Assembly: GCA_045837725.1 (NCBI GenBank)
Contig: JBEWZL010000216.1
Coordinates: 124,001-188,000 of the forward strand
From: Vermamoeba vermiformis
Lineage: Eukaryota
Direction of reading: 5' to 3'
DNA length: 64,000 nucleotides
In this document: positions 1 to 64,000 of the stretch, one piece after another
Layout of the letters: each line of letters begins with the position of its first letter
How positions within the stretch are numbered: position 1 is the stretch's first letter
Position numbers and translations under genes: made by a program
The notes under the pieces: generated by a model
The model's input: the letters and a program-made list of their open reading frames with translations, nothing else
Told to the model about the DNA's origin: nothing
The model's database searches: none

Positions 1-78
1 AATTAATTCGATATGGCCGAAGTTTTCTTTCATTATTCGGTTGATCTTTTCTTGATCTTGTGGATCTCCAGTCTCCAT
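1..78 (-). CDS. Possible 5' end of a gene running off the window edge (METGDPQDQEKINRIMKENFGHIELI...)
   Basis: ATG at 78-76 with an open frame to position 1. No recognisable family. Confidence 0.3.
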   Translation of the reverse strand, partial: METGDPQDQEKINRIMKENFGHIELI

Positions 79-291
79 GTTGATGCTCGAGGTGGCTTAC
101 GAAAAAAATTAATATTATAGTAAGTAATTGTGCTGTTTCGCGTTAATTTATTCAAATAAACTGGTGGCTAAAAGAAATTGTGCTTTTTTTAAGGCTCTAA
201 CAAAAACGGTTGAAAAAAACGCGTACAATACTGGTCAAAATTTATTAATAATAAATTAATTAAATTCTTAGAAATTAATGGCGATAATATG

Positions 292-1113
292 TTAATCATC
301 CCGATCGTGTTTCCTTCTGTACTCTCCGGCAACTACTCGCTGGTTTTCTTCTTGTAACTGTTTAAGGTCGTCTGCTGCTGCCTTCTTTCGCTTTTTTGTA
401 GCTTTAATTTCGTCCAGGAGCCATTTAAATGCTAAATAATAAACGATTAGCGCTATTGAAGAGAAAATTGTACGCGGATGTACCTTCTTTGATATTTTTT
501 CCTGCTGTGGCTGAAATAATTTCAATATGACTATTTTCGAACGTCGAAAACTTCTGCTTGAAATGAGCGGCATCTCCTTTCTCCAGATCCGATTTGTTGC
601 CGAGGATCAAGATCGGAAGTTGTTCGTGAAGCCTAGATACAACGCCTTGCAACGCTTCATAGGAGGCACCAAAATTATTACTATCGCTAAGGTCTACCAT
701 CCATATTATGCCTTGCGCTTGAGCGAGCGCGTTGTCCCAGCAATTTCGTTGCGCATCCAATCCGCCTCCGCAATCCCAAAAGGAGATTTTTTTGCCAGAA
801 AAATTAAAATTGCCGTGATTGTACGTGGGGGCTATGAAATTTCTTATTAATAACAGATTTAACGAAGCTAGAATTTTTTAAAAATTGTCTAAAACGGCAT
901 CTAGAATTCCATAATAATTTGGACGCAAATAATTCAATTATTACGTACTAGGAGTATTAGGCACTTTAGCGTCATGATTTATCTTCGTATAGAACGTCGT
1001 TTTGCCGGATGCCGAAAGCCCCAACAACGCAACGGCTATTTCCTTCTCTATTTAATTAACCGTTAATACTAATATTAGGCGAGTAGATTTTTAATTTACG
1101 TACTCTTAATCAT
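292..1113 (-). CDS. Arf-like (Arl) small GTPase, 4 exons, with a charged C-terminal extension
   Basis: Spliced product has G1 GLSASGKTT, G3 WDCGGG, G4 NKSD and G5 SAT. It ends WLLDEIKATKKRKK...HDRDD*. Introns are canonical GT-AG. Confidence 0.85.
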
Positions 1114-1330
1114 GTTTGGTCGATGCTTTGCTGAACTCGGATACTATGGCACGACAGTTTTTTTTATCGTTTAAAATCGAAAAACAGAAATCAAGAATTC
1201 TAATTCTGGGTGGAATTGACAAGTATAGACAGGTACAGATAGTCAATTTACCTACATACCAAAAGTAGCAATTTCTCTCGGGCGATCTTTTGGAATTCTG
1301 GAGCGGAAGCTAAATTAGTTTTATTTTGCT

Positions 1331-3226
1331 TCATATCCTCCACCCGCGAATTAATTCGACTAATTCTTGCGGAAGAGAATTAATATTTTCATTAGGCATC
1401 TTTCTAGCCACATATTTTGCGACAATATTTTTAAGGCTCAGATCCGTTCCTATTCAAAAATACTCATTAACAACAATTATAACTATTTAAAATTATATCC
1501 TACGTACCATATACTTTAAGTGAGTATATATCAGTGCCACCAACGTTTCCAGACCAAATATATACAGTGTCGCCGTCGGCTACGGCAGAATGAACGGATC
1601 TAGCGTCAATAGTGACTGGCCCTAGAACTTCGACTTTCCTCCATATATTTCTTGCTATATAATATTATGTAAGTAAGAAGTGGCACAACGGATTCGCAAC
1701 AATAATACAGCTAACGAAGATCTTTTTTCGACATCCGAAATTTAAAATTTCATACCAAAGTCATATAAAGCTACTGAATCCAAAAAACTTCTTCCGCTGT
1801 AACCTCCGAATAAAACTCCGAGTAATTCTCCGTTGCCTGTCTTAACCAGCGTAAATGAATGGCCTGCGCAAGAGGACGGTTTGTTTTCTTCAGGAAAATT
1901 TATTCTGGTCCATTCATAACTCCCTAAAATAATAATTGTATTAATATATAAGACAATTTTGTACATTAATTAATATTCGCAAATAAAATTTGCACGAAAA
2001 AATTGGATCCGGATCTGATCCAGATCTTTTTCAAAATTTGACGTTGTAATACTTACTTATATTCAACGCATATAGATGGCTATAATATAGTCCCCTAGAA
2101 TATCCACCGTACATATAAATGTTATCTTCGTAATATATCAAGTATTCCATTGTTTGATTCTTCGGCATATCTCCAGTTGTTATAATTTGTGTTTTTTGTT
2201 TTGTAACTGCAAATGCAAAATATTAATATATAGACTATACTAATACTAATATATCAGTTGCGAGTGCTTGAAATTGCGACATAAGTAATATTTTGCGGTT
2301 ATGAAATTTCGCAAAAAAATTTAAAAGTCGTACCCAAATTTAGAATTGTTAATTCATCAAAGCAATGCTCATTTTCATCAATACTATTATGTAGTACATA
2401 TAATTCATCGCCAACAATCACCGCTGAAATTTTTGCTTTGCCTTCTAATGTTGCGATCTCTTCAATATGCGCTGTAGCTATTTCGTTCAAAAAATAAAAT
2501 CAGAATTATTTTCTAAGAATAATTTTCAATTAATTTTTGCAGTTTACGTGCCTGGATCGTACACCCACACTTGATGGTATTTTCCTCCCGTAATAATCAT
2601 TTTATCATTCCAAGCCTAACGAATAATAGTTAATCGCATATGACCTATTATATATTGTATATATTCGTACATTAACTGCGTGTGCATGCTGATATTTAAT
2701 GACGTCTGTATTATCGACCAGATCTTTCTCCCATCGACTCGTCGCTAAAAATTGTTAAGGTTAACCGTGATAATATATAGTGAATATGCCTTATACTCAC
2801 CGAAATTAAAGTGATGAATGCAGTCTTCTAATGCTTTACTGGATCCAACGCTCGTTCCGCCGACGATAAACATTTTATTCGCTTTCATGAATAATTAATT
2901 ACTGTTCAAAACTCTATAAACGAATAATGACATGTATAATATTGATGCGTACCTATAATACAGCTGCCGTGATAATCTCGTTCAATTGGCCGAGATCCTT
3001 CTGCGTGCAAAACGTTCCACTGAACAGCAACGGTCTTCAAGAAAAATAAAAAGAAACATTAGACGATATCGAGGATATTATATTAAGTATATAATCGTAA
3101 TTTAATAGTGAATCAAGTAAATAAAAATATTCAAAAGAAAAATCATAATCGCATCTAAAATGAGAAATTCAATTTCCTTACAGGTAGCTCTGAATCGCCT
3201 GTTTTTGTAGTATTAGCGTTTTCCAT
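1331..3226 (-). CDS. Kelch-repeat protein with a C-terminal BC-box/SOCS-like motif (KLHDC-type cullin adaptor), multi-exon
   Basis: Kelch segments RPIERDYHGSCII, PSSCAGHSFTLV..LFGGY and ARSVHSAV. C-terminus SLKNIVAKYVARK..INSLPQELVELIRGWRI*. Confidence 0.75.
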
Positions 3227-3337
3227 ATATTATAAAATAAATACTAATATTTAAATGTGCTTGTGTGGTCTTTGTAGGGCGAAACTAAAAAGATCTGCAA
3301 AAAAATCTTTTTTTTACCGCGATCAGACAGAACCACA
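3227..3337. promoter_or_regulatory. Short divergent (head-to-head) intergenic region, candidate bidirectional promoter
   Basis: Only 111 bp separate the inferred ATGs of the kelch gene (-) and the ADP-ribosylglycohydrolase gene (+). Confidence 0.45.
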
Positions 3338-5465
3338 ATGGAACTAAGAAACTCTTCATATAGAACCACACCGGAGCAGGCTATTGAGATTGCTAAATCC
3401 CAAGGCCACGTTTATCCATCAATTATTCCGGCTGAATCTGCTAAACCTCCTTGGTCTCACAATACAAAATTAAGCCGCGAAGAATTAATAGATAAAATTA
3501 AAGGAACTATTTATGGTAATAACAAGCCTCATTGCGGCAGTACCTCGCTGAAACAAATCCACAATTTTTCTGATTTTTTTTCCTATTCAGGAAATGCGAT
3601 TGGCGACGCAATTGGTTTATGTAAGATATTATAATACCTTTAATTTATATATGATGCAATTTTCGTTTATTAATCGTTTTTAAATCAGCCACCGAATTTT
3701 TGACTGGCGACGCCGTCAAAGAATTCTATAAAGACAAAGAGCTTAGTTATGCAAATATTATTGATGATTTTCATCGACAACGATGGCAAAAAGGCGATTG
3801 GACAGGTAATTACAAAATTAAAATTGAAATTTATCCGAATTATTTCTGATCGATTTTTAATTATTTTATTGTTGCAGATGATACCGATCAAATGATTCTT
3901 ATTATGGACAGTTTATTAGCTAACGCTGGGCATATTAATCCCCCCGATTTTGCTAAACGTCTTCGATTTTGGGTGGATCACGTACGGACTTGAAATTTCA
4001 ACTCAATTCGGCTAAAGATATGATACTAAACTTAATATATTAGGGATTTGCCGAGTTAGGAGATTTAGCTGGTCTTGGATTGGGTCTTACCGTCAAGGTA
4101 ACGCCCGTGCTCGAACGAATTTCCTTATTTGGCAATTTTACAAAATATTTCTTTCTCTGGGCCTACGATTAGCCTATTAATTATAATATAATTAATAATT
4201 ATAATAGAGAGTTGTTTCGCACAAACTTTTCACTGAAAATCCACACGCGGCTTCAGAAGAGATTTACAATGCTTCGGCAGGAAGAGCCGCTGCGAACGGT
4301 AATAATAATTGTTACTATCATAATAGTAGTAATTATGAGTATACTGATATTAATATTTGATAGGTGCTGTCATGAGAACGAGTATTTTGGGCATTCCGAA
4401 CTTTGGCGATCTGGATGCGGTCATTGAAAACACTACACAAATTGCCAAGGTACGAAACATTACTACTCCCTATGATTATAATTGATACAGGGCCATATAG
4501 TACTGTTATTCATGTACTTAACTCGTCAAAAAAGATTTTGAAGGATCCGAAAATTTTAACGCATCCACGGTACTTGTGGAGGTCGAATAAGACTTTGCAA
4601 TAATTTTTTCGTTTGTAGGTGACACATTTTGATCCGCGGTGTGTAGCTTCATGCATTTCCGGTACCACAGCCATAGCAATGATGTTGCAAGGCGAACATT
4701 GCAGCACGAAAGACGACATGAAAGTGATTTGCCACAAGTCCATTGAACTCGCGAGACAAGTGTTGAAAGAGCACAAAGAGCACGACAAAGAGTTCACTAA
4801 GTTGTGTAGCGTCAAAAAGATCAAAGAGTTGTACTTGGACGATAAGGATAGTATCGGGTAAGGGTCAAAACTTCCTGCAAAAAATTTTCACTGAAATAAC
4901 CGTTCAGTGAACCAAAATTAACTAATTTTTCTATTCACGAATTCTGCTAATATTCAACACTTTAATCAAATTTGCATATTCTGATTAATTTTTGCAGTTC
5001 GGCATTCGTTAATTGACTTTTTTGTTTGCAGATACACGTTCAAGTGCATCGCCTCAGGAATATTTGCAGTAAAATACGCTAAAGACTTCAAATCAGCGAT
5101 CACTGAACTCGTTATGGAGGCTGGTGACGCTGACACGTAAGATCATAGTAGATTCGTCATTTGTTTTTTTGACACGCAGCTAATCTGACAACTTTCCTTA
5201 TTTAGTAATGGTGCCATTGCTGGAGCTCTCGTTGGCTGTCGATTTGGATATTCGGTACGTAAAGTACTACGTGAGAACTATCATGACATTTTGACATTTT
5301 GACACTTTGACACTTTGCGAAGTACCTGTACGTGTTCCTGTACTAACGAGATACTTTTACTAAATTTAGAAATTACCGCACGATTGGTTAGAAGGCTTGG
5401 TCAATAAGAAGTGGCTTGATGCTCGTGTCGAGAAATTTTTGAAGTTGTTAGGACTTGGTGCATAA
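3338..5465 (+). CDS. ADP-ribosylglycohydrolase (ARH/DraG family), multi-exon
   Basis: Family motifs across exons: GNAIGDAIG, GDWTDDTDQM, AANGAVMR, THFDPRC, GDADTNGAIAGALVG. TAA at 5463-5465. Confidence 0.9.
5284..5317 (+). repeat. Intronic 8-mer tandem repeat (TGACAYTT)x4
   Basis: Reads tgacattt tgacattt tgacactt tgacactt tg. The same unit occurs on the minus strand at 55292-55320 and 55362-55380. Confidence 0.8.
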
Positions 5466-5651
5466 AAAATCTTACCCTACGTAATCTATTCCAATTATGG
5501 CAAAACGACAGCATAGACCCTGATATAGAACCGAATTTTTCCGCAGGTCTGTTTCACCGTAATTTGTATTATTCGTTTTAACGGCTTAAAAAATTATTGC
5601 TTACTCGTAAAAATAATGCCGATTTTAGTGCCTGAACGTGCATTTTATTTG

Positions 5652-6523
5652 CTAGTACTTTATATATGATAATATTATGAGCCATATTTCTTTTGGTAAA
5701 TCACAAACAATGCTCTGTCGTTCAATATTTTTCTTTAAAATTATCATGCCTCGCCTTCTTTCTTTGCGCCATTCTTTATTTTGTTCCAAATGAGATATTA
5801 ATTTTTCGTAATACCCAGCGTATATTATCGGATTGTAATCTAATGTAAGGTGTTCGATTGTTTTGTTCACATCCAGCATCCGTTCGAAATAGATCCAAGT
5901 GTCGCCGTCAATTTCATTAAAAGGAAGATTCAAATGTGTTATTGTATCATTTTCTTGCATTGCATCGCATATAATTCTTGTTCCTGCGTAGCCTAACTTA
6001 TTATGCTGAATCTGCAACAACGAGATCGTTCTGTTTTGTTTGATAATCTTTGCTATTTCCTCGCAAACACCTGCATCTATATAGCACTGACCAAAATATA
6101 GTCTTTCTATTGATTTGTTGGCCGCTAGTGCTTCACAAAGTGAAACCCACGCGCTATCATTCAACGGATCCGTGTAAATAAATAGGTTCTTGCAAGTAGT
6201 ATTATTTTTTATAAATTCTCCAAATTCAATAATATTTTTTGATAGTTGACGATGGAATTCTATCGTCGCGAGATTTTCAACTCTCTTCAAGAAACTTTCA
6301 AAATCCTGTGGTTCTAATTAATAATAAAATCGGTCAATGCACGATCGAAAACTACTCTATTATAACTAAATTATATTTACTGAATAAATTGATAATTACT
6401 TGAAATAATTTGAGATCAAGAAAAAAAAGCGAATCTGTTTCTACCCTTATTATAAGAGCTATGGTTTTAGTATTTAAAAGGATTTCTCCTCAATTTAAGT
6501 TGTTTTTATTCTTTCTTACCCAT
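5652..6523 (-). CDS. RNI-like leucine-rich repeat protein with a C-terminal F-box-like motif; 4-nt first coding exon
   Basis: ATGG|GTAAG at 6523-6515 splices to ...AATTAG|AACCACAG, giving MEPQDFESFLKR. It has ~28-aa NxTIxxLxL repeats and a C-terminal DLPKEIWLIILSYI. Confidence 0.75.
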
Positions 6524-6809
6524 TGTGCAGCTCCTGTTCGTTCGCTCGGAACAAAATTAAAATCTGTTAAACTTCAATCGCCCGGAGCAACTTTTTCAGT
6601 GAACAGGTTTTTCAGTGAACGACTAATGAGTCGCCCGCAGCCAGTAGCAGTCATCTCCATAATGACGAGCGCTCAATCGGCCAGACCCCGAATGTTTGTT
6701 AAAAAGTAAATTATTGTCCCTATTAGTTGTATAATATCGTTTTTAAATAGTGATTTTATGTATATACTAACAAGATATTATTTGCAATTTTTTTTGAGTG
6801 TTTTTTGTT

Positions 6810-8027
6810 TTAATATCCCAAGTGTCTCAGCCACAACTTAACTTTCTTCGTGTGCGGACCTTTAATCTCAAGTTTGTTTGTTCTAATCTCCACGATGGAA
6901 TTAGTCAATTTTTCCAATTCGCTCTTCATTTCCTGCGAATACAATTGTTTAATTAATTACGTCAATAATTTTCAACGTGAAAAAGAATTAATAGTTCTTA
7001 ATAGCTTTATATCACTATTAATCTATTAAATAATATTAAAAAATATATAAAATATGGTCTATAGTGATTTGAGAGTGAAGGATATTCGGGGATGGGTTTA
7101 GCGGATCTGCGTGTCACGACAGATCTCGTGCCATGAAACTTACATTCAAATCGCCAGTGACCCTCCTGACAATAGTCAATATGTTCGAGCGACCGTTGCG
7201 AATGTCGCTGTAAACGGGCAACTGACCAGTGTTTGTTCGTTCGACTTTAAAGGGCAATGAAGTGGTGTTACCTAAATTGGAAATTTGAATCAGATCTGAA
7301 CTTGCCATCGATGGAAAAGCATTTATACATCATATAATAGACGATATTATATATAATATCGGCTATGTTCAAATAAACCAGTTTCTGCGAAGTGGTAAAG
7401 ATCCGGATGCTTGATTATTATGATCCAAAAAAAATAACCAAAATTGTATTGTGGCAGGCACATCTCGTGCATATTAATTATGTTAATATTATATACTTAC
7501 CAGCAGGAGGCATATGACCAGTAGGACTAGTGACTTTGAGCTCTTGTAACGGGTATTTCAAGGGTGAGGCTGTCTCGAACTTGGGAGTAAGGACTATAAC
7601 AAATAAATGCGTTATAATAATGGAATATATTATTAATAATAATAAGATGCTAGAATTATGCGTATTGGGTAAGAAATAAATTTTTGAACGAACGATCCAG
7701 ATTTCGTTTCGAAACTAGGACTATAATAATCGCCAAAAAATATATTTCTTCGTGCAAAATATATTATTAACATATTTAAACAATATTACGAAGGAAATGT
7801 GAATGAATAAACAGATATTAGGAAGATGCAAAAAACAAAATTCGAATTTAATTTAGGCTTTCTTCAATTGAATAATTATGCATACGATAATTAATACAGT
7901 ATTATATGCAATTATAATTAAATATAGGTGGTTATTAAAGCTTACCTCTGACACCAACAGTTTGAGTGGATGTTTCAGATCGTGAAAAGAATGAGCGACT
8001 TGCTCTAGCAACTAATGTTCGCAACAT
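6810..8027 (-). CDS. MRPL49: Mitochondrial ribosomal protein mL49 (Img2)
   Basis: LPFKVERTNTGQLPVYSDIRNGRSNILTIVRRVTGD and C-terminal LEIKGPHTKKVKLWLRHLGY*. The Arg/Ser-rich N-terminus MLRTLVARASRSFFSR resembles a mitochondrial presequence. Confidence 0.85.
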
Positions 8028-8214
8028 TGCACGATGTTGTTATATGTGTATAGTATAATATAAAAATAGCAATAATTATTGAACCAGACAAACTTTGACC
8101 GAGAGAAAAAAATCAGGGCTGAAATCACTCGCCGTTATTTATATTCGTCCCTAGTGGTCGATTGCCACGAGGTGTTATATATTGCTTATAATATAAGAAG
8201 AGGTCGATAGTATT

Positions 8215-10096
8215 ATGGACGTTGAGAGCTTATTAAAAGAGATCCCGGAGTTCCCGGACTACATCTCTTTGGAACAACACTTGGGTACCATTGTAGGCAC
8301 TTCAATTATATTTAGCTTAGTATTATACTGTAAGTAAATATATTTGCACGAGAAAAGATTGTTAAACCATCGTAAAGAAGCAAGATCCAGTTTTAGTATC
8401 AATTATTTTTACTAGCTGCATCATTTTTTCAACATTAATGCTATATTCATATTTGATTAATGCTATAGATTATTTATTATATTTTTTTGAATTATTCGGA
8501 GACACTTTAGCAGCGGATCGTGCCGTTTCGCAACGGTCACTTTGACGAGACACGAGATCCGCTTTAAAATTGCAATAATGCTACTTTAGGCATACACTAC
8601 TATTGTATTTATTATCATAATGGTATCTGGAAAACTTACCTTTGTTTTTTTTTTTGGATTTCAGACCTAAACCAACCCGATCGAAAACACAAGCACGAGC
8701 ATCACCCGCCTAAGAACCTCTCTATTCTCGAGCATATATTCGGCGTTGTTCTTTTAGTGTCGGTTTGTGCTAATGTTGCCTACAAGTACCTCTTAGGACC
8801 CAAATACCTGAGTTACATGTTGTACCCGTGCCACGTAATGTAAGTACCATTTTCTATTTTATATTTGCAATAATAAGACTCGCAAAACTATGTAGCTAGA
8901 GTAGATGCCGGCTTAATAATATATTACTGGTTATTGATCTTTAAATTATGAGTGATATTGTAAAGCAGATCTACAAAATGATGCTTGCTGGATCCCATTT
9001 TAACTTTTAACGAAACATTACTAGCGATACTATATCATATTAATATAACATAATACATCAATTCTCACTATATTATGCTTTATTTGAGCTATTCTAACGC
9101 ATCTTTTCTCGTGACCAGTTCGTGCAGTTTGTTGTACGTGTTGTACAGCAAGAATCATAAGAGAGCTGCTGCCGTGTGGAACATCATTGTATTTTATACA
9201 CATTTTACGTAAGTACATATCATATATTATAATACAACAGTATATTCAGTCGCGGTGCGATCGTTGGATTCGAATTTCGTAAATTTAGCGGATCCTCCTT
9301 TTTAAAGTTTCAATCCGTTAGATTATGTTATAATATAAAATGCGTGTAAAGTTTAAATATAGGTACTGACTTTACGATACTAGATTTTTGGCGTTAGTTT
9401 CACCGGACACGAGCGATCTGTTTTTCTTCATGCAAGTCCCGGTGTTCTGGACACAACATTATGCCTTATTATTATTACCTATGGTGATGATAATTACGAA
9501 TAGATATCCTTTGCAACGACCAACATTCGCTGCGGCGTTTTATTGGTACGTTTCGGCAGTCATCATAGCCGCCATGTTTTGCTTCTTGATCCACTTGCCA
9601 GTATCCATAATTTTGGGCGTCAATGTTAACTATGTCTACTGGCCTCCACCAGGTACACATTAATGAATTAGATCAATTGATTCGGTGCTGAGATTTCCAT
9701 AATCGGAAATACTTCCGAGCACATCCGCAACAATCAAAATTGTGCTGTTTTTTTGCTTAGTTAATCAAAATACCGTTAAATAATTACGTAGCTAATGTAT
9801 ATATGAAATAGGTCATATTGAGAACAGTCCTTTGTCAGGGCCTTTGTACCACGCCAAAATGTTCGGTGTTGTCGCCTTATTGAGCTGGATCACAGGGTAA
9901 TTTATACGGAAATGCCACCGCGGATGTATATTATTGTTAAATACTAATACTATTGTAATTTTATAATTATAGATTCCCTCTGGTCTGGGCTCTTCAACTG
10001 CTTCGAAAACTGCTGATCAAGTTGGGTCTCGTGCACGATGATTCTTTGACGGCAAAGGCAAAAAATACTGTAATGAAAATTAAGAAGGTCAAATAA
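8215..10096 (+). CDS. TMEM164-like multipass membrane protein
   Basis: Motifs YMLYPCHV, FWTQHYALLLLP and VNVNYVYWPP resemble the family's LNPCH, QH and VNLN segments. The C-terminal KKVK* fits a dilysine ER-retrieval signal. Head-to-head with the mL49 gene. Confidence 0.7.
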
Positions 10097-10351
10097 ATAG
10101 CACGAAACGCCTAACTGAAATGAATAGAGTTGGATCTAACGTAGCGAACGGTTTTTCGCTGTCATTTCAAACAGTTGCATAGAAATCTATATATAGCTAA
10201 ATATTTATCCTCAAATAAGACTATCGGGGTTTGTCTAAAATCCTCCCTATTACTGCCAACCGCGAAACCTTAAAATGTAGTAACATTCCGAAAAGCGTTC
10301 TTATTTTTTACTTATTACCTCAAAACCACAAATTAATATTAAGTATTGAAG

Positions 10352-10945
10352 ATGAAACTATTACATATTCTTTTGCTCCTAATTTTAGGAACTTGCTCGA
10401 TCTCAGCCGTTTGGACGTTCGGTCAGGAATGTGATCCGTGGAATCACCCTATACCCACCGGTGTAGCAACAAATGGCAACTGCATATATGACAGCTTGAA
10501 AGATAAATACTTGTTAACGACTTGCAAGTGGTACCAATTGGGCTACTATTTCAATTATGAATGTAACGACGCTGGATGCCATGACTGCAAGATGATTTAT
10601 AAGGCTCCTTTACACCAATGTTATTCGGGATATTATACGACGTGCCATGACGACGAACCGAATTATGGACAGCTCTTAAATACGAAGGCGATCGGAGCTA
10701 CATCCACAATGGCAGACAAAGCGTGCAAAACCGGTGTTGTTAAAGGTCGTGTAGTATTTGCCGCAAATCAGTGCGTGCAAACGAGCTCAATAACTTCTTG
10801 GAACGCCAGATGCAACGGATCACCGAATGTGGAGTTTGACTTTTGGGAGAACGGTTCCTGCAAAGGCAATCTGAAGTCTAATATTACACGCACCCCTGAC
10901 ACATGCGATGAATTCGGAAACTTTGGGTTCTGCGCTTATTACTAA
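10352..10945 (+). CDS. Intronless secreted cysteine-rich protein (197 aa)
   Basis: Signal peptide MKLLHILLLLILGTCSISA, then 14 Cys arranged in two similar modules. Confidence 0.75.
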   Translation: MKLLHILLLLILGTCSISAVWTFGQECDPWNHPIPTGVATNGNCIYDSLKDKYLLTTCKWYQLGYYFNYECNDAGCHDCKMIYKAPLHQCYSGYYTTCHDDEPNYGQLLNTKAIGATSTMADKACKTGVVKGRVVFAANQCVQTSSITSWNARCNGSPNVEFDFWENGSCKGNLKSNITRTPDTCDEFGNFGFCAYY

Positions 10946-11165
10946 TTAATAAAAAAATCGGATCTATCTTTGAAAATTAAAGTTATTGGATTAGTGTTAT
11001 CGTACGCGGAAACGAATTGGAATGTTGCGAATAGAATCAAGAGAAGCGGCATATTTGCCTTATTTAGACAGCAAAAAATTCAAGGGAAGGTTCTCCCAGA
11101 GAACATTCTCGACGGAGCAAAAGTCAAAAGAGCGAAATTTGTTATTTATGTTTAATAGTATCAAT

Positions 11166-13572
11166 ATGACGGACGTACAACTTGATAAAGAGGCGATTGG
11201 TTCGTCAGCCTCCTCGCATATGGAGAACACGGATCATGTCGATCTTGAGCCCGTGGATCTGTTCGAGAGCGAGAGCAGGACCGAGAAAATTGTTAGAAAT
11301 ATTAAAGCCGCATGGGCGAGAAGGAAAAATGATATATTTGAATTAAAGCAATTAGCTAGGTAACAGGGTAATTGCAAAACAAATCCGGATTAACTGGTGG
11401 TTTTGTGGTGCAAGGTATTTTTTCGTACCAATATCTTCAATTAATGTGGTCATATTAATCCAGGATTGCTTTGCCATTATCGGTGACATATATTGCCCAA
11501 TTTTTGATTACGACAACAAATCTGTTTTTTGTTGGTAAACAAGGAACCAAAGAAGAATTAGCCGGTGCAGCTTTTGGATAGTACGTAAATATATATTTAA
11601 CTAAATTATTTGTATTGATTTGCGTGATTATGCGGATGATTTTCCGATCTGAATCCTCGATCACAAACTGATTTTCTGTTTCAGTACGTACTGTAATGTA
11701 TTCGGATTTGCCTTGGGCATTGGTATGATGTCAGCGCAAGATACATTATGTTCGCAGGCTTTTGGTGCAGGTAACAGTGTACAAAAATGAGTTTACGATC
11801 GGATCTGATCTTTACAATTTTAGGCAATTTCAAACGAGTCGGAGTGATCTTGCAACGAACAATTATTATAGTCATGCTTATGTGTATACCATTATCATTC
11901 ATTTGGGGCTTTTCTGAGCAAATTTTAATTGCGTTGCACCAAGATCCGATCGTGTCTGCTAAAGCCGGTGAATTCATTAGGTATTTCATTATGATCCTTA
12001 CATTAGAAAGTTACTTATTCGTAATCTATAGGGCAATGATTCCCTCTCTACCAGCATACATGTTTTTTGAAGCCGTAAAGCGATGGTTACAGATGCAATC
12101 CGTTGTCATGCCTCTTTTGTACATAGTTCTTATTGTGGCCGCTGCAAATGTATTCATTACGTGGTTATTCGTCGATGGATTCGCTCTAGGCTACATTGTA
12201 TGTCTTACTTCAATCATTTTTTATATAATTTGCTAACGGGATGTGACCTAAATCCAGGGAGCACCAATTGCTGTCGTAGTTACATATTACTTAGCTGTAG
12301 CTGTTCAATTAGGATACGTCTTTTGGAAGAAATTGCACGTACAGGTACGTCCTAGAGCCTTCAAACAAAGCAACATCGTATTTACATGACATGATTTGTA
12401 GACTTGGCCTGGCTTTAGCAAAGAGGCGTGGAAAGAATGGTCGACATATTTGTACTACGGATCATATGGCATGGTGATGATTTGTGCTGAATGGTACGTA
12501 ATAACACTGCATCCGTTACACCGGTTTCACGTGACTAATAAATTTTTTACCCGTACAGGTGGGGCTTTGAAATCCATACTCTGTTAGCAGGTTTAATGGG
12601 CACTGTTCCTGTAGCATCGCAAACAGTACGTAAAATATGTTCGTGTAGTCTACGGATCCAGATCTAAGCGGGATGTTTCTGCAGGTGATTCTGAATACTA
12701 TGCAATTGATCTTTATGATCCCACTTGGTGTTCAAATTGGTGTGACTACGCGTGTCGGAAACAGCCTTGGTGCAGGTGACGCACAAGGAGCAAAAACCTC
12801 GGCAAAAGTCGCGACAATCTCGATCATTATCTCGCAGTCTATCATCGCCCTTGGATTTTTCATTGCTAGGTACGATTATTTTTTATTAAGACTGACGGCC
12901 CTAACGTGTTTATATAGAAATTCATGGGGTTGGGTCTTTACTAATGAAGAAGAGGTCGTTCAAACTGTAGCTGCGACATTGCCCATCGCGTGTTGCTTCA
13001 TGGTACGAACAATTTAACCAAGTCCTAAAGCGTAATACGAACTCATCTCCTTTTGTTGTAGTTTGCAGACGGCGGCCAGGGTGTCATGAGCGGAGCTCTG
13101 CGTGGTATTGGCAAACAGAAGATTGGTGGCATTACCAATTTGATCGGGTATTACGTGCTCGGAATTCCACTTGCTTATCTCTTTGGCTTCCATCTTGAAG
13201 TACGTTCACTCATTAATACCGTTAATAATTCATAGCAATATGGTTCTAACATCTTATTACTAGCTTGGCATTCGTGGCTTATGGCTCGGTTTGTTGGCTA
13301 GTTCATTGACTTGTTTCGTAGTTTTTGTAATTGTGCTCGTACGAGCTGATTGGGAACACGTAAGTATTAATATAAACTTAACTAATCTTACGTATATTAA
13401 TAATCAATTATAGGAAGCTATGTTGGCTCAAAAGAGAAGTAAGCTCGAGGATGCAGGGTTGCACGTGCCAGTCACAACAGATCCGTCGCTGATGAGCGTT
13501 GAAGAAGGAAAAGCATCGCCTCCTTCATCACCACCAAGCGAACATGGTCAAAGCAACGGAACCAGATTGTAA
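11166..13572 (+). CDS. MATE family multidrug/toxin efflux transporter, multi-exon
   Basis: DTLCSQAFGAG, GVILQR, MICAEWWGFE, RVGNSLGAGDA, DGGQGVMSGALRGIGKQKIG and YYVLGIP. Confidence 0.92.
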
Positions 13573-13763
13573 TTAGCTGCGAATTACTGTAATAAATAAC
13601 GTTATTTTTCATCATAACTAACTGGTCGAAATTGTAACGTTGAATACGCATATTCTAAAGAATTTAAAAGCGATGATTCTCATTTACTAGAACTAAATTA
13701 GTTTTCCGTGTACGACGCCAAAAAATGCGAAAAGTTGGCAATTTGATTAATTTTTTTTACGTA

Positions 13764-15187
13764 ATGACAGCAGTACCTCACACAACCTTCGATGTATCAA
13801 AAGATGATAGAGGATTTATATATTTTCCTAAAATAACGGAGTAAGTGTTGGCATAGCTACGAATTTATTAGAAAGACGAGAAAAAAATTGTTAAATAATT
13901 TTCAAAAATAATAGGGACAATAAAATAATTCAAAATGGCGCTCCTCGATCATCTCCAGCAACGGTTAGACGAAACAGATTTTTTGAATACGCAAAGGAAA
14001 ATAGACGAGTTGGAATAGGCCTTGGAATTCATTTACTGATTCTCTTACCCGTCGTTTACCTCGTGTATTATATTCCCTCAACACCATTAGACGAAAATGG
14101 ATGGCTTGCAAAATATTTACAAAATAAGTAAGCCTAAATCTGCTTGACGTTCTGAACTAAAACCTTTTTCAGCTATTTCTCGTGGTCCAATTTAGTCCTA
14201 TGGATGATGTTATTAGCTTCGGGATTTTCTTTCGTCGCAAGTACGTATCACTAAACGTAAAGACACCTTATTAACTAATCTTCAGAGATCACCGAACAAA
14301 GATCCAACATGTTCATATCGCGACAGAATAATTATCACGTAAGAATATACACGTGTTTAAATACTGTTATTAATCATAATCAATCAGGAAATTGCAAAGT
14401 TAATGCTAGCTGGACCGATAATTTTTTTGTTTGGACCCGTGTTCACTCTCGCAGGTCCAACACCAACTCATGGATTCACTGCGACTTGGACGAGGCACGA
14501 AATGTTCGGAGCCGTCCATGATGACTCATTGTTTTCATTTTTGTACAATTACTTCATTTACACTGTGATGTACTACATCGGTTTGCAGTGGACTCACTTC
14601 GACAATCACGACTTTTTGCGTGATATGGGCGACAAGGTATGCAATATGAATTGACTATAGACGATGCCTATAGTATAGTATACATGTTGATACTAATGAG
14701 GAATGTTTAGTTAAGCGTGCCTAGCCGTTGGAAAACGTACAAGAAAGCGGAGTTAATTGGCATATCAATGGTTATCTGCTGCATCGCCTTGCCGTTAGTA
14801 ACATTTAATATAGCAGTATTGGTACGTAATCATCGTATTATAGTAATAATGCCAGGTCTAATTTGCTTCGGATCAGATCATGTCTTCTGAATGGTTGGCG
14901 GTGCTATTAACTTACGCTATTCCGTTTTCTATTATTGCCATCATCACTCTTATTCACAGGAATGATTGGGAGATTCATATGCACCATTGGTTCTGGTCTA
15001 TGTGGCTCATTCCAATTACTCGATTTATGAATCCGCTATCTGCCGCATGTCAGGCCTACGTAACCGGAATTTTCGTTGAAGGTAGTTATAATCGATAAGA
15101 GTGGTCTTAGTACAGTAATTTTTAATGAATTGTTTCGCAGGTGTTTCGAGATGGAGCATGGGCGGCATTTGGGATCGAAAGCAGTAG
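13764..15187 (+). CDS. Uncharacterised multipass membrane protein with an HxHH motif
   Basis: Canonical exon chain from MTAVPHTTFD. Several hydrophobic helices, ending EIHMHHWFWSMW...GIFVEGVSRWSMGGIWDRKQ*. Confidence 0.65.
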
Positions 15188-15528
15188 GATAAACATTAAA
15201 ATTATGAACTTGTATCAACAATACAAGGCTGTTGTAAATAATTATATAAATCTTTCGACTCAAGTTGAGAAATGAGGTTGCTTGAGTTGACTTTCTGACC
15301 GGATTTGGAAATTTCGAAGACACGTCTGTTTTTGGACCGGTCCTGAGGCAAAAAAATTGTGCCCGACCACTTTGTCAATACATATTGTATGTAAACACAA
15401 AGCGGGTGTATCAATAGCCCGCCTATTTATTGAATTATTCTGATCGCGCGAGAAAAAAGCTCGAAATAGAAGGATGCTCGGCAAAAATACACTGCACTAT
15501 CCCTATTAATAATTTACATTTATTTACA

Positions 15529-17505
15529 ATGCTTTTTGGAAGTAAGAATTAAGCAGGACTTCAAAAATTTATGCAATAATTAATTTAGTTTTATATTTGT
15601 TCAGATCTTACCGTTACAAAGATATTTTTCGCGCTATTCCTTGCGACACAATATTATGCATTGGCAAATATCGAGGTTTCAATTAATGGGACACTGGTGA
15701 AAACGATCGAATCTGCTGCTTTGGTGTATGGTAAGCTTTTAATACAATACCACAATAATATATAATTTAAGCAAAATTATTCATAATAAAAATGCCGAAT
15801 ATCTCATAATATTCTCGTTAAGCTAGTAAATTCGATATTTGTATTGATGATTTAAGTAGCCGTTTGTCCTTTGCCAACGAGCTAGTTCATAATTAAATAC
15901 CCTAATATTGCATAAATATAAATTAACGCTATTCTTAATGTCAAACGCCTTCACTAACTCAGGGTATTTTTAGGACCGGATCTGAATAACGTTACAGCAG
16001 AAGGCTTTTTGACTCAATTTAACAACGAAACAATATGCGCAAATAGTATAGTACTATTACCCTATAAAATACCATTGGAAGGCAAGATCCTCACCTTACA
16101 AGATTGTGGCAGTCACGGCATCATCGTTTCTAGTCTTGGAGGTAATAGCGAATGTTTCGTAATATAATTTCAATATTATAACACTTGCATATAGTGCCAG
16201 GTCGAGCCATGTATCTGTTAGACGGAACAGATGTGAGGTACGAATTTCAAAGTCTTATCCAAATTTAGAATCAGCATTAAATATAAATTTGATGATTTGC
16301 AGCGGCGTTCGAATACCTTGTCATCAAGTCGAAGAGGAAGATTATAACTATTTAACGGATCTGGCTGCATCCGGAGAAATAGCTAGAATAACCATAATTC
16401 CAAGTACGTCGTATAATTTATTTTTGAATCGTTATATTAATGAGCTTAGGTCCTAACGTATGGCATGACGTATATCAATCAGACGGCCTACTAGCAGCTC
16501 GAATAATTTTCCTGATCTTGATCGGCGCCGCTATTTTACTGTGCATTTATCGTGTCGTAATGTTAATAGTGCGAACTGAATTGGATGAGGATGTGTTGGC
16601 TAAAGTCACTCTATTCTTTATTATTGCTGACTTTTTGGGTACGTTACAACGGACTTAAAATGACACGTGTCACAACTTTCGCTTATTCGCCTGCTCTTAT
16701 TGATTAATTTCCTTTTTAGGCAAGTTATTGTACTTAGTACTGGACCCGTTTGGGGCCAATAGAATATTGACGTACAGCGGGGAAAGAATTTTGGCCAGTC
16801 TTTCATTTCCGTTTTCGTTAACGTCAAACTTTTTGCTTATTTTTTACTGGTAAGAAAATCGATAATTTATTTACAAGAAATAATTACTCTAATTATTTTT
16901 TCAGGACTGTAATGTTGCAAAGAAGATTGGATATTAATACTGGCATGTATTATATGAAAGCACCAGCAGCGTTCGTCGTAGTCACGTGCTTCGCTTTGAT
17001 AGTGGTATTAGTTAGTCTACCAGTTGGTACGTTAATTTTACTTTTAAACTTGGATCTAGCGCTAATTTTTAATATAGAAAATGATTTTGCGTTTGCGGTG
17101 GAATCAGGCATTTACTTTTTTGCCCAATTGCCGGTGGCTATTTTTGCTATAGTAACGTATATAAGACTGGAGATGAAGATGAAAAAATTGCCGAGATTAC
17201 GAGCGAGATTTTCGGCGAGCGATTTTTTGGTACGTAGATCCGACAATTAAGTTTGAAATAATAACACAGATATCGCTATAATATTCACATATATGTATAT
17301 ATAGACGGCGAAGATGATACTTGCAAGTTTCTGCGTCAATTTTTTGATGGTGATCCCGTTGGGTTTGTCAATTAATCCGGAGTACTTGTCTCCAACGCGG
17401 TATTTAACGGCTCTATTTGTAAGTTATGGAGTATTAGTTGCCGTTGATATATTGCAAGTATTTGCTATTCAAATACCGCCAAAATTGCCAACTCGTCCAA
17501 AATAA
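15529..17505 (+). CDS. 7TM receptor-like protein with signal peptide and PA-like ectodomain
   Basis: Signal-like IFFALFLATQYYALA, then an ectodomain (GKILTLQDCGSHGIIV...PGRAMY...IPCHQV), then seven hydrophobic segments and a very short C-tail. Confidence 0.65.
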
Positions 17506-17726
17506 CCAGATGTACATAAACCGTTAAATTTAAATTTATTGCCTCTTTGAAATTTGCGAGTTTTTGCAACTATATATTACTATAATATAAACTAATACAA
17601 CGATATGTCATAATTTGAAAATAACCGTTAAATAATTTTCGGAACAATAATTATCCTCCGGAATGATCGTAAGAACGACGAACAATTTTGAAATATTGGC
17701 AGTATTTTATTATTTCATAACAAGTC

Positions 17727-20233
17727 ATGGCATCGACAGCATTGAAGTGCGTATTATTGGCATTTTTCTTACCACAGGTACGATACGGATCCAAATTCTG
17801 AACTTCCGCATAACAAGTCGATCAACTACTACTAGTAGATCGAATGAATATCAGGATAAATTGCTTCAAATTTAGCCTAAAAACCATCTAATAATTATTC
17901 AAATCTTTATTTTAGGTTTTTGGACTCTACTCCGTTGAGATCCAGCTGTTGATGTCGCAAGGCATCGAATGTACGGCTTGTACATCTGACTCAACAGGCA
18001 CGCAGGTATTAATATACATATATAATATCCATTGCTTATTTTCTTAGCCTATTGAAAATTCATTTTTGACGCACTTTAACTAGTGGAATGTAAATCCAGG
18101 CGGCACTGGCGATTTAATCGCTAATATCACTATGCCCGAGAACAACAATAGTACATCCTATTCCGAGGCTCTTTGTTGCAAATATCTATTTTCTCAAGAC
18201 GAATTAACGATCTTGCAAAACAACACGGATGTGCTTACTCAGATCAACCTGTCATTTTACCGATGGGCCCAATATGGTACGTTAATCCTATATAACATCG
18301 ATTTTATACTTCCGGATTTATCTAATTGTTCATAATTAGATTTAAATGACGGATCTGCATCGGCATTCGATTATGCGTACAATGTAGCGCTCTTCAACAA
18401 TACTAACGGCCAAATATTGTACTCATCTTGGCAAGCTAGTGATATCAATAGCACTCCTATTGGTCAGGATACAACTAGCGTATTGTAAGAACAAATTTTT
18501 TGCTTTTTTTTTTGCCCAACCGAAAAAATTAATCTTCTTTCCTTATTAGTACAAGTTCCGTGGATAATCCTGAATATACAAATAAGGTCAAATCGGTCTA
18601 TATTGTCGTCGGATATCAAATTGCAAGCAACACCAACGCTACTGTCAACTTCGCAAATATTACTGTCAGTTTGGTATTCGATGATACAGGTACGATCATA
18701 AAATTTCTATATTTGGCAGTATCACTTAAAATATTATTCGTTTTAACGAAATTTCAGAACGATTGCAAGCACGAGCGATAAGTTACGGAGTTGGCCTTGG
18801 CGTTGGTCTGCCAATCGTTTTTCTTGCAATTTTCTTGCCAGTTTATTTCAAGAAGATTAAGCCACGTCAATTAAATAAGAAGAATAAGGACAATTTAAAA
18901 GATATGGAAGCTGCGCAAAAGAATGAAGGCACATCCACGGATCCAAAGTACGGCTCAATTTCTGCCACGCCACGAGCCAATTCTTCGAAAAGCACTGCGG
19001 AGCTTCTTGCTACAGGAAATTACAGTCCGTTAGGACCAGTTGACAACGGTAAATAGAATTTTTTTTGCGTTACCTAACGTGGTTTTTTTTTTTTCAGTTT
19101 CAGCACCAGGAAGCAAGTCAAAAAGTGGCGAAAGTAAACATATGCAAGACCGATTCAATATCCCGTACAAAGAGATTTCGTTCAAGCGCGAGATTGGTGC
19201 AGGAGGATTCGGCAAAGTGTTCATGGGTGAATGGCAAAGCACTGAAGTTGCCATCAAGGTCAGCAACAATATCTCGTCGTACCAAGAGTTTCGCAAAGAA
19301 GCTGAACTCATGGTGTAAGTACAGACGGGTTCGGAAGTCATCCCGATGACACGTGTCAAAAGTGTCATTACTTTTACGGTACGAATCTTAACGACTAATC
19401 AAATTCAACTAACGTTGCTTTTAGGAATATTCGACCTCATCCTAATGTGCTGCAAGTGCTTGGTGTCTGCACTGACGGCGTGTCACCAGCGATCATCATG
19501 GAGTACTGTCCCGGCGGCAGTTTGGATCTGCTTTTATTCGACAAATCAAAGCCAGTGACAGCAGAGTACCAGTTCAGATTGATTCTTGGCATTGCACGAG
19601 GAATGCTTCATTTGCACAAAAACAACATTGTTCATCGTGATCTTGCTGCCAGAAACATCTTGGTACGTTAAATACTTAGACAATGTTCGTGAACTGACCA
19701 ATCAAATAACAGCTGTCACGTGATGGCGAACCAAAGATTTCAGACTTTGGCATGTCTCGTATTATCGAGTCATCGATCAAAGAAGGTACTACCAGAACGA
19801 ATATAGGACCTATTCGATGGATGGTAAGTCTTGTTATGAATGTTGAGCGAGGCGGTCACGGATCTAACGAAATTTCAAGGCACCAGAATCGATCAAGAGC
19901 AAAAAGTATAGCACAAAGTCAGACGTATGGAGCTTTGGCATCGTTATCAGTGAAATATTGAACAGAGAAGAGCCACATTCGGAGATTGAAGACGTGCTCG
20001 AGATAGCAATGGCCATAAGAAACGAGAATAGGACGCCAAAAGTGCCAGAAGACGTGCCTGATTTCATCAAAGATATTATGAAACAATGTTGGGCTGCAAA
20101 TCCTGATGAACGACCGGTAAGATTCGGATCCTGAAAATTTAGGAGTGTAACAATCACGTGCTAACTTCCTTTTTAGGAAATGGATGCGATTTGTGACAAA
20201 TTGATCAAATACAAAGATCAAAACAGCTTGTAA
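17727..20233 (+). CDS. Single-pass receptor kinase 1 (tyrosine-kinase/TKL type)
   Basis: Signal peptide, ectodomain, TM GVGLGVGLPIVFLAIFLPVYF. Kinase motifs GAGGFGKV, VAIK, HRDLAARN, DFGMSR, GPIRWMAPE and SDVWSFG. Confidence 0.9.
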
Positions 20234-20405
20234 ATATGGACGGTAAAATAGCATTATCTACGATGCTTAGAGAGGCGGCGAATTGAAGTCCTTTTGGCGA
20301 AAATTTGTATCTCGTTGGCATTTTGATCCCTTTTTCGGATTTTCGTGCTGTAACAAATCAAAATTCCATTTTTACAATCATTTACATCAAAAGAGCACAA
20401 GGAAA

Positions 20406-23059
20406 ATGAGTGCAGGATTGATCGCATTACTTGTGCTGGGCTCTGTCTCGCTGGTAAGATCAGATCGGATGTGACACTCGATTATTGAAATTAAAGTAGA
20501 TTCCTTCCATTAGTATAATAAATTTATTTTTGCTAATAATATTGATTTTTAGGCGCTTGGCTCGCGACAGCAAATGTATGTCGATTTGACACCATCCGAA
20601 GTTGAGAGCTGCTACGCGTGCGCATATGGAGATTTAGTTACTAAAAATACGACTTCGGTAATTATAATATTGAATTTAGCGAGCGTTCAGATTTTTCTTT
20701 TTTTATTTATTTATTCGATCCGATCGCCTTGCGAATTAGTTAAATCGGAATTAATTCATTAAATCTATCATTGATAAATTATGAATATTTAAGTAGTATT
20801 AATTAGTGCCTTGACAGTGGACCGTTCAGCCGAGGGCCGCAAATGGCACTGAATTATTCCTCGGGCAGATCTACATGACTGCAAGCAGCAACGATAGTTT
20901 TAGCTTTTCAGAGCCTATTTGTTGCAGATACGCCTTCACTAAAAGCGAATTGGCTATCATTCAACAGGGCAGAATTTTAACGGCGAATTTGACTTTTCAT
21001 CGTTGGGCTGTTTATAGTAAGGACTATTAAAAGGCTCAGGTTTTACTCATTTAATTAATTAAATTCTTTTTTTGCATAGATAATGACGGAAAACCTTATG
21101 GAGTTGTAGATTACGCCTATGGATTTAAAATTGACGACGGCACTGGCGGTGAATTGATCCACGAATTGTGGACTTTGCAGGACATGCCAAAAGCCCCCAG
21201 ATTAGGCACTGATGCATCGGATTATTTGTACGTATAGGACAGACACCCAAATTTAATTTAAACTTTCAGACTCAATTTTTATTTTGTTTTCTCAGCGAGG
21301 GTTCTTTTGACACATCCAGCGACTCGGGGTATCTTAGCACTACTGTCTACTTAATCATCGCATATCAAATTATTAATACTGCACAAGACGCTGACGTGGC
21401 CTATTCAAGTGTATCTGTTGTCCTTCTGATTGAGGACGGTAAGTACCAGATCCATTCGTCACCGTCTCAACATGTTACGCGATCATTATTAATATATATT
21501 ATATAGCTGATGTTGTTGGCATTGGCTTTGGGGTTGGTTTCGGAGTTGGTGTTCCTATCGTCTTTTTGGCCTTTTTCTTGCCGGTCTATTTCTGTGTTAT
21601 TAAGCCAAAGAGGCAAAAGAAGATCGAGGCCAAGGCCATAGAAATGGTCAATAACTCTAAGCACAATAGTACTAATACCAAGTACGGTGCGATCTCGGGA
21701 ACCATCTCCACGACAACAACTGGATCCGATGGTCTTTTGGGTGGAAATTACAGCCCTCTCGGTCCTACCACACGTAAGTGTATGACCCAGTTCATATATT
21801 GTTTTCATTAACTTGGCAAGTACTCTGATGTCTAAGTACTAATTTCCTTGTTTGGCAAAGTTGACGTGACATCGAGTGCGGTGAAACCACCAACCAAAGG
21901 CGATATGAACGAACGATTCAATATCCCCTACAGAGAGATCACATTCAAGCGCGAGATTGGCGCAGGAGGATTCGGCAAAGTGTTCATGGGTGAATGGCAA
22001 AGCACTGAAGTTGCCATCAAAGTCAGCAACAACGCGACTTCAAACGATGAGTTTCGCAAAGAAGCTGAGCTCATGGTGTAAGTAGTGCATTCCGATTCAC
22101 GAACGATGACACGTGTCAAAAGATACTGCACTACTATTTAATGTTAACTACCCTAATTTACGACCGTGTCATTTTTTTCGCGTGTCAAACTTAATTTAGT
22201 GCTGTGATCACTAAATGTTTTCATATATTTCAGCAATGTTCGACCTCATCCTAATGTGCTTCAAGTTCTCGGAGTTAGCACTGACGGAATAGCTCCAGCG
22301 ATCATCATGGAGTACTGTCCTGGCGGTAGTTTGGATCTGCTTTTATTTGACAAATCAAAGCCGGTCACGGAAGAGTACCAGTTCAGATTGATTCTTGGCA
22401 TTGCACGAGGAATGCTTCACTTGCATAAGAACAACATTGTTCATCGTGATCTTGCCGCTAGAAACATCTTGGTATGAATTGAAATCTCCTCAATATCTAC
22501 GGAACTAACACCGATGACAGCTGTCACGTGACGGTGAACCAAAGATCTCAGACTTTGGCATGTCTCGTATTATCGAGTCATCGATCAAAGAAGGCACCAC
22601 GAGAACGAATGTGGGTCCAATTCGATGGATGGTGCGTTAAAAATGTTTTGGCGATATCTTTGCAAAAATTCTTCGCACCGGTTATTTACGTTGATTGTTT
22701 TATTAGGCCCCAGAATCGATCAAGAGTAAAAAGTATAGCACGAAATCAGACATATGGAGCTTTGGTGTTGTTATCAGTGAAATATTGAACAGAGAAGAGC
22801 CGCACAAAGAGATCGAAGATGTGATTGAAGTCGCGATTGCCATTCGAAATGAGTTGAAAACACCGAAGATCAATCCTGACGCACCTGAACTGCTCAAAGA
22901 GATCATGCAACAATGTTGGGTTATTATTCCTGATGAAAGACCCGTAAGTGCATCTTACATCATGAAATCGTTCTGTTACCGGTAACTTACTTTCCAGTTT
23001 AGGAAATGGACGTGATTTGTGACAAACTGATCAAATACAAAGATCAAAACAACCTGTAA
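20406..23059 (+). CDS. Single-pass receptor kinase 2 (paralogue)
   Basis: Same architecture and kinase intron positions as kinase 1. Starts MSAGLIALLVLGSVSL, ends KYKDQNNL*. Confidence 0.9.
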
Positions 23060-23250
23060 ATTATAGCGTTAGGTTTGTAAATATACCAAGCTTCAAAATC
23101 TAGATATTATTATCCGTAATTCGTTCCAAGAAGATTTTTTGTCTGTTGGCATTTTTGATCCTTTTCCGTTTTTCGGTTCTGTAAGGATTCAAAATTTCAA
23201 AGTTTTACCAATCTTTTACAAATTGATAACAACAGCACAAGAAAGAAGCC

Positions 23251-26089
23251 ATGCGTGCAATAAATATACTGCTTGTGCTTAGTTTGGTTTACTTGGTACG
23301 TCCGGATTTGACATGTTAAAATCAACTCGAGCTTATTTCGCTCCTTCAAAAATAGTAAAAATAATTATAATAATTACTATAATAAATGTATTATTTTGAT
23401 TAGGCAATGGGCTACCGAGAACAAGTTGTCATTTCAATTACGCCGGATGGAGTCGATTGCTATGCATGTTCCTACGGAGACACTACAAATAATACAGGAT
23501 CTGTAAGTATAAATTATCTTTATTAATTGACATTTTGGCGATTTTTGGATGTTCACAAATCTGGATCTTCGATTCTGCTGTTCGGACGCTTTCCGCTCGT
23601 TATATTATGATCCTAAATATCGACGATGTATGAATGACGCTGACGATTTTTGATTTGTTAGTGGGACTACCAGCCAAAAGATTCTTACGGGAATTCCATA
23701 TTGCTGGGCCAAGTTTCGATGCCTCAAAGTAGCAACGATAGTGTTAGCCTTTCAGAGCCTATTTGTTGCAAATATTTATTCAGCACGAGTGATTTGGCAA
23801 TAATACAGAAGGGCGCCCTCTTAACCGTCAATTTGACGTTAAGCCGTTGGGCTGAGTATAGTAAGTAATAACTTATTCTAAATATTTAAATGCTATTTAT
23901 TATAAATTAATTAATTCACGACCAAGCAGATCCGTTCTAACACAATTAGATTAAATTTAAATTTTTAAAAATCTGTGTTTTTTATACTTTACCGAACGAC
24001 TTACTAACCTTTTGCAATAGATAGTAATGACAAGCCCTTTAGAGCGTACGATTTTGCGTATGGTTTTGGGATCTACAACAGCAGTAACGGCGAGTTGACA
24101 TCCGCCATTTGGACGTTGAATCAAACAACGCTTCAAACAGCACCTTGGATTGGACCAAATTCAACCGATTATTAGTACGTAAAATTAATATAATTTAACT
24201 CGAAATATACGTATCTTTACTAACTAAAATTGGATCTTAGCGAGGGCTACTTCGACGATCCCGGTTATGACGTCTATTCCACAGCAACCTATTTGCTAAT
24301 AGGCTACCAAGTAGTTAATATTGGACAAGACGCTATTGTTAAGTACTCAAATGCCACAGTAACTTTTATTGTTGAAATGGGTAAGTTGATCCGGATTTGT
24401 TCGCTAATTTATCGGTTAACGTAATGCATTTTTATAGCTATAAAATTGTCTCGCAAACATATATTTCATTACTAATGTCTTCTAGGTGACAGCGGAGCCG
24501 GCGTTGGGCTTGGCGTTGGACTTGGCCTCGGTGTTCCGGTCGTGTTTTTGGCGATTTTCTTGCCGCTGTATTTCTTAAAAATCAAGCCTAAACAACAAAA
24601 GAAGAAAGAGGCCAAGGCCGTAGAGATGGGCAAGAGTTCTCAGACCGGTACGACAAATACCACTTACGGCGCAATCTCGGGAACTAGCTCTACGACAACA
24701 ACCGGATCCGACAGTCTGTTGGCTGGTAATTACAGCCCTCTCGGTCCTACCACACGTAAGTATACGCATTGATTCATACATAGTTTTCATAAGCTTGGCA
24801 AGCTCTATGATATTCTGGTACTAATTTCCTTATTTGGTAAAGACGAAGGTTCCTCGACTGCCGTGAAGCCATCGAAGAAGGGCGATTTGAACGATCGATT
24901 CAATATTCCGTACAGAGAGATCACGTTCAAGCGCGAGATTGGCGCAGGAGGATTCGGCAAAGTGTTCATGGGTGAATGGCAAAGCACTGAAGTTGCCATC
25001 AAAGTCAGCAACAACACGACATCGAATGAAGAGTTCCGCAAAGAAGCCGAGCTCATGGTGTAAGTACAGCTTATTCTGGCATCTCATTCATGAACGATGA
25101 CACGTGTCAAAAGATACTTTCGTACTATTCCTACTCTATTACGTGCGTTAATCCGTTGACACGTGTCAAATTTTCACGTTGAACTCTGACTACAAACTTA
25201 TCGATGACACGTGTCACGAAATTTCACTATGGACTGCATTACTAACGATTTATACCCTAGTAATATTCGACCGCACCCGAACGTGCTTCAAGTTCTCGGA
25301 GTTAGCACTGACGGAATTGCACCAGCGATCATCATGGAGTACTGTTCTGGAGGCAGTTTGGACCTGTTGATGTTCGACAAGTCAAAGCCAGTGACCGCAG
25401 AGTACCAGTTCAGATTGATTCTTGGCATTGCACGAGGAATGCTTCATTTGCACAAAAACAACATTGTTCATCGCGATCTTGCCGCCAGAAACATCTTGGT
25501 ACGTGTTATTTCCTTAAATGGACCTCCGTTCATGAACTGACCAATCAAATGACAGCTGTCACGTGATGGAGAACCAAAGATCTCAGACTTTGGCATGTCT
25601 CGTATTATCGAGTCATCGATCAAAGAAGGCACTACGAGAACGAATGTGGGTCCTATTCGATGGATGGTAAGTCCACAAGAAATCTTTGCAAAAATTCACC
25701 GTGAAACTTCTAACGCGAAATTTCACAAGGCCCCAGAATCGATCAAAAGCAAAGTTTACAGCACAAAGTCGGACGTATGGAGCTTTGGCATCGTTATTAG
25801 TGAAATATTGAACAGAGAAGAGCCGCACAAAGAGATCGAAGATGTGATTGAAGTCGCGATTGCCATTCGAAATGAGTTGAAAACACCGAAGATCAATCCT
25901 GATGCACCTGAACTTATCAAAGAGATCATGCAACAATGTTGGGCCATTAATCCTGATGAACGACCGGTAAGTTTTGAATTAATTTTATTTTTTGGACTGG
26001 TTTTTTGGATCTAACGCTACTTTCCATTTTAGGAAATGGACGTGATTTGTGACAAGCTGATCAAATACAAAGATCAAAATAACTTGTAG
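23251..26089 (+). CDS. Single-pass receptor kinase 3 (paralogue)
   Basis: Same architecture. Starts MRAINILLVLSLVYL, and the kinase motifs are intact. Confidence 0.9.
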
Positions 26090-26403
26090 AATTATTTATT
26101 ATTAGCATGTAAAATAATAAAGGTTTGTTAATCTCAATTGGCGCCTTACTTTCTGTTGATAGCTTGGAATATCGATTGACTGGCCGTGCTTCCGCAAATC
26201 TTTTTGGGAAAGAATTTAAATTTTTAATGATTTCGAGAAAATTGATGAATTGTACTTTGCATTCACTCTGCCGTTCAATCTGCAAATGACACGTGTCACA
26301 AACTGATCGTTGCGTACAATCAACAACTTTAACAGAAAGAATTTCTTACGCTATTCGGTAATAATGTAATTTTATATGCTTAACATCCGAACTTTCGTGT
26401 AAT

Positions 26404-28607
26404 TTACATATCGTCATCGCAATAATATCCGCCCAACCAGTCGATATTGTCCGATTCCGATTTCTCTCTCCAAGCCACACATAGTCCTAACGAAGCTTGT
26501 TGTTTGAGCTGGCCAATTGTTTCTACGATGTGAACGTCTTTTTGACACTTGTCACAAAATACTTTGGTGTCAGTGTCTTTGACATTTTTGAAGTTTTCAA
26601 GGATCATCGGGCACTCAAACACTAAACTGCAATTTTCTGCAAATATCACGTGATCAATAACATTAAGGCGTACAAAACAAATTTTTTTCTTACCGATCGG
26701 ATGTGGGTCGCTGACACTTTTCGTGGCTTGTACTCTTCGGGTAAAAAACTTATACCAATTTTTGACTTTCAAATCGGGATTCTGATTCGGAAATTTCTTG
26801 TAATACAATCGACGCCATACTGGATCCAGCCCTAACATGATCTGTCTCCATTTTTTGTTTACGACACTCATGCTTATAAGTGCAAATGCTTCTGAATGAC
26901 TAGCATACTATATTGAAAAATAATTAATAAATGTCATTGCGTAGCAGTAAAATTTCAGATCTGGATTTGGATCAAGATCCAAAATTAACGGTGAGTAATT
27001 AAACTAAAACTCAACTAAATTGTATTGCTCATAATAATATTATATACATATAGCTGTACCTCAAATATGATTTGCAACAGCTCCAAAGGCACGGCGTTGA
27101 TGCCAGCAGTCCGCTGAAATTTCGGGGCATTTTTGACGTCCCAGCTAAACTTCGACGCACCAAAATTGTACGAGATCGTTGCACTTCCTAAAAAGGAAAT
27201 CGTGGGAAAACAATCCATGCCGTCGTTAACTTTGCGACCGGCGACGAATCCGATCCACTTTCCATTTTTAGTTAAAAATATACGGTGAGTGTTGTAAGAG
27301 TCCATAATTATTCCGCACCCAAAAATATCTCCGCTGGTCTGTAATAAAGTTGCTCCGCTGTGATTGGTCAAATGATCGCACGTTTGGTTTTGATCGATCC
27401 AACCAACTGCGTTCTGCATATTGCCGATGGAATTGTAGGTATTGAATAGAGTATCGCTGTAGCCAATCATAACATGAGCATCTATATAAATTTCAATTAG
27501 GTCATTTTTTAGCGGATGCACATCCAATAAGTTTTAAAAAGGAGTCAAAATCAATTAATTTAATATAGCATGCTATATATCAATAATAACAATCAACTGT
27601 TTCTTTACGTACCAGCCTTAATAATTTTGACTTCAAAGTAAGGAATTGTCGTGGGATCGGATCGAGCAAAATTTCTATTTGCTTGAAGTGAACGATACCG
27701 AATCTTATCGTTGCAGTTGATAGAAATTATATTGCTATCTTCTACTTCGAATTTAATGTCCTTCTGCTTGACAAAATGCGTTGGAATTGTAGAATTTTCC
27801 TGCGATCGCAGATCGAGTCAATTTTCGGAGGCTTAGAAATACTACTCGAGGCTTAATATATATACGTACGCCGAATGGATCATGTGCAAATTTTCTTTCG
27901 CCAAAATTTACTGCGATGTGCTCGCCTTTGTTACTGAGAGTAACGAAGGGGACCAATGAAACAAACGGATTCGTTCTTTTGTTCGACGGTAGAAATCGCT
28001 TAGTACCATCAGGCAGTACGAAGAATAGTCTTTCTAAAATATAATTAACGAATTAGAAATTTGGGAAAAGAACCGGATCTTTAAGGTCCAAATCCACCTA
28101 CGTTCAGTAAAATCGATACCACAGCCTACAATAGCATTCTTTTGATCAAATCTAGCTTCAATTTCGCTACTTATATATTTTCCATTGTAGTATATCTTTC
28201 CGTCTGCTTGATATTCAAAACGTCCTAAAATATCGGATCAGATTCACCTTAGAAAATAATTACACACTCTAATACTTACTGTTAATCTCATCTATTACAC
28301 CTAATGATATTTTTCTACTTGCACCGATCGATAGAATTTGTATTTCTGAACAAATAAAAACGATTAATTCGGGAATATTTTTGGAATTCAATTGAATAAG
28401 AGTAATAATTGAATTTAAGCTCATATTATTGCAGAAGCTATAGTATTTACCAAAGTAATGTCGGTCAGGAATTTTTAATTCGTTAGGGAGCCAAGATATT
28501 GATTTCAAGTTCAGATCTCGTACTTTCGCTTTGTACGTCGTCAAATATGTGCCATCTATCATCATCGCTCTTATTTCTACATCTTTAGACGTATTGAATT
28601 GCGACAT
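26404..28607 (-). CDS. Tandem SPRY domains + F-box + small C-terminal Cys-rich domain
   Basis: Two SPRY-like units (YFE..I, VGCGID/FGCGII, FLTKNG, VNFG..F). F-box INAVPLELLQIIFE...VNKKWR. C-terminal FECP..FCDKCQKDVH..GLCVA. Confidence 0.75.
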
Positions 28608-28914
28608 TTTGGGCTTCGATTGTGTGGTCTTCTAAATCTAAAACGAACAGATTTGGCGGATTCATTTTTTGCTCCAACTCGCTCAGCTACGCATTCTGCC
28701 GAATGTAATCACCATCCGAGGCGGTATCATCAGAAAAAATGGGGAATATTATGCGATCACACATACTTTCTCAGAGTTAGGCTCGGAATCATGAGACGTT
28801 TCAACCGTCCCTTGCGTCTCATTCGATTAAATGCATTTCATGAGTTCTAAATAGCCGCAAGATTTTATTTACATGAGATACATTGATTATATACAAGTTT
28901 AAGTGATATTCGCT

Positions 28915-29328
28915 TTAATTCTGGGTTTCTAGCTTCAGATCAGGATCCGAGGGCATTAGAAAAAGGTAAAGCGAAAGGAAAACGCCAGTTACTATTGTTA
29001 GATGAGTAAGGTACCACAGAATGAAGATTCTAACGGGCAAGAAGTCGGCATCATCCGAGCACATGGCAAAAGCACCAACGCAACAAAATCGATCGCGGCA
29101 ACTGATCGGCACGCCATCAACTCCGCGATCTTTAAATACGTTGAATAATCTTATTTCAGTCAATAAGATCTCGGTTTCGCTTAGATAGCCTTTTGTTCTC
29201 TTCACTAACTTTATTGCAAAGTAGATCGTGATTGCGACCAAATAAAGTACGTAGAAGATCAATAGAAGCAACGGAGGTAAAAGCCTAGGGTCCATATTAT
29301 TATCTTCAGTAGCTTTTGAGGTGTTCAT
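28915..29328 (-). CDS. Hypothetical small intronless membrane protein (2 TM)
   Basis: Open frame from ATG 29328 with two long hydrophobic stretches. No family recognised. Confidence 0.4.
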   Translation of the reverse strand: MNTSKATEDNNMDPRLLPPLLLLIFYVLYLVAITIYFAIKLVKRTKGYLSETEILLTEIRLFNVFKDRGVDGVPISCRDRFCCVGAFAMCSDDADFLPVRIFILWYLTHLTIVTGVFLSLYLFLMPSDPDLKLETQN

Positions 29329-30663
29329 TGTGGCCGTCAATTAACAATAAAACTGAAATGCACCGTAATAAATTTTGTGACGGCCGCAAACAATATGAAG
29401 GGTCCGCAGACGGGACAGATCCGCCTTTCGCGAAAAACTTTCATACTTAGCCAATTGCATAAGGAAACACGCTCCAAAAGTCATATTAGGGGACGTACCT
29501 TGGGACTAAATTAATTGTAAAGTGTCATATCACCCTGTCAAAATCGATTTACGCATGACGTTCCATCAATTTTACGGCGCTGGGAAACCATTAAGTCCCC
29601 GAAAATATAGAACCGCCTATGAGTCTCGAGCTCTTAATACGGACACAAAACCTTTAAACTTGTGTGCCAACCTGGATCAGATTCGGAATTCAAAAAAAAT
29701 TCAGGCAGATTGCTTAAGTATAATGGCTATTATACGATCAAACGATCAGCTATCCTCGTGAAGTTAGGTTCAAAATGAACCTGGCAAATGTTGTCCTGCA
29801 AAGTGACGTGAAGTCTCTTCGATTGATTAAAATGTGACATTTTAGACTATTTCGGGCTATAATCCTAATAAAATGGCTTGAACTTAAGATAAAATAATTT
29901 GGTCCAATCAAATACGGCTAAGTAAAGGTAGGCAAAGTCTAAATTGCAGAGAGGACCACAAGGCAAGTGATTTTTAGTCTTGTTGGGCTTTTTACACACT
30001 TGACAGGCAGTGACAAATCCGTAATTTGCGATAGTAAACGACAAGATACAAAGTTTTTGGCTACGGAGAGTACCCTTGATATTTTGAGGTACACCCGGCC
30101 TAAAAACTTCCAACGTTAAATTTGCGATCTGGAATGAGTTCCCAAAAAAAAGGCATCATGATGCCAAATTCCACAAGACTGAAAATTCACTTGACTTGGC
30201 TATAGCGAAGCGTAAAGTGTCAACTGATGTCACGTGTCATCTGTCATTCTGCATTCGCTGGGAAAAAACAATTCATTCAAGGAAAGGCCACTTCGAGACC
30301 AAAAGTCCCCCACCAGAATTCGAGCTATTTCGATCTGGATGCAACAGCTAGATGCTGTCGCATAGCAAACTTTTGATCGATAGGTAACCAGAGGTTTTAT
30401 ACGAAAAATTGTCATCGTATTAAACTAAAATTGCAATTAGATCTAGCTAACCGGACCACGAGTAAATTTTTAATTTTTCGACGGTTTCTAAATATAGCAG
30501 AAAGATTTTCAATATTGTGTCATGTATCTTAACTATGCAATAAGCAAACAAGGCTTTAGGCGGCGTAACGTAAAGATTTAAAATGCGGAGAAGTTTCGGG
30601 CCCACGAAATTTTATCGTTGGACTTTTAGTTCTAATACTGAATTATGAAGAATACTAACGAAA

Positions 30664-33440
30664 ATGAAAATACACATATGGCAGTGCATTTGGCTATTGG
30701 TATCGGTCGTATTGGTAAGTGGATGGACGACTGGATCAGCGGCATCCGCTTTTCATGACTTTATTTCATGTAATATTGCTTGTAAATTATACTAATAATT
30801 CACGAAATTCAAGTTATTATAATTAAACTTAAATTCGTTTCAAAAGAAATTTAATTTAGGACGGATGCGATCCCATGTGTCGGTTTACAAAAATTAATAT
30901 TTCTATTCTAGGCCATTACTAGCACTGTAAATGCTGATCAAAAGAATATTTACCTTGTATACGACTCTCCAGCTTATTGTGACGTAGATATTTGCCCTCA
31001 ATCTGGTCTCAGTCCGGTAAGTGCCTACAAATACCCGTTTAAATTAATATCAATATTTATAGTCATATTTATTATATTAATAAGCTTATGCCATATCAAA
31101 GCTATAAAATTATTAATTTGTGTTACCTCGATCAAAGTGGAACGTTACAATAGGCACGAACGATCTTGCCGTAGCAACCGTCCTACCAGGCACAACTACG
31201 CCTATATTATGTTGCGTATTACCATTGGATATGTTGAAAACAGAAAAAGTTTCGATCGGGCAGCTACAAACAGTGTCGATTGATTTTTATCGCGAAGTAG
31301 ACTACGGTAAGAGCAAAATAAATATTATGATATTATTTTACTAATATTAATTAGGACTTGCGGTCGTTTCAAGGCAGATTTTTAATGCTGGTTACGGATT
31401 TGCTATTTTGGATAATCAAGCCAGTGTAGTTTACACAGATAATACTACAGATACCTCTACTACCGATAATAACCTTGTACCTGAAACTTCCAGCGTATTG
31501 TAAGTAATATAATCCTATAATTAATAACATTAACGATGTTCTAATGTCAGATCGAAAACTTACAATATTCCTGCCGGATCTATTCCACAAAACGCTTCTG
31601 CTTTGCTTGTCGCTTATGCCGTATTTAGTAGACAAGTAATAGAGAGGCCTATAGTCACATGGCAAAACGCTACAGCAAGACTTCAATTTGAAACGTGTAC
31701 GTAATGTGTTTTTTTTCCGCTGCGCACCACCAGATCCACTAACATTTTTTCCGCTTAGCAATTGTCGATACGGCCAATCAAGATACTAGACTTGCACTAG
31801 GTCTCGGCATAGCACTCGGCGTGGGTGGTGTAGTCGGGTTAGGCATTATGACTATCTTCGTGATCCGCATGAAGAGGCGCGAGAAAAAATTGAAAAAACA
31901 AAACGCGAGCAATAAGACCGTAGAAATGGACGGAGTTAAAAAAGTTTTGGATAAAAACGTTGGACCTGACCCAGAGAACGGAAAATATACATCGATTAGT
32001 ACCGACAAAAGTACTTCACCTAATACAACGACCGGATCTGGCTCCGGAGGCAATTATAACGAATTACCGAGCTTAAATCCGATCGCTGAATCTTCTACAG
32101 GTACCAAATCTTTGCTGAAATTCCACGACTAAAATCGCTGAAGTATTTTTTCAAGCAGATCTCGCTCGCCCAAGCAACTTGAATGATCGATTCAACATCC
32201 CGTACAGGGAGATTTCATTCAAGCGCGAGATTGGAGCAGGAGGATTCGGCAAAGTGTTCATGGGTGAATGGCAAAGCACTGAAGTTGCCATCAAAGTCAG
32301 CAACACGATTGCAGCGTACGAGGAGTTCAAAAAAGAAGCGGAACTCATGGTGTAAGTACAAATTATGATTCATGAACGATGACACGTGTCAAAAGATACT
32401 TTCGTGCGTTTTTAAGAAAATTATTTGGATTACCTGAACTTTCGGCACTGTTGGAGCGAATCATTTTCCTTTGACACGTGTCATGAAATTTCACTTCGCG
32501 ACATTGCGGTGACTAACACTTATTTTGACAGTAATATTCGACCTCATCCTAATGTGCTGCAAGTGCTTGGTGTCAGTACCGATGGACCTTCACCAGCGAT
32601 CATCATGGAGTACTGTCCTGGAGGCAGTTTGGATCTGCTTTTATTTGACAAATCAAAGCCAGTGACCGCAGAATACCAGTTCAGATTGATTCTTGGCATT
32701 GCACGAGGAATGCTTCATTTGCATAAGAACAACATTGTTCATCGTGATCTCGCTGCCAGAAACATCTTGGTACGAATTGTGATACCATAATATGAAAGAA
32801 TACTATTGTTACATTTACAATTATCATTTGCGAATGCAATTATAGTAATGTTTTGTAACAGCTGTCGCGGGATGGAGAACCGAAGATCTCGGACTTTGGA
32901 ATGTCTCGTATTATCGAGTCTACAATTAAAGAAGGCACTACTAAAACAAATATAGGACCTATTCGATGGATGGTAAGCTTATCGAAAGAGTTTAATTAAA
33001 GTGACACTTTGTGACACGTGTCATGTTCATTCATTAACGTGTCACTTTTTTTTTCAACAAGGCGCCAGAATCGTTGAAGAACAAAAAGTATAGCACAAAG
33101 TCCGATGTATGGACATTTGGAATTGTTTTATCGGAAATATTGAATAGAGAAGAGCCGCATAAGGGCACTGAAGACGTTATTGAAGTCGCTGTACAGATCC
33201 GAACAAACTTTTTGACGCCTCAGATCCCGGACAATACGCCAGCGGTTATTTCGGATATTATGAAAGAATGTTGGGCACCTAATCCAGAGGATCGACCCGT
33301 AAGTCTAATATTGGAATCGTTAATTAATAGAATATACTTTAAGAGATCCGCTCCGTTAACATATTAAAATTTTTCTATTTTAGGAAATGGAACAGATCTG
33401 CGAGAAACTTATTCAGTACAAAGAGAAGAACAACTTGTAA
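30664..33440 (+). CDS. Single-pass receptor kinase 4 (most divergent ectodomain)
   Basis: Signal MKIHIWQCIWLLVSVVL, TM ALGLGIALGVGGVVGLGIMTIFVI. Kinase exons are nearly identical to kinases 1-3. Confidence 0.9.
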
Positions 33441-33559
33441 TATAGCACTAACTTATTTAATGTACATTGATAAAACAGTATTTACAATGAAAAAACTCGA
33501 TCTCGAGAACAACTAACTATTTCAAAATTTCATTTGTTCGTAATTACTATTATAGTATA

Positions 33560-35036
33560 TTACGGACTAGCACTGGGTATATTTTGCAATGACGCATCGG
33601 ATTTTAATTCCACGGTGCCAGTAGCGCTAGATTGCTGAGTTTTAGATTTATGCGAAGACGATGAATTCGGTGCCAAGACTCTTCGTCTATAAACGCCTAG
33701 GACTACTAAACAATATGACGCTTCTACTGCTCGTTCAACAAAGTCCGCTGCTATAGTGAACGCATCTCTTTGATCGCGTACCGCCAAAACGATGACGAAT
33801 CCGACTACAATTATAGTTACTAAAATCACCGCAATGCTGCTCATAATAGCCAACGAGGTCATCTATAGTATTATATGTCAATAAGGCGTTTATATATTAA
33901 TATTATATATACCTTTCTAATCACGCGTTTTCTGTCTTTATCAACGTCTTGGAACAGCTTCAATTGTTTTCGCACTTTGTAACCGAAATAAAGCAAGAAA
34001 GTTCCGGTTGTAATGCCAATAACGAATAAATAGCAAAAATAGAATATATGATAGCTGGATCTCGCTGGCTCCGAGATGTATTGCGGCAAGCTTGCAATCA
34101 CATCTCGTACGAATTGGACCAAAAATGTCAGAATCATGACGAATATCAATCTCTTTTGCACTATAGTGATAAATACTCTTCGTTGAGGCTTCGCGTGCAA
34201 ATAGGCGTCAATCCTAATTAGGCAAGTTAAAATTTTGAAATTTCATGATCCGGTACGAAATGACATACCAAATGTACATTATAGAGAACTGAATGTATAA
34301 ATACGACGTAACACCTAATCCGAGGAGTATGTTGCCGACCACTAATATTAAAAATTATTTAGGGAATTTTACATATTAATTGCGGATCCAATTAAAATCA
34401 AAAACACAGTACGTACTCTCGGGTATGACTTGTATATATCCATACTGATACATTGCAAGATAAAGAACTCGTACTATATTATAATATGTTAATAAAGCCC
34501 GTTATAAGCAATCAATATTCTGGATGTCAACTTACCTAATCCCAAAAATCCAACGATTGAATAGATCATTAACGTATAGCGATTGATATCTTTTATTTTG
34601 CCATTAGCATTCTTGACCTATATGAATCGAATCGTTAGCCTACGAGTCAAAAATTTGTAAACAAAATCAAAATTTAACGCGGGATTCGTCGATCCGCCGC
34701 CCCCGCCGAGAATGATTTAATACATTCGCAAATATGAAACTGTATTATTATACACGTATTGAATATAATATTTACCATTAATCCAATTTCCGTTACAGCC
34801 CAGACTAGAATCGCGAGGAATACGAGCGAGAAGAAAATTATTTGAAACATAAAGTAGATCCAGGTAGAGTCTGTTTGCGCATAAGCGAATATAGAGCAAT
34901 CTATGCCTAGATAATTCGTTTGACATGAACAAACTCCAATTTCAGTTGCGCAGTACCCAGTCGAGGCACATCCGTCAACAACGCAATTGAATGTTGAGTT
35001 GGTTGGATCTGGAGCTTCAAATACACTAGGCTCCAT
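33560..35036 (-). CDS. EGF-like + 7TM membrane protein A
   Basis: N-terminal six-Cys module CVVDGCASTGYCATEIGVCSCQTNYLGIDC, about seven hydrophobic helices over 6 exons, and a Ser-rich C-tail. Confidence 0.75.
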
Positions 35037-35920
35037 TGATTATGCTCGTGTGTAATAGATTTGCGTTAAAAAAATAAAAAATAATGAAAACGGCACGATT
35101 TTCGGCTGCTGACTTGTGTAACGCATAAATTCACATTAATTTGACAGGCCGAGACGCCGAAAATTATTTCGCCGGGTGGCATTTCATATAGTAAGCTAAT
35201 ATTGTGGTGCTTAATAATAAAAAGAACGATATTTCGTAACAATTATACAATGACAAACAAGTAATTTGAAACAATGCAAATTTGATCCAGATGCTGCACA
35301 ACGCAATAAGGAAAATAGATCTTGGCCTTCAATTATAATAAAATAAAAATATCATAGCATAAATTACATAACGTTTAAAGTGACGTTCTCTGGCGCCAGA
35401 GAAATGAAAGGGTAGATTCGATTTAATGAATAAAATTTATTCGCAATTCATCCTTGGAGAAAAAATTGACAGCCTGCGCCGTTAGGCCATATTACTAATT
35501 ACTAATTTTAGGACCGAATTTGGCAATAATAACGCTAGGGTAAACATCTACTACTTACAGATTCCACATCTCACCGGTTTGAAGGCCTTTCCATTATTTG
35601 ATTGTCCTAAGGTGTTCTCAAAAAATTGTTGAACATTAAGCATTAATTTTGCATCGCTTTTGCCCGTGCTGTTTCGTGTCATTGCAATTAGAAAAATGAA
35701 TCAAAAAATTACAGTCGTTACAAACCGCGAAACAAAAGATATTTCTTATTTAATAGAATACGAGCCACTAGAACAGGGTCCATATATGGAAAACGCAATT
35801 ATCCTTCTTGAAGCTTGCTTGCTTGTCGAAAGATTTTGGATGTCGATATTGCAATAATAAATTGTTTTCGAAGTTTGTTTTTAATGCTATGATACTTAAA
35901 CTATATACAATACATTGACA

Positions 35921-37652
35921 TTAAGCACTAGTTTGTGCAGCAGCCGGAGATTCTTTGTGCATTTCAACGGCGGTAGCGGTTCCGGTGGTCGGGCTCGAGG
36001 TGTGATTCGACGAGGATGAACTCGGAGCCATGACACGTGTTCTATATACTCCTAATATTACTAGACAATAGGTGGCCTCTACTGCACGCATCAATGGACT
36101 CGCGATAATAGTGCTCAGTTCTGTGTCTCTTCCAGTGAACGTAACTACGATCAACGAAACGAGAAGAAAAACGACTAAAATCAATACGATACTGCTCGTA
36201 ATGGCCAATGCATTCATCTATAAAATTAATTGTTAATATAATATGCAAACTATATAAAATACGTAAACGCGGAACGCACAATGGTCGCCGCCGAACTTTT
36301 GCTAGATCCGGCTCCGCTTTCGAAATTGCACAAACAATTTTGAAATTGAAAACTATTATGATCCGATCACTAAAGAGACTTCGTATTGTCAAATTGATTT
36401 TGATGTCAACAGAAAGCATCAAAACTAAGGTTTACGGATCTAGATCCACGGTTATTTTTGCAATATATACCATTTGTGATTTTAAATTAACGTTTCAAAT
36501 TAATTAAATAATTTAAACGACTTACCCTTCTAATCAATCTTTTTCTACTCCTATCAATATCTTTGAACAACTTCAATCGTCTTTTGACGCGGACTCCAGC
36601 GACCAAAAGTGACACACTTGTGACAGTAGCAACCACAAACATGTAACAAAAATAAAACGCTTCCATTCCTTGTCTCGATTGTGCGGGTAATTGTGGCAAA
36701 CTAACAATGACGTCACGTGTCACTTGGACTGCAAATGTAAGTATGATCATGACGAACGTTCTTTTTTTCAAGATTTGAATTAATCGCTTTGGGTTTGGCT
36801 TTGTATGCAGATACGCATCAAGCCTATATTATATAAATTAACAATTAGTAATGCCTTTGAACTCACGGAAAAGAAAGCCGGTATTTCCTAATTTGGAAAT
36901 TTCGCGGATCCGCTTCTCGGCGATGTGCATACCATATATAAGCTATAGTAAACTGTACAAACATATACGCTGATATTCCTAAGCCGTGTATAATAGTACC
37001 GGCCACTAAAGACAGTTATTAGTAAATTTCGTTGGATGTCGAAATGTTCTGTGAATTTGCTTACTACTGGGAACTGCTAACACACGTCCTTCTTGATATA
37101 ATAGTATGTATATTAAACGGTCTATAAAGATATTTCGTTAATAAATATCCCGAAGGTATACGGAAGCGAAATTGTTTCTTACCGAGTCCCAAAAATGCGA
37201 TTACAATGTAGATCTGCAACGTGAACTTATTTATCTCTTTTATTTTGCCGTCAGCTCGCTTAGCCTATATAATAATAACATTAATATGCTTGTAAATTTT
37301 TCTTAAGCAAAGCTTAGCGGATCTAGAAAGTCCGTTTCAGTTACAACTTATTTATGTGCTCCGATTGCTTTAATATGCTCTATATATAATATTTAGACTA
37401 TAGACTTACCATTAATATTATTTCGATGATCGCCCAAATCATTAGAGTCGCAAATACTAGCGAGAAAAACACCATCTGGAAAATGAACCAGGTCCAAGTG
37501 CCCTCTGAAGCTTCATATATGAATAGGGAGCAGTCTTCACCGGCAAATCCATTTCGGCATACACAAGATCCGTCATCGGCACAAAATCCAGCGAGGGCAG
37601 CACATCCGTCGATTATGCAATTGAAAGTCGAGTTCAAACTTTCGGGCTGCAT
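35921..37652 (-). CDS. EGF-like + 7TM membrane protein B (paralogue)
   Basis: Same exon structure as A. CIIDGCAALAGFCADDGSCVCRNGFAGEDC, and the conserved YCLVILGVYR in the last TM. Confidence 0.75.
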
Positions 37653-38255
37653 GGTCGTTAATATAAAATATAATTAATAATGAAATTCGTGCGAGTATTC
37701 TACCCGACAACAAAAGCACAACGTGTGCACCGTAATTTCGCTGTTACGATTTTAGTAAAAATACGGAGAATAATTTGCATAATTTCGCCGTTTGTCCTAA
37801 AATACTTTCGAGTTGGTATAACAGAACTAACTTTCTATCCTAATTTAAGTTCGTATGAAAATTCGAAATTAAATCCGCAATTAAATCTGTGTAAAGAGGC
37901 TTACAGAGGTAAAACTTCATTTTAACAATTAATATTTTTGAAATAATATTTGTACCTATTAATTATCGCCTAGAAAAGCCAGGTATTAATTTTCCTTCTG
38001 GTTTGCTACGCATCCAAAGATTCTGTGGGGGAATTAAGGTAAGTTTGCAATGCTATATATTCATTTATCAATATCAATACGCTAGTGTTGTTAAGCATGT
38101 TGAAACGAGACAAATATAGCAGTAATTTTGAATTAATTTTATTTTGTTCCGCAATTTGAGCTATTTACAGCTCATCCTATTTACAATGTTCATTAAATAC
38201 AATATTATAGTACTATACATTATTCAGCTTAATACAAGCTTCCAATATCACGAAA

Positions 38256-39744
38256 CTAATCTTCCGTTGTAGTAGCAGATTTGGTGTTTGGCAGAGCAAC
38301 ATCAGTTCCGCTTCGAGTTCTAATTTTGTCCGTATTAATATCGACTTTAGAAGTAGCGTGAGTAAAGTTGGTGTTTTTAGAGATTGAGTTCGAAGATCTT
38401 TGAGCCAGTACGCGAGATCTGTAGACGCCTAAAATGACCAAGCAATACATCATCTCGACTACTCGTAAGGTGAAATCACTAGCTACTACTAAATTAATGC
38501 TTAATCTTCTCGCTACAGCGAATGCAAGCAGAACCACGGCGGTGACTAATACCAATGAAATAGATACGGCATTAGCAACCACGAGAGAATTGATCTGGTA
38601 GTAATATTCGGTTAATTAATATTTCTTCGTATTATGCTTTTATTTTCTTACCCTTTTAATCGTCCGCTTATTAATTTTACTGACGCCTTTGAAAGTTTTG
38701 AGTTGCCTTTTAACTTTAGTTCCGTAGACCAGCAGAAAAATGCCAGAGGATATGCCTACAGTAAAAAAGAAGCAAAAGAAAAATATTTCGATGCCTGCTT
38801 TCGAAACTATAGGCACTTCGGGAATACTTCGAACCACATCCCGTGTAAGCTCAACTAAGAGCAGCAGAATCATCCAACCTAGCAGCGACCGGCGAAGAAT
38901 AGTTATATGCTTCGTTGCATCAGACTTCGTATGAATATAAGCGTCCATCCTAAAAGATCCGTTAGTCGATCAGTCAACCAGATCTCTAATCTTGCTTACC
39001 AAATGTACATAATCGAAAATTGAATATATAGCAAGAACGTAATCGGTAGACCCGAGAGAACATTGCCAGCCACTACAATTTTTTCATAAGTAAGCGAATA
39101 TAACTTACTTTCTATAAAAGGAAAAACTGTACTAATGGTAAAATTTGTTTTTACGTACTGACGGGAACTTCTACCGCTAGTCCATACTGCACTACAGTCA
39201 AATAAATCACCCTAACTAATAAGAAATGCGTTAGAAATCCGTTCTAGTTGTCCAGATCCGTTTCCGTACAAACTCCAAGCAGAACAATAGATCACAAGAG
39301 TGTACAAGTTAATTTCTTTTCTATTCCCGTTAGCTTTTTTAACCTATCGGACAAATAATTAGGCACTTTTTGCTGTTTGAATAATTTTTAGATCTGGTAC
39401 AAAATTGGATTGCTCGCATCCGCTAACAATATGACAAAATACTTAGTAACTCGTAGATTTTACTCCTAATACTATATTGAAATCTCGTTCAACAACTTAC
39501 CATAAGTGCTATTTCAACTGCAGCCCAGATCGCAATTGTCGCGAAGACAGCGGAGCAAAAGACGAGGTGAAAGATGAAGAACTGCCATGTGCCCTCTGAA
39601 TGAGCATAGACGAACTCAGAACAAGTGTCTCCGATCCATCCTGGCCTACAGATACACAAATCAAATGTTGTATCGCAATAACCCGTATCAGCACATCCGC
39701 TAGCAACTGTAGATTGTTGAATTAGAAATATCACTAGGCTGCAT
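38256..39744 (-). pseudogene. EGF-like + 7TM paralogue C, apparently disrupted by two frameshifts
   Basis: The ATG frame MQPSDISNSTIYSC hits TAG at codon 15, while the EGF continues in another frame. Exon 2 also shifts frame before its donor, relative to paralogues A and B. The later exons are intact. Confidence 0.7.
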
Positions 39745-40022
39745 GGTGGTCTCTATAGACAAATAAAATACAAATGAGAATTAATTTAACCGCTGCTTTT
39801 CACATGTTTTTGTTCCAAATAAAATTTAACGACAAGTTCGTATTCCGAAATATACCAATAGCGGAATATTCTAAAGATAGAGCTAACGGCACAAAAAATT
39901 AAGAATTGTATATTGTACGTAATTACAATTACTACGCATTCCAAACGCCGAATTTTAAGCTCCGTTCGAATCTACAAAACAACTTTAGGTCGGAAGTCAT
40001 TTACTTTGGCAAATAATACGCG

Positions 40023-41852
40023 CTATATTTGCAAGATTTTCTTTGTTATAAATTCAAAATTTGGCGTACCAGGCTCCTTCAAAAATTTGAAGATCAACAT
40101 CCAGACGTCTCGAGGAACTCTTTCTAACAATGCTCCATCTCTCTTAATATTATGCAATATCACTGCTATATCTCTACGTCTTTCTAGTTGGTACCGTTTG
40201 TTCTCATTTGTGTAGCGCTCCATTTTCAGACCGTATCCAACAGAAAAGTCCGTGAGCGTTCTGTTAACTTTGAATAAATCTTCAAAATACTCCTCATGAA
40301 TATCAGTAGATTCTAAATTAAGTCTAAGTTGTAGCTTCGACAAAGTACTGTTGATCTTCAACACTTCTTTCAACCGATCGAGGTCGGCTCTGTTATTTGG
40401 CCAAATAACATAGGTTAATGATACACTCGTTAAAGTCGTGTTTTTAACCAATAAGTTTGCGACGTCTTCCAAACTTGGCGCATTTGGAGTTTCCAATTGG
40501 ACATCAAAATAAATTTCTTCGAGCGTCATATTTTTTGAAATATGGTCCAATAATCTACGCCAATCCTGAATATCATTTCCTTGAATTGTGATCGATGTAA
40601 GTGTTCGGTTCTCATCCAAAATAGACAAAAGTCCGAGTTCGGTCAGATCCACTTGCCATCCGCGAAACCAAAACTTCTTAATCGATCTGTTTTTCTTCAA
40701 CGCGTGCATTACCCTCTTAATATAAGCTTCGTCGTCAAATTGCGGATTTCTACTATGAATACAGAAGTCTTCGCAAATGAATTCCGTTAAAGTAGTGTTG
40801 GTCTCAAGCATTTCGGCAAAGCTTTTGAGGCCTGATTCCTCCATAACAGTATCATATTGTTTGCAAATATTCAGTACTTTGATACTTTTGTTCGTTTTTA
40901 ATGCATCAAAGAGCATCCACATTCGCTGCGGATCATGTTTTGCAATTTGAATTTCCTCGATCGATTGATTTCTTTTGAGACCTTCGCAAAGTCCTATATA
41001 AACATTCGTATTAAGTGTCACTTTTCTTAATCTCAGATTTTTCAAATTGGAGTTTTCTATTGCCATCGAGAACGCTAGCACTTGATGTTGATCGATACTG
41101 AAGTCGTCAATGTCTAGGATCCGAATCGTCTTGTTATTTTGTAGCATTTCTCTAAATTCCGCCGGACAGAAATTATAGCTGTCTATTCTCGGGCAGTTGA
41201 GTTTTGTTATTGATTGGTTTAATTTAAGTGCATTGAAAAAGTTCTGCATCTGCGTCAAAGTAAGACTTGCACTTGAACAATTCAATCTCTTAATATTCTT
41301 GTTGATAGATATTCCATCCATGATTATATTGAATAACGCGTTTGCCTTAAAATCTTCAGTTGGTGCATTAGATTTAAAATTTAATTTGAATCCTTTCGCT
41401 GCATTTGCTATTCCTTCAGCAATATTTAGACACCCCATATCACTATCTGATATGGCTACTGGCATAGTAATACTAGCCAAGTAATGCTCGCCGGAGATCA
41501 GTATTTTTTTGAGCTCGGCACATCCTTCAGCAGACTGCTTGCTTTCAATATTTAAATGCGTCGCACTTTGGGATCCGCGACTTCTAATGCTTTTTATGTA
41601 AGTCGCTGCGTGCGGTGCCTTTTCTTCGTTGATTGTAATGGATCCAGAATTACGGCAGCGCTCTAATGCACCCCATTCCGTTTTTTGGCTGTACTGCAAA
41701 TTAATATTAATTAATACAATATTATTTAAATTAATTAAAATAATTCCTGGCTCTCAAAACTTGCATCTGGTTTTTACCTTCGTGCAATCCTCGCAAAAGT
41801 ACAGCTCGTGGCCTATATACTTCACTATTCCACCACAAAAAGGGCATTTCAT
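40023..41852 (-). CDS. Zn-ribbon + RNI-like LRR protein with a C-terminal F-box-like motif (2 exons)
   Basis: Exon 1 (41852-41778) MKCPFCGGIVKYIGHELYFCEDCTK splices in phase 0 to the long ORF at 41693. It has many NxSI/NxTL..L repeats and a C-terminal RVPRDVWMLIFKFL. Confidence 0.8.
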
Positions 41853-42245
41853 GATTAATTCGATTATCGAGTCCGTTGTGGTTCTAGATTCGGTCAGACA
41901 TTTTTGACTGAAAAAATTGACCAAGCGTTGAACTATGTTCCAGACAATATTAACAAAAAATGCATAATATTATACAAGAGAATTCATTTTTACCGAACGA
42001 ACATTGCGGCTAATCTTAAAAAGAATTGGACCAGATCGCATCCAAACAAACAACAATACCCGGGAGGTCAATGTTTTTGTCAAGTAATTTAATGAATATT
42101 AGCTATGTACAGGATGTAATGTATATGAATTGAGGACCTCCGAAAAACGTTCAAGGATTGTACATCCAGGTAATGAACTGGTCCGGGACACCTTTAGCAA
42201 ATTAGCGAACGCTTATAATAGAAATATTTATTTGAAGAATAATTT

Positions 42246-43052
42246 TTACGATATTTCAATATTATTCTCTATCGGATTAATATTGAGCAATGTTATTAAA
42301 TGCCAAAGAAAAGCTTCGTAGATGTACCAAGCGAAATGTGGAAGGAGTGAATAGTCGTCGTTACATACTCAATGCAAAGCCCTTGCATTTGGCAACGAAG
42401 TATGCCGCTAGAAGATTGAGAATGGCCAAGACAAGATCCGGAAGCACGCGCACGTCGATCACGTTAGCTAACCTTGTAGGAATACCATTTTGAATAATTC
42501 GCAATACGTTTACCTATTAATAATACTATTAGTGATATGTCCTTAAATTGAAATCGTAGAAAGCGTACCAGACCGAGAATTAAAAATTCAGTCGATCGAA
42601 GGGATGCAGGGCTACGTCGCAAACGGAATAACGATAAAACAGCCATAGCCAAGTATCCAAAGTTGCTAAGATTAGGTTTGAATACTTGATCACGCGAGAC
42701 TGGTTGTCCTAATCACGAGTAAGCGAAAAGTTTTTTCGTGGGATCTGAGAACTCACCATTGCGCTTTAATGCAAAGTAATTATATACGGCATGCCAAAGA
42801 GCGTTTAGCGTCATGATTGAGCCTCCATATTTTATTAACGAAGGAGTGTAAACACCCATAGCTGAGCAAAATAAAAAGTCAGATCCGCGTACTTGCAAGA
42901 GAAACTATTTCTACAATAGCCTAAACAGCTTATATATATTATTGGCATTATTGAATTTTATCGAGCAAATAATAAAAGAATAAAGAATTGAGCTACGTAC
43001 CATTATTTACTTCGATCGAGCCGATCACGACTTCTGTAATTGAATCTGTCAT
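42246..43052 (-). CDS. Hypothetical multi-exon small membrane protein
   Basis: A chain of short GT-AG-bounded exons joins in frame (MTDSITEVVIG...LNALWHAVYNY...DLVLAILNLLAAYFVAK...NNIEIS*). No family recognised. Confidence 0.45.
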
Positions 43053-44229
43053 CGTTCTTCGCAACAATTGAAGTTATATTGTTCTTATATGACGCAATGT
43101 GTTGCTTATTAGTGTATTTGATTTACTTTTGAATACTTTAGGCCTTGGGAACTCGTCGCAACCTTTGCGCGATAAAAAACGAAACAATTTCAATCTAAAT
43201 TTCATTGAACTGTCTCAAAAAAAGCCTAGAGTGGTTATTATGGACAGAGGTTTGCGCAACCAGCCCAGTGGGTGGTGTTTGGGCCAGACTGTTTTGATGT
43301 CGAAAATAAAACAAATGAAACTTTCAAAAAAATTAAATAATCATAATATTCAAAAAAGGTACGCATATATGAGAGATATAGCTCAATATTAGAAATAATT
43401 ACGTCCTTCCAATTTTCTGACCTGAATCAGCATCCGGAAAATTAGCCGCTTACCACTCTCCTTCTTGACCGCCATATCATCAGTCTTACATATTCAAACC
43501 GCGTTGTACAGGTTGGCGCTCTTCGGTCGGTGGTGGAATAACAAGGGTCTTTCGTGTTGGTACCGTTACAAACATTCAATTTAATGCCCGCGTAAATAAC
43601 AACAGCTGCTGGATATCCCTGGTGAGCTTTATAGACCAAAGTAAATCCTTCAGTTTCCGTGTCATATGATGCAGGGGAATGAAGAATAAGAAGGGGAGTT
43701 GAAGAAGAGCTCGAGCTCCAGGCATCCCGGATGTCTCGCAGTAATATATTATTACAATAGCCGTAGGGTGTCCACGTACGTAACTTGATTTAATTACGAG
43801 GGCCACCAATTATAGATGAATTTTGAAGTTTTTACAATATTTTTGAATCTGGCAACCATTTTGAGCTGGTCGCGGTGGTCTTCGTGGAGTCACTTACCAA
43901 AGCTTCGTGGCTTACACTGGCATATTCAACATGAGTGCCTTTGAAGAGTGTCAGGATGCATTATGCAGAAGAAATCCGACTCGCATCTTTCAGGCTTTAC
44001 TTAAAGTTTAACCGCTCACACGTTTAACTTGTCGTGCTGCTATTTTTGGGCCTATCACATTAAATTTCGTTGCTGCTGTTTCATTTAACACCATTTTTAG
44101 AAGCGTGCTTACCGTATTAGCTCATACTTGCTCACGCCGTATGACGACTTACTGGAAGGCAACCGACATAAATAACATTTGCGAATTTTTAGCACAAAGA
44201 GTACCACGTCAACAGCTGCAACTCAAACA

Positions 44230-45861
44230 ATGAACTGGATTTGGATTTCTTTCAGCGTTTTACTCTTGCTCAGCTCTCCAGCTCTTACTGCACCGTTTAG
44301 TAAAGGAAATATCCTTGTCCTTAAAACAACAGCTTTTGGTAAGTCGAAGAGGCATAATGAAACGATAGTAGACAAAGCTTAACAGCCTGTTTCTGGTGCA
44401 GATGGCGTTTCAGCGTTCGGCCCTGGATTCGTTCAAGAAAGAACTATCGAAGGAGATCTTGTGCAAGAAGTCGCCTTGCCAACAGTAACAAAGTAAGTCC
44501 TAGTATTCAGATGCGCGGGTCTTCGAAAATTTTAAACTCGATCTGAATCTAGATTATCCAACTACGTACCATTATTAACAAATCTATTTCTAATAGCGCT
44601 AGCGGTCCTGCATGCCTCGTCTTGAACAACTTCTATCAAAGTATGATGAACATAGATACTGAAGGCTCACGCGCCATTATTCCTTGTTATGTCCCGACAG
44701 ATGTGGTAGACCAGTACAACCTCGGATTTGGGCTAATCTACGCTAATGGCACGTTCGAAGTCAGTACCGTGCTGGCAGGCGACATCTTTGCTAGGACTCC
44801 TATAGCCTTCAATGCAGTTTTGGACGGTGAGCGCATCTACTTCGCTACCGACTTTTATCAAACGCGAATGACCACTATTGGAGCGACAAATTCGACTATC
44901 ATATTAGAAAACGATGCGATGTACCTGCAAATATTCAACGGCGACTTGTACTGCTCAAACTTCGAAGATCTTGCGGATGGACTGATGCGGTTCGGATCTG
45001 GCTTACCAACTGAGCCTACTTCGACTCTGAATAACTACTTGAACAACCCTGTATCAGTTAATGGCTTCAATTTCGTCAATAACAACTCGCTATACCTGGT
45101 GGAAATCAACAAAATCCACAAATACTGGATCGAGAACGACATCCCGCTACTCAACGCAAGTCTGTCGTCTGATTATTTGAGCTTTAATTACCTCTCTGCC
45201 CTCCCTCAAGATGATGGCTCCGTGGTGGTATTCGTTGGTTCTTCAAATGGAACTTTCGACAAAACTGGCTACACGCAGATTTGGAAGCTTGTGGACAACG
45301 GATCGGCGTTTGACTTCGCGGTGATGAATTCACTTGAGTCTAACAACGATTATACCTTCAAGTCTCCTATTATCGCTCCGTACATAAAGCACTGCTACGA
45401 CGGCAAGAAGAGTGGAGACGAATCTGACGTTGATTGCGGTGGATCTTGCAACGAAAAATGCGATGTTGGACAAAGCTGCAATGAAGATTTAGATTGCGTT
45501 GATGGCATCTATTGCGTTGCACAAATTTGTGGTACGTAAATAGCAGCTCTATTTCGGGATTTCTTCGGGAGATTCATGGGAGATTTTCAATTTCCAATTC
45601 AAATTCCGAAACCCGCAAAACTTTTTAAACTCCAAAAACCCTTACCAATCAATTACCACAGCCGCCAACCCCAACCCGGCCATGGAACCGATCATCATCA
45701 ACGTGCCTCTCGCTTCTCCAAGCGCATCTAGTAACTCGCCAGCTAAAGTTTCGACAAGCGGTTCGCCCTCGATTTTCTCCAATTTTTTCAATTCAATCCT
45801 TATGTTAATAGTGTATAATATCGCCATTTATTACTTCTTTGTATTATTAAATAAAATTTAA
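44230..45861 (+). CDS. Secreted, probably GPI-anchored surface protein: beta-rich domain + Cys-rich DCGG module
   Basis: Signal peptide, then APFSKGNILVL...LVQEVALPT, then CYDGKKSGDESDVDCGGSC...CDVGQSC. The last exon (45662-45861) adds a Ser/Pro linker and a hydrophobic C-terminus. Confidence 0.75.
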
Positions 45862-46403
45862 CTTGCCAATAGCGAAAATGAAACGTAAATTACTAAAATT
45901 AGCCAAAATTCAAAAAATATCTACACAACGATCCTTGGATAAATACGATCCTACTAAATTCATGTGATTTCATTAGGTGGTAAGCAATCAAGGTGACCTG
46001 TCAATTTTTGATCGGGATTCTTGTCTAATTTTAATTTGTGCTTTTATCTAACTGTCTTTATTTTGATTTAGAGTCACGAATTAAATTATTATCAAGTTTA
46101 CGCTTGGTTTGCCGATCTCAAAGGAATGGTAAGTTGCCAAACTACATGATCTTGGATGGACTGCTACAGTTAATTGCAGATTCATCCACCTAGGCTAAAA
46201 TCATTACGGTAATACTCATAATTACGGTGCGCTACTATATTTAGTCCAACTAAAGTTGCAAATAAGACAACGAAAACTACGAACGGCGAACAAAAACGGA
46301 TCCCTTGTGATGTGGGCACGGTTCGAAGAATATTCGTTTATTTCTATTTACAGTTGCAGGTAAAATTAGGAAGGACACGTTTATCGACGTTTAATGGACG
46401 GAT

Positions 46404-46631
46404 CTATTGCGACTTCACTTCCTTTCTGTAGATCTTCTTGCCGGCAGTGATCATTTTCTCTTTGCTCCAATCATAAGCTTTCTTAGGGAATGTAGTTACG
46501 CATTCCCACGACACTTTGTCGAATTTTGCTTTCCACTCAGGAATGCAGAACAGCTTCTTCGTACATCCACTTTGTGGAACTTGTGTAGCCTCAGTACTCT
46601 TAGTATTCGGGTTGGTCGTATTATTTTCCAT
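46404..46631 (-). CDS. Hypothetical 75-aa protein
   Basis: ATG-initiated ORF with protein-like composition. No homology recognised. Confidence 0.35.
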   Translation of the reverse strand: MENNTTNPNTKSTEATQVPQSGCTKKLFCIPEWKAKFDKVSWECVTTFPKKAYDWSKEKMITAGKKIYRKEVKSQ

Positions 46632-47108
46632 CTGTGGGTAGTACTCTAAAGCCAGTTTTCAATGTAAGTGACAGTTTGCACGAGGCAGTTTTATGTTTTC
46701 CTCGTGAACTTAGGGCGAGTTTACGGGATGCAAACTAGCCTCACCAAGAGATTCATGCTCTTTACGATGAATTCACTATTTAATTAATTTGATACTCGGC
46801 AATGCATCTTTAGAACTTAGTGCTCCTATCACTGACTGGATCGCAGCAGGTGTTTTTTAAGGCTGCGCTGAGATTAAAAATATCAACGATGTTACGAACA
46901 ACCAACAGCCGCAATATTTACGAAAATTAATAGTATAAAATTGCCGAAGAAGCAGCCAGAGCGATTGACTAGTTTGTTCTAGAACCTATGTTCCCGAACA
47001 GTCAGCCGACGAATGTTCAACAGAAAAATCTAACTGGGGCCAATTTCTGTTTAGCAAATTTCGAGACATTAGAATACCACAGTTCTATTGTTATATTTAA
47101 TAGACAAC

Positions 47109-49741
47109 ATGCGTGCCTCGATTGCTGCTATTTTGTTGGCCATTCTGTTCGTGGATGCCGCTTTCGGTTTCTACACCGTCACTCAAATGAAGGCTAAGCA
47201 CAAGAGACGCCAAGCCTTGTTTGCCAAGCACAATTACAAGCGTGTTCCCGAACAATACTTCGAGCAAAAGTTGGATCACTTCTTGTTGCAAGATACCAGA
47301 ACTTGGAAACAACGTTATTTTATCGATACCTCTTATTGGAACGGTCAAGGTAAATTTATTTGTAATATTATTTTGATTAGATTTAATTTATTTAAATTTA
47401 TTGATTATTTTTCTAACCGTTATTTATCAATCCAGGCCCGATCTTCTTCCAAGTCGGCGGTGAAGGTGCTATCTCCGATGCTGATATTGAGTTGCTTCAA
47501 ATGAACAACTACGGTCGTACATACGGTGCTTTGCTCGTTGCTTTGGGTAAGCGATCAACCAGCCAATCCAATTTCGGTCGAAGTTTCAAACAAGAATATT
47601 TTGAGATACGAACGTTCAAATGAATTTATACTCATATGATGCTACTTTTAGAGCACAGATTTTACGGCAAGAGCCAGCCTTTCCCTGGAGATCTTTCAAC
47701 TCCCAACTTGAACTACTTGACCTCTCAACAAGCTTTGGCCGATGCTGCTACCTTTATCCGTTGGATCCAAAACCAATACAATGCTTCTAACTCTCAAGTG
47801 ATCACTTTTGGCTGCTCTTATCCTGGTAAGCAAAGCCGCTCCTGATCTTCTCGACCGTTACATGAGGCTACACATCCTCATTTAAAGATCAATTTACTTC
47901 GTCGAGCATATATACGACGTGTATATTAACGATAGATGACAGGTAACCTTGCAGCATGGTTCAGATTGAAGTACCCGACCATCACTGCGGGATCTGTTGC
48001 TTCAAGCGCTCCTGTTCAAGCTACTGCTGTAAGTACCGATTATAAGATACCTATAATACCGATTAAACAACATATATATGCAAATACGTGCATAGAAACA
48101 TGCGGTCTTAATTTCCTAAATTCCGTTTCGGATCGAGATCCTTCACAAGCGTTTGAGCAAACTTGATTTATTTTATCTGGTTCATACTAATCATATCGCT
48201 GAATAGGATATGTTCCAATACTTGGAAGTCGTCGACCGTTCTTTGGCCAACTTCACTGGTCCCAAGTGCGATCAGTTGATCCAACAAGCCACCAACCAAA
48301 TTGAGAGCATGTTGCAGACCGCTTCGGGCAAGAGACAAGTTGAGAGTAAGTATTGATATATGAGGAGGATTTATTAAGGGGATTGGGAAAGTGAAAGTAC
48401 ACTCGAAAATTCTTGCCAACGCATCCGTATTTTTTCTTCATATCGTCATTAATTGGCCTTAGTTACGTACAAATATTACACCAATATTAATCGTATTCGT
48501 TCATAGAAATGTTCAAGACTTGCGCTCCTCTCGTTGGTCCTAAGGACGTTAGCACTTTGATGTCCAATCTTATGGGCAACTGGATGGGTACCGTTCAATA
48601 CGTAAGTTACAATATGCAGTATTAAATCCATGGCATACGAAATTAGCCGCTTAATTGTTTTTTGCTCGGAGATCCGAAGTTCGCGTACTGACCTGGATCT
48701 TGCTTCTTTAGAACGATGAGAACGAGAATCCCATCGACATCAACTACTTGTGCAACATTATGACCTCTGCTGATAACGCCATGGACGGCTACGTTCAAGT
48801 CAACAACATTATGTTGGAGTCTCAAGGTCAATCCTGCCAAGATGTTTCTTACCAAGATATGGTCATGCAAATGAACTCTACTGTCGTCGACAACAACGGT
48901 GGTGTTGGTATTAGACAATGGGTCTACCAAACTTGCTTCGAGTTCGGTTACTTCCAAACTACCGGTACGCATCCAAATCTTGCCAAATCTCCGAATTTTT
49001 TTTGCTTTTGTGCCGATTCCCTTCTCATATCCTCAGTCTAACTCCTTACGTAACATACATTAATTGGATCTATTTCTTTAGACGGTGCCAACCAACCTTT
49101 CGGCAATTTGGTTCCTTTGTCCTACTACACGGATCTGTGCCGCGATGTCTACGGCCTCGAATTCATTCCTAGCCGCATTGATGACACCAACACTTACTAT
49201 GGAGGCCATGATATCCCTGCTAACGGTCCCACTAACATTTTGTTCGTCAATGGTGAGATCGATCCTTGGCACTCATTGGGCATCACTTGGGACATCAGCC
49301 CGACCTTGTTGCACATCTTGATCGATGGTAAGTGTCTAATATACTATATTTATAGTATTACTATAACGTATAATGACGTTTTAAGTCGGCTCTAGTCTAA
49401 CGGATCGCGTGATCCAAAACATTTTTGATAATCCATTCGTTGTCCTATTTATTGCTTGTTGAAGCTAATTATTAGCTTCTGTATTTCTACTATATCTATT
49501 GCTGGCTAACCCTCTATAATAACCATTCATTTATTGTACGAGCGAAACACCAGCATAGATGTTGAAACAAAACGCAATTGCCATTTTTTTAATTATTGAA
49601 TTGCGTCAAATTACTAATACTATTCGTATTATAGATACTGCTCACTGCGCCAACGTTTTGCCCGATGATGCTAGCGACCCTGCTGATCTTCGTGCCGCTC
49701 GTCAACTCACCTCCAAGATCATTGGTACTTGGTTGCACTAA
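47109..49741 (+). CDS. Secreted/lysosomal serine peptidase, family S28
   Basis: Signal peptide, QKLDHF, GGEG, EHRFYGKSQP, SQQALAD, nucleophile FGCSYPG, ASSAPV, RQWVYQTCFEFGYFQT, NGEIDPW and TAHC. Confidence 0.93.
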
Positions 49742-49945
49742 ACTGATTCTTTTGTTCAACGAATGATAAATAAACTTACTGTTTGAGCAATAATGTCAAA
49801 GCAAATAATTTAACGAGATCTCCAGTTCCTGGGAAGCACGTGGTCCGTCCGTTATGATTATTTCGCCTAATTTTGCATTTTTATTGTGTGCGGTGCCAAC
49901 CAACATGACATTACTGTAAAGAAGGTACATAATAATAGATACATA

Positions 49946-51561
49946 ATGGAAGACATTCCTGCGATCGTAATAGATAACGGATCTGGTAAGACTTACTAAA
50001 TGAATTTACTGCGCAAATATTTTTTAAAATGCTCCTAGCAAACTATTAAATTGGTTAACGAATCAGCAAGCAAAATTAAATTACTGCGTGCTCGCCTAAA
50101 ATAAATTTTGAATTAAAGGCATAATTATGTTAAAAATTACTTCCAGTCCAACCGACGATAATTTTAATAATTAATGTAGGATATATTCGTTCTGGTTATG
50201 CGGGCGATGATGCGCCACGAAGTGTGATGCAAAATGTACTTGGATTTCCTCGTCAAATCGCTGCAATGGTCGGACATACGTACCAATCCTCGTGTAAGCT
50301 TTAAAAATAATTATTATAAACATTATTAAGCTTAATATTTAAAATTTTAACAGACGTTGGAGATGCAGCTCAAGCTTACCGAGGAATTCTTGCCTTAAGA
50401 TACCCTATTGAACACGGCTACGTTAGAGATTGGGAGGCTATGGAAACCATGCTAGAATTTGTATATGAACGAGAATTGCGCGTTAAGCCTGACGCACAAC
50501 CGTTGCTTTTAACTATTCCAACGCTAAATCCAGACAAGCAACGAGACAAATGGTACGACTCGTTATTTGAGAAGTTCGACATACCAGCAGCAAAATTGGA
50601 AATTCAGCCAATGTTATCAGTATATGCTAGCGGAAGAAACACGGCAATGGTGCTTGAGATCGGTAAATCCAAAAACCATCGTTATTTTATTTCCTATTAA
50701 CGATCATATTAAGGCGATGGTGTGATGCAAACATATCCTGTATGTAATGGATATACGATTCCTACTGCCATTACTCGATATAACTTCGGTGGACGAGATC
50801 TGACTAAACATTTGGTGAATTTGCTCCGAGAACGAGGGTACGAAAGATATAAACGGATATTTATGATTAATATATTGTTATAGGCACTATTTTGAATCAT
50901 CTTCTGACTTGGAGCAAGTAAGAATGATTAAAGAGCAGATCTGTTATGTAGCGTTGGATTTCAAGACCGAACTTGAAGCTGCTTTATGTTCCACTAGTCT
51001 CGAAAAAACGTTTGCACTCAATGATGGACATGAAATATTGCTTAGTAAGTTTAAAATCGAAATTGATAGCCCACATTCGTCGTGTGACGGCAAATATGCT
51101 TACGTAACACATCCACCGTCAGATCTGCAACTTTCAAAGCAATTGATTACGAATACAATATATTTATTGATTATATTGATACAGATAACGAACGGTTCAG
51201 AGTTGCAGAAGTGTTGTTCCAGCCGGATCTGATCGGTCGCGAAGCGCCAGGCATTCATGAGCTAGTATTCAATGCTATACAAAAATGCCCCAAGGACCTA
51301 CAAAATTCTTTTTATGGAAATGTCGTAGTGTCTGGCGGAGTATCGATGTTTCCTGGATTCGCCGATCGGCTAACTAAAGAGCTGATTAATTTAGCGCCAG
51401 CAATCAGCAAAATTAAAATAATAGCTCCTCCTGAACGTAAATTTTCCGCTTGGATCGGTGGCTCTATATTAGCTTCTTTATCGACGTACCAGCAACATTG
51501 GGTCAGCCGCGAGGAATATATGGAGTGCGGACTGTCTGGACGTCGATGTACGCCTTGGTAA
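49946..51561 (+). CDS. Divergent actin-like protein 1
   Basis: [27 protein letters not shown] and [21 protein letters not shown]. Many substitutions relative to conventional actin. Confidence 0.9.
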
Positions 51562-51875
51562 TAATCACAAGCACTCTTATTAATAATGTATTATATTAAA
51601 ATAAATCAAATTTGGCAATTTTGTAGCAGATGCTTAGTTACGAACTAGCACAGGCAGCATTCTGAAGGTTTAGCAACTTCAAGGAAGAGGTCAAGATGTT
51701 GACTCCGCACAGTTGTCACTATAGTGGTAAGTCAGTAGTCTAGTCCTTCGTCGTTGGCTGCCCAGGGTCCTAGCAGAATTTCGACGAAATTCACTGAAGG
51801 TTGCGTTTTCCGTTCACTCATTTTTGAACCGTTAAGCTACCAAAGCACTACGATCATTTATTGCATATAATAATC

Positions 51876-53876
51876 ATGGGAGAAGAGCCTCAGACTATTG
51901 TAATCGACAACGGATCATGTAAGTCCAAATTTTGTGTTCAATTCAATTTTTTTATTCTGTAATTATTAATCACAATAAATTATTATTGATATTTTTGCGT
52001 CATGACGCACAGAATGAACAATAAATTTAAAATTCCCCATCCCGAATAATTTAAGAATTCCAAAATTACGCCATCGAATGCCGTATATATCAGCAATATT
52101 ATTCTATACTTATGTCGTTATTATAATTAATTTTACGGCTTATTGGTCTATATTATTAATAAAATCTTGATCTAACGCCTTTATTTTGCAGGCACATTGA
52201 AGGCCGGTTTTGCTGGCGATGATGCTCCTCGCTCTGTATTTCCTAATATAGTAGGAAGACCACGACAAATCCCCGTAATGGTCGGGTTAGGCCAGCGCGA
52301 CTCTTGTAAGATCAGATTCGAAAATTTAAAATCTTGAAGCATTAACAATATGGCCTTAGATGTCGGTGATGAAGCACAATCACAAAGGGGACTATCAACT
52401 CTAAAATATCCTATTAACCACGGTAATTTCAAGCTTATAATTTAGATCCGGATCCGTTGCGAAGTAGTGACTTTACGCTAACTTTTATCTATTACTAGGC
52501 ATCGTTAATAACTGGGACGATATGGAAAAGATATGGCACCACACCTTCTATAATGAGCTTAGAATAGCACCTGAAGAACATTCCATTATTATTACAGAAC
52601 CCGTCTTGAACCCGAAGGCCAACCGCGAAAAAATGGCGATGATCTTGTTCGAAACTTTCGCTGTTCCTGCCATTAATATATCTATTGGTGGTGTGCTAGC
52701 ACTTTATTCCGCTGGTCGTTCTACTGGCCTTGTCGTCGAGTCAGGTAGGTCCTATCAAATTTTTCACTGAACGGTCAATATTTGGATCCGTTAAAGCTGA
52801 TTCCGGATTGGTCAAATGCTTAATTTATTATTTTTTTAATAATTTCTTAGCAAAATTAACAATTTAAACTCGTTCATATTTTGATCGATTTGGATTGCGT
52901 GGAGTGATGTTCCGAGGAACCAATCTCAATACCCAGGAAAGATTAAGGACCTAATCATACTTATTCTTAATATAGGTGACGGTGTTACATATACCATGCC
53001 TGTTTCTGAAGGACGAGCTGTTTCTAGCGCCATCAATCGAATTGATCTAGGCGGAAGAGATTTGACCACGCACTTGGTTCGATTGCTCACTGAACGAGGG
53101 TAAGTAATCTTTGCAACAATTTTTATCAAATTTATTATTAAGAAGCTGAAAACCGATCACTATGGGAAATTTGGCGGTTCACTGAACGAAATTTCTAGAT
53201 CTGATCAGTTTTTTTTCAGTGATTGAGACTAGTCTAACCTTTCTAAATATAGATACTACTTTGATACGACAGCAGACTTTGAGTGCGTGCGAGACATTAA
53301 AGAAAAGCTCAGTTACACCGCGTTTGATTTCGAACAAGATCTGCAATTGGCGCTGTGCTCTGCTTCGCTTGAAAAGTCTTATGAATTGCCTGATTGCAAT
53401 GTAATTACTATTGGTGAGTATATTTATATAGCTTTTATTTCCTTAAATGGAAAAGACAGCGTAGATATTTTTTTTCACGGATCTAATTTTTCTTTTCCTT
53501 TTTAGGCGACGAAAGATTCCGATGTACCGAGCCGATGTTCAAACCTTCCTTATTAGGCAAAGAACTTATGGGCGTTCATGAAATGGTCTACGACACCATT
53601 CAAAAAGTTGACACGGATCTGCGTCGAGACATGCAAGGCAATATTGTCTTGTCTGGCGGCAACACTATGATCACCGGATTTGCAGATCGTTTGCACAAAG
53701 AACTTACAGATTTATTGCCCGCCGGATCCATGTTAAGAATCGTTGCCCCACCTGAACGAAAATACTCGGCTTGGATCGGCGGATCGATCTTGGGCTCGTT
53801 ATCGACTATGCGTTATATGACTAAGGAAGAGTACGATGAGAACGGTCCTACTTATACTCACCAAAAATTCTTTTAG
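51876..53876 (+). CDS. Divergent actin-like protein 2
   Basis: [41 protein letters not shown] and [15 protein letters not shown]. Shares several intron positions with the upstream copy. Confidence 0.9.
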
Positions 53877-54033
53877 AAGAATTAATCTTGTATTTTGTAC
53901 TAACGCTGTTCAATTGCTAAATTTCAATTCTAGATCTGTAGTTTAAATTCGTGTTTAAAAAAATAAATTTAATTAAATTAGATATTTCTTTAGCCGTTTA
54001 TTATATCTTCTTCCGCCCTGCACTTTATTTCTC

Positions 54034-57000
54034 CTATTGTTTATTCGATTCTGGCCAGTCTGGTAAAACCTTTCTAGTTTGCTGTGCGCCTTGCTTTTCG
54101 GTTCGCTTTTCTTCAATATGCTGTTCGTCTTCTTCAACAACTCCTCTTGCAAGTGAATTTAGGACGCTTAACGGATAAAATTTCGGTTTCACTGAGGCAA
54201 TAAGTTAGTTACGATAGCAGTGAGATTAATAAGTATTATAGACGCACAATAGGCCTCGATTGTTGGCAACATGTCAATCGGCGCTTTTCCTCGGTTATTT
54301 TTTACTGAAACCGACGCTCCTTTCTGAGAAGTAAAAAGTTGTCAGATTCAGGATCCAACGTGTTTGTGAAAGCGGATTAACCCTTTAAACTATAAGTGTT
54401 TGTTATTGACTTACCTTAAGCAGCTGAGTAATTAAAATGTCGCCGTTAGGATATTTACTGCATAGGAGTTGCAAAGGAGTGTTTCCGTCGGAGTCTTGGC
54501 AAGTCACTGAAGCACCAAGTTCGATGAGCAATCGTGCGTAACCTAAAGAAATTCGAGGAATTTCTGATATGCTAATGAATAGTAGCCGTCAGTCACTATA
54601 TATGAATAAGATATGAGGTGACTTACGCTACACTTAAGGGAGAACGAGTGGTCGCAGGATTGACGTTCAAACGGAATCCAGTAACAAATTTTCCAAAGCA
54701 ACTGAAGCTCAACGACTTGATCGCGTAATGAATTGATGTATTTCCAAAATCATCAACATTATTAAACGCTTCTATAATCTTTTTTCGTTCTTCCAACGAC
54801 TTTTTCAAAACGGCGTTGTGGATGTACTTGAAACTCGTGTCGCAGTTGATTAAATGACCGACAGATCGTCCCATGTTGTCAAGATGCGATAAATCTAAAA
54901 GATACTATTAACACTTTGTTACTAACGTTGTTGTTTAGACTTACCAATTTTGGTCACGTGATCTTCGAGCAGTACTCTGATGAGTCCTTGATTGTTAGTC
55001 AACAGTGCGTTGTGTAGCGGCGTCAGGCCTGCCTTGCTAACATGTACGACATTGGCTCCTCTCTTCAACTGGCAAGCCAAATCCTGAGTTGTGGGCATAT
55101 GTTGAGTGAATAACGCTGTTTCGCCGTGAACATTTTCAACGTTAATGTCCTCGAACGAATCTGGAATTTCACTCCAGTAATCTCTTGCAATATGAAGAAT
55201 TGTGTTATTATGAGAATCAGTGTCCTTTAAATTGCCTCCTATAAGATAATACGATGAGTGATACTTTCAATCGAGAGTACGAAAATGACGCGTGTCAAGT
55301 GTCAAAATGTCAAAATGTCATTCGACGCAATTAGAGTGCTGAGGTGAGTAACTAATTCAAAGTGTCAAAATGTCAAAATGTGTAAACACTAACCAATTGT
55401 TAAGACTTTCCATCCATTTCTCGGGTTTGCACTGGCAATCTCCATAAACGGAGTTGTCACAATAGCGTTTTGAAGATCTTCTTTGCGGAAATTGATGTCC
55501 GCTTTGTGCTTCAAAAGCATCTTCACTATCGGCGTGCTAACGTTACGGTCAGGCAAATGATGTGCCTTCCAAAGTGCGTGATCGATACCAGGTCCATAAA
55601 GATTCGGCTAATAAAACATCAATAAAGTCATTATTGTAAAAAAAAATTTTGAAGTACGTACATCCGCGCCAGCTTCTAAAAGGGATCGAACAATTGCTGG
55701 AGAAGGGTTCTGATCCAAAACTCGAAGCAATGGAGTATAGCCTTCATCGTCCATGTGATTGACGTCAAAACCAAATTCTGAAATGATTTGTGGCAGCGAA
55801 TCCACTGTGTCCTTATCCTGCGAGAGAATTGCCTTAAATAACAACGTTTTGTTTCCGCTTAGAGGCGCGTAGATATCATAGCCGTAGTCAACGAGTGCCT
55901 ATTGTAGCAATGAGAATTTAATTTTTAGTGGCGGATCTGATCTGTAACTTACATTCAATATTGCGGGAGTAAAATCCCACGGAATATTTTTTTGAAATTG
56001 AGTCATAAAATTAGATCCTGTGGCAATTAAGTTGTTCAAGAGAACTGCTAACTCTTTAGAAGACTCGATTTTTCTAAATAATAGCGAGATCCAGGTGTCA
56101 TCTTGTATGCAGTAACCAGCCTCGAGAAACACTAATGATATTTGTAATTGAGTAATTAGTGATAATGGGATTAGGTACTAACGGTTAACTAAGTTTTCAT
56201 CGCTTCTGTTGGCCACTAAATTGTATACATTACAGCCACTAAATAATTGTCAGATCCAGCGACAACGATCAATTTTTGCCTTACTTGTCTGCCTTCACTT
56301 CCAAATCGATATTCAGCGGCAATAAAATTTCTAGGAATAAATCACTGGGACGTTCTTTAAATATGATGTGGATAGGCATAACTCCGTTGTTATTCGGCGC
56401 GTGCAACAAATCACGAAAGTCATCCAGATCTGCAAATCTCTGCTTTGCAATCTCGAATAATCCGTCCGTTTTGTCTTCTGCCATCAAATGGAACACTATA
56501 ATACGTATGAAGTGTCATTAGCAATTCACTGAAAAGATTTCATGAAAGCAACTTACGAGTATCGCCGGTCGAAGTACGCATGGAAAAATCAACGTCGGCT
56601 TTACTTATGATGTGCTTTACGACATTGTTATCCCTCAATGAAGAATAGCACTCAAAGAATGTTCGGCCATTAATCTATAAGGTACAATTAATTAATCAGG
56701 GTCAAATTTTGCCGATCAAGATCGGATCTGTCTTACCATCAAATTAACATCAAGTCCCTTCGCTAATAAATAGTCCATAAATTGTTCATCGTGCATATTT
56801 TCGTCTAATATGAACGGATGAGTGCTCACGAAATTGGAATGTGGATCATGGCGAGCGTCAATGCACCGATCAAATTCTTTTGGAAACTTGTACGAGCCTA
56901 TTTCGTCTTCTAATGCAGTATAACCATTATCTAAGAGGAATCTGGCTGCTTTTAATCTTCTCCAGACAACGGCACGGCCAAATAATGACTGAAATAAAAA

Positions 57001-58065
57001 GTTTTAGATTTAGATCCAACAGTTTTTTAACTATGGCAATTACCGAAGTTTTGTATCCATAGAAGCAATATGGCTTGTTATTTTTTTTGAATTGGGCGGC
57101 GAATTCGTTCAGCTTTTCGTTATAGATCAAGTTAAACAGATCGATCACAACGTGAACGTGTAATTTTTTAGCTTGGAGGCGTAAAGCTTCAATTGTAAGG
57201 GCCTTATCTTCACAGTTTGGAATCGGTAAGTACATCTCCTATAAAATTATGCGCTTAGTTAGTTGAAACGTCAGAGATCTACATCCTAACCTCCAGATTC
57301 GGCGCAATTTCCTTGCACGACGGAATAATGCTATTCCAATCTGAAAACTTAGTGAAATTAACAGATGAAATAAATATCTTTCGGAGATTTGTCAATATCG
57401 TGTTAGGTGGCAACTGCGCGGTTAATTTGTAAGCTGCTAGCGTTTCTAGGTTCGGGAAACATTCGGCAAATTCTGCTAACGACCTCGGGACTATTTTAAT
57501 ATGTTAGTTAGATGCTTCAAAACAATTATTGCACTTACCCGTGCCACATCTGTAATGGATGACGTTTGTACGGGGAGTCATTTGGGGAGGGATTGATAAT
57601 ACGATCGTATTGTCAGTGTCTATAAACGTTCTTGCGCTGTTGATTGCGTTAACAAAGCTGATTACTTTGTTGGAGTAAAGTATCGACGAAAGATCCAGTT
57701 GCGAGATGTGACATTGAAATCCTATCCAGGAAGGATTTACTTTTTTGGCATTGGATGCATAATCTGAAAGCGATAGAACGTCGACAGGGCATTGTACGAC
57801 CAGCGCTCTTGGAAAAAAATGTCAACAAAATAAAAAATTGCAATTATTAATTGTTTAATTGTTCTAGTTACCGCCATAATTTGGACACTCGGGATATTTT
57901 TATTCTCTTTTGAAATGGAATATAACCAAGAATTATTACTTGTATCTCTGCTGGCAACTCGTCAAAATATTCTAACCCTCTCGAATCCAATACTTCTGAA
58001 CTGATAACGCTGCGGTATGTAACCTCCGCAGCTTTGGTTTTATATGTGCCCTTTCCTCTTGGCAT
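54034..58065 (-). CDS. F-box + ankyrin-repeat protein, multi-exon
   Basis: N-terminal F-box FDELPAEIQVIILGYIPFQKRIKISRVSKLWR. Ankyrin repeats DDEGYTPLL, GLTPLHNAL, DDFGNTSIHYA and DSDGNTPLQL. Confidence 0.82.
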
Positions 58066-58379
58066 TGTTGCTGCAGGCGCAAAATTTAAATGAAAATTGC
58101 AGTTTTGGCGGCAAGTTTTGATCAGATCTTTTATGACACGTGCGACAGAATTTCTTAAGATAAAAATCAATTAACAAAATATTAGTATAACCATTATAAG
58201 AAATTTTTTTACAAGCGATATCAGGAATTAAGCTTTGAAATACCAAGTACCGCCAATTACGATCCAAGATCAATTCGTCAGAAACTGACACTTTAAAACA
58301 AAATAAAAGCGAGCATTAATAACGAATTGATTTTTCAATATTTTAAAGATTGAATTTAAAAATACAAACAGGTGTTTTT

Positions 58380-61300
58380 TTAGTGATTATTTTTCTTTGC
58401 CGCAGTTTGTTCTTCTTTGATTTTATCCGCTAAAAAGTATAAATATCAGCATATTAATCCTCAATAATAAAATAACTCGTATTCTCTTTACCTTTAATGC
58501 TCAAGTGCTTCGATAACTTCTTTCGACGCGTTTTTTCAAGCAGAGCAGATCCTTCGGATAACGGCTCTTCGGATGTTTTGGACTCCTAAATACCGTCATT
58601 AGAATACGCTAGCCAGCACTGTCCATAGTAAAAAAAGCTAGATCCGGATCTGCTTCAACAGTTGGATGTACACGTTGAGCAGAGATTAAAGCGAAGTAAT
58701 ATATTATAATATGTTGTTACTTACTGCGAGAGATGTCTTAACTGGCTCGCTTGAAGTAGATCCGGTCGAAGAACGCAGATCTCCAACTTCGGATGAACTA
58801 TCCGAAATGCCATCATTGGTGTTCTTTCTCGACAAGCCCTTACGTCCAGAAATACTTCCGCTAGTCTTACGTGAGAGCGTAATGACAATGTTTGACTCGG
58901 GATTGCCGCTAGAGCGAAGACCGCTTGGACTTGGTGGTGGCTCGAGGTTCTTCGGCGACGGTTTTTTCAAGATCTCGTCACAAGTCTTCAACAACTCACT
59001 GTCAAACATCTCGGTCTTGTGGTCTATGAACAATTGAACGATTCTAAAAAGTTGTACAGTAGTTAGTTTCGTTGTGTAACGACTCAAAAACTATTGCGTT
59101 GACCAAATTTTGACCAACACATTTTAGCTTCCTTAATGAATGAAACGTACCTGTTAACTCTAGTGACATTAAACTGGGTATCTTTAGTCTCTTCAACGGG
59201 TTTCAATAAGTTTGAAGCGAAGACAATGGCCAAGTTCGCTGAGTGCATGTGGCTCTTTTCTGACGATAGACTAATCTAAAAAAACAATCAAATATTAATA
59301 ATAGTCCTTATTTATACGTATAATGCCGATAAAACGTACCTTTGATAAGAAATGAGCGAGGAAGGCTAAATTTCGAATGTTGTCCTCTGGCAAAGTATGT
59401 ACAAGCTTCTTGACGTTAGCAATCGCTTGTTTCTCATCGTTATCGTCTATTATGTATCAAGTTAGTACATTATAAAGCAAACTTTCAAAATAAACTTAAA
59501 TTTTTCAACGAGATTGCGCGAGATTTAATTGAAAGAACAGTCTAGCCGCTAATCTCCAATACTCAGATTAATCTACTTACCAGCTTTCATGAACTCGGGG
59601 TACAGTTTGTAAGTCAATAATGGCTCGGGCAGCTCACGGAAAAATTCTTTCATCATCGAGGCTGAAGTGTGAGGCCCAGCCATAATCAACGTACTAACGT
59701 TACCCTCGCCTCTATCAAAGATAGCCTTAGTCTCTTTAATATGCTGAGCGTTGCCGCTGACGCGGAAAAGGCCTTCAGTTTCGGGGTTGGTTCCGTCAAG
59801 CAAGAACTCGGTGCAGCACTTGACAACGAATGGAATGCCATCAATTGCATCATCGCGACGACACAGCTCTGAAAGCTCAAGGCCAAAGACTAGTAGAGCA
59901 CATAATTAGCATTAGAAACTGATAGCTTCTATTACTCTACGTACCTCGTCCTTCAAGAGATGTCTGCTTCATGGCAGCTTGAATCAACGGCGACAGCTCT
60001 TTACGCTTTTGTGGGTTCGGCATTGCTACGAGAACCTTCTTGCCCTTCGTTGTGAACTCGAAGGAATCTAAATCAAAGTGTTAGTTGCATCCAAACGCGT
60101 ACAAATGAGCGTCAAAGGTGCGTGGTCACACGCGTCTTTCAGGATATTTTTATACGTACCAGCATCAACCTCTTTCATCGTGGCATCCTTAAACTCAATA
60201 TTCATCTTGTGTTTATACGAGATGGACTTAGTCTCAGGCTCTTCGGTGACTTTGGCAATGATCATCATGTCCGACAACAGGAAGTACGTGCGCAGCTTTT
60301 TCTTCATTAAAAGGTCTCCACGGTTGATCAACTTCCTTCGGCTCTTTACTGACATCTAAATGTAATGGAGTTAACCACAATTAACAACCTAAAAAATATT
60401 TGGTACTTACGGGAATTTGATAGCCGTTCAGTTTTCTGTTAATCTCAAGTAGTGCAACACTATTTTTATCTCGTTAGTCATCGAATTCTTGATATTTAGG
60501 CAAATAGACTTACGTGTCGGCAGAACGTTCTTGTATCGAATCAAGATTCTTTTGTAACCTTCGCATGGACTCCAACAAGTCTTTCTCATTGTTTACTACT
60601 TTAAAGAACTCCTCTACGTTGAAAAACTTGTAGTCTTGCAATTGTTCTCGTGCAGGGCTGGCTTCGATCATTTGCTATAGGTACGTGTTAGCGACCGATA
60701 AAACATCGTTACTGTATCAAAGGAACGTACCTTAATGTACAAAATATAGTTTGGAATTTGAACGAATGGTGCACGCAACAAATCTTCTAAGTTGATTGCC
60801 TTAAAGTCGCTATCTTCTTTCGACTGCACGGCGAAAAAGTTAGTCGGATCTAGAACATGTCAACTACTAGTGTACACATACCTGATTAAGGAAGTCATTC
60901 AAAGTTTGGTTATTGACTTTAGACCGCGTCAGCAGCTCAATGGAATAATTTCCGTGCTGAACATATGTCTCGTAGATATTGTGGAACTTTGGTAACATGA
61001 CGCGGAACACGGAACTCAACGACGGTGATTTTGCTTGTTGTGAATATGATTGAAGCTCCAAATACATCACTCGATGGAGTTCTGATAGTTCTTCGATGTT
61101 TTGGAAAATCAAGCTCACATCTACCGGATCAATTTTTGTTTGACCGACTTTGGAACGGTAGATCAGCGGTTTGTAGTAGAACTTTAAGGCCATAAATATT
61201 AGTCCTAAAAATAATACAATGTCATAATAGTACTTACCGCAACAATATTCTGTAATCGATCAAAGTACTCTTTTTCGGCTTTCATGGCTTGACCGAAGAT

Positions 61301-63601
61301 CTTGTTTCGCGGTTGCATTAAACCTGAAATCGACGTTAGATTAATGTCATAATATTATGAACTATCATAATACTTACGATAAACTTCTAAGTTCTTTTTC
61401 ACTAAGAAACTTCTTGCAAAGCTCTGAATAACAACAACGTTCTGGATCTTCTTTTGATACTCAATATGCTTTGTAGCAGTAGTAATAATATCGTTCTAAT
61501 AAATAAAAAATCGATTAGAACTATTGGTACCGCAAATAACGCTAAAAAAAGCATGCGTTACTCACCAACTTTTCGACACGTGCCAAGCCTTGCATTCTCT
61601 TATTATCTTGCGAGTACTTGACGACTGTATCGAAGACGACACGCTGTTCGTCTGATGGAATGCCAAGCACTTCAAAAGCTGTGCTAAGGATGTGATGCAT
61701 CGATCGATCGTCGCTCTAACCACGATAAAAATTAGTCCCAAGATGGTCAGAGCAGCGAAGAATTGCAAAGATTGACGATATTGTCGTGTAATACAGTACT
61801 TATACGAGCAAATTAATATATTTGGAAACTATTACGGGAAAATAACGGAACTTCATAAAATAATTCCGAATTCAATTTCCGAGAGATGGCTCGGTAATTA
61901 AGTCATGTATATTATGCGCAGGTAATTAAGATTGAAATTATCGAATTAACTCGTCCATAAATGAATCACTAAGCAGACTGAACTTACCCATTCAGTTTGA
62001 AGTCGCTTTTGTTCTTCAGCTTCTTCAGGCGTTTTAGCCGCAGGAAAATGAATGGTACTAATAATTAACAAATATTAATTCATGAAATTAACATAGAAAG
62101 CGCGTCTCTATTTTTAGCGAATTTTTTCATTAATTTCTTTTGTTTTTGACGTGATGCTAAGACAGCGCTGTATATAATCATCAATCGCTTACCAATCATC
62201 GAGCTGTTTTTTGGCACGCTCTCCAGATCTATAGAATAAGTTGTTAAGTCATAAAGTCAAAACACGTAGTTGGGTGAACCAGCGGATCTACAACAACGAG
62301 CTCCGTGTTCCGATCGTGTTATAGCCTCGGAGTGCACTTATTATTGTTGTAGGTCCCAAGCCTTTATATATGGTAGGAAAAAATAACAGTCACCTACATG
62401 GATTAACAAACTTATGCAAAACTTTGGCATAAGTTTTGCAATGCGTAAATGTGCGGTCAACACTGGTCAACCACCAGAAATTTGGCTGGTCGTTGCACGT
62501 TTTGTTGCGAGTCGCGCATCGAGATGAGCAACACCAAGCAACACGTTAAGTTATATTTTTGAAAAAATTACTGTTACCAGCTTCGTGGATGAACCAATAG
62601 TCACTGTCACATTATGAAGATCTTGTTGGTGACAGGCAACCGGATTTGGCTTATTTAAATTCGTGTTAGTATTCTCTCACTTCCTTAGACACCAACAACT
62701 TATTTTATTTCATTTTTTATTATTTTTGATGGTGTAGAATAGTGCTGTAATGCAGACCGCCATTCGTGCGTGACACGGACAGATGAGCTAAATTTTCCCC
62801 CCGTAAATCGCTACACAGCCCTCTTTTTTCATATTTCAATAACATATTGCTTGTATAATATGCCAATGAGGAATATTAATTGAAATTGTAGACTTTTTGA
62901 CCATGAAGTTTTGATCGAGATCGTTTTTTTTGATTATTATTCGAAAAATTAGAAAACCACCACAATAGTCAAATTCATCATCAGTTCCAATATATTTGTA
63001 ATTTGTATGTATAGTCCATCGTATGGGAGGGTTCAATAAGTAATGCGTGCCCCTGGAGCAAAATTACGTAGTCCGCTGGATCTCGGGATCGTGGGATGCA
63101 TCTCCCGGGCTCAACATGTCTGTGTCCGGTAAATATTTAGACAATTTTCCCAGCATCAAAGCATGCTTGTGCACGTCGAGAATGCCAAGACAGTGCCTTG
63201 CATCTTGGGCAAAGCAGCAAAATTAAATTTCATTGTTGCAGATCTGAATCTCACCACGAGATGATTTTTAAACAAAACAAATTATAGTAAACACAATTAT
63301 ATATTGCATAAGACGCTAATAAATTGTCAAATACACTAAAGGTGCAGGTGCAGGCAAAAACGAATTAGGTTTGGCAAGATTGCAAAAGTTTCGCAAAATT
63401 TTTGCCAATCGTTTTGTTTTTTTGTCAATTTCTGTGGTTGCGAAACTTTTGCCAAAGTTTTGCATAAGTTTGTTGATCCACGTAGGTGACCGTTATTTTT
63501 TCCTACCTTATATATTAAGTGATGTTGAACGTAACCACTTACCCTCCCATTGCTCCGTCTTCCTTCGAACCGCGTCGCTTGTCTTTGGATCCAGTTGAAC
63601 T
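58380..63601 (-). CDS. IQ + RhoGEF (DH) + PH + RhoGAP protein; 5' end not resolved and may extend beyond the window
   Basis: IQSFARSFLVKK; DH (AEKEYFDRL, LIFQNIEEL, LLRAPFVQIPNY); PH (RRKLINRGDL, YFLLSD); GAP (EGLFRVSG, KEFFRELPEPLL, MHSANLAIVF). Exon 63601-63543 splices in phase 2 to the exon at about 62228. Confidence 0.85.
62365..63514. mobile_element. Non-autonomous DNA transposon / MITE-like element with ~77-bp terminal inverted repeats
   Basis: 62365-62441 is the reverse complement of 63438-63514 with 6 mismatches. Both ends finish in TATATA, compatible with a TA target duplication. It lies within an intron of the RhoGEF/GAP gene. Confidence 0.85.
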
Positions 63602-64000
63602 CTATTAAGCGCAGGATTAGAATCTCGTTATTAAGCGTGATTAACAATGCGTGTATAATAAAATTCAATCGTTAAAGAGCTGTTTCATTGCAACTGCCAG
63701 TTTGTGTAATGGGCCCAAATCTGCCACATGTTTGTTGCAAGTTGTTCCTGCTTTACGTGCATAGTATTTCGAATGCTATTATGTTATATTTTTTCTTATT
63801 ATTTGCTCATTTTATCATTACGATTGTTTGTTCGAATACACAGCGAAACAATTTAATCCGGAATAAAACACGCTGTAAAATATCAAAATTGCAAAATAAT
63901 GGCCATTTAATTAATTATTAATAGAATATATCATATTTAGGCCTTAAACATGCCCTAAAATTAAATTTGACCAGATTTACAGTGCAACGCTGTTACATAA

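Follow-up and report, generated by a model that had tools for sequence, protein, structure and literature searches.

Chen et al. 2008 (PMC2577358) described sequence periodicities on the scale of the nucleosome repeat in Trichomonas vaginalis, with a period of 120.9 nt, as well as in Giardia at ~132 nt and Yarrowia at ~156 nt. According to that paper, the Trichomonas period agrees with the MNase ladder, the periodicities are strongest at codon position 3, and nucleosome-protected DNA of yeast is GC-richer than linker DNA; among Trichomonas dinucleotides the largest contribution comes from ApA/TpT and one of the smallest from TpA, and the main text names no specific word. Periodicities of this kind are usually faint and need averages over thousands of aligned genes. 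Here, we analysed a 64,000-nucleotide stretch of Vermamoeba vermiformis DNA (the window, which always refers to this whole stretch), in which the signal is visible in raw 64-kb coordinates without gene alignment and a single exact palindrome, GATC, is its carrier. The window resembles the three systems described in PMC2577358 in its long compositional wave of nucleosome size, its gene-scale arrays and its use of codon positions 3 and 1: the compositional periodicity of ~120-200 nt along genes that characterizes the systems of Chen et al. 2008 is found here, with GATC peaking at 141.0 bp, and its carriers are the codon positions under weaker constraint (0.085/0.017/0.080 at positions 1/2/3). 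A period below the canonical 147-bp core, which a first-pass annotation of this DNA had taken to imply unusually tight or non-canonical chromatin units, has precedents in the 120.9 nt of Trichomonas and the ~132 nt of Giardia (PMC2577358). The window differs from these systems in that the wave has a period of 141 bp, passes through introns and is carried by exact GATC together with TA steps.

Other related systems concern DNA marks. Many protists carry 6mA in their linkers, and in Trichomonas it recurs periodically along entire gene bodies (PMC12695648); AMT1/MTA1c-dependent ApT 6mA occupies linkers in ciliates, Chlamydomonas, early fungi and many protists (PMC12695648, PMC5714169). In Tetrahymena, GATC can be methylated and accounts for 3.8% of methylated adenines (PMC12695648, PMC5714169). 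In the systems described there, it is the methyl mark on generic ApT that is periodic, mostly near gene 5' ends, whereas in the window the periodic element is the DNA word, and other ApT contexts are not in phase. The general ApT preference of AMT1-type systems is absent from the periodic zone (phase share 0.687 for GATC, 0.474-0.525 for five other ApT words, near the baseline of 0.498). By analogy, the likeness would lie in a mark set once per linker with the nucleosome-repeat period, and in the ApT that GATC includes; the ApT 6mA parallel drawn in the first-pass annotation fits only loosely. With bacterial Dam the window shares the specificity for exact GATC (central share of one-mismatch words 0.18-0.32, of GATC 0.56; see below), but YGGATG is also in phase, bacterial sites lack nucleosome-size spacing, and the present locus is eukaryotic and nuclear with spliceosomal-type introns. 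Huff and Zilberman (2014) reportedly found that Dnmt5 methylates CG in the linkers of prasinophytes and other algae. What that system and ours have in common is the notion of a DNA mark restricted to short linkers in tight arrays, leaving a sequence footprint. However, the CG dinucleotide autocorrelation is flat in the window (0.90-1.06 at all lags), that is, CG has no period of its own, and the Dnmt5 parallel, which had also been suggested, is not supported. A literature search, with most subscription journals outside it, turned up neither a eukaryotic genome with periodically enriched GATC nor a 140-142 bp sequence periodicity and, for linker-6mA systems, no genome sequence enriched in GATC.

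GATC excess and period

GATC occurs 425 times in the window, versus 220.8 occurrences expected from base composition. Dinucleotide-preserving shuffles (n=200) contained 230.6±13.7 GATC (highest 275), and a second-order Markov model predicts 246, with GATC being the top over-represented 4-mer in the window (z 11.4). Distances between GATC pairs, counted in 10-bp bins (28.2 pairs per bin if uniform), showed maxima at 142, 285, 425 and so on to 1125 bp: 52 and 60 pairs at 131-150 bp, 43, 41 and 47 at 271-300 bp, 49 and 46 at 411-430 bp, 44, 51 and 46 at 551-580 bp, and further maxima near 705, 850, 985 and 1125 bp, with 11-20 pairs in trough bins. The harmonic centres run from 143 to 1407 bp (tenth harmonic), which gives a unit of ~141 bp, and over eight harmonics 1113 pairs were in phase versus 556 in anti-phase (null difference -2.5±39.9). 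Nearest-neighbour gaps of 130-150 bp made up 46 of the 424 gaps in silico.

Local spectral power of GATC, computed for periods of 60-400 bp, was highest at 141.0 bp (5.11). The in-band null maxima were 1.16 (200 shuffles) and 1.69 (500 random placements), rising to 1.87 and 2.12, respectively, over the full 60-400 bp; the observed power was reached by 0/200 shuffles and 0/500 random placements. A GATC period of ~140-145 bp had been proposed in the first-pass annotation from series picked by eye. All 20 of its listed strict RGATCY coordinates proved correct, the six looser or out-of-register sites that we checked were within 1 bp, and autocorrelation and spectrum against shuffles confirmed the period, which did not arise from the picking. 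That is, the GATC excess and its ~141-bp periodicity are real and strong in the one 64-kb window from which all statistics were derived.

Motif specificity

Shuffling within blocks of 10, 20 or 30 bp, which retains the composition wave, left only 211-216 GATC and in-phase/anti-phase counts of 204/204, 198/198 and 197/197. Since shuffles that preserve local composition erase the signal, the periodicity is specific to GATC. An independent lattice was fitted on ATA/TAT alone, with GATC left out, and its intervals were cut into 14 bins. The four central bins held 56% of GATC (29% if uniform), compared to 20-34% for the other 4-mers with one each of A, C, G and T, except TCGA (40%), and 46% for CCGG, which differs in composition. 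One-mismatch variants stayed at a central share of 0.18-0.32, and GATC ranked first among 106 TA-free 4-mers (median 31%). Its density was 0.0110/bp in the central 40% of the lattice interval versus 0.0037/bp outside; the latter agrees with the shuffle expectation (0.0036/bp), so that ~189 of the ~194 excess GATC sit in the central zone. At least one GATC was present in the central zone of 212 of the 452 lattice intervals.

The sites had been characterized as mostly RGATCY, but this form accounts for only 161 of the 425, and every flank class is periodic (in-phase/anti-phase pairs: RGATCY 863/381, YGATCR 517/301, mixed 846/430). YR dinucleotides were enriched before GATC (CG 3.04x, CA 1.9x, TG 1.55x), with flank information of at most 0.09 bit per position. 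By cross-correlation, GATC had a phase share of 0.687 against a baseline of 0.498, close to which other ApT words remained (AATC 0.525, CATC 0.515, CATG 0.501, AATT 0.493, AATG 0.474). YGGATG was a weaker second in-phase motif (CGGATG: n=35, 2.24x, central share 0.60), unlike AGATG, which was not in phase. Phase figures come from unbiased cross-correlation and the GATC-independent lattice, in preference to a k-mer ranking whose baseline leaned toward anti-phase (0.118 over all positions). GATC multiplets formed 39 clusters of unique sequence, none of them a repeated element, in which a spacing of 5-6 bp was common. The window thus holds a lattice together with motif specificity.

TA-rich partner zone

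The GATC zone is ~30 bp wide and ~3-fold enriched in exact GATC. It alternates with a broad zone of ~55 bp, as judged from the autocorrelation shape, which is rich in flexible TA steps (ATA/TAT, TATA, ATATTA) and nearly GATC-free. Spectral peaks of TATA, ATAT, AATA, ATTA and ATAA lay at 139.5-141 bp, and the ATA/TAT-only lattice comprised 453 points, which were 141.19 bp apart on average. GATC and ATA/TAT were offset by 50-71 bp in 47 of the 63 overlapping 2-kb segments. TATA/ATAT was depleted up to 30 bp from GATC (density 0.10-0.53x) and enriched at a distance of 50-80 bp (1.75-1.83x), and its density still oscillated past 450 bp. In quarters of the window, local ATA/TAT power was 20-50 at 138-141 bp, far above that of ten outside eukaryotic contigs analysed as controls (3.4-6.5 at scattered periods).

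A-tracts were in phase with GATC (AAAA 0.535, AAATTT 0.618). At 10-30 bp 5' of GATC, AAAA and TTTT were both elevated (1.13-1.44x), while 3' of GATC a clear rise was confined to TTTT at 10-20 bp (1.28x; other bins 0.84-1.09); around GATC, A- and T-tracts had no strand preference. GC content was 40.8% in the GATC zone and 36.1% in the TA-rich zone, and CG was weakly in phase with GATC (0.529), with a density of 1.48x within 10 bp of it. Around GATC we found no 10-bp rotational signal from which the dyad might be placed, just a weak bump at 10-13 bp in the WW/SS autocorrelation.

Arrays and phase breaks

The lattice amplitude was down by half after ~5-6 repeats, and phase breaks occurred at ~5.5k, 12.2-14k, 41.5-41.75k, 43.75-44.25k, 51.5-51.75k, 54.5-56.2k and 59.2-60.5k (Table 1). 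Several of them coincide with gene borders, judged by eye without a transcript map. The long stretch of slow phase drift spans an unassigned ORF, Peptidase_S28 and actin-like gene 1. The notion of one register through the window therefore holds in part: the register does cross exon/intron borders and, in that stretch, several genes, but owing to the phase breaks and the decay in amplitude no single register extends across the window.

Table 1. Coordinates of the lattice, its arrays and individual site series in the window
Feature	Coordinates	Strand	Evidence
Two-component 141-bp lattice, GATC zone alternating with ATA/TAT-rich zone	1..64000	.	Spectra, cross-correlation, ATA/TAT lattice
Long coherent GATC array	1..5250	.	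Local resultant 0.5-0.91, phase near constant; contains 2841, 2993, 3291
GATC quadruplet (four GATC within 21 bp)	2006..2027	.	Unique sequence, one of 39 clusters
Coherent array	7000..8750	.	Resultant 0.62-0.85
Coherent array, 5' part of MatE gene	10250..12000	.	Local phase map and Pfam
Weak / phase-break example	12250..14000	.	Resultant 0.08-0.34; anti-phase absent in 12-14k segment
First-pass series 38955, 39254, 39390, (39527)	38955..39531	.	Sites confirmed, resultant 0.59-0.68
Slow phase drift, 90 to 130 bp at T=141.2, ~9 kb	42000..51250	.	Local phase map
Four RGATCY sites, gaps 140/142/136, actin-like gene 2	53197..53620	.	Intron, exon, intron, exon
Weak / phase-break example, downstream of actin-like gene 2	54500..56250	.	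Phase map, two-lattice comparison
Seven-site series over 15 repeats	56426..58552	.	Sites confirmed; resultant 0.58-0.86 between 56.5k and 58.25k

Coding regions, introns and paralogues

The central share of GATC was 0.55 in long ORFs and 0.57 elsewhere, and GATC occupied all three reading frames (34/18/7). Across 12 homology-supported ORFs, the AT difference between zones was 0.085, 0.017 and 0.080 at codon positions 1, 2 and 3, respectively. In actin-like gene 2, the sites at 53197, 53337, 53479 and 53615 fall into the intron, exon, intron and exon of the tblastn exon map. Here, P0036 is matched in tblastn by 52960-53418, a stretch that runs over the 53101-53244 intron placed from the frame map, and by 53502-53873. 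That is, the lattice is independent of coding, and the first-pass annotation was right in that a lattice of nucleosome size is encoded in the sequence irrespective of exon/intron borders.

LRR, ankyrin and EGF-like repeats are encoded in the window, as are four kinase paralogues. TRF revealed a single 8-bp microsatellite and no other array. Non-self matches in self-BLAST covered 6271 of 64000 bp, and the 12 longest of the 30 HSPs all link the four kinase genes; neither coding, by the shares given above, nor paralogy explains the pattern, in line with the earlier claim. By TRF and self-BLAST, successive ~141-bp units lack the mutual sequence similarity of a satellite or tandem repeat. Of 118 GATC compared across the four kinase paralogues, 76 were kept (0.64; all-4-mer mean 0.50). 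Since GATC was no better kept than CATG (0.69) or CATC (0.70), selection on GATC sites is not demonstrated by this comparison. Pfam found no methyltransferase domain in 50 ORFs of the window (49 stop-to-stop ORFs of at least 110 aa minus 25613-25978 (-), plus 40023-41699 (-) and 44622-45539 (+)), and Rfam and tRNA scans of the window were empty.

Interpretation

The window is best read as a nucleosome-scale sequence lattice of the Trichomonas/Giardia kind with a new, GATC-specific component. Its alternation of a ~30-bp GATC zone and a ~55-bp TA zone every ~141 bp may represent a chromatin-scale positioning code in DNA. The pattern extends over exon, intron and intergenic DNA and is organized in gene-sized arrays that shift phase between genes. 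The ~141-bp repeat would then be a nucleosome or chromatin-unit repeat in very tightly packed arrays, with the GATC zone most likely comprising the short linker and nucleosome edges and the TA-step zone lying around the dyad. Selection might retain GATC for a specific factor that reads one per unit, and the exact-GATC specificity fits a factor reading it about once per repeat. The most likely candidate would be an N6-adenine methyltransferase, whose mark could disfavour wrapping and thereby fix the array. Judging from sequence evidence, we consider such a positioning code, with a nucleosome repeat, GATC in the linker and a GATC-specific factor (most likely an N6-adenine methyltransferase), to be reasonably probable. 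The stricter version, in which a Dam-like GATC-specific adenine methyltransferase would mark one linker per ~141-bp repeat while selection holds GATC, often as multiplets, in linkers and TA-step-rich, GATC-free DNA in cores, in exons and introns genome-wide, is tentative and on balance doubtful. Generic ApT methylation fails to explain the pattern because other ApT contexts, which AMT1-type enzymes would be expected to use, are not in phase, and the in-phase YGGATG would fit a tolerant DNA-binding protein better than a strict GATC enzyme.

If the ~141-bp repeat is nucleosomal, it would join a few cases of extremely tight chromatin, below the 147-bp core. With a signal this strong, carried by a single exact palindrome, the long-standing question of how far DNA sequence rather than remodellers sets nucleosome arrays becomes directly testable, as does the place of a DNA mark in such a code. 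Under the stricter, Dam-like version, a GATC digest of naked DNA would give a nucleosome-like ladder.

The lattice could also have the opposite orientation, with the TA-rich zone as linker and GATC at or near the dyad as a positioning or recognition element, which we regard as possible, if unlikely. The GATC zone is GC-richer than its partner (40.8% vs 36.1%), unlike yeast linkers, and since nucleosomal DNA is the GC-richer fraction in yeast (PMC2577358), this points to GATC near the dyad. CpG words share the GATC zone (CCGG 0.46, TCGA 0.40, CG 1.48x within 10 bp). However, A-tracts, which are stiff and classically kept out of nucleosome cores, flank GATC at 10-30 bp and in phase (AAAA 0.535, AAATTT 0.618), and the TA zone consists of flexible TA steps, not A-tracts. 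As a linker, its ~55 bp would leave just ~85 bp wrapped.

Less probable still is that the array is set without methylation, GATC being the site of an abundant architectural protein such as a linker-histone substitute or barrier factor. A 4-bp core with flanks of at most 0.09 bit is very short for specific binding, GATC is found in just 212/452 lattice intervals, and to our knowledge no sequence-specific protein has been described that binds every nucleosome of a genome once. Such a protein would, in turn, account for a palindromic motif with YR flanks (CG 3.04x, CA 1.9x, TG 1.55x), the in-phase tolerance of YGGATG but not AGATG, the common multiplets at 5-6 bp spacing and the lack of phase in other ApT contexts.

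We think it improbable that unequal damage or repair in linker and core left a passive mutational footprint, in which wave and GATC excess would be functionless. This mechanism was proposed for the Trichomonas periodicity (PMC2577358), and it agrees with a wave on codon positions 1 and 3, where constraint is weaker, and with GATC not being clearly better kept than other 4-mers among the kinase paralogues. But a context-free bias would be unable to lift one palindrome 3-fold with its permutations and one-mismatch words at background, or to yield multiplets as dense as the quadruplet within 21 bp. The local composition-preserving shuffles, in which the GATC signal disappears, speak against it too, as does an AT-rich phase that is specifically TA-step rich, with A-tracts in the opposite phase. 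A repeat artefact, that is a 141-bp satellite unit or an LRR/ankyrin coding period, might be suspected from the LRR, ankyrin and EGF-like repeats and the four kinase paralogues but has next to no probability and is refuted for the window by TRF (one 8-bp microsatellite), self-BLAST (6271 of 64000 bp non-self) and the ORF comparison, the lattice being equally strong outside long ORFs and continuing through introns.

Related sequences

A metagenome scan with P0001 gave no match, and a genome-contig scan for DNA of relatives gave none either. With the actin-like exon, 53 metagenome loci were detected with at most 64% identity over the best matched segment; those covering the whole exon had at most 59% identity, and the loci were used as outside controls only. 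L001 and L002 belong to one organism (99.8% identical), in which GATC reaches 1.44x expectation; its GATC period was not significant (71/300 nulls reach it), and its ATA/TAT bump was within control noise. From three RNA runs with the same species label 59, 53 and 71 reads were mapped, nearly all 95-99% alike and most aligned over part of their length. P0001 had weak LRR relatives only. The sequence closest to actin-like exon 7 was a EukProt transcript (81%), and that closest to MatE was a JGI contig (77%).

A 141-bp periodicity of GATC

GATC occurs 425 times in the window, where base composition predicts 220.8, 200 dinucleotide shuffles gave 230.6±13.7 and a second-order Markov model expects 246, and it is the most over-represented 4-mer of all (z 11.4). 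Distances between GATC sites form a comb with peaks at about 142, 285, 425, 567, 705, 848, 985 and 1125 bp and troughs between them; 1113 pairs are in phase versus 556 in anti-phase (SD of the null difference, 40). Local spectral power reaches its maximum across 60-400 bp at 141.0 bp (5.11), a value attained by none of 200 shuffles and none of 500 random placements. Harmonics followed as far as the tenth, which is centred at 1407 bp for GATC and at 1411 bp for ATA/TAT, put the period at 141±1 bp. These results confirm the GATC period of ~140-145 bp that the first-pass annotation had noted; all 20 of its strict RGATCY sites were correctly placed, and its six looser sites were each at most 1 bp off. 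Two of its points required correction. RGATCY, which it had taken for the prevailing form, accounts for only 161 of the 425 sites, and flanks carry little weight, every flank class being periodic. Nor does one register run through the whole window: lattice amplitude falls by half after 5-6 repeats, and phase breaks are present (see table).

YR is preferred before the GATC core (CG 3.04x, CA 1.9x, TG 1.55x), and accordingly no 6-mer is more over-represented than CGGATC (92 versus 15.7 expected). GATC also forms 39 multiplets in unique sequence, mostly spaced by 5-6 bp, and the periodicity persists when each cluster is counted once (833 pairs in phase, 457 in anti-phase).

Specificity for GATC and a TA-rich partner zone

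This periodicity is specific to GATC as a word. When bases were shuffled inside blocks of 10, 20 or 30 bp, the local composition wave persisted, but the GATC excess was lost (211-216 sites) and so was its periodicity, with in-phase and anti-phase pairs equal. We then placed words on an independent lattice of 453 points, fitted only on ATA/TAT density and with a mean spacing of 141.19 bp, whose central 4 of 14 bins hold 56% of GATC sites (29% if uniform). This central share was 20-34% for GTAC, CATG, CTAG, AGCT, ACGT, TGCA and four non-palindromic permutations, 40% for TCGA, 46% for CCGG and 18-32% for one-mismatch variants of GATC; among 106 TA-free 4-mers (median 31%), GATC ranked first. Outside the central zone GATC is as dense as the shuffles predict (0.0037 versus 0.0036/bp), and inside it reaches 0.0110/bp, so the periodic zone accounts for about 189 of the ~194 sites in excess. 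At least one GATC lies in the central zone of 212 of the 452 lattice intervals.

When ApT contexts were scored against the GATC lattice at lags >35 bp (baseline 0.498), GATC was the only one in phase (0.687). AATC, CATC, CATG, AATT and AATG scored 0.47-0.53, and contexts containing ATA/TAT were in anti-phase (lowest, TATA at 0.27). GGATG, above all YGGATG, is a second, weaker in-phase word of the GATC zone throughout the window (CGGATG: 35 sites, 2.24x expectation, central share 0.60; TGGATG: central share 0.56), while AGATG (0.25) and CAGATG (0.21) are not in phase.

The TA-step-rich words TATA, ATAT, AATA, ATTA and ATAA share the period, with power even above that of GATC. Around GATC, the density of TATA/ATAT falls to 0.10-0.53x at distances up to 30 bp, climbs to 1.75-1.83x between 50 and 80 bp, and oscillates past 450 bp; TATA/ATAT autocorrelation swings from 0.39 to 2.35. 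GATC and ATA/TAT are offset by 50-71 bp in 47 of 63 overlapping 2-kb windows. As a rough estimate from autocorrelation shapes, the GATC zone is some 30 bp wide and the TA zone some 55 bp. A-tracts behave oppositely to TA steps, being in phase with GATC (AAAA/TTTT 0.535, AAATTT 0.618); AAAA and TTTT are both raised 10-30 bp 5' of GATC and more weakly 3', neither strand being favoured. CG is slightly in phase with GATC (0.529) and showed no periodicity of its own in the window.

Gene-sized arrays laid over coding and non-coding DNA

The lattice is an overlay at the DNA level, derived neither from coding sequence nor from repeats. GATC has nearly the same central share within ORFs of 100 or more codons (0.55) as in the rest of the window (0.57), which bears out the earlier view that coding constraint does not explain the pattern. 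In 12 homology-supported ORFs, GATC occupies all three codon frames (34/18/7), and the AT wave runs through codon positions 1 and 3 (AT differences between zones of 0.085 and 0.080) and not 2 (0.017). The register crosses exon/intron borders, as had been claimed: in actin-like gene 2, with exons placed by tblastn to the EukProt transcript P0036 and 53101-53244 assigned to an intron by frame map, the RGATCY sites at 53197 and 53479 lie in introns and those at 53337 and 53615 in exons. Repeats do not account for the lattice, nor does paralogy, the latter again as proposed; TRF found a single 8-bp microsatellite, and non-self self-BLAST matches cover only 6271 bp, the 12 longest HSPs listed all connecting four kinase paralogues.

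The arrays are gene-sized. GATC phase is steady over 0-5.2 kb and drifts only slowly over 42-51.2 kb, where several genes are spanned; the phase breaks in the table appear to be intergenic, so far as gene borders could be judged. Phase breaks also occur where GATC is nearly missing, in two stretches (43500-44250 and 59250-60000; local weighted count 0.5-1.2 versus 4-10 elsewhere) that are possibly promoters or intergenic DNA. The GATC lattices of the two actin-like genes differ in phase.

Periodicity in the window is unusually strong: ATA/TAT peaks are 20-50 at 138-141 bp in its quarters, versus 3.4-6.5 at scattered periods in ten outside eukaryotic contigs. Two metagenome control contigs, L001 (1-11902) and L002 (1-16715), belong to the same organism, with 99.8% identity across 10 kb. 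Their GC is 0.39 and their GATC stands at 1.44x expectation, GATC pairs being scarce at distances under ~130 bp and more frequent at 140-170 bp. Their GATC periodicity was not significant (attained by 71 of 300 nulls), and their ATA/TAT bump near 140 bp was no larger than the noise of other contigs.

Features of the window
Feature	Position	Strand	Remarks
GATC quadruplet	2006		four GATC in 21 bp
Four paralogous TKL-type protein kinase genes	19140-20235, 21518-23064, 24500-26095, 32179-33304	+	73-81% DNA identity
P0001, RNI-type leucine-rich-repeat ORF	40023-41753	-	intronless, 576 aa; weak relatives
Phase break	41.5-41.75k		5' end of LRR gene
Actin-like gene 1	~49900-51561	+	multi-intron, divergent, tandem with gene 2
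Phase break	51.5-51.75k		between actin-like genes
Actin-like gene 2	~52100-53876	+	multi-intron, divergent, tandem with gene 1
Phase break	54.5-56.2k		judged intergenic

A putative chromatin lattice

Sequence periodicities at the nucleosome repeat are reported for Trichomonas (120.9 nt, in agreement with its MNase ladder), Giardia (~132 nt) and Yarrowia (~156 nt) (PMC2577358). By analogy the wave in the window matches these: it is of similar size, runs through flexible codon positions and forms gene-scale arrays. A repeat below 147 bp has precedent in the Trichomonas and Giardia periodicities. The finding is a motif-specific version of this known phenomenon, and its GATC component appears to be new; it did not turn up in our literature search, which took in few subscription journals and main texts only.

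Adenine methylation would be the most natural reader of a GATC occurring once per repeat, because linker-confined 6mA at ApT is described as widespread in protists, with a periodicity that spans entire genes in Trichomonas (PMC12695648), and because GATC is among the sites able to bear 6mA in Tetrahymena, with 3.8% of its methylated adenines (PMC5714169). Unlike those ApT systems, the window has GATC alone in phase, so that a putative methylating enzyme would need GATC specificity. The chromatin-phasing reading of the first-pass annotation is partly supported: the overlay is GATC-specific and of nucleosome size, and the ApT systems cited there as a parallel fit only loosely. There is room for a binding protein instead of a methyltransferase, which the in-phase YGGATG variant would suit.

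GATC would probably lie in the linker: A-tracts adjoin it, the other zone consists of TA steps and not A-tracts, and the GATC zone is the narrower. A dyad position, to which the higher GC and CpG of the GATC zone point, is possible though less likely.

Genes of the window

The 64-kb window (GC 37.7%) is a eukaryotic nuclear locus, as its genes are broken up into short exons and encode Arf/Ras-like GTPase, MatE, TKL-type protein kinase, SPRY, Peptidase_S28, RhoGEF, RhoGAP, ankyrin and EGF-like domains, besides the actin-like genes and the LRR ORF; tRNA and Rfam scans gave no matches. The closest relatives are the transcript P0036 (81%) and a contig (77%, to MatE). Exon 7 of actin-like gene 2 shares about 48-59% identity with the actin matches listed and 81% with P0036. 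P0001 has weak relatives only (best E 2.7e-15, 26% identity), and the whole protein gave nothing above threshold against Pfam. In the kinase paralogues several GATC sites are common at aligned columns ~140-150 apart (831, 979, 1118, 1306, 1456, 1624), and the lattice therefore appears to have been inherited along with the duplications.

Among 6-mers, GTAAGT/ACTTAC and GGTAAG/CTTACC are in excess, consistent with a 5' splice site of GTAAGT type; CTAG (0.56x) and CATG (0.72x) are rarer window-wide than base composition predicts. Metagenome runs from water and aquifers share small fractions of the window's words, which is no evidence of habitat. RNA reads from runs of the same species label match 40001-60000 at 95-99%, mostly partially and chiefly at 47.3-48.7k, and probably stem from a diverged strain or species.

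What the first reader, a model, noticed from the sequence alone, without database searches (positions are those of the whole stretch)
17727..33440. Receptor tyrosine-kinase-type array: homogenised kinase domains on diversified ectodomains
Seen: four co-oriented genes share intron positions. Kinase exons are almost identical even at synonymous sites; aagtgttcatgggtgaatggcaaagcactgaagttgccatcaa occurs in all four. The ~200-aa ectodomains keep only a skeleton (CxAC/CxxxxC, a W at an exon start, (I/L)CC, F.RW, YQ/YA, then a GxGxG TM). Established: HRDLAARN plus PIRWMAPE is the tyrosine-kinase-type signature. Inference: gene conversion of the signalling end with diversification of the sensing end is the pattern of immune or self/non-self receptor families. 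This could be an undescribed protist recognition system with an uncharacterised ectodomain fold.
Basis: partly seen in the sequence, partly recalled or inferred. Interest (0 to 1): 0.72.

Follow-up and report, generated by a model that had tools for sequence, protein, structure and literature searches.

The report
Amoeba receptor kinases swapping kinase cores
Four neighbouring receptor-kinase genes of a free-living amoeba keep old, distinct outer sensing domains while repeatedly copying the middle of their kinase between each other, a real but fairly ordinary pattern for tandem genes, with no sign that they are a self/non-self system.

Summary
The array is real: four 11-exon genes (signal peptide, ~190-aa ectodomain, one TM helix, tyrosine-kinase-type domain) with identical intron phases, in a Vermamoeba-like amoeba; two more members lie elsewhere in the genome. 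Gene conversion is supported, but only for kinase exons 7-9 (N-lobe to activation loop). There, paralogues of one genome differ at 29-41% of synonymous sites, orthologues in a syntenic locus of a related lineage at 63-64%, and AU tests reject the orthologue tree. Ectodomain, juxtamembrane and exons 10-11 instead follow orthology. 'Almost identical' is overstated. The ectodomains are old and under purifying selection (omega about 0.2 between orthologues); no omega above 1 and no allelic hypervariability was seen. The ectodomain has no Pfam family but folds as a known jelly-roll beta-sandwich (CBM15 and Fbs1/2 Z about 10; Eph ligand-binding domain Z about 8). Other tandem kinase clusters of the genome show a similar contrast. 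Best reading: a lineage-specific protist receptor-kinase family, probably sensing external (perhaps glycan) cues, with homology-limited conversion as in TLR1/TLR6. A self/non-self role is unsupported.

The parts
17727..20233 (+). Gene g1, receptor kinase, 589 aa. Exons 17727-17777, 17916-18005, 18084-18276, 18340-18484, 18550-18689, 18758-19048, 19098-19314, 19425-19662, 19713-19823, 19880-20116, 20177-20233
   Evidence: open frame, all GT-AG; RNA joint at intron 8 from reads of a diverged strain
20406..23059 (+). Gene g2, 589 aa. Exons 20406-20453, 20553-20657, 20818-21016, 21080-21227, 21296-21438, 21507-21773, 21861-22077, 22234-22471, 22521-22631, 22707-22943, 23003-23059
   Evidence: spliced relative P0003 is colinear
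23251..26089 (+). Gene g3, 588 aa. Exons 23251-23295, 23404-23502, 23662-23860, 24021-24174, 24241-24380, 24486-24755, 24843-25059, 25261-25498, 25556-25666, 25730-25966, 26033-26089
   Evidence: relatives P0003 and gene LA of L059
30664..33440 (+). Gene g4, 597 aa. Exons 30664-30714, 30912-31016, 31138-31306, 31355-31499, 31551-31696, 31759-32100, 32159-32351, 32532-32769, 32862-32972, 33062-33298, 33384-33440
   Evidence: orthologues P0028 and gene LB of L059; RNA joints at introns 7, 8, 9
17916..18689 (+). g1 ectodomain (exons 2-5), predicted jelly-roll beta-sandwich
   Evidence: homologous to the modelled ectodomains (alignments A6, A7)
20553..21438 (+). g2 ectodomain (exons 2-5)
   Evidence: 47% identical to P0003, whose model has pLDDT 70
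23404..24380 (+). g3 ectodomain (exons 2-5)
   Evidence: 47% identical to P0003
30912..31696 (+). g4 ectodomain (exons 2-5)
   Evidence: 66% identical to P0028, whose model has pLDDT 82, pTM 0.77
18778..18849 (+). g1 Gly-rich transmembrane helix (approximate ends)
   Evidence: hydropathy peak
21512..21601 (+). g2 transmembrane helix (approximate ends)
24497..24577 (+). g3 transmembrane helix (approximate ends)
31791..31865 (+). g4 transmembrane helix (approximate ends)
19157..19823 (+). g1 conversion-prone kinase core (end of exon 7 to exon 9)
21920..22631 (+). g2 conversion-prone kinase core
24902..25666 (+). g3 conversion-prone kinase core
32194..32972 (+). g4 conversion-prone kinase core
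22776..22879 (+). 104-nt tract identical between g2 and g3 (partner starts at 25799) in exon 10; a separate, more recent g2-g3 conversion
   Evidence: run of 17 shared silent sites, p 0.0009 uncorrected
26090..30663 (.). 4.6 kb between g3 and g4 with minus-strand F-box-like, SPRY-like and other open frames; absent between the matching genes of L059
19347..19358 (.). 12-nt palindrome in intron 7; also at 22107, 25098, 25157, 25205, 32380, 32472 (intron 7 of g2-g4), 16661, 26287 and 33012
   Evidence: 2793 copies genome-wide against 4 for the control

Best explanation
A small, old, lineage-specific family of single-pass receptor kinases of a Vermamoeba-like amoeba (at least 6 members, 4 in this array). 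SHOWN: architecture; within-genome homogenisation of kinase exons 7-9 among the tandem copies only; orthologue-specific ectodomain, juxtamembrane and C-lobe; purifying selection on the ectodomain (omega about 0.2, against 0.02 in the core). PREDICTED: jelly-roll ectodomain of the carbohydrate-binding-module type. INFERRED mechanism of the pattern: strong purifying selection keeps the catalytic core similar enough for neighbouring copies to serve as recombination templates, so patchy gene conversion keeps resetting synonymous and intron sites there, while regions that diverged long ago no longer convert. INFERRED function: each paralogue binds a different external cue (a glycan is most likely, about 40%), clusters through its Gly-rich TM helix, and phosphorylates tyrosines such as the two conserved juxtamembrane Tyr motifs, read by the amoeba's SH2 proteins. 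This is environmental or prey sensing, like the fast-turnover RTK sets of other unicellular eukaryotes, not allorecognition.
For: Synonymous difference (pS) in exons 7-9: window paralogues 0.29-0.41 (6 of 6 pairs); orthologues g4-LB 0.63 and g3-LA 0.64; L059 paralogues LA-LB 0.07 with a 95-nt intron 8 identical; dispersed members against the array 0.65-0.76. AU test rejects g4+LB in the core (p 4.5e-9) and rejects LA+LB in exons 10-11 (p 1.9e-4), where g4+LB has 99% support; the ectodomain tree groups g4, LB and P0028 at 100%. Sawyer-type permutation on 91 silent sites: p 1e-4. Omega by region. Two models of ectodomains about 20% identical give the same fold class, with CBM15 Z 10.2 (rmsd 3.7, 148 aligned), Fbs2 Z 10.0 (4.0, 155) and Fbs1 Z 9.9 (4.2, 149) for the better model. 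Best PDB sequence hits are tyrosine kinases. 33 SH2 matches of 37 candidates in the genome. Low synonymous divergence in 8 further neighbour pairs from 4 other clusters, several with far more diverged upstream regions.
Against: Only one syntenic locus with DNA (L059, a metagenome contig) supplies orthologues, and its 357-nt identical tract could be an assembly collapse. At protein level the third lineage keeps orthologue-specific residues in the core (P0028-g4 96%, P0028-P0003 87%), so conversion does not erase paralogue identity. The top structural hit is a viral capsid domain (IBDV VP2, Z 11.5 and 9.8), and protein-binding jelly-rolls (MAM Z 8.6, EphB2 Z 8.2) score close to the CBMs, so the ligand class is open. 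The activation segment has no Tyr and is Thr-rich, and MAP3K12 scores close to Abl (138.5 against 142 bits). Orthologue dS is 1.3-1.7, so omega is imprecise.
Confidence: 0.7

Rival explanations
1. Immune or self/non-self recognition family: ectodomains diversify under positive or balancing selection to recognise conspecifics or pathogens, while conversion holds a common signalling output.
For: The pattern matches TLR1/TLR6 (PMC2077338, abstract). The ectodomain evolves about 10 times faster than the core at non-synonymous sites. Even the single-copy c266 member is only 49% identical to its orthologue in the ectodomain against 99% in the kinase core. The fold resembles lectin-type modules.
Against: Omega is below 1 in 4 of 4 ectodomain pairs tested. 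Each paralogue type persists as an orthologue across lineages. Database cluster-mates are 97-100% identical in the ectodomain (their independence is unknown). The family is small. No linked ligand gene was recognised. Paired leukocyte receptors homogenise the opposite end (PMC3210942, abstract).
Confidence: 0.1
2. Conversion is itself favoured by selection: the paralogues heterodimerise and trans-phosphorylate, so the N-lobe and catalytic core must stay compatible, while ectodomain and C-lobe give each receptor its own input and substrate.
For: The converted interval is similar in two lineages (end of exon 7 to exon 9) and ends where paralogue-specific residues begin; the same argument is made for TLR1/TLR6 (PMC2077338, abstract).
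Against: The same boundaries follow from homology-limited recombination alone. The core has omega 0.02 between orthologues even without conversion. The two dispersed members persist without conversion.
Confidence: 0.12
3. No conversion: recent duplication of a kinase module onto older ectodomains, codon bias, or assembly collapse explains the low synonymous divergence.
For: L059 is a short-read metagenome contig. P0001 (g2/g3-type juxtamembrane on a g4-type kinase) shows that chimeric assembly or recombination occurs.
Against: Two switch points are needed, since exons 10-11 follow the ectodomain. The same exons are near saturation between orthologues (pS 0.62), and their GC3 differs by lineage (0.27 against 0.41-0.51). 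If LA and LB had been collapsed, one true orthologue pair would still stand at pS 0.63-0.64, above the paralogue value of 0.39 for g3-g4. The window copies differ at many sites, so they are not collapsed.
Confidence: 0.06

Closest known systems
Lineage-specific receptor tyrosine kinases of unicellular eukaryotes (7 TM-bearing PTKs of Acanthamoeba castellanii, PMC4053784 section 10; clade-specific RTK sets of ichthyosporeans and filastereans, PMC4342544 passages)
   Same: Signal peptide, lineage-restricted ectodomain, one TM, TK-motif kinase; many such kinases plus SH2 readers in the genome; proposed role in sensing the environment.
   Different: This ectodomain family matched no Pfam model and, among real hits, only close relatives; partial gene conversion is not mentioned in the passages read.
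Mammalian TLR1/TLR6 (PMC2077338, abstract)
   Same: Tandem paralogues; orthologues closer in the N-terminal sensing part, paralogues closer in a conserved signalling stretch, by independent conversions in each lineage.
   Different: No LRR or TIR domain. Here the converted stretch excludes the TM and the C-terminal end, and no ligand or immune role is known.
Plant tandem receptor-like kinase clusters (cysteine-rich RLKs, PMC6368629 passages; malectin-like OAK cluster, PMC3136440 passages)
   Same: Tandem receptor kinases with conserved kinase, variable ectodomain and conversion between neighbours.
   Different: Those are plant RLK/Pelle kinases (recalled); this kinase has the HRDLAARN motif. 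OAK shows positively selected ectodomain sites, which could not be tested here.
Eph receptors and CBM4/15/16/27, Fbs1/2 (jelly-roll beta-sandwich domains)
   Same: Predicted ectodomain fold: EphB2 Z 8.2 (rmsd 4.2, 144 aligned), CBM15 Z 10.2, Fbs2 Z 10.0. Eph also joins such a domain to a tyrosine kinase with juxtamembrane tyrosines (recalled).
   Different: Sequence identity 6-10%, no Pfam match, and no Cys-rich, FN3 or SAM domains: a shared superfold, not shown homology.

Membership tests
Receptor tyrosine kinase (sequence definition) | Signal peptide, ectodomain, single TM, cytoplasmic kinase | tested here: met
   hydropathy; PK_Tyr_Ser-Thr E about 1e-70 on spliced relatives
Receptor tyrosine kinase (sequence definition) | Catalytic-loop AAR motif and activation-loop Trp (TK-specific constraints in PMC8662651, passage) | tested here: met
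   HRDLAARN and PIRWMAPE in 4 of 4 genes; best PDB hits are TKs
Receptor tyrosine kinase (sequence definition) | Activation-loop tyrosine (usual in animal RTKs; recalled) | tested here: not met
   no Tyr between DFG and APE in 6 of 6 members
Receptor tyrosine kinase (biochemical) | Phosphorylates tyrosine; ligand-induced activation | not testable with these tools
   needs an enzyme assay
Holozoan group A versus non-holozoan group B TKs | Position in the TK tree | not tested
   no reference set was fetched; group B is expected from the lineage (PMC4342544, passages)
Concerted evolution by gene conversion | Paralogues closer than orthologues at silent sites in a bounded tract, with conflicting trees | tested here: met
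Concerted evolution by gene conversion | Depends on proximity: dispersed copies not homogenised | tested here: met
   c84 and c266 pS 0.65-0.76 against the 4 array genes
Self/non-self recognition loci (TgrB1/TgrC1, Alr, S-locus; features recalled) | Extreme allelic polymorphism or omega above 1 in the ectodomain | tested here: inconclusive
   whole-domain omega 0.19-0.40; cluster-mates 97-100% identical; no population sample and no site model
Self/non-self recognition loci | Linked, co-evolving ligand gene | tested here: inconclusive
   flanking and intervening frames look like TM, F-box-like, SPRY-like and EGF plus multi-TM genes; not modelled in full
Carbohydrate-binding module or lectin | Jelly-roll beta-sandwich fold | tested here: met
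   two models and four fold searches
Carbohydrate-binding module or lectin | Sequence match to a CBM or lectin family | tested here: not met
   no ectodomain Pfam hit above cut-off; no PDB sequence hit with E under 0.8; Atlas lead DUF642/CBM_4_9 at 0.85 only, none for the g4 type
Carbohydrate-binding module or lectin | Binds carbohydrate | not testable with these tools
   needs a glycan array
Eph receptors | Ligand-binding domain plus Cys-rich, two FN3 and SAM domains (recalled) | tested here: not met
   the ectodomain is one ~190-aa domain, the protein ends after the kinase, and there are no such Pfam hits

The most novel reading that the evidence does not exclude
An amoebozoan pattern-recognition receptor set convergent on TLR1/TLR6: lectin-like receptor tyrosine kinases that tell prey, pathogen or kin glycans apart, in which selected gene conversion keeps an interchangeable catalytic core for heterodimer signalling while ectodomain and kinase C-lobe are inherited together as matched input-output pairs.
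Probability: 0.12. Interest if true: 0.65.

Novelty: new member of a known kind. Interest (0 to 1): 0.33.

Why it matters
It adds an unnamed ectodomain family, with a confident jelly-roll model, to the little-studied receptor tyrosine kinases of free-living amoebae. It is also a clean case of domain-limited gene conversion outside animals and plants. The practical warning is that kinase-domain trees misassign orthology in such arrays, whereas the ectodomain and exons 10-11 keep it. If the domain binds microbial glycans, these would be testable candidates for how amoebae sense food and intruders through phosphotyrosine signalling.

Tried and rejected
Pfam on 12 ectodomain exon pieces and on 5 spliced relatives: no ectodomain family above cut-off. 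PDB sequence search with the ectodomain profile: 3 hits, best E 0.82. Word-based protein searches with ectodomain queries: 0 hits of 8 candidates and 1 of 8000. Profile search of 1.84 billion representatives: 7 hits, 3 of them family members (P0046, P0048, P0050); P0047 is a repeat protein and was rejected; P0049, P0051 and P0052 have many matched stretches and were not fetched. Atlas: a weak DUF642 lead for one ectodomain, nothing for the other. Malectin was not among the listed fold hits, which does not exclude it. Metagenome scan: 4 loci, only L059 was examined as a member; L060-L062 (27-30%) were not. Alignment A5 misplaced exon fragments and was replaced by A6 and A7. No RNA holder of this exact sequence was listed; the RNA runs laid come from a diverged strain and barely cover the ectodomains, so expression levels were not judged. 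Codon bias, conservation of the intron-7 motif and assembly collapse were considered as explanations of low pS and rejected for the window genes. Eight literature searches listed no paper on this family; most subscription papers are not covered. Four look-ups of earlier findings gave nothing relevant. No complex prediction was run. The window's own spliced proteins were not folded; the models rest on database relatives.
Full report
Observation. I modelled four plus-strand genes by hand from the sequence and checked them by script: g1 17727-20233, g2 20406-23059, g3 23251-26089, g4 30664-33440. Each has 11 exons, 10 GT-AG introns with the same phases (0,0,1,2,1,1,2,0,0,0) and an open frame of 588-597 aa: signal peptide, ~190-aa ectodomain (exons 2-5), Gly-rich TM helix, Ser/Thr-rich juxtamembrane with two conserved Tyr motifs, and a kinase. 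The quoted 43-mer occurs 4 times. Spliced database proteins are colinear with the models (P0003, P0028, P0004). RNA reads with the same species label but mostly 90-95% alike (112 of 154 and 228 of 279 laid reads) show joints at introns 7, 8 and 9; they hardly cover the ectodomains. g4 is set off from g3 by 4.6 kb of other frames. 'Almost identical at synonymous sites' is too strong: 20-33% of same-residue codons differ over the kinase and the longest identical tracts are 59-104 nt.

Organism and family. A cluster-mate of the g4 orthologue is a EukProt Vermamoeba vermiformis protein (96% identical to g4 in the core), so the window is from a Vermamoeba-like amoebozoan (inference). The genome holds many related kinases (155 matches; 150 of 353 candidates scored) and 33 SH2 matches of 37 candidates. 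The next two kinases, L034 (c84) and L035 (c266), carry the same ectodomain skeleton; c84 has all 10 intron phases and c266 has lost two introns. Three single-sequence genome searches and a profile search over the fetched loci found no further member. The family therefore has at least 6 genes; these searches are insensitive, so this is a lower bound.

Gene conversion. The metagenome contig L059 is syntenic: a g2/g3-type gene (LA, partial), a g4-type gene (LB), then the same EGF plus multi-TM gene as in the window. In the end of exon 7 to exon 9, pS is 0.29-0.41 among the 6 window pairs, 0.07 between LA and LB (95-nt intron 8 identical, 357-nt identical run), 0.63 for g4-LB, 0.64 for g3-LA, and 0.65-0.76 between the array and the dispersed members. 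Trees conflict. In the core LA+LB has 98% support and g4+LB is rejected (p-AU 4.5e-9). In exons 10-11 g4+LB has 99% support, and both LA+LB (p 1.9e-4) and g1-g4 (p 2.7e-4) are rejected. The ectodomain tree groups g4, LB and P0028 at 100% and g2, g3 and P0003 at 95%, with a long-branch warning from the tool for the deep join. A Sawyer-type permutation on 91 silent polymorphic sites of the four window genes gives p 1e-4; 2 of 6 pairs have a significant longest run uncorrected (g2-g3 p 0.0009, g1-g4 p 0.019). Codon bias cannot explain this, because the same exons are near saturation between orthologues. L059 could be partly collapsed in assembly, but one true orthologue pair would still exceed the paralogue values. 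Against a complete homogenisation, the third lineage keeps orthologue-specific residues in the core. P0001 and the genomic peptide P0024 look mosaic; assembly artefact was not excluded.

Selection on the ectodomain. Between orthologues g4 and LB, omega is 0.21 [0.11-0.33] in the ectodomain, 0.15 in TM and juxtamembrane, 0.02 in exons 8-9 and 0.09 in exons 10-11. For paralogues it is 0.19 (g2-g3), 0.40 [0.21-0.63] (g1-g3) and 0.30 (g3-c84, dS capped because saturated) (simple counting with Jukes-Cantor correction, dS 1.3-1.9). The ectodomains are thus old and constrained, though fast for a receptor: c266 and its orthologue share 49% there and 99% in the core. Site-level positive selection could not be tested. 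Cluster-mates of P0002, P0003 and P0004 are 97-100% identical in the ectodomain, but they may come from related samples. Of the 8 listed pieces of water-metagenome run X5 (415 pieces of the table not shown), those over ectodomain exons had 8 of 345, 10 of 266 and 0 of 319 differences, against 0 of 432, 1 of 324 and 24 of 327 in the intervening region: no clear excess, and weak evidence.

Ectodomain fold. There is no Pfam, PDB-sequence or strong Atlas match, and a profile search of 1.84 billion representatives returned 7 proteins, 3 of them family members. AlphaFold2 models of P0003 (pLDDT 70, pTM 0.66) and P0028 (pLDDT 82, pTM 0.77) are beta-sandwiches. For the better model VIA-align gives IBDV VP2 Z 11.5 (rmsd 3.3, 139 aligned), CBM15 10.2 (3.7, 148), Fbs2 10.0 (4.0, 155), Fbs1 9.9, CBM4-2 9.5, MAM 8.6 and EphB2 8.2, with 32 of 48161 chains at Z 8 or more. 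The fold is a common jelly-roll. Most neighbours bind glycans, some bind proteins; a shared fold shows no function.

Kinase type. HRDLAARN and the activation-loop Trp meet the tyrosine-kinase constraints named in PMC8662651 (passages seen), and the best PDB hits are Src/Abl-type kinases, with MAP3K12 close behind. The activation segment has no Tyr in 6 of 6 members, so tyrosine or dual specificity is a prediction.

Is the pattern special? For one kinase exon in 30 loci of the genome, 14 of 17 neighbour pairs differ at 6-30% of same-residue codons (6 pairs from this array, 8 from 4 other clusters); the other 3 pairs are at 43-50%, and 418 non-neighbour pairs average 55%, with a few near-identical dispersed pairs. 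In the C121 and C216 clusters and for one C13 gene, the kinase DNA aligns at 75-92% while upstream parts align mostly only as protein at about 35-60%; one C13 pair is simply a recent whole-gene duplicate. Conversion in those clusters was not tested with orthologues. The contrast appears to be a general habit of tandem kinase genes here.

Comparison with what is known. Amoebozoan TM-bearing tyrosine kinases with SH2 readers are described for Acanthamoeba (PMC4053784; section 10 and passages read), and clade-specific, fast-turnover RTK ectodomains for unicellular holozoans (PMC4342544; passages). Domain-limited conversion is described for TLR1/TLR6 (PMC2077338; abstract) and for tandem plant RLKs (PMC6368629 and PMC3136440; passages). 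Paired leukocyte receptors homogenise the ligand-binding end instead (PMC3210942; abstract). Two passages of the V. vermiformis draft genome paper said nothing on kinase families (PMC7125106). Supplements were not read; the Acanthamoeba kinase supplement could bear on whether a similar ectodomain is listed there. Features of allorecognition loci and of Eph receptors are recalled, not taken from a call. Eight searches listed no description of this family.

Verdict. The feature is real and the conversion claim holds for exons 7-9. The claims of diversifying selection, a new fold and a self/non-self system are not supported. It is a new member of a known kind, a protist receptor tyrosine-kinase-type family with partial concerted evolution: interest 0.33, with a 0.12 chance of the bolder pattern-recognition reading.

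Noticed in passing
window 16661, 19347, 22107, 25098, 25157, 25205, 26287, 32380, 32472, 33012; genome-wide: A perfect 12-nt palindrome (TGACACGTGTCA) has 2793 exact copies in the 43.3-Mb genome against 4 for the reversed control. All 10 copies in the window lie in or beside the kinase array, 7 of them in intron 7. In L059 the intron-7 site has a one-base variant. It may be an abundant transcription-factor site or a highly iterated palindrome and deserves its own study.
   Followed up: partly
window 33560-39752, minus strand: Three tandem genes with an N-terminal EGF-like domain and several TM segments, mostly 40-60% alike and GPCR-like in layout; one copy is syntenic in L059. They show no DNA-level similarity in the self-comparison.
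   Followed up: partly
window 26090-30663: Frames with weak F-box-like (26407-26907) and SPRY (27018-27533, E 1.6e-5) matches and a TM frame lie between g3 and g4 but not between the matching genes of L059: an insertion here or a loss there.
   Followed up: partly
G000 C13:497k-511k, C121:200k-209k, C216:59.8k-67k, C267:64k-71k (L037, L038, L063-L070): Other tandem clusters of related kinases with low synonymous divergence in the kinase and more diverged upstream parts.
   Followed up: partly
P0001, P0024: Database proteins joining a g2/g3-type juxtamembrane to a g4-type kinase: a natural recombinant or an assembly chimera.
   Followed up: no
window 31779-32232: A DNA run holds a second haplotype with 11 differences in 454 nt at about half depth over g4 exon 6 to exon 7.
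   Followed up: no
window 50320-53876: Two divergent actin-like genes in tandem, judged from the translations.
   Followed up: no
window 10343-10945 and 44553-45861: A secreted Cys-rich 200-aa frame and a secreted beta-rich frame with a Cys-rich end, neither with a Pfam match above cut-off.
   Followed up: no
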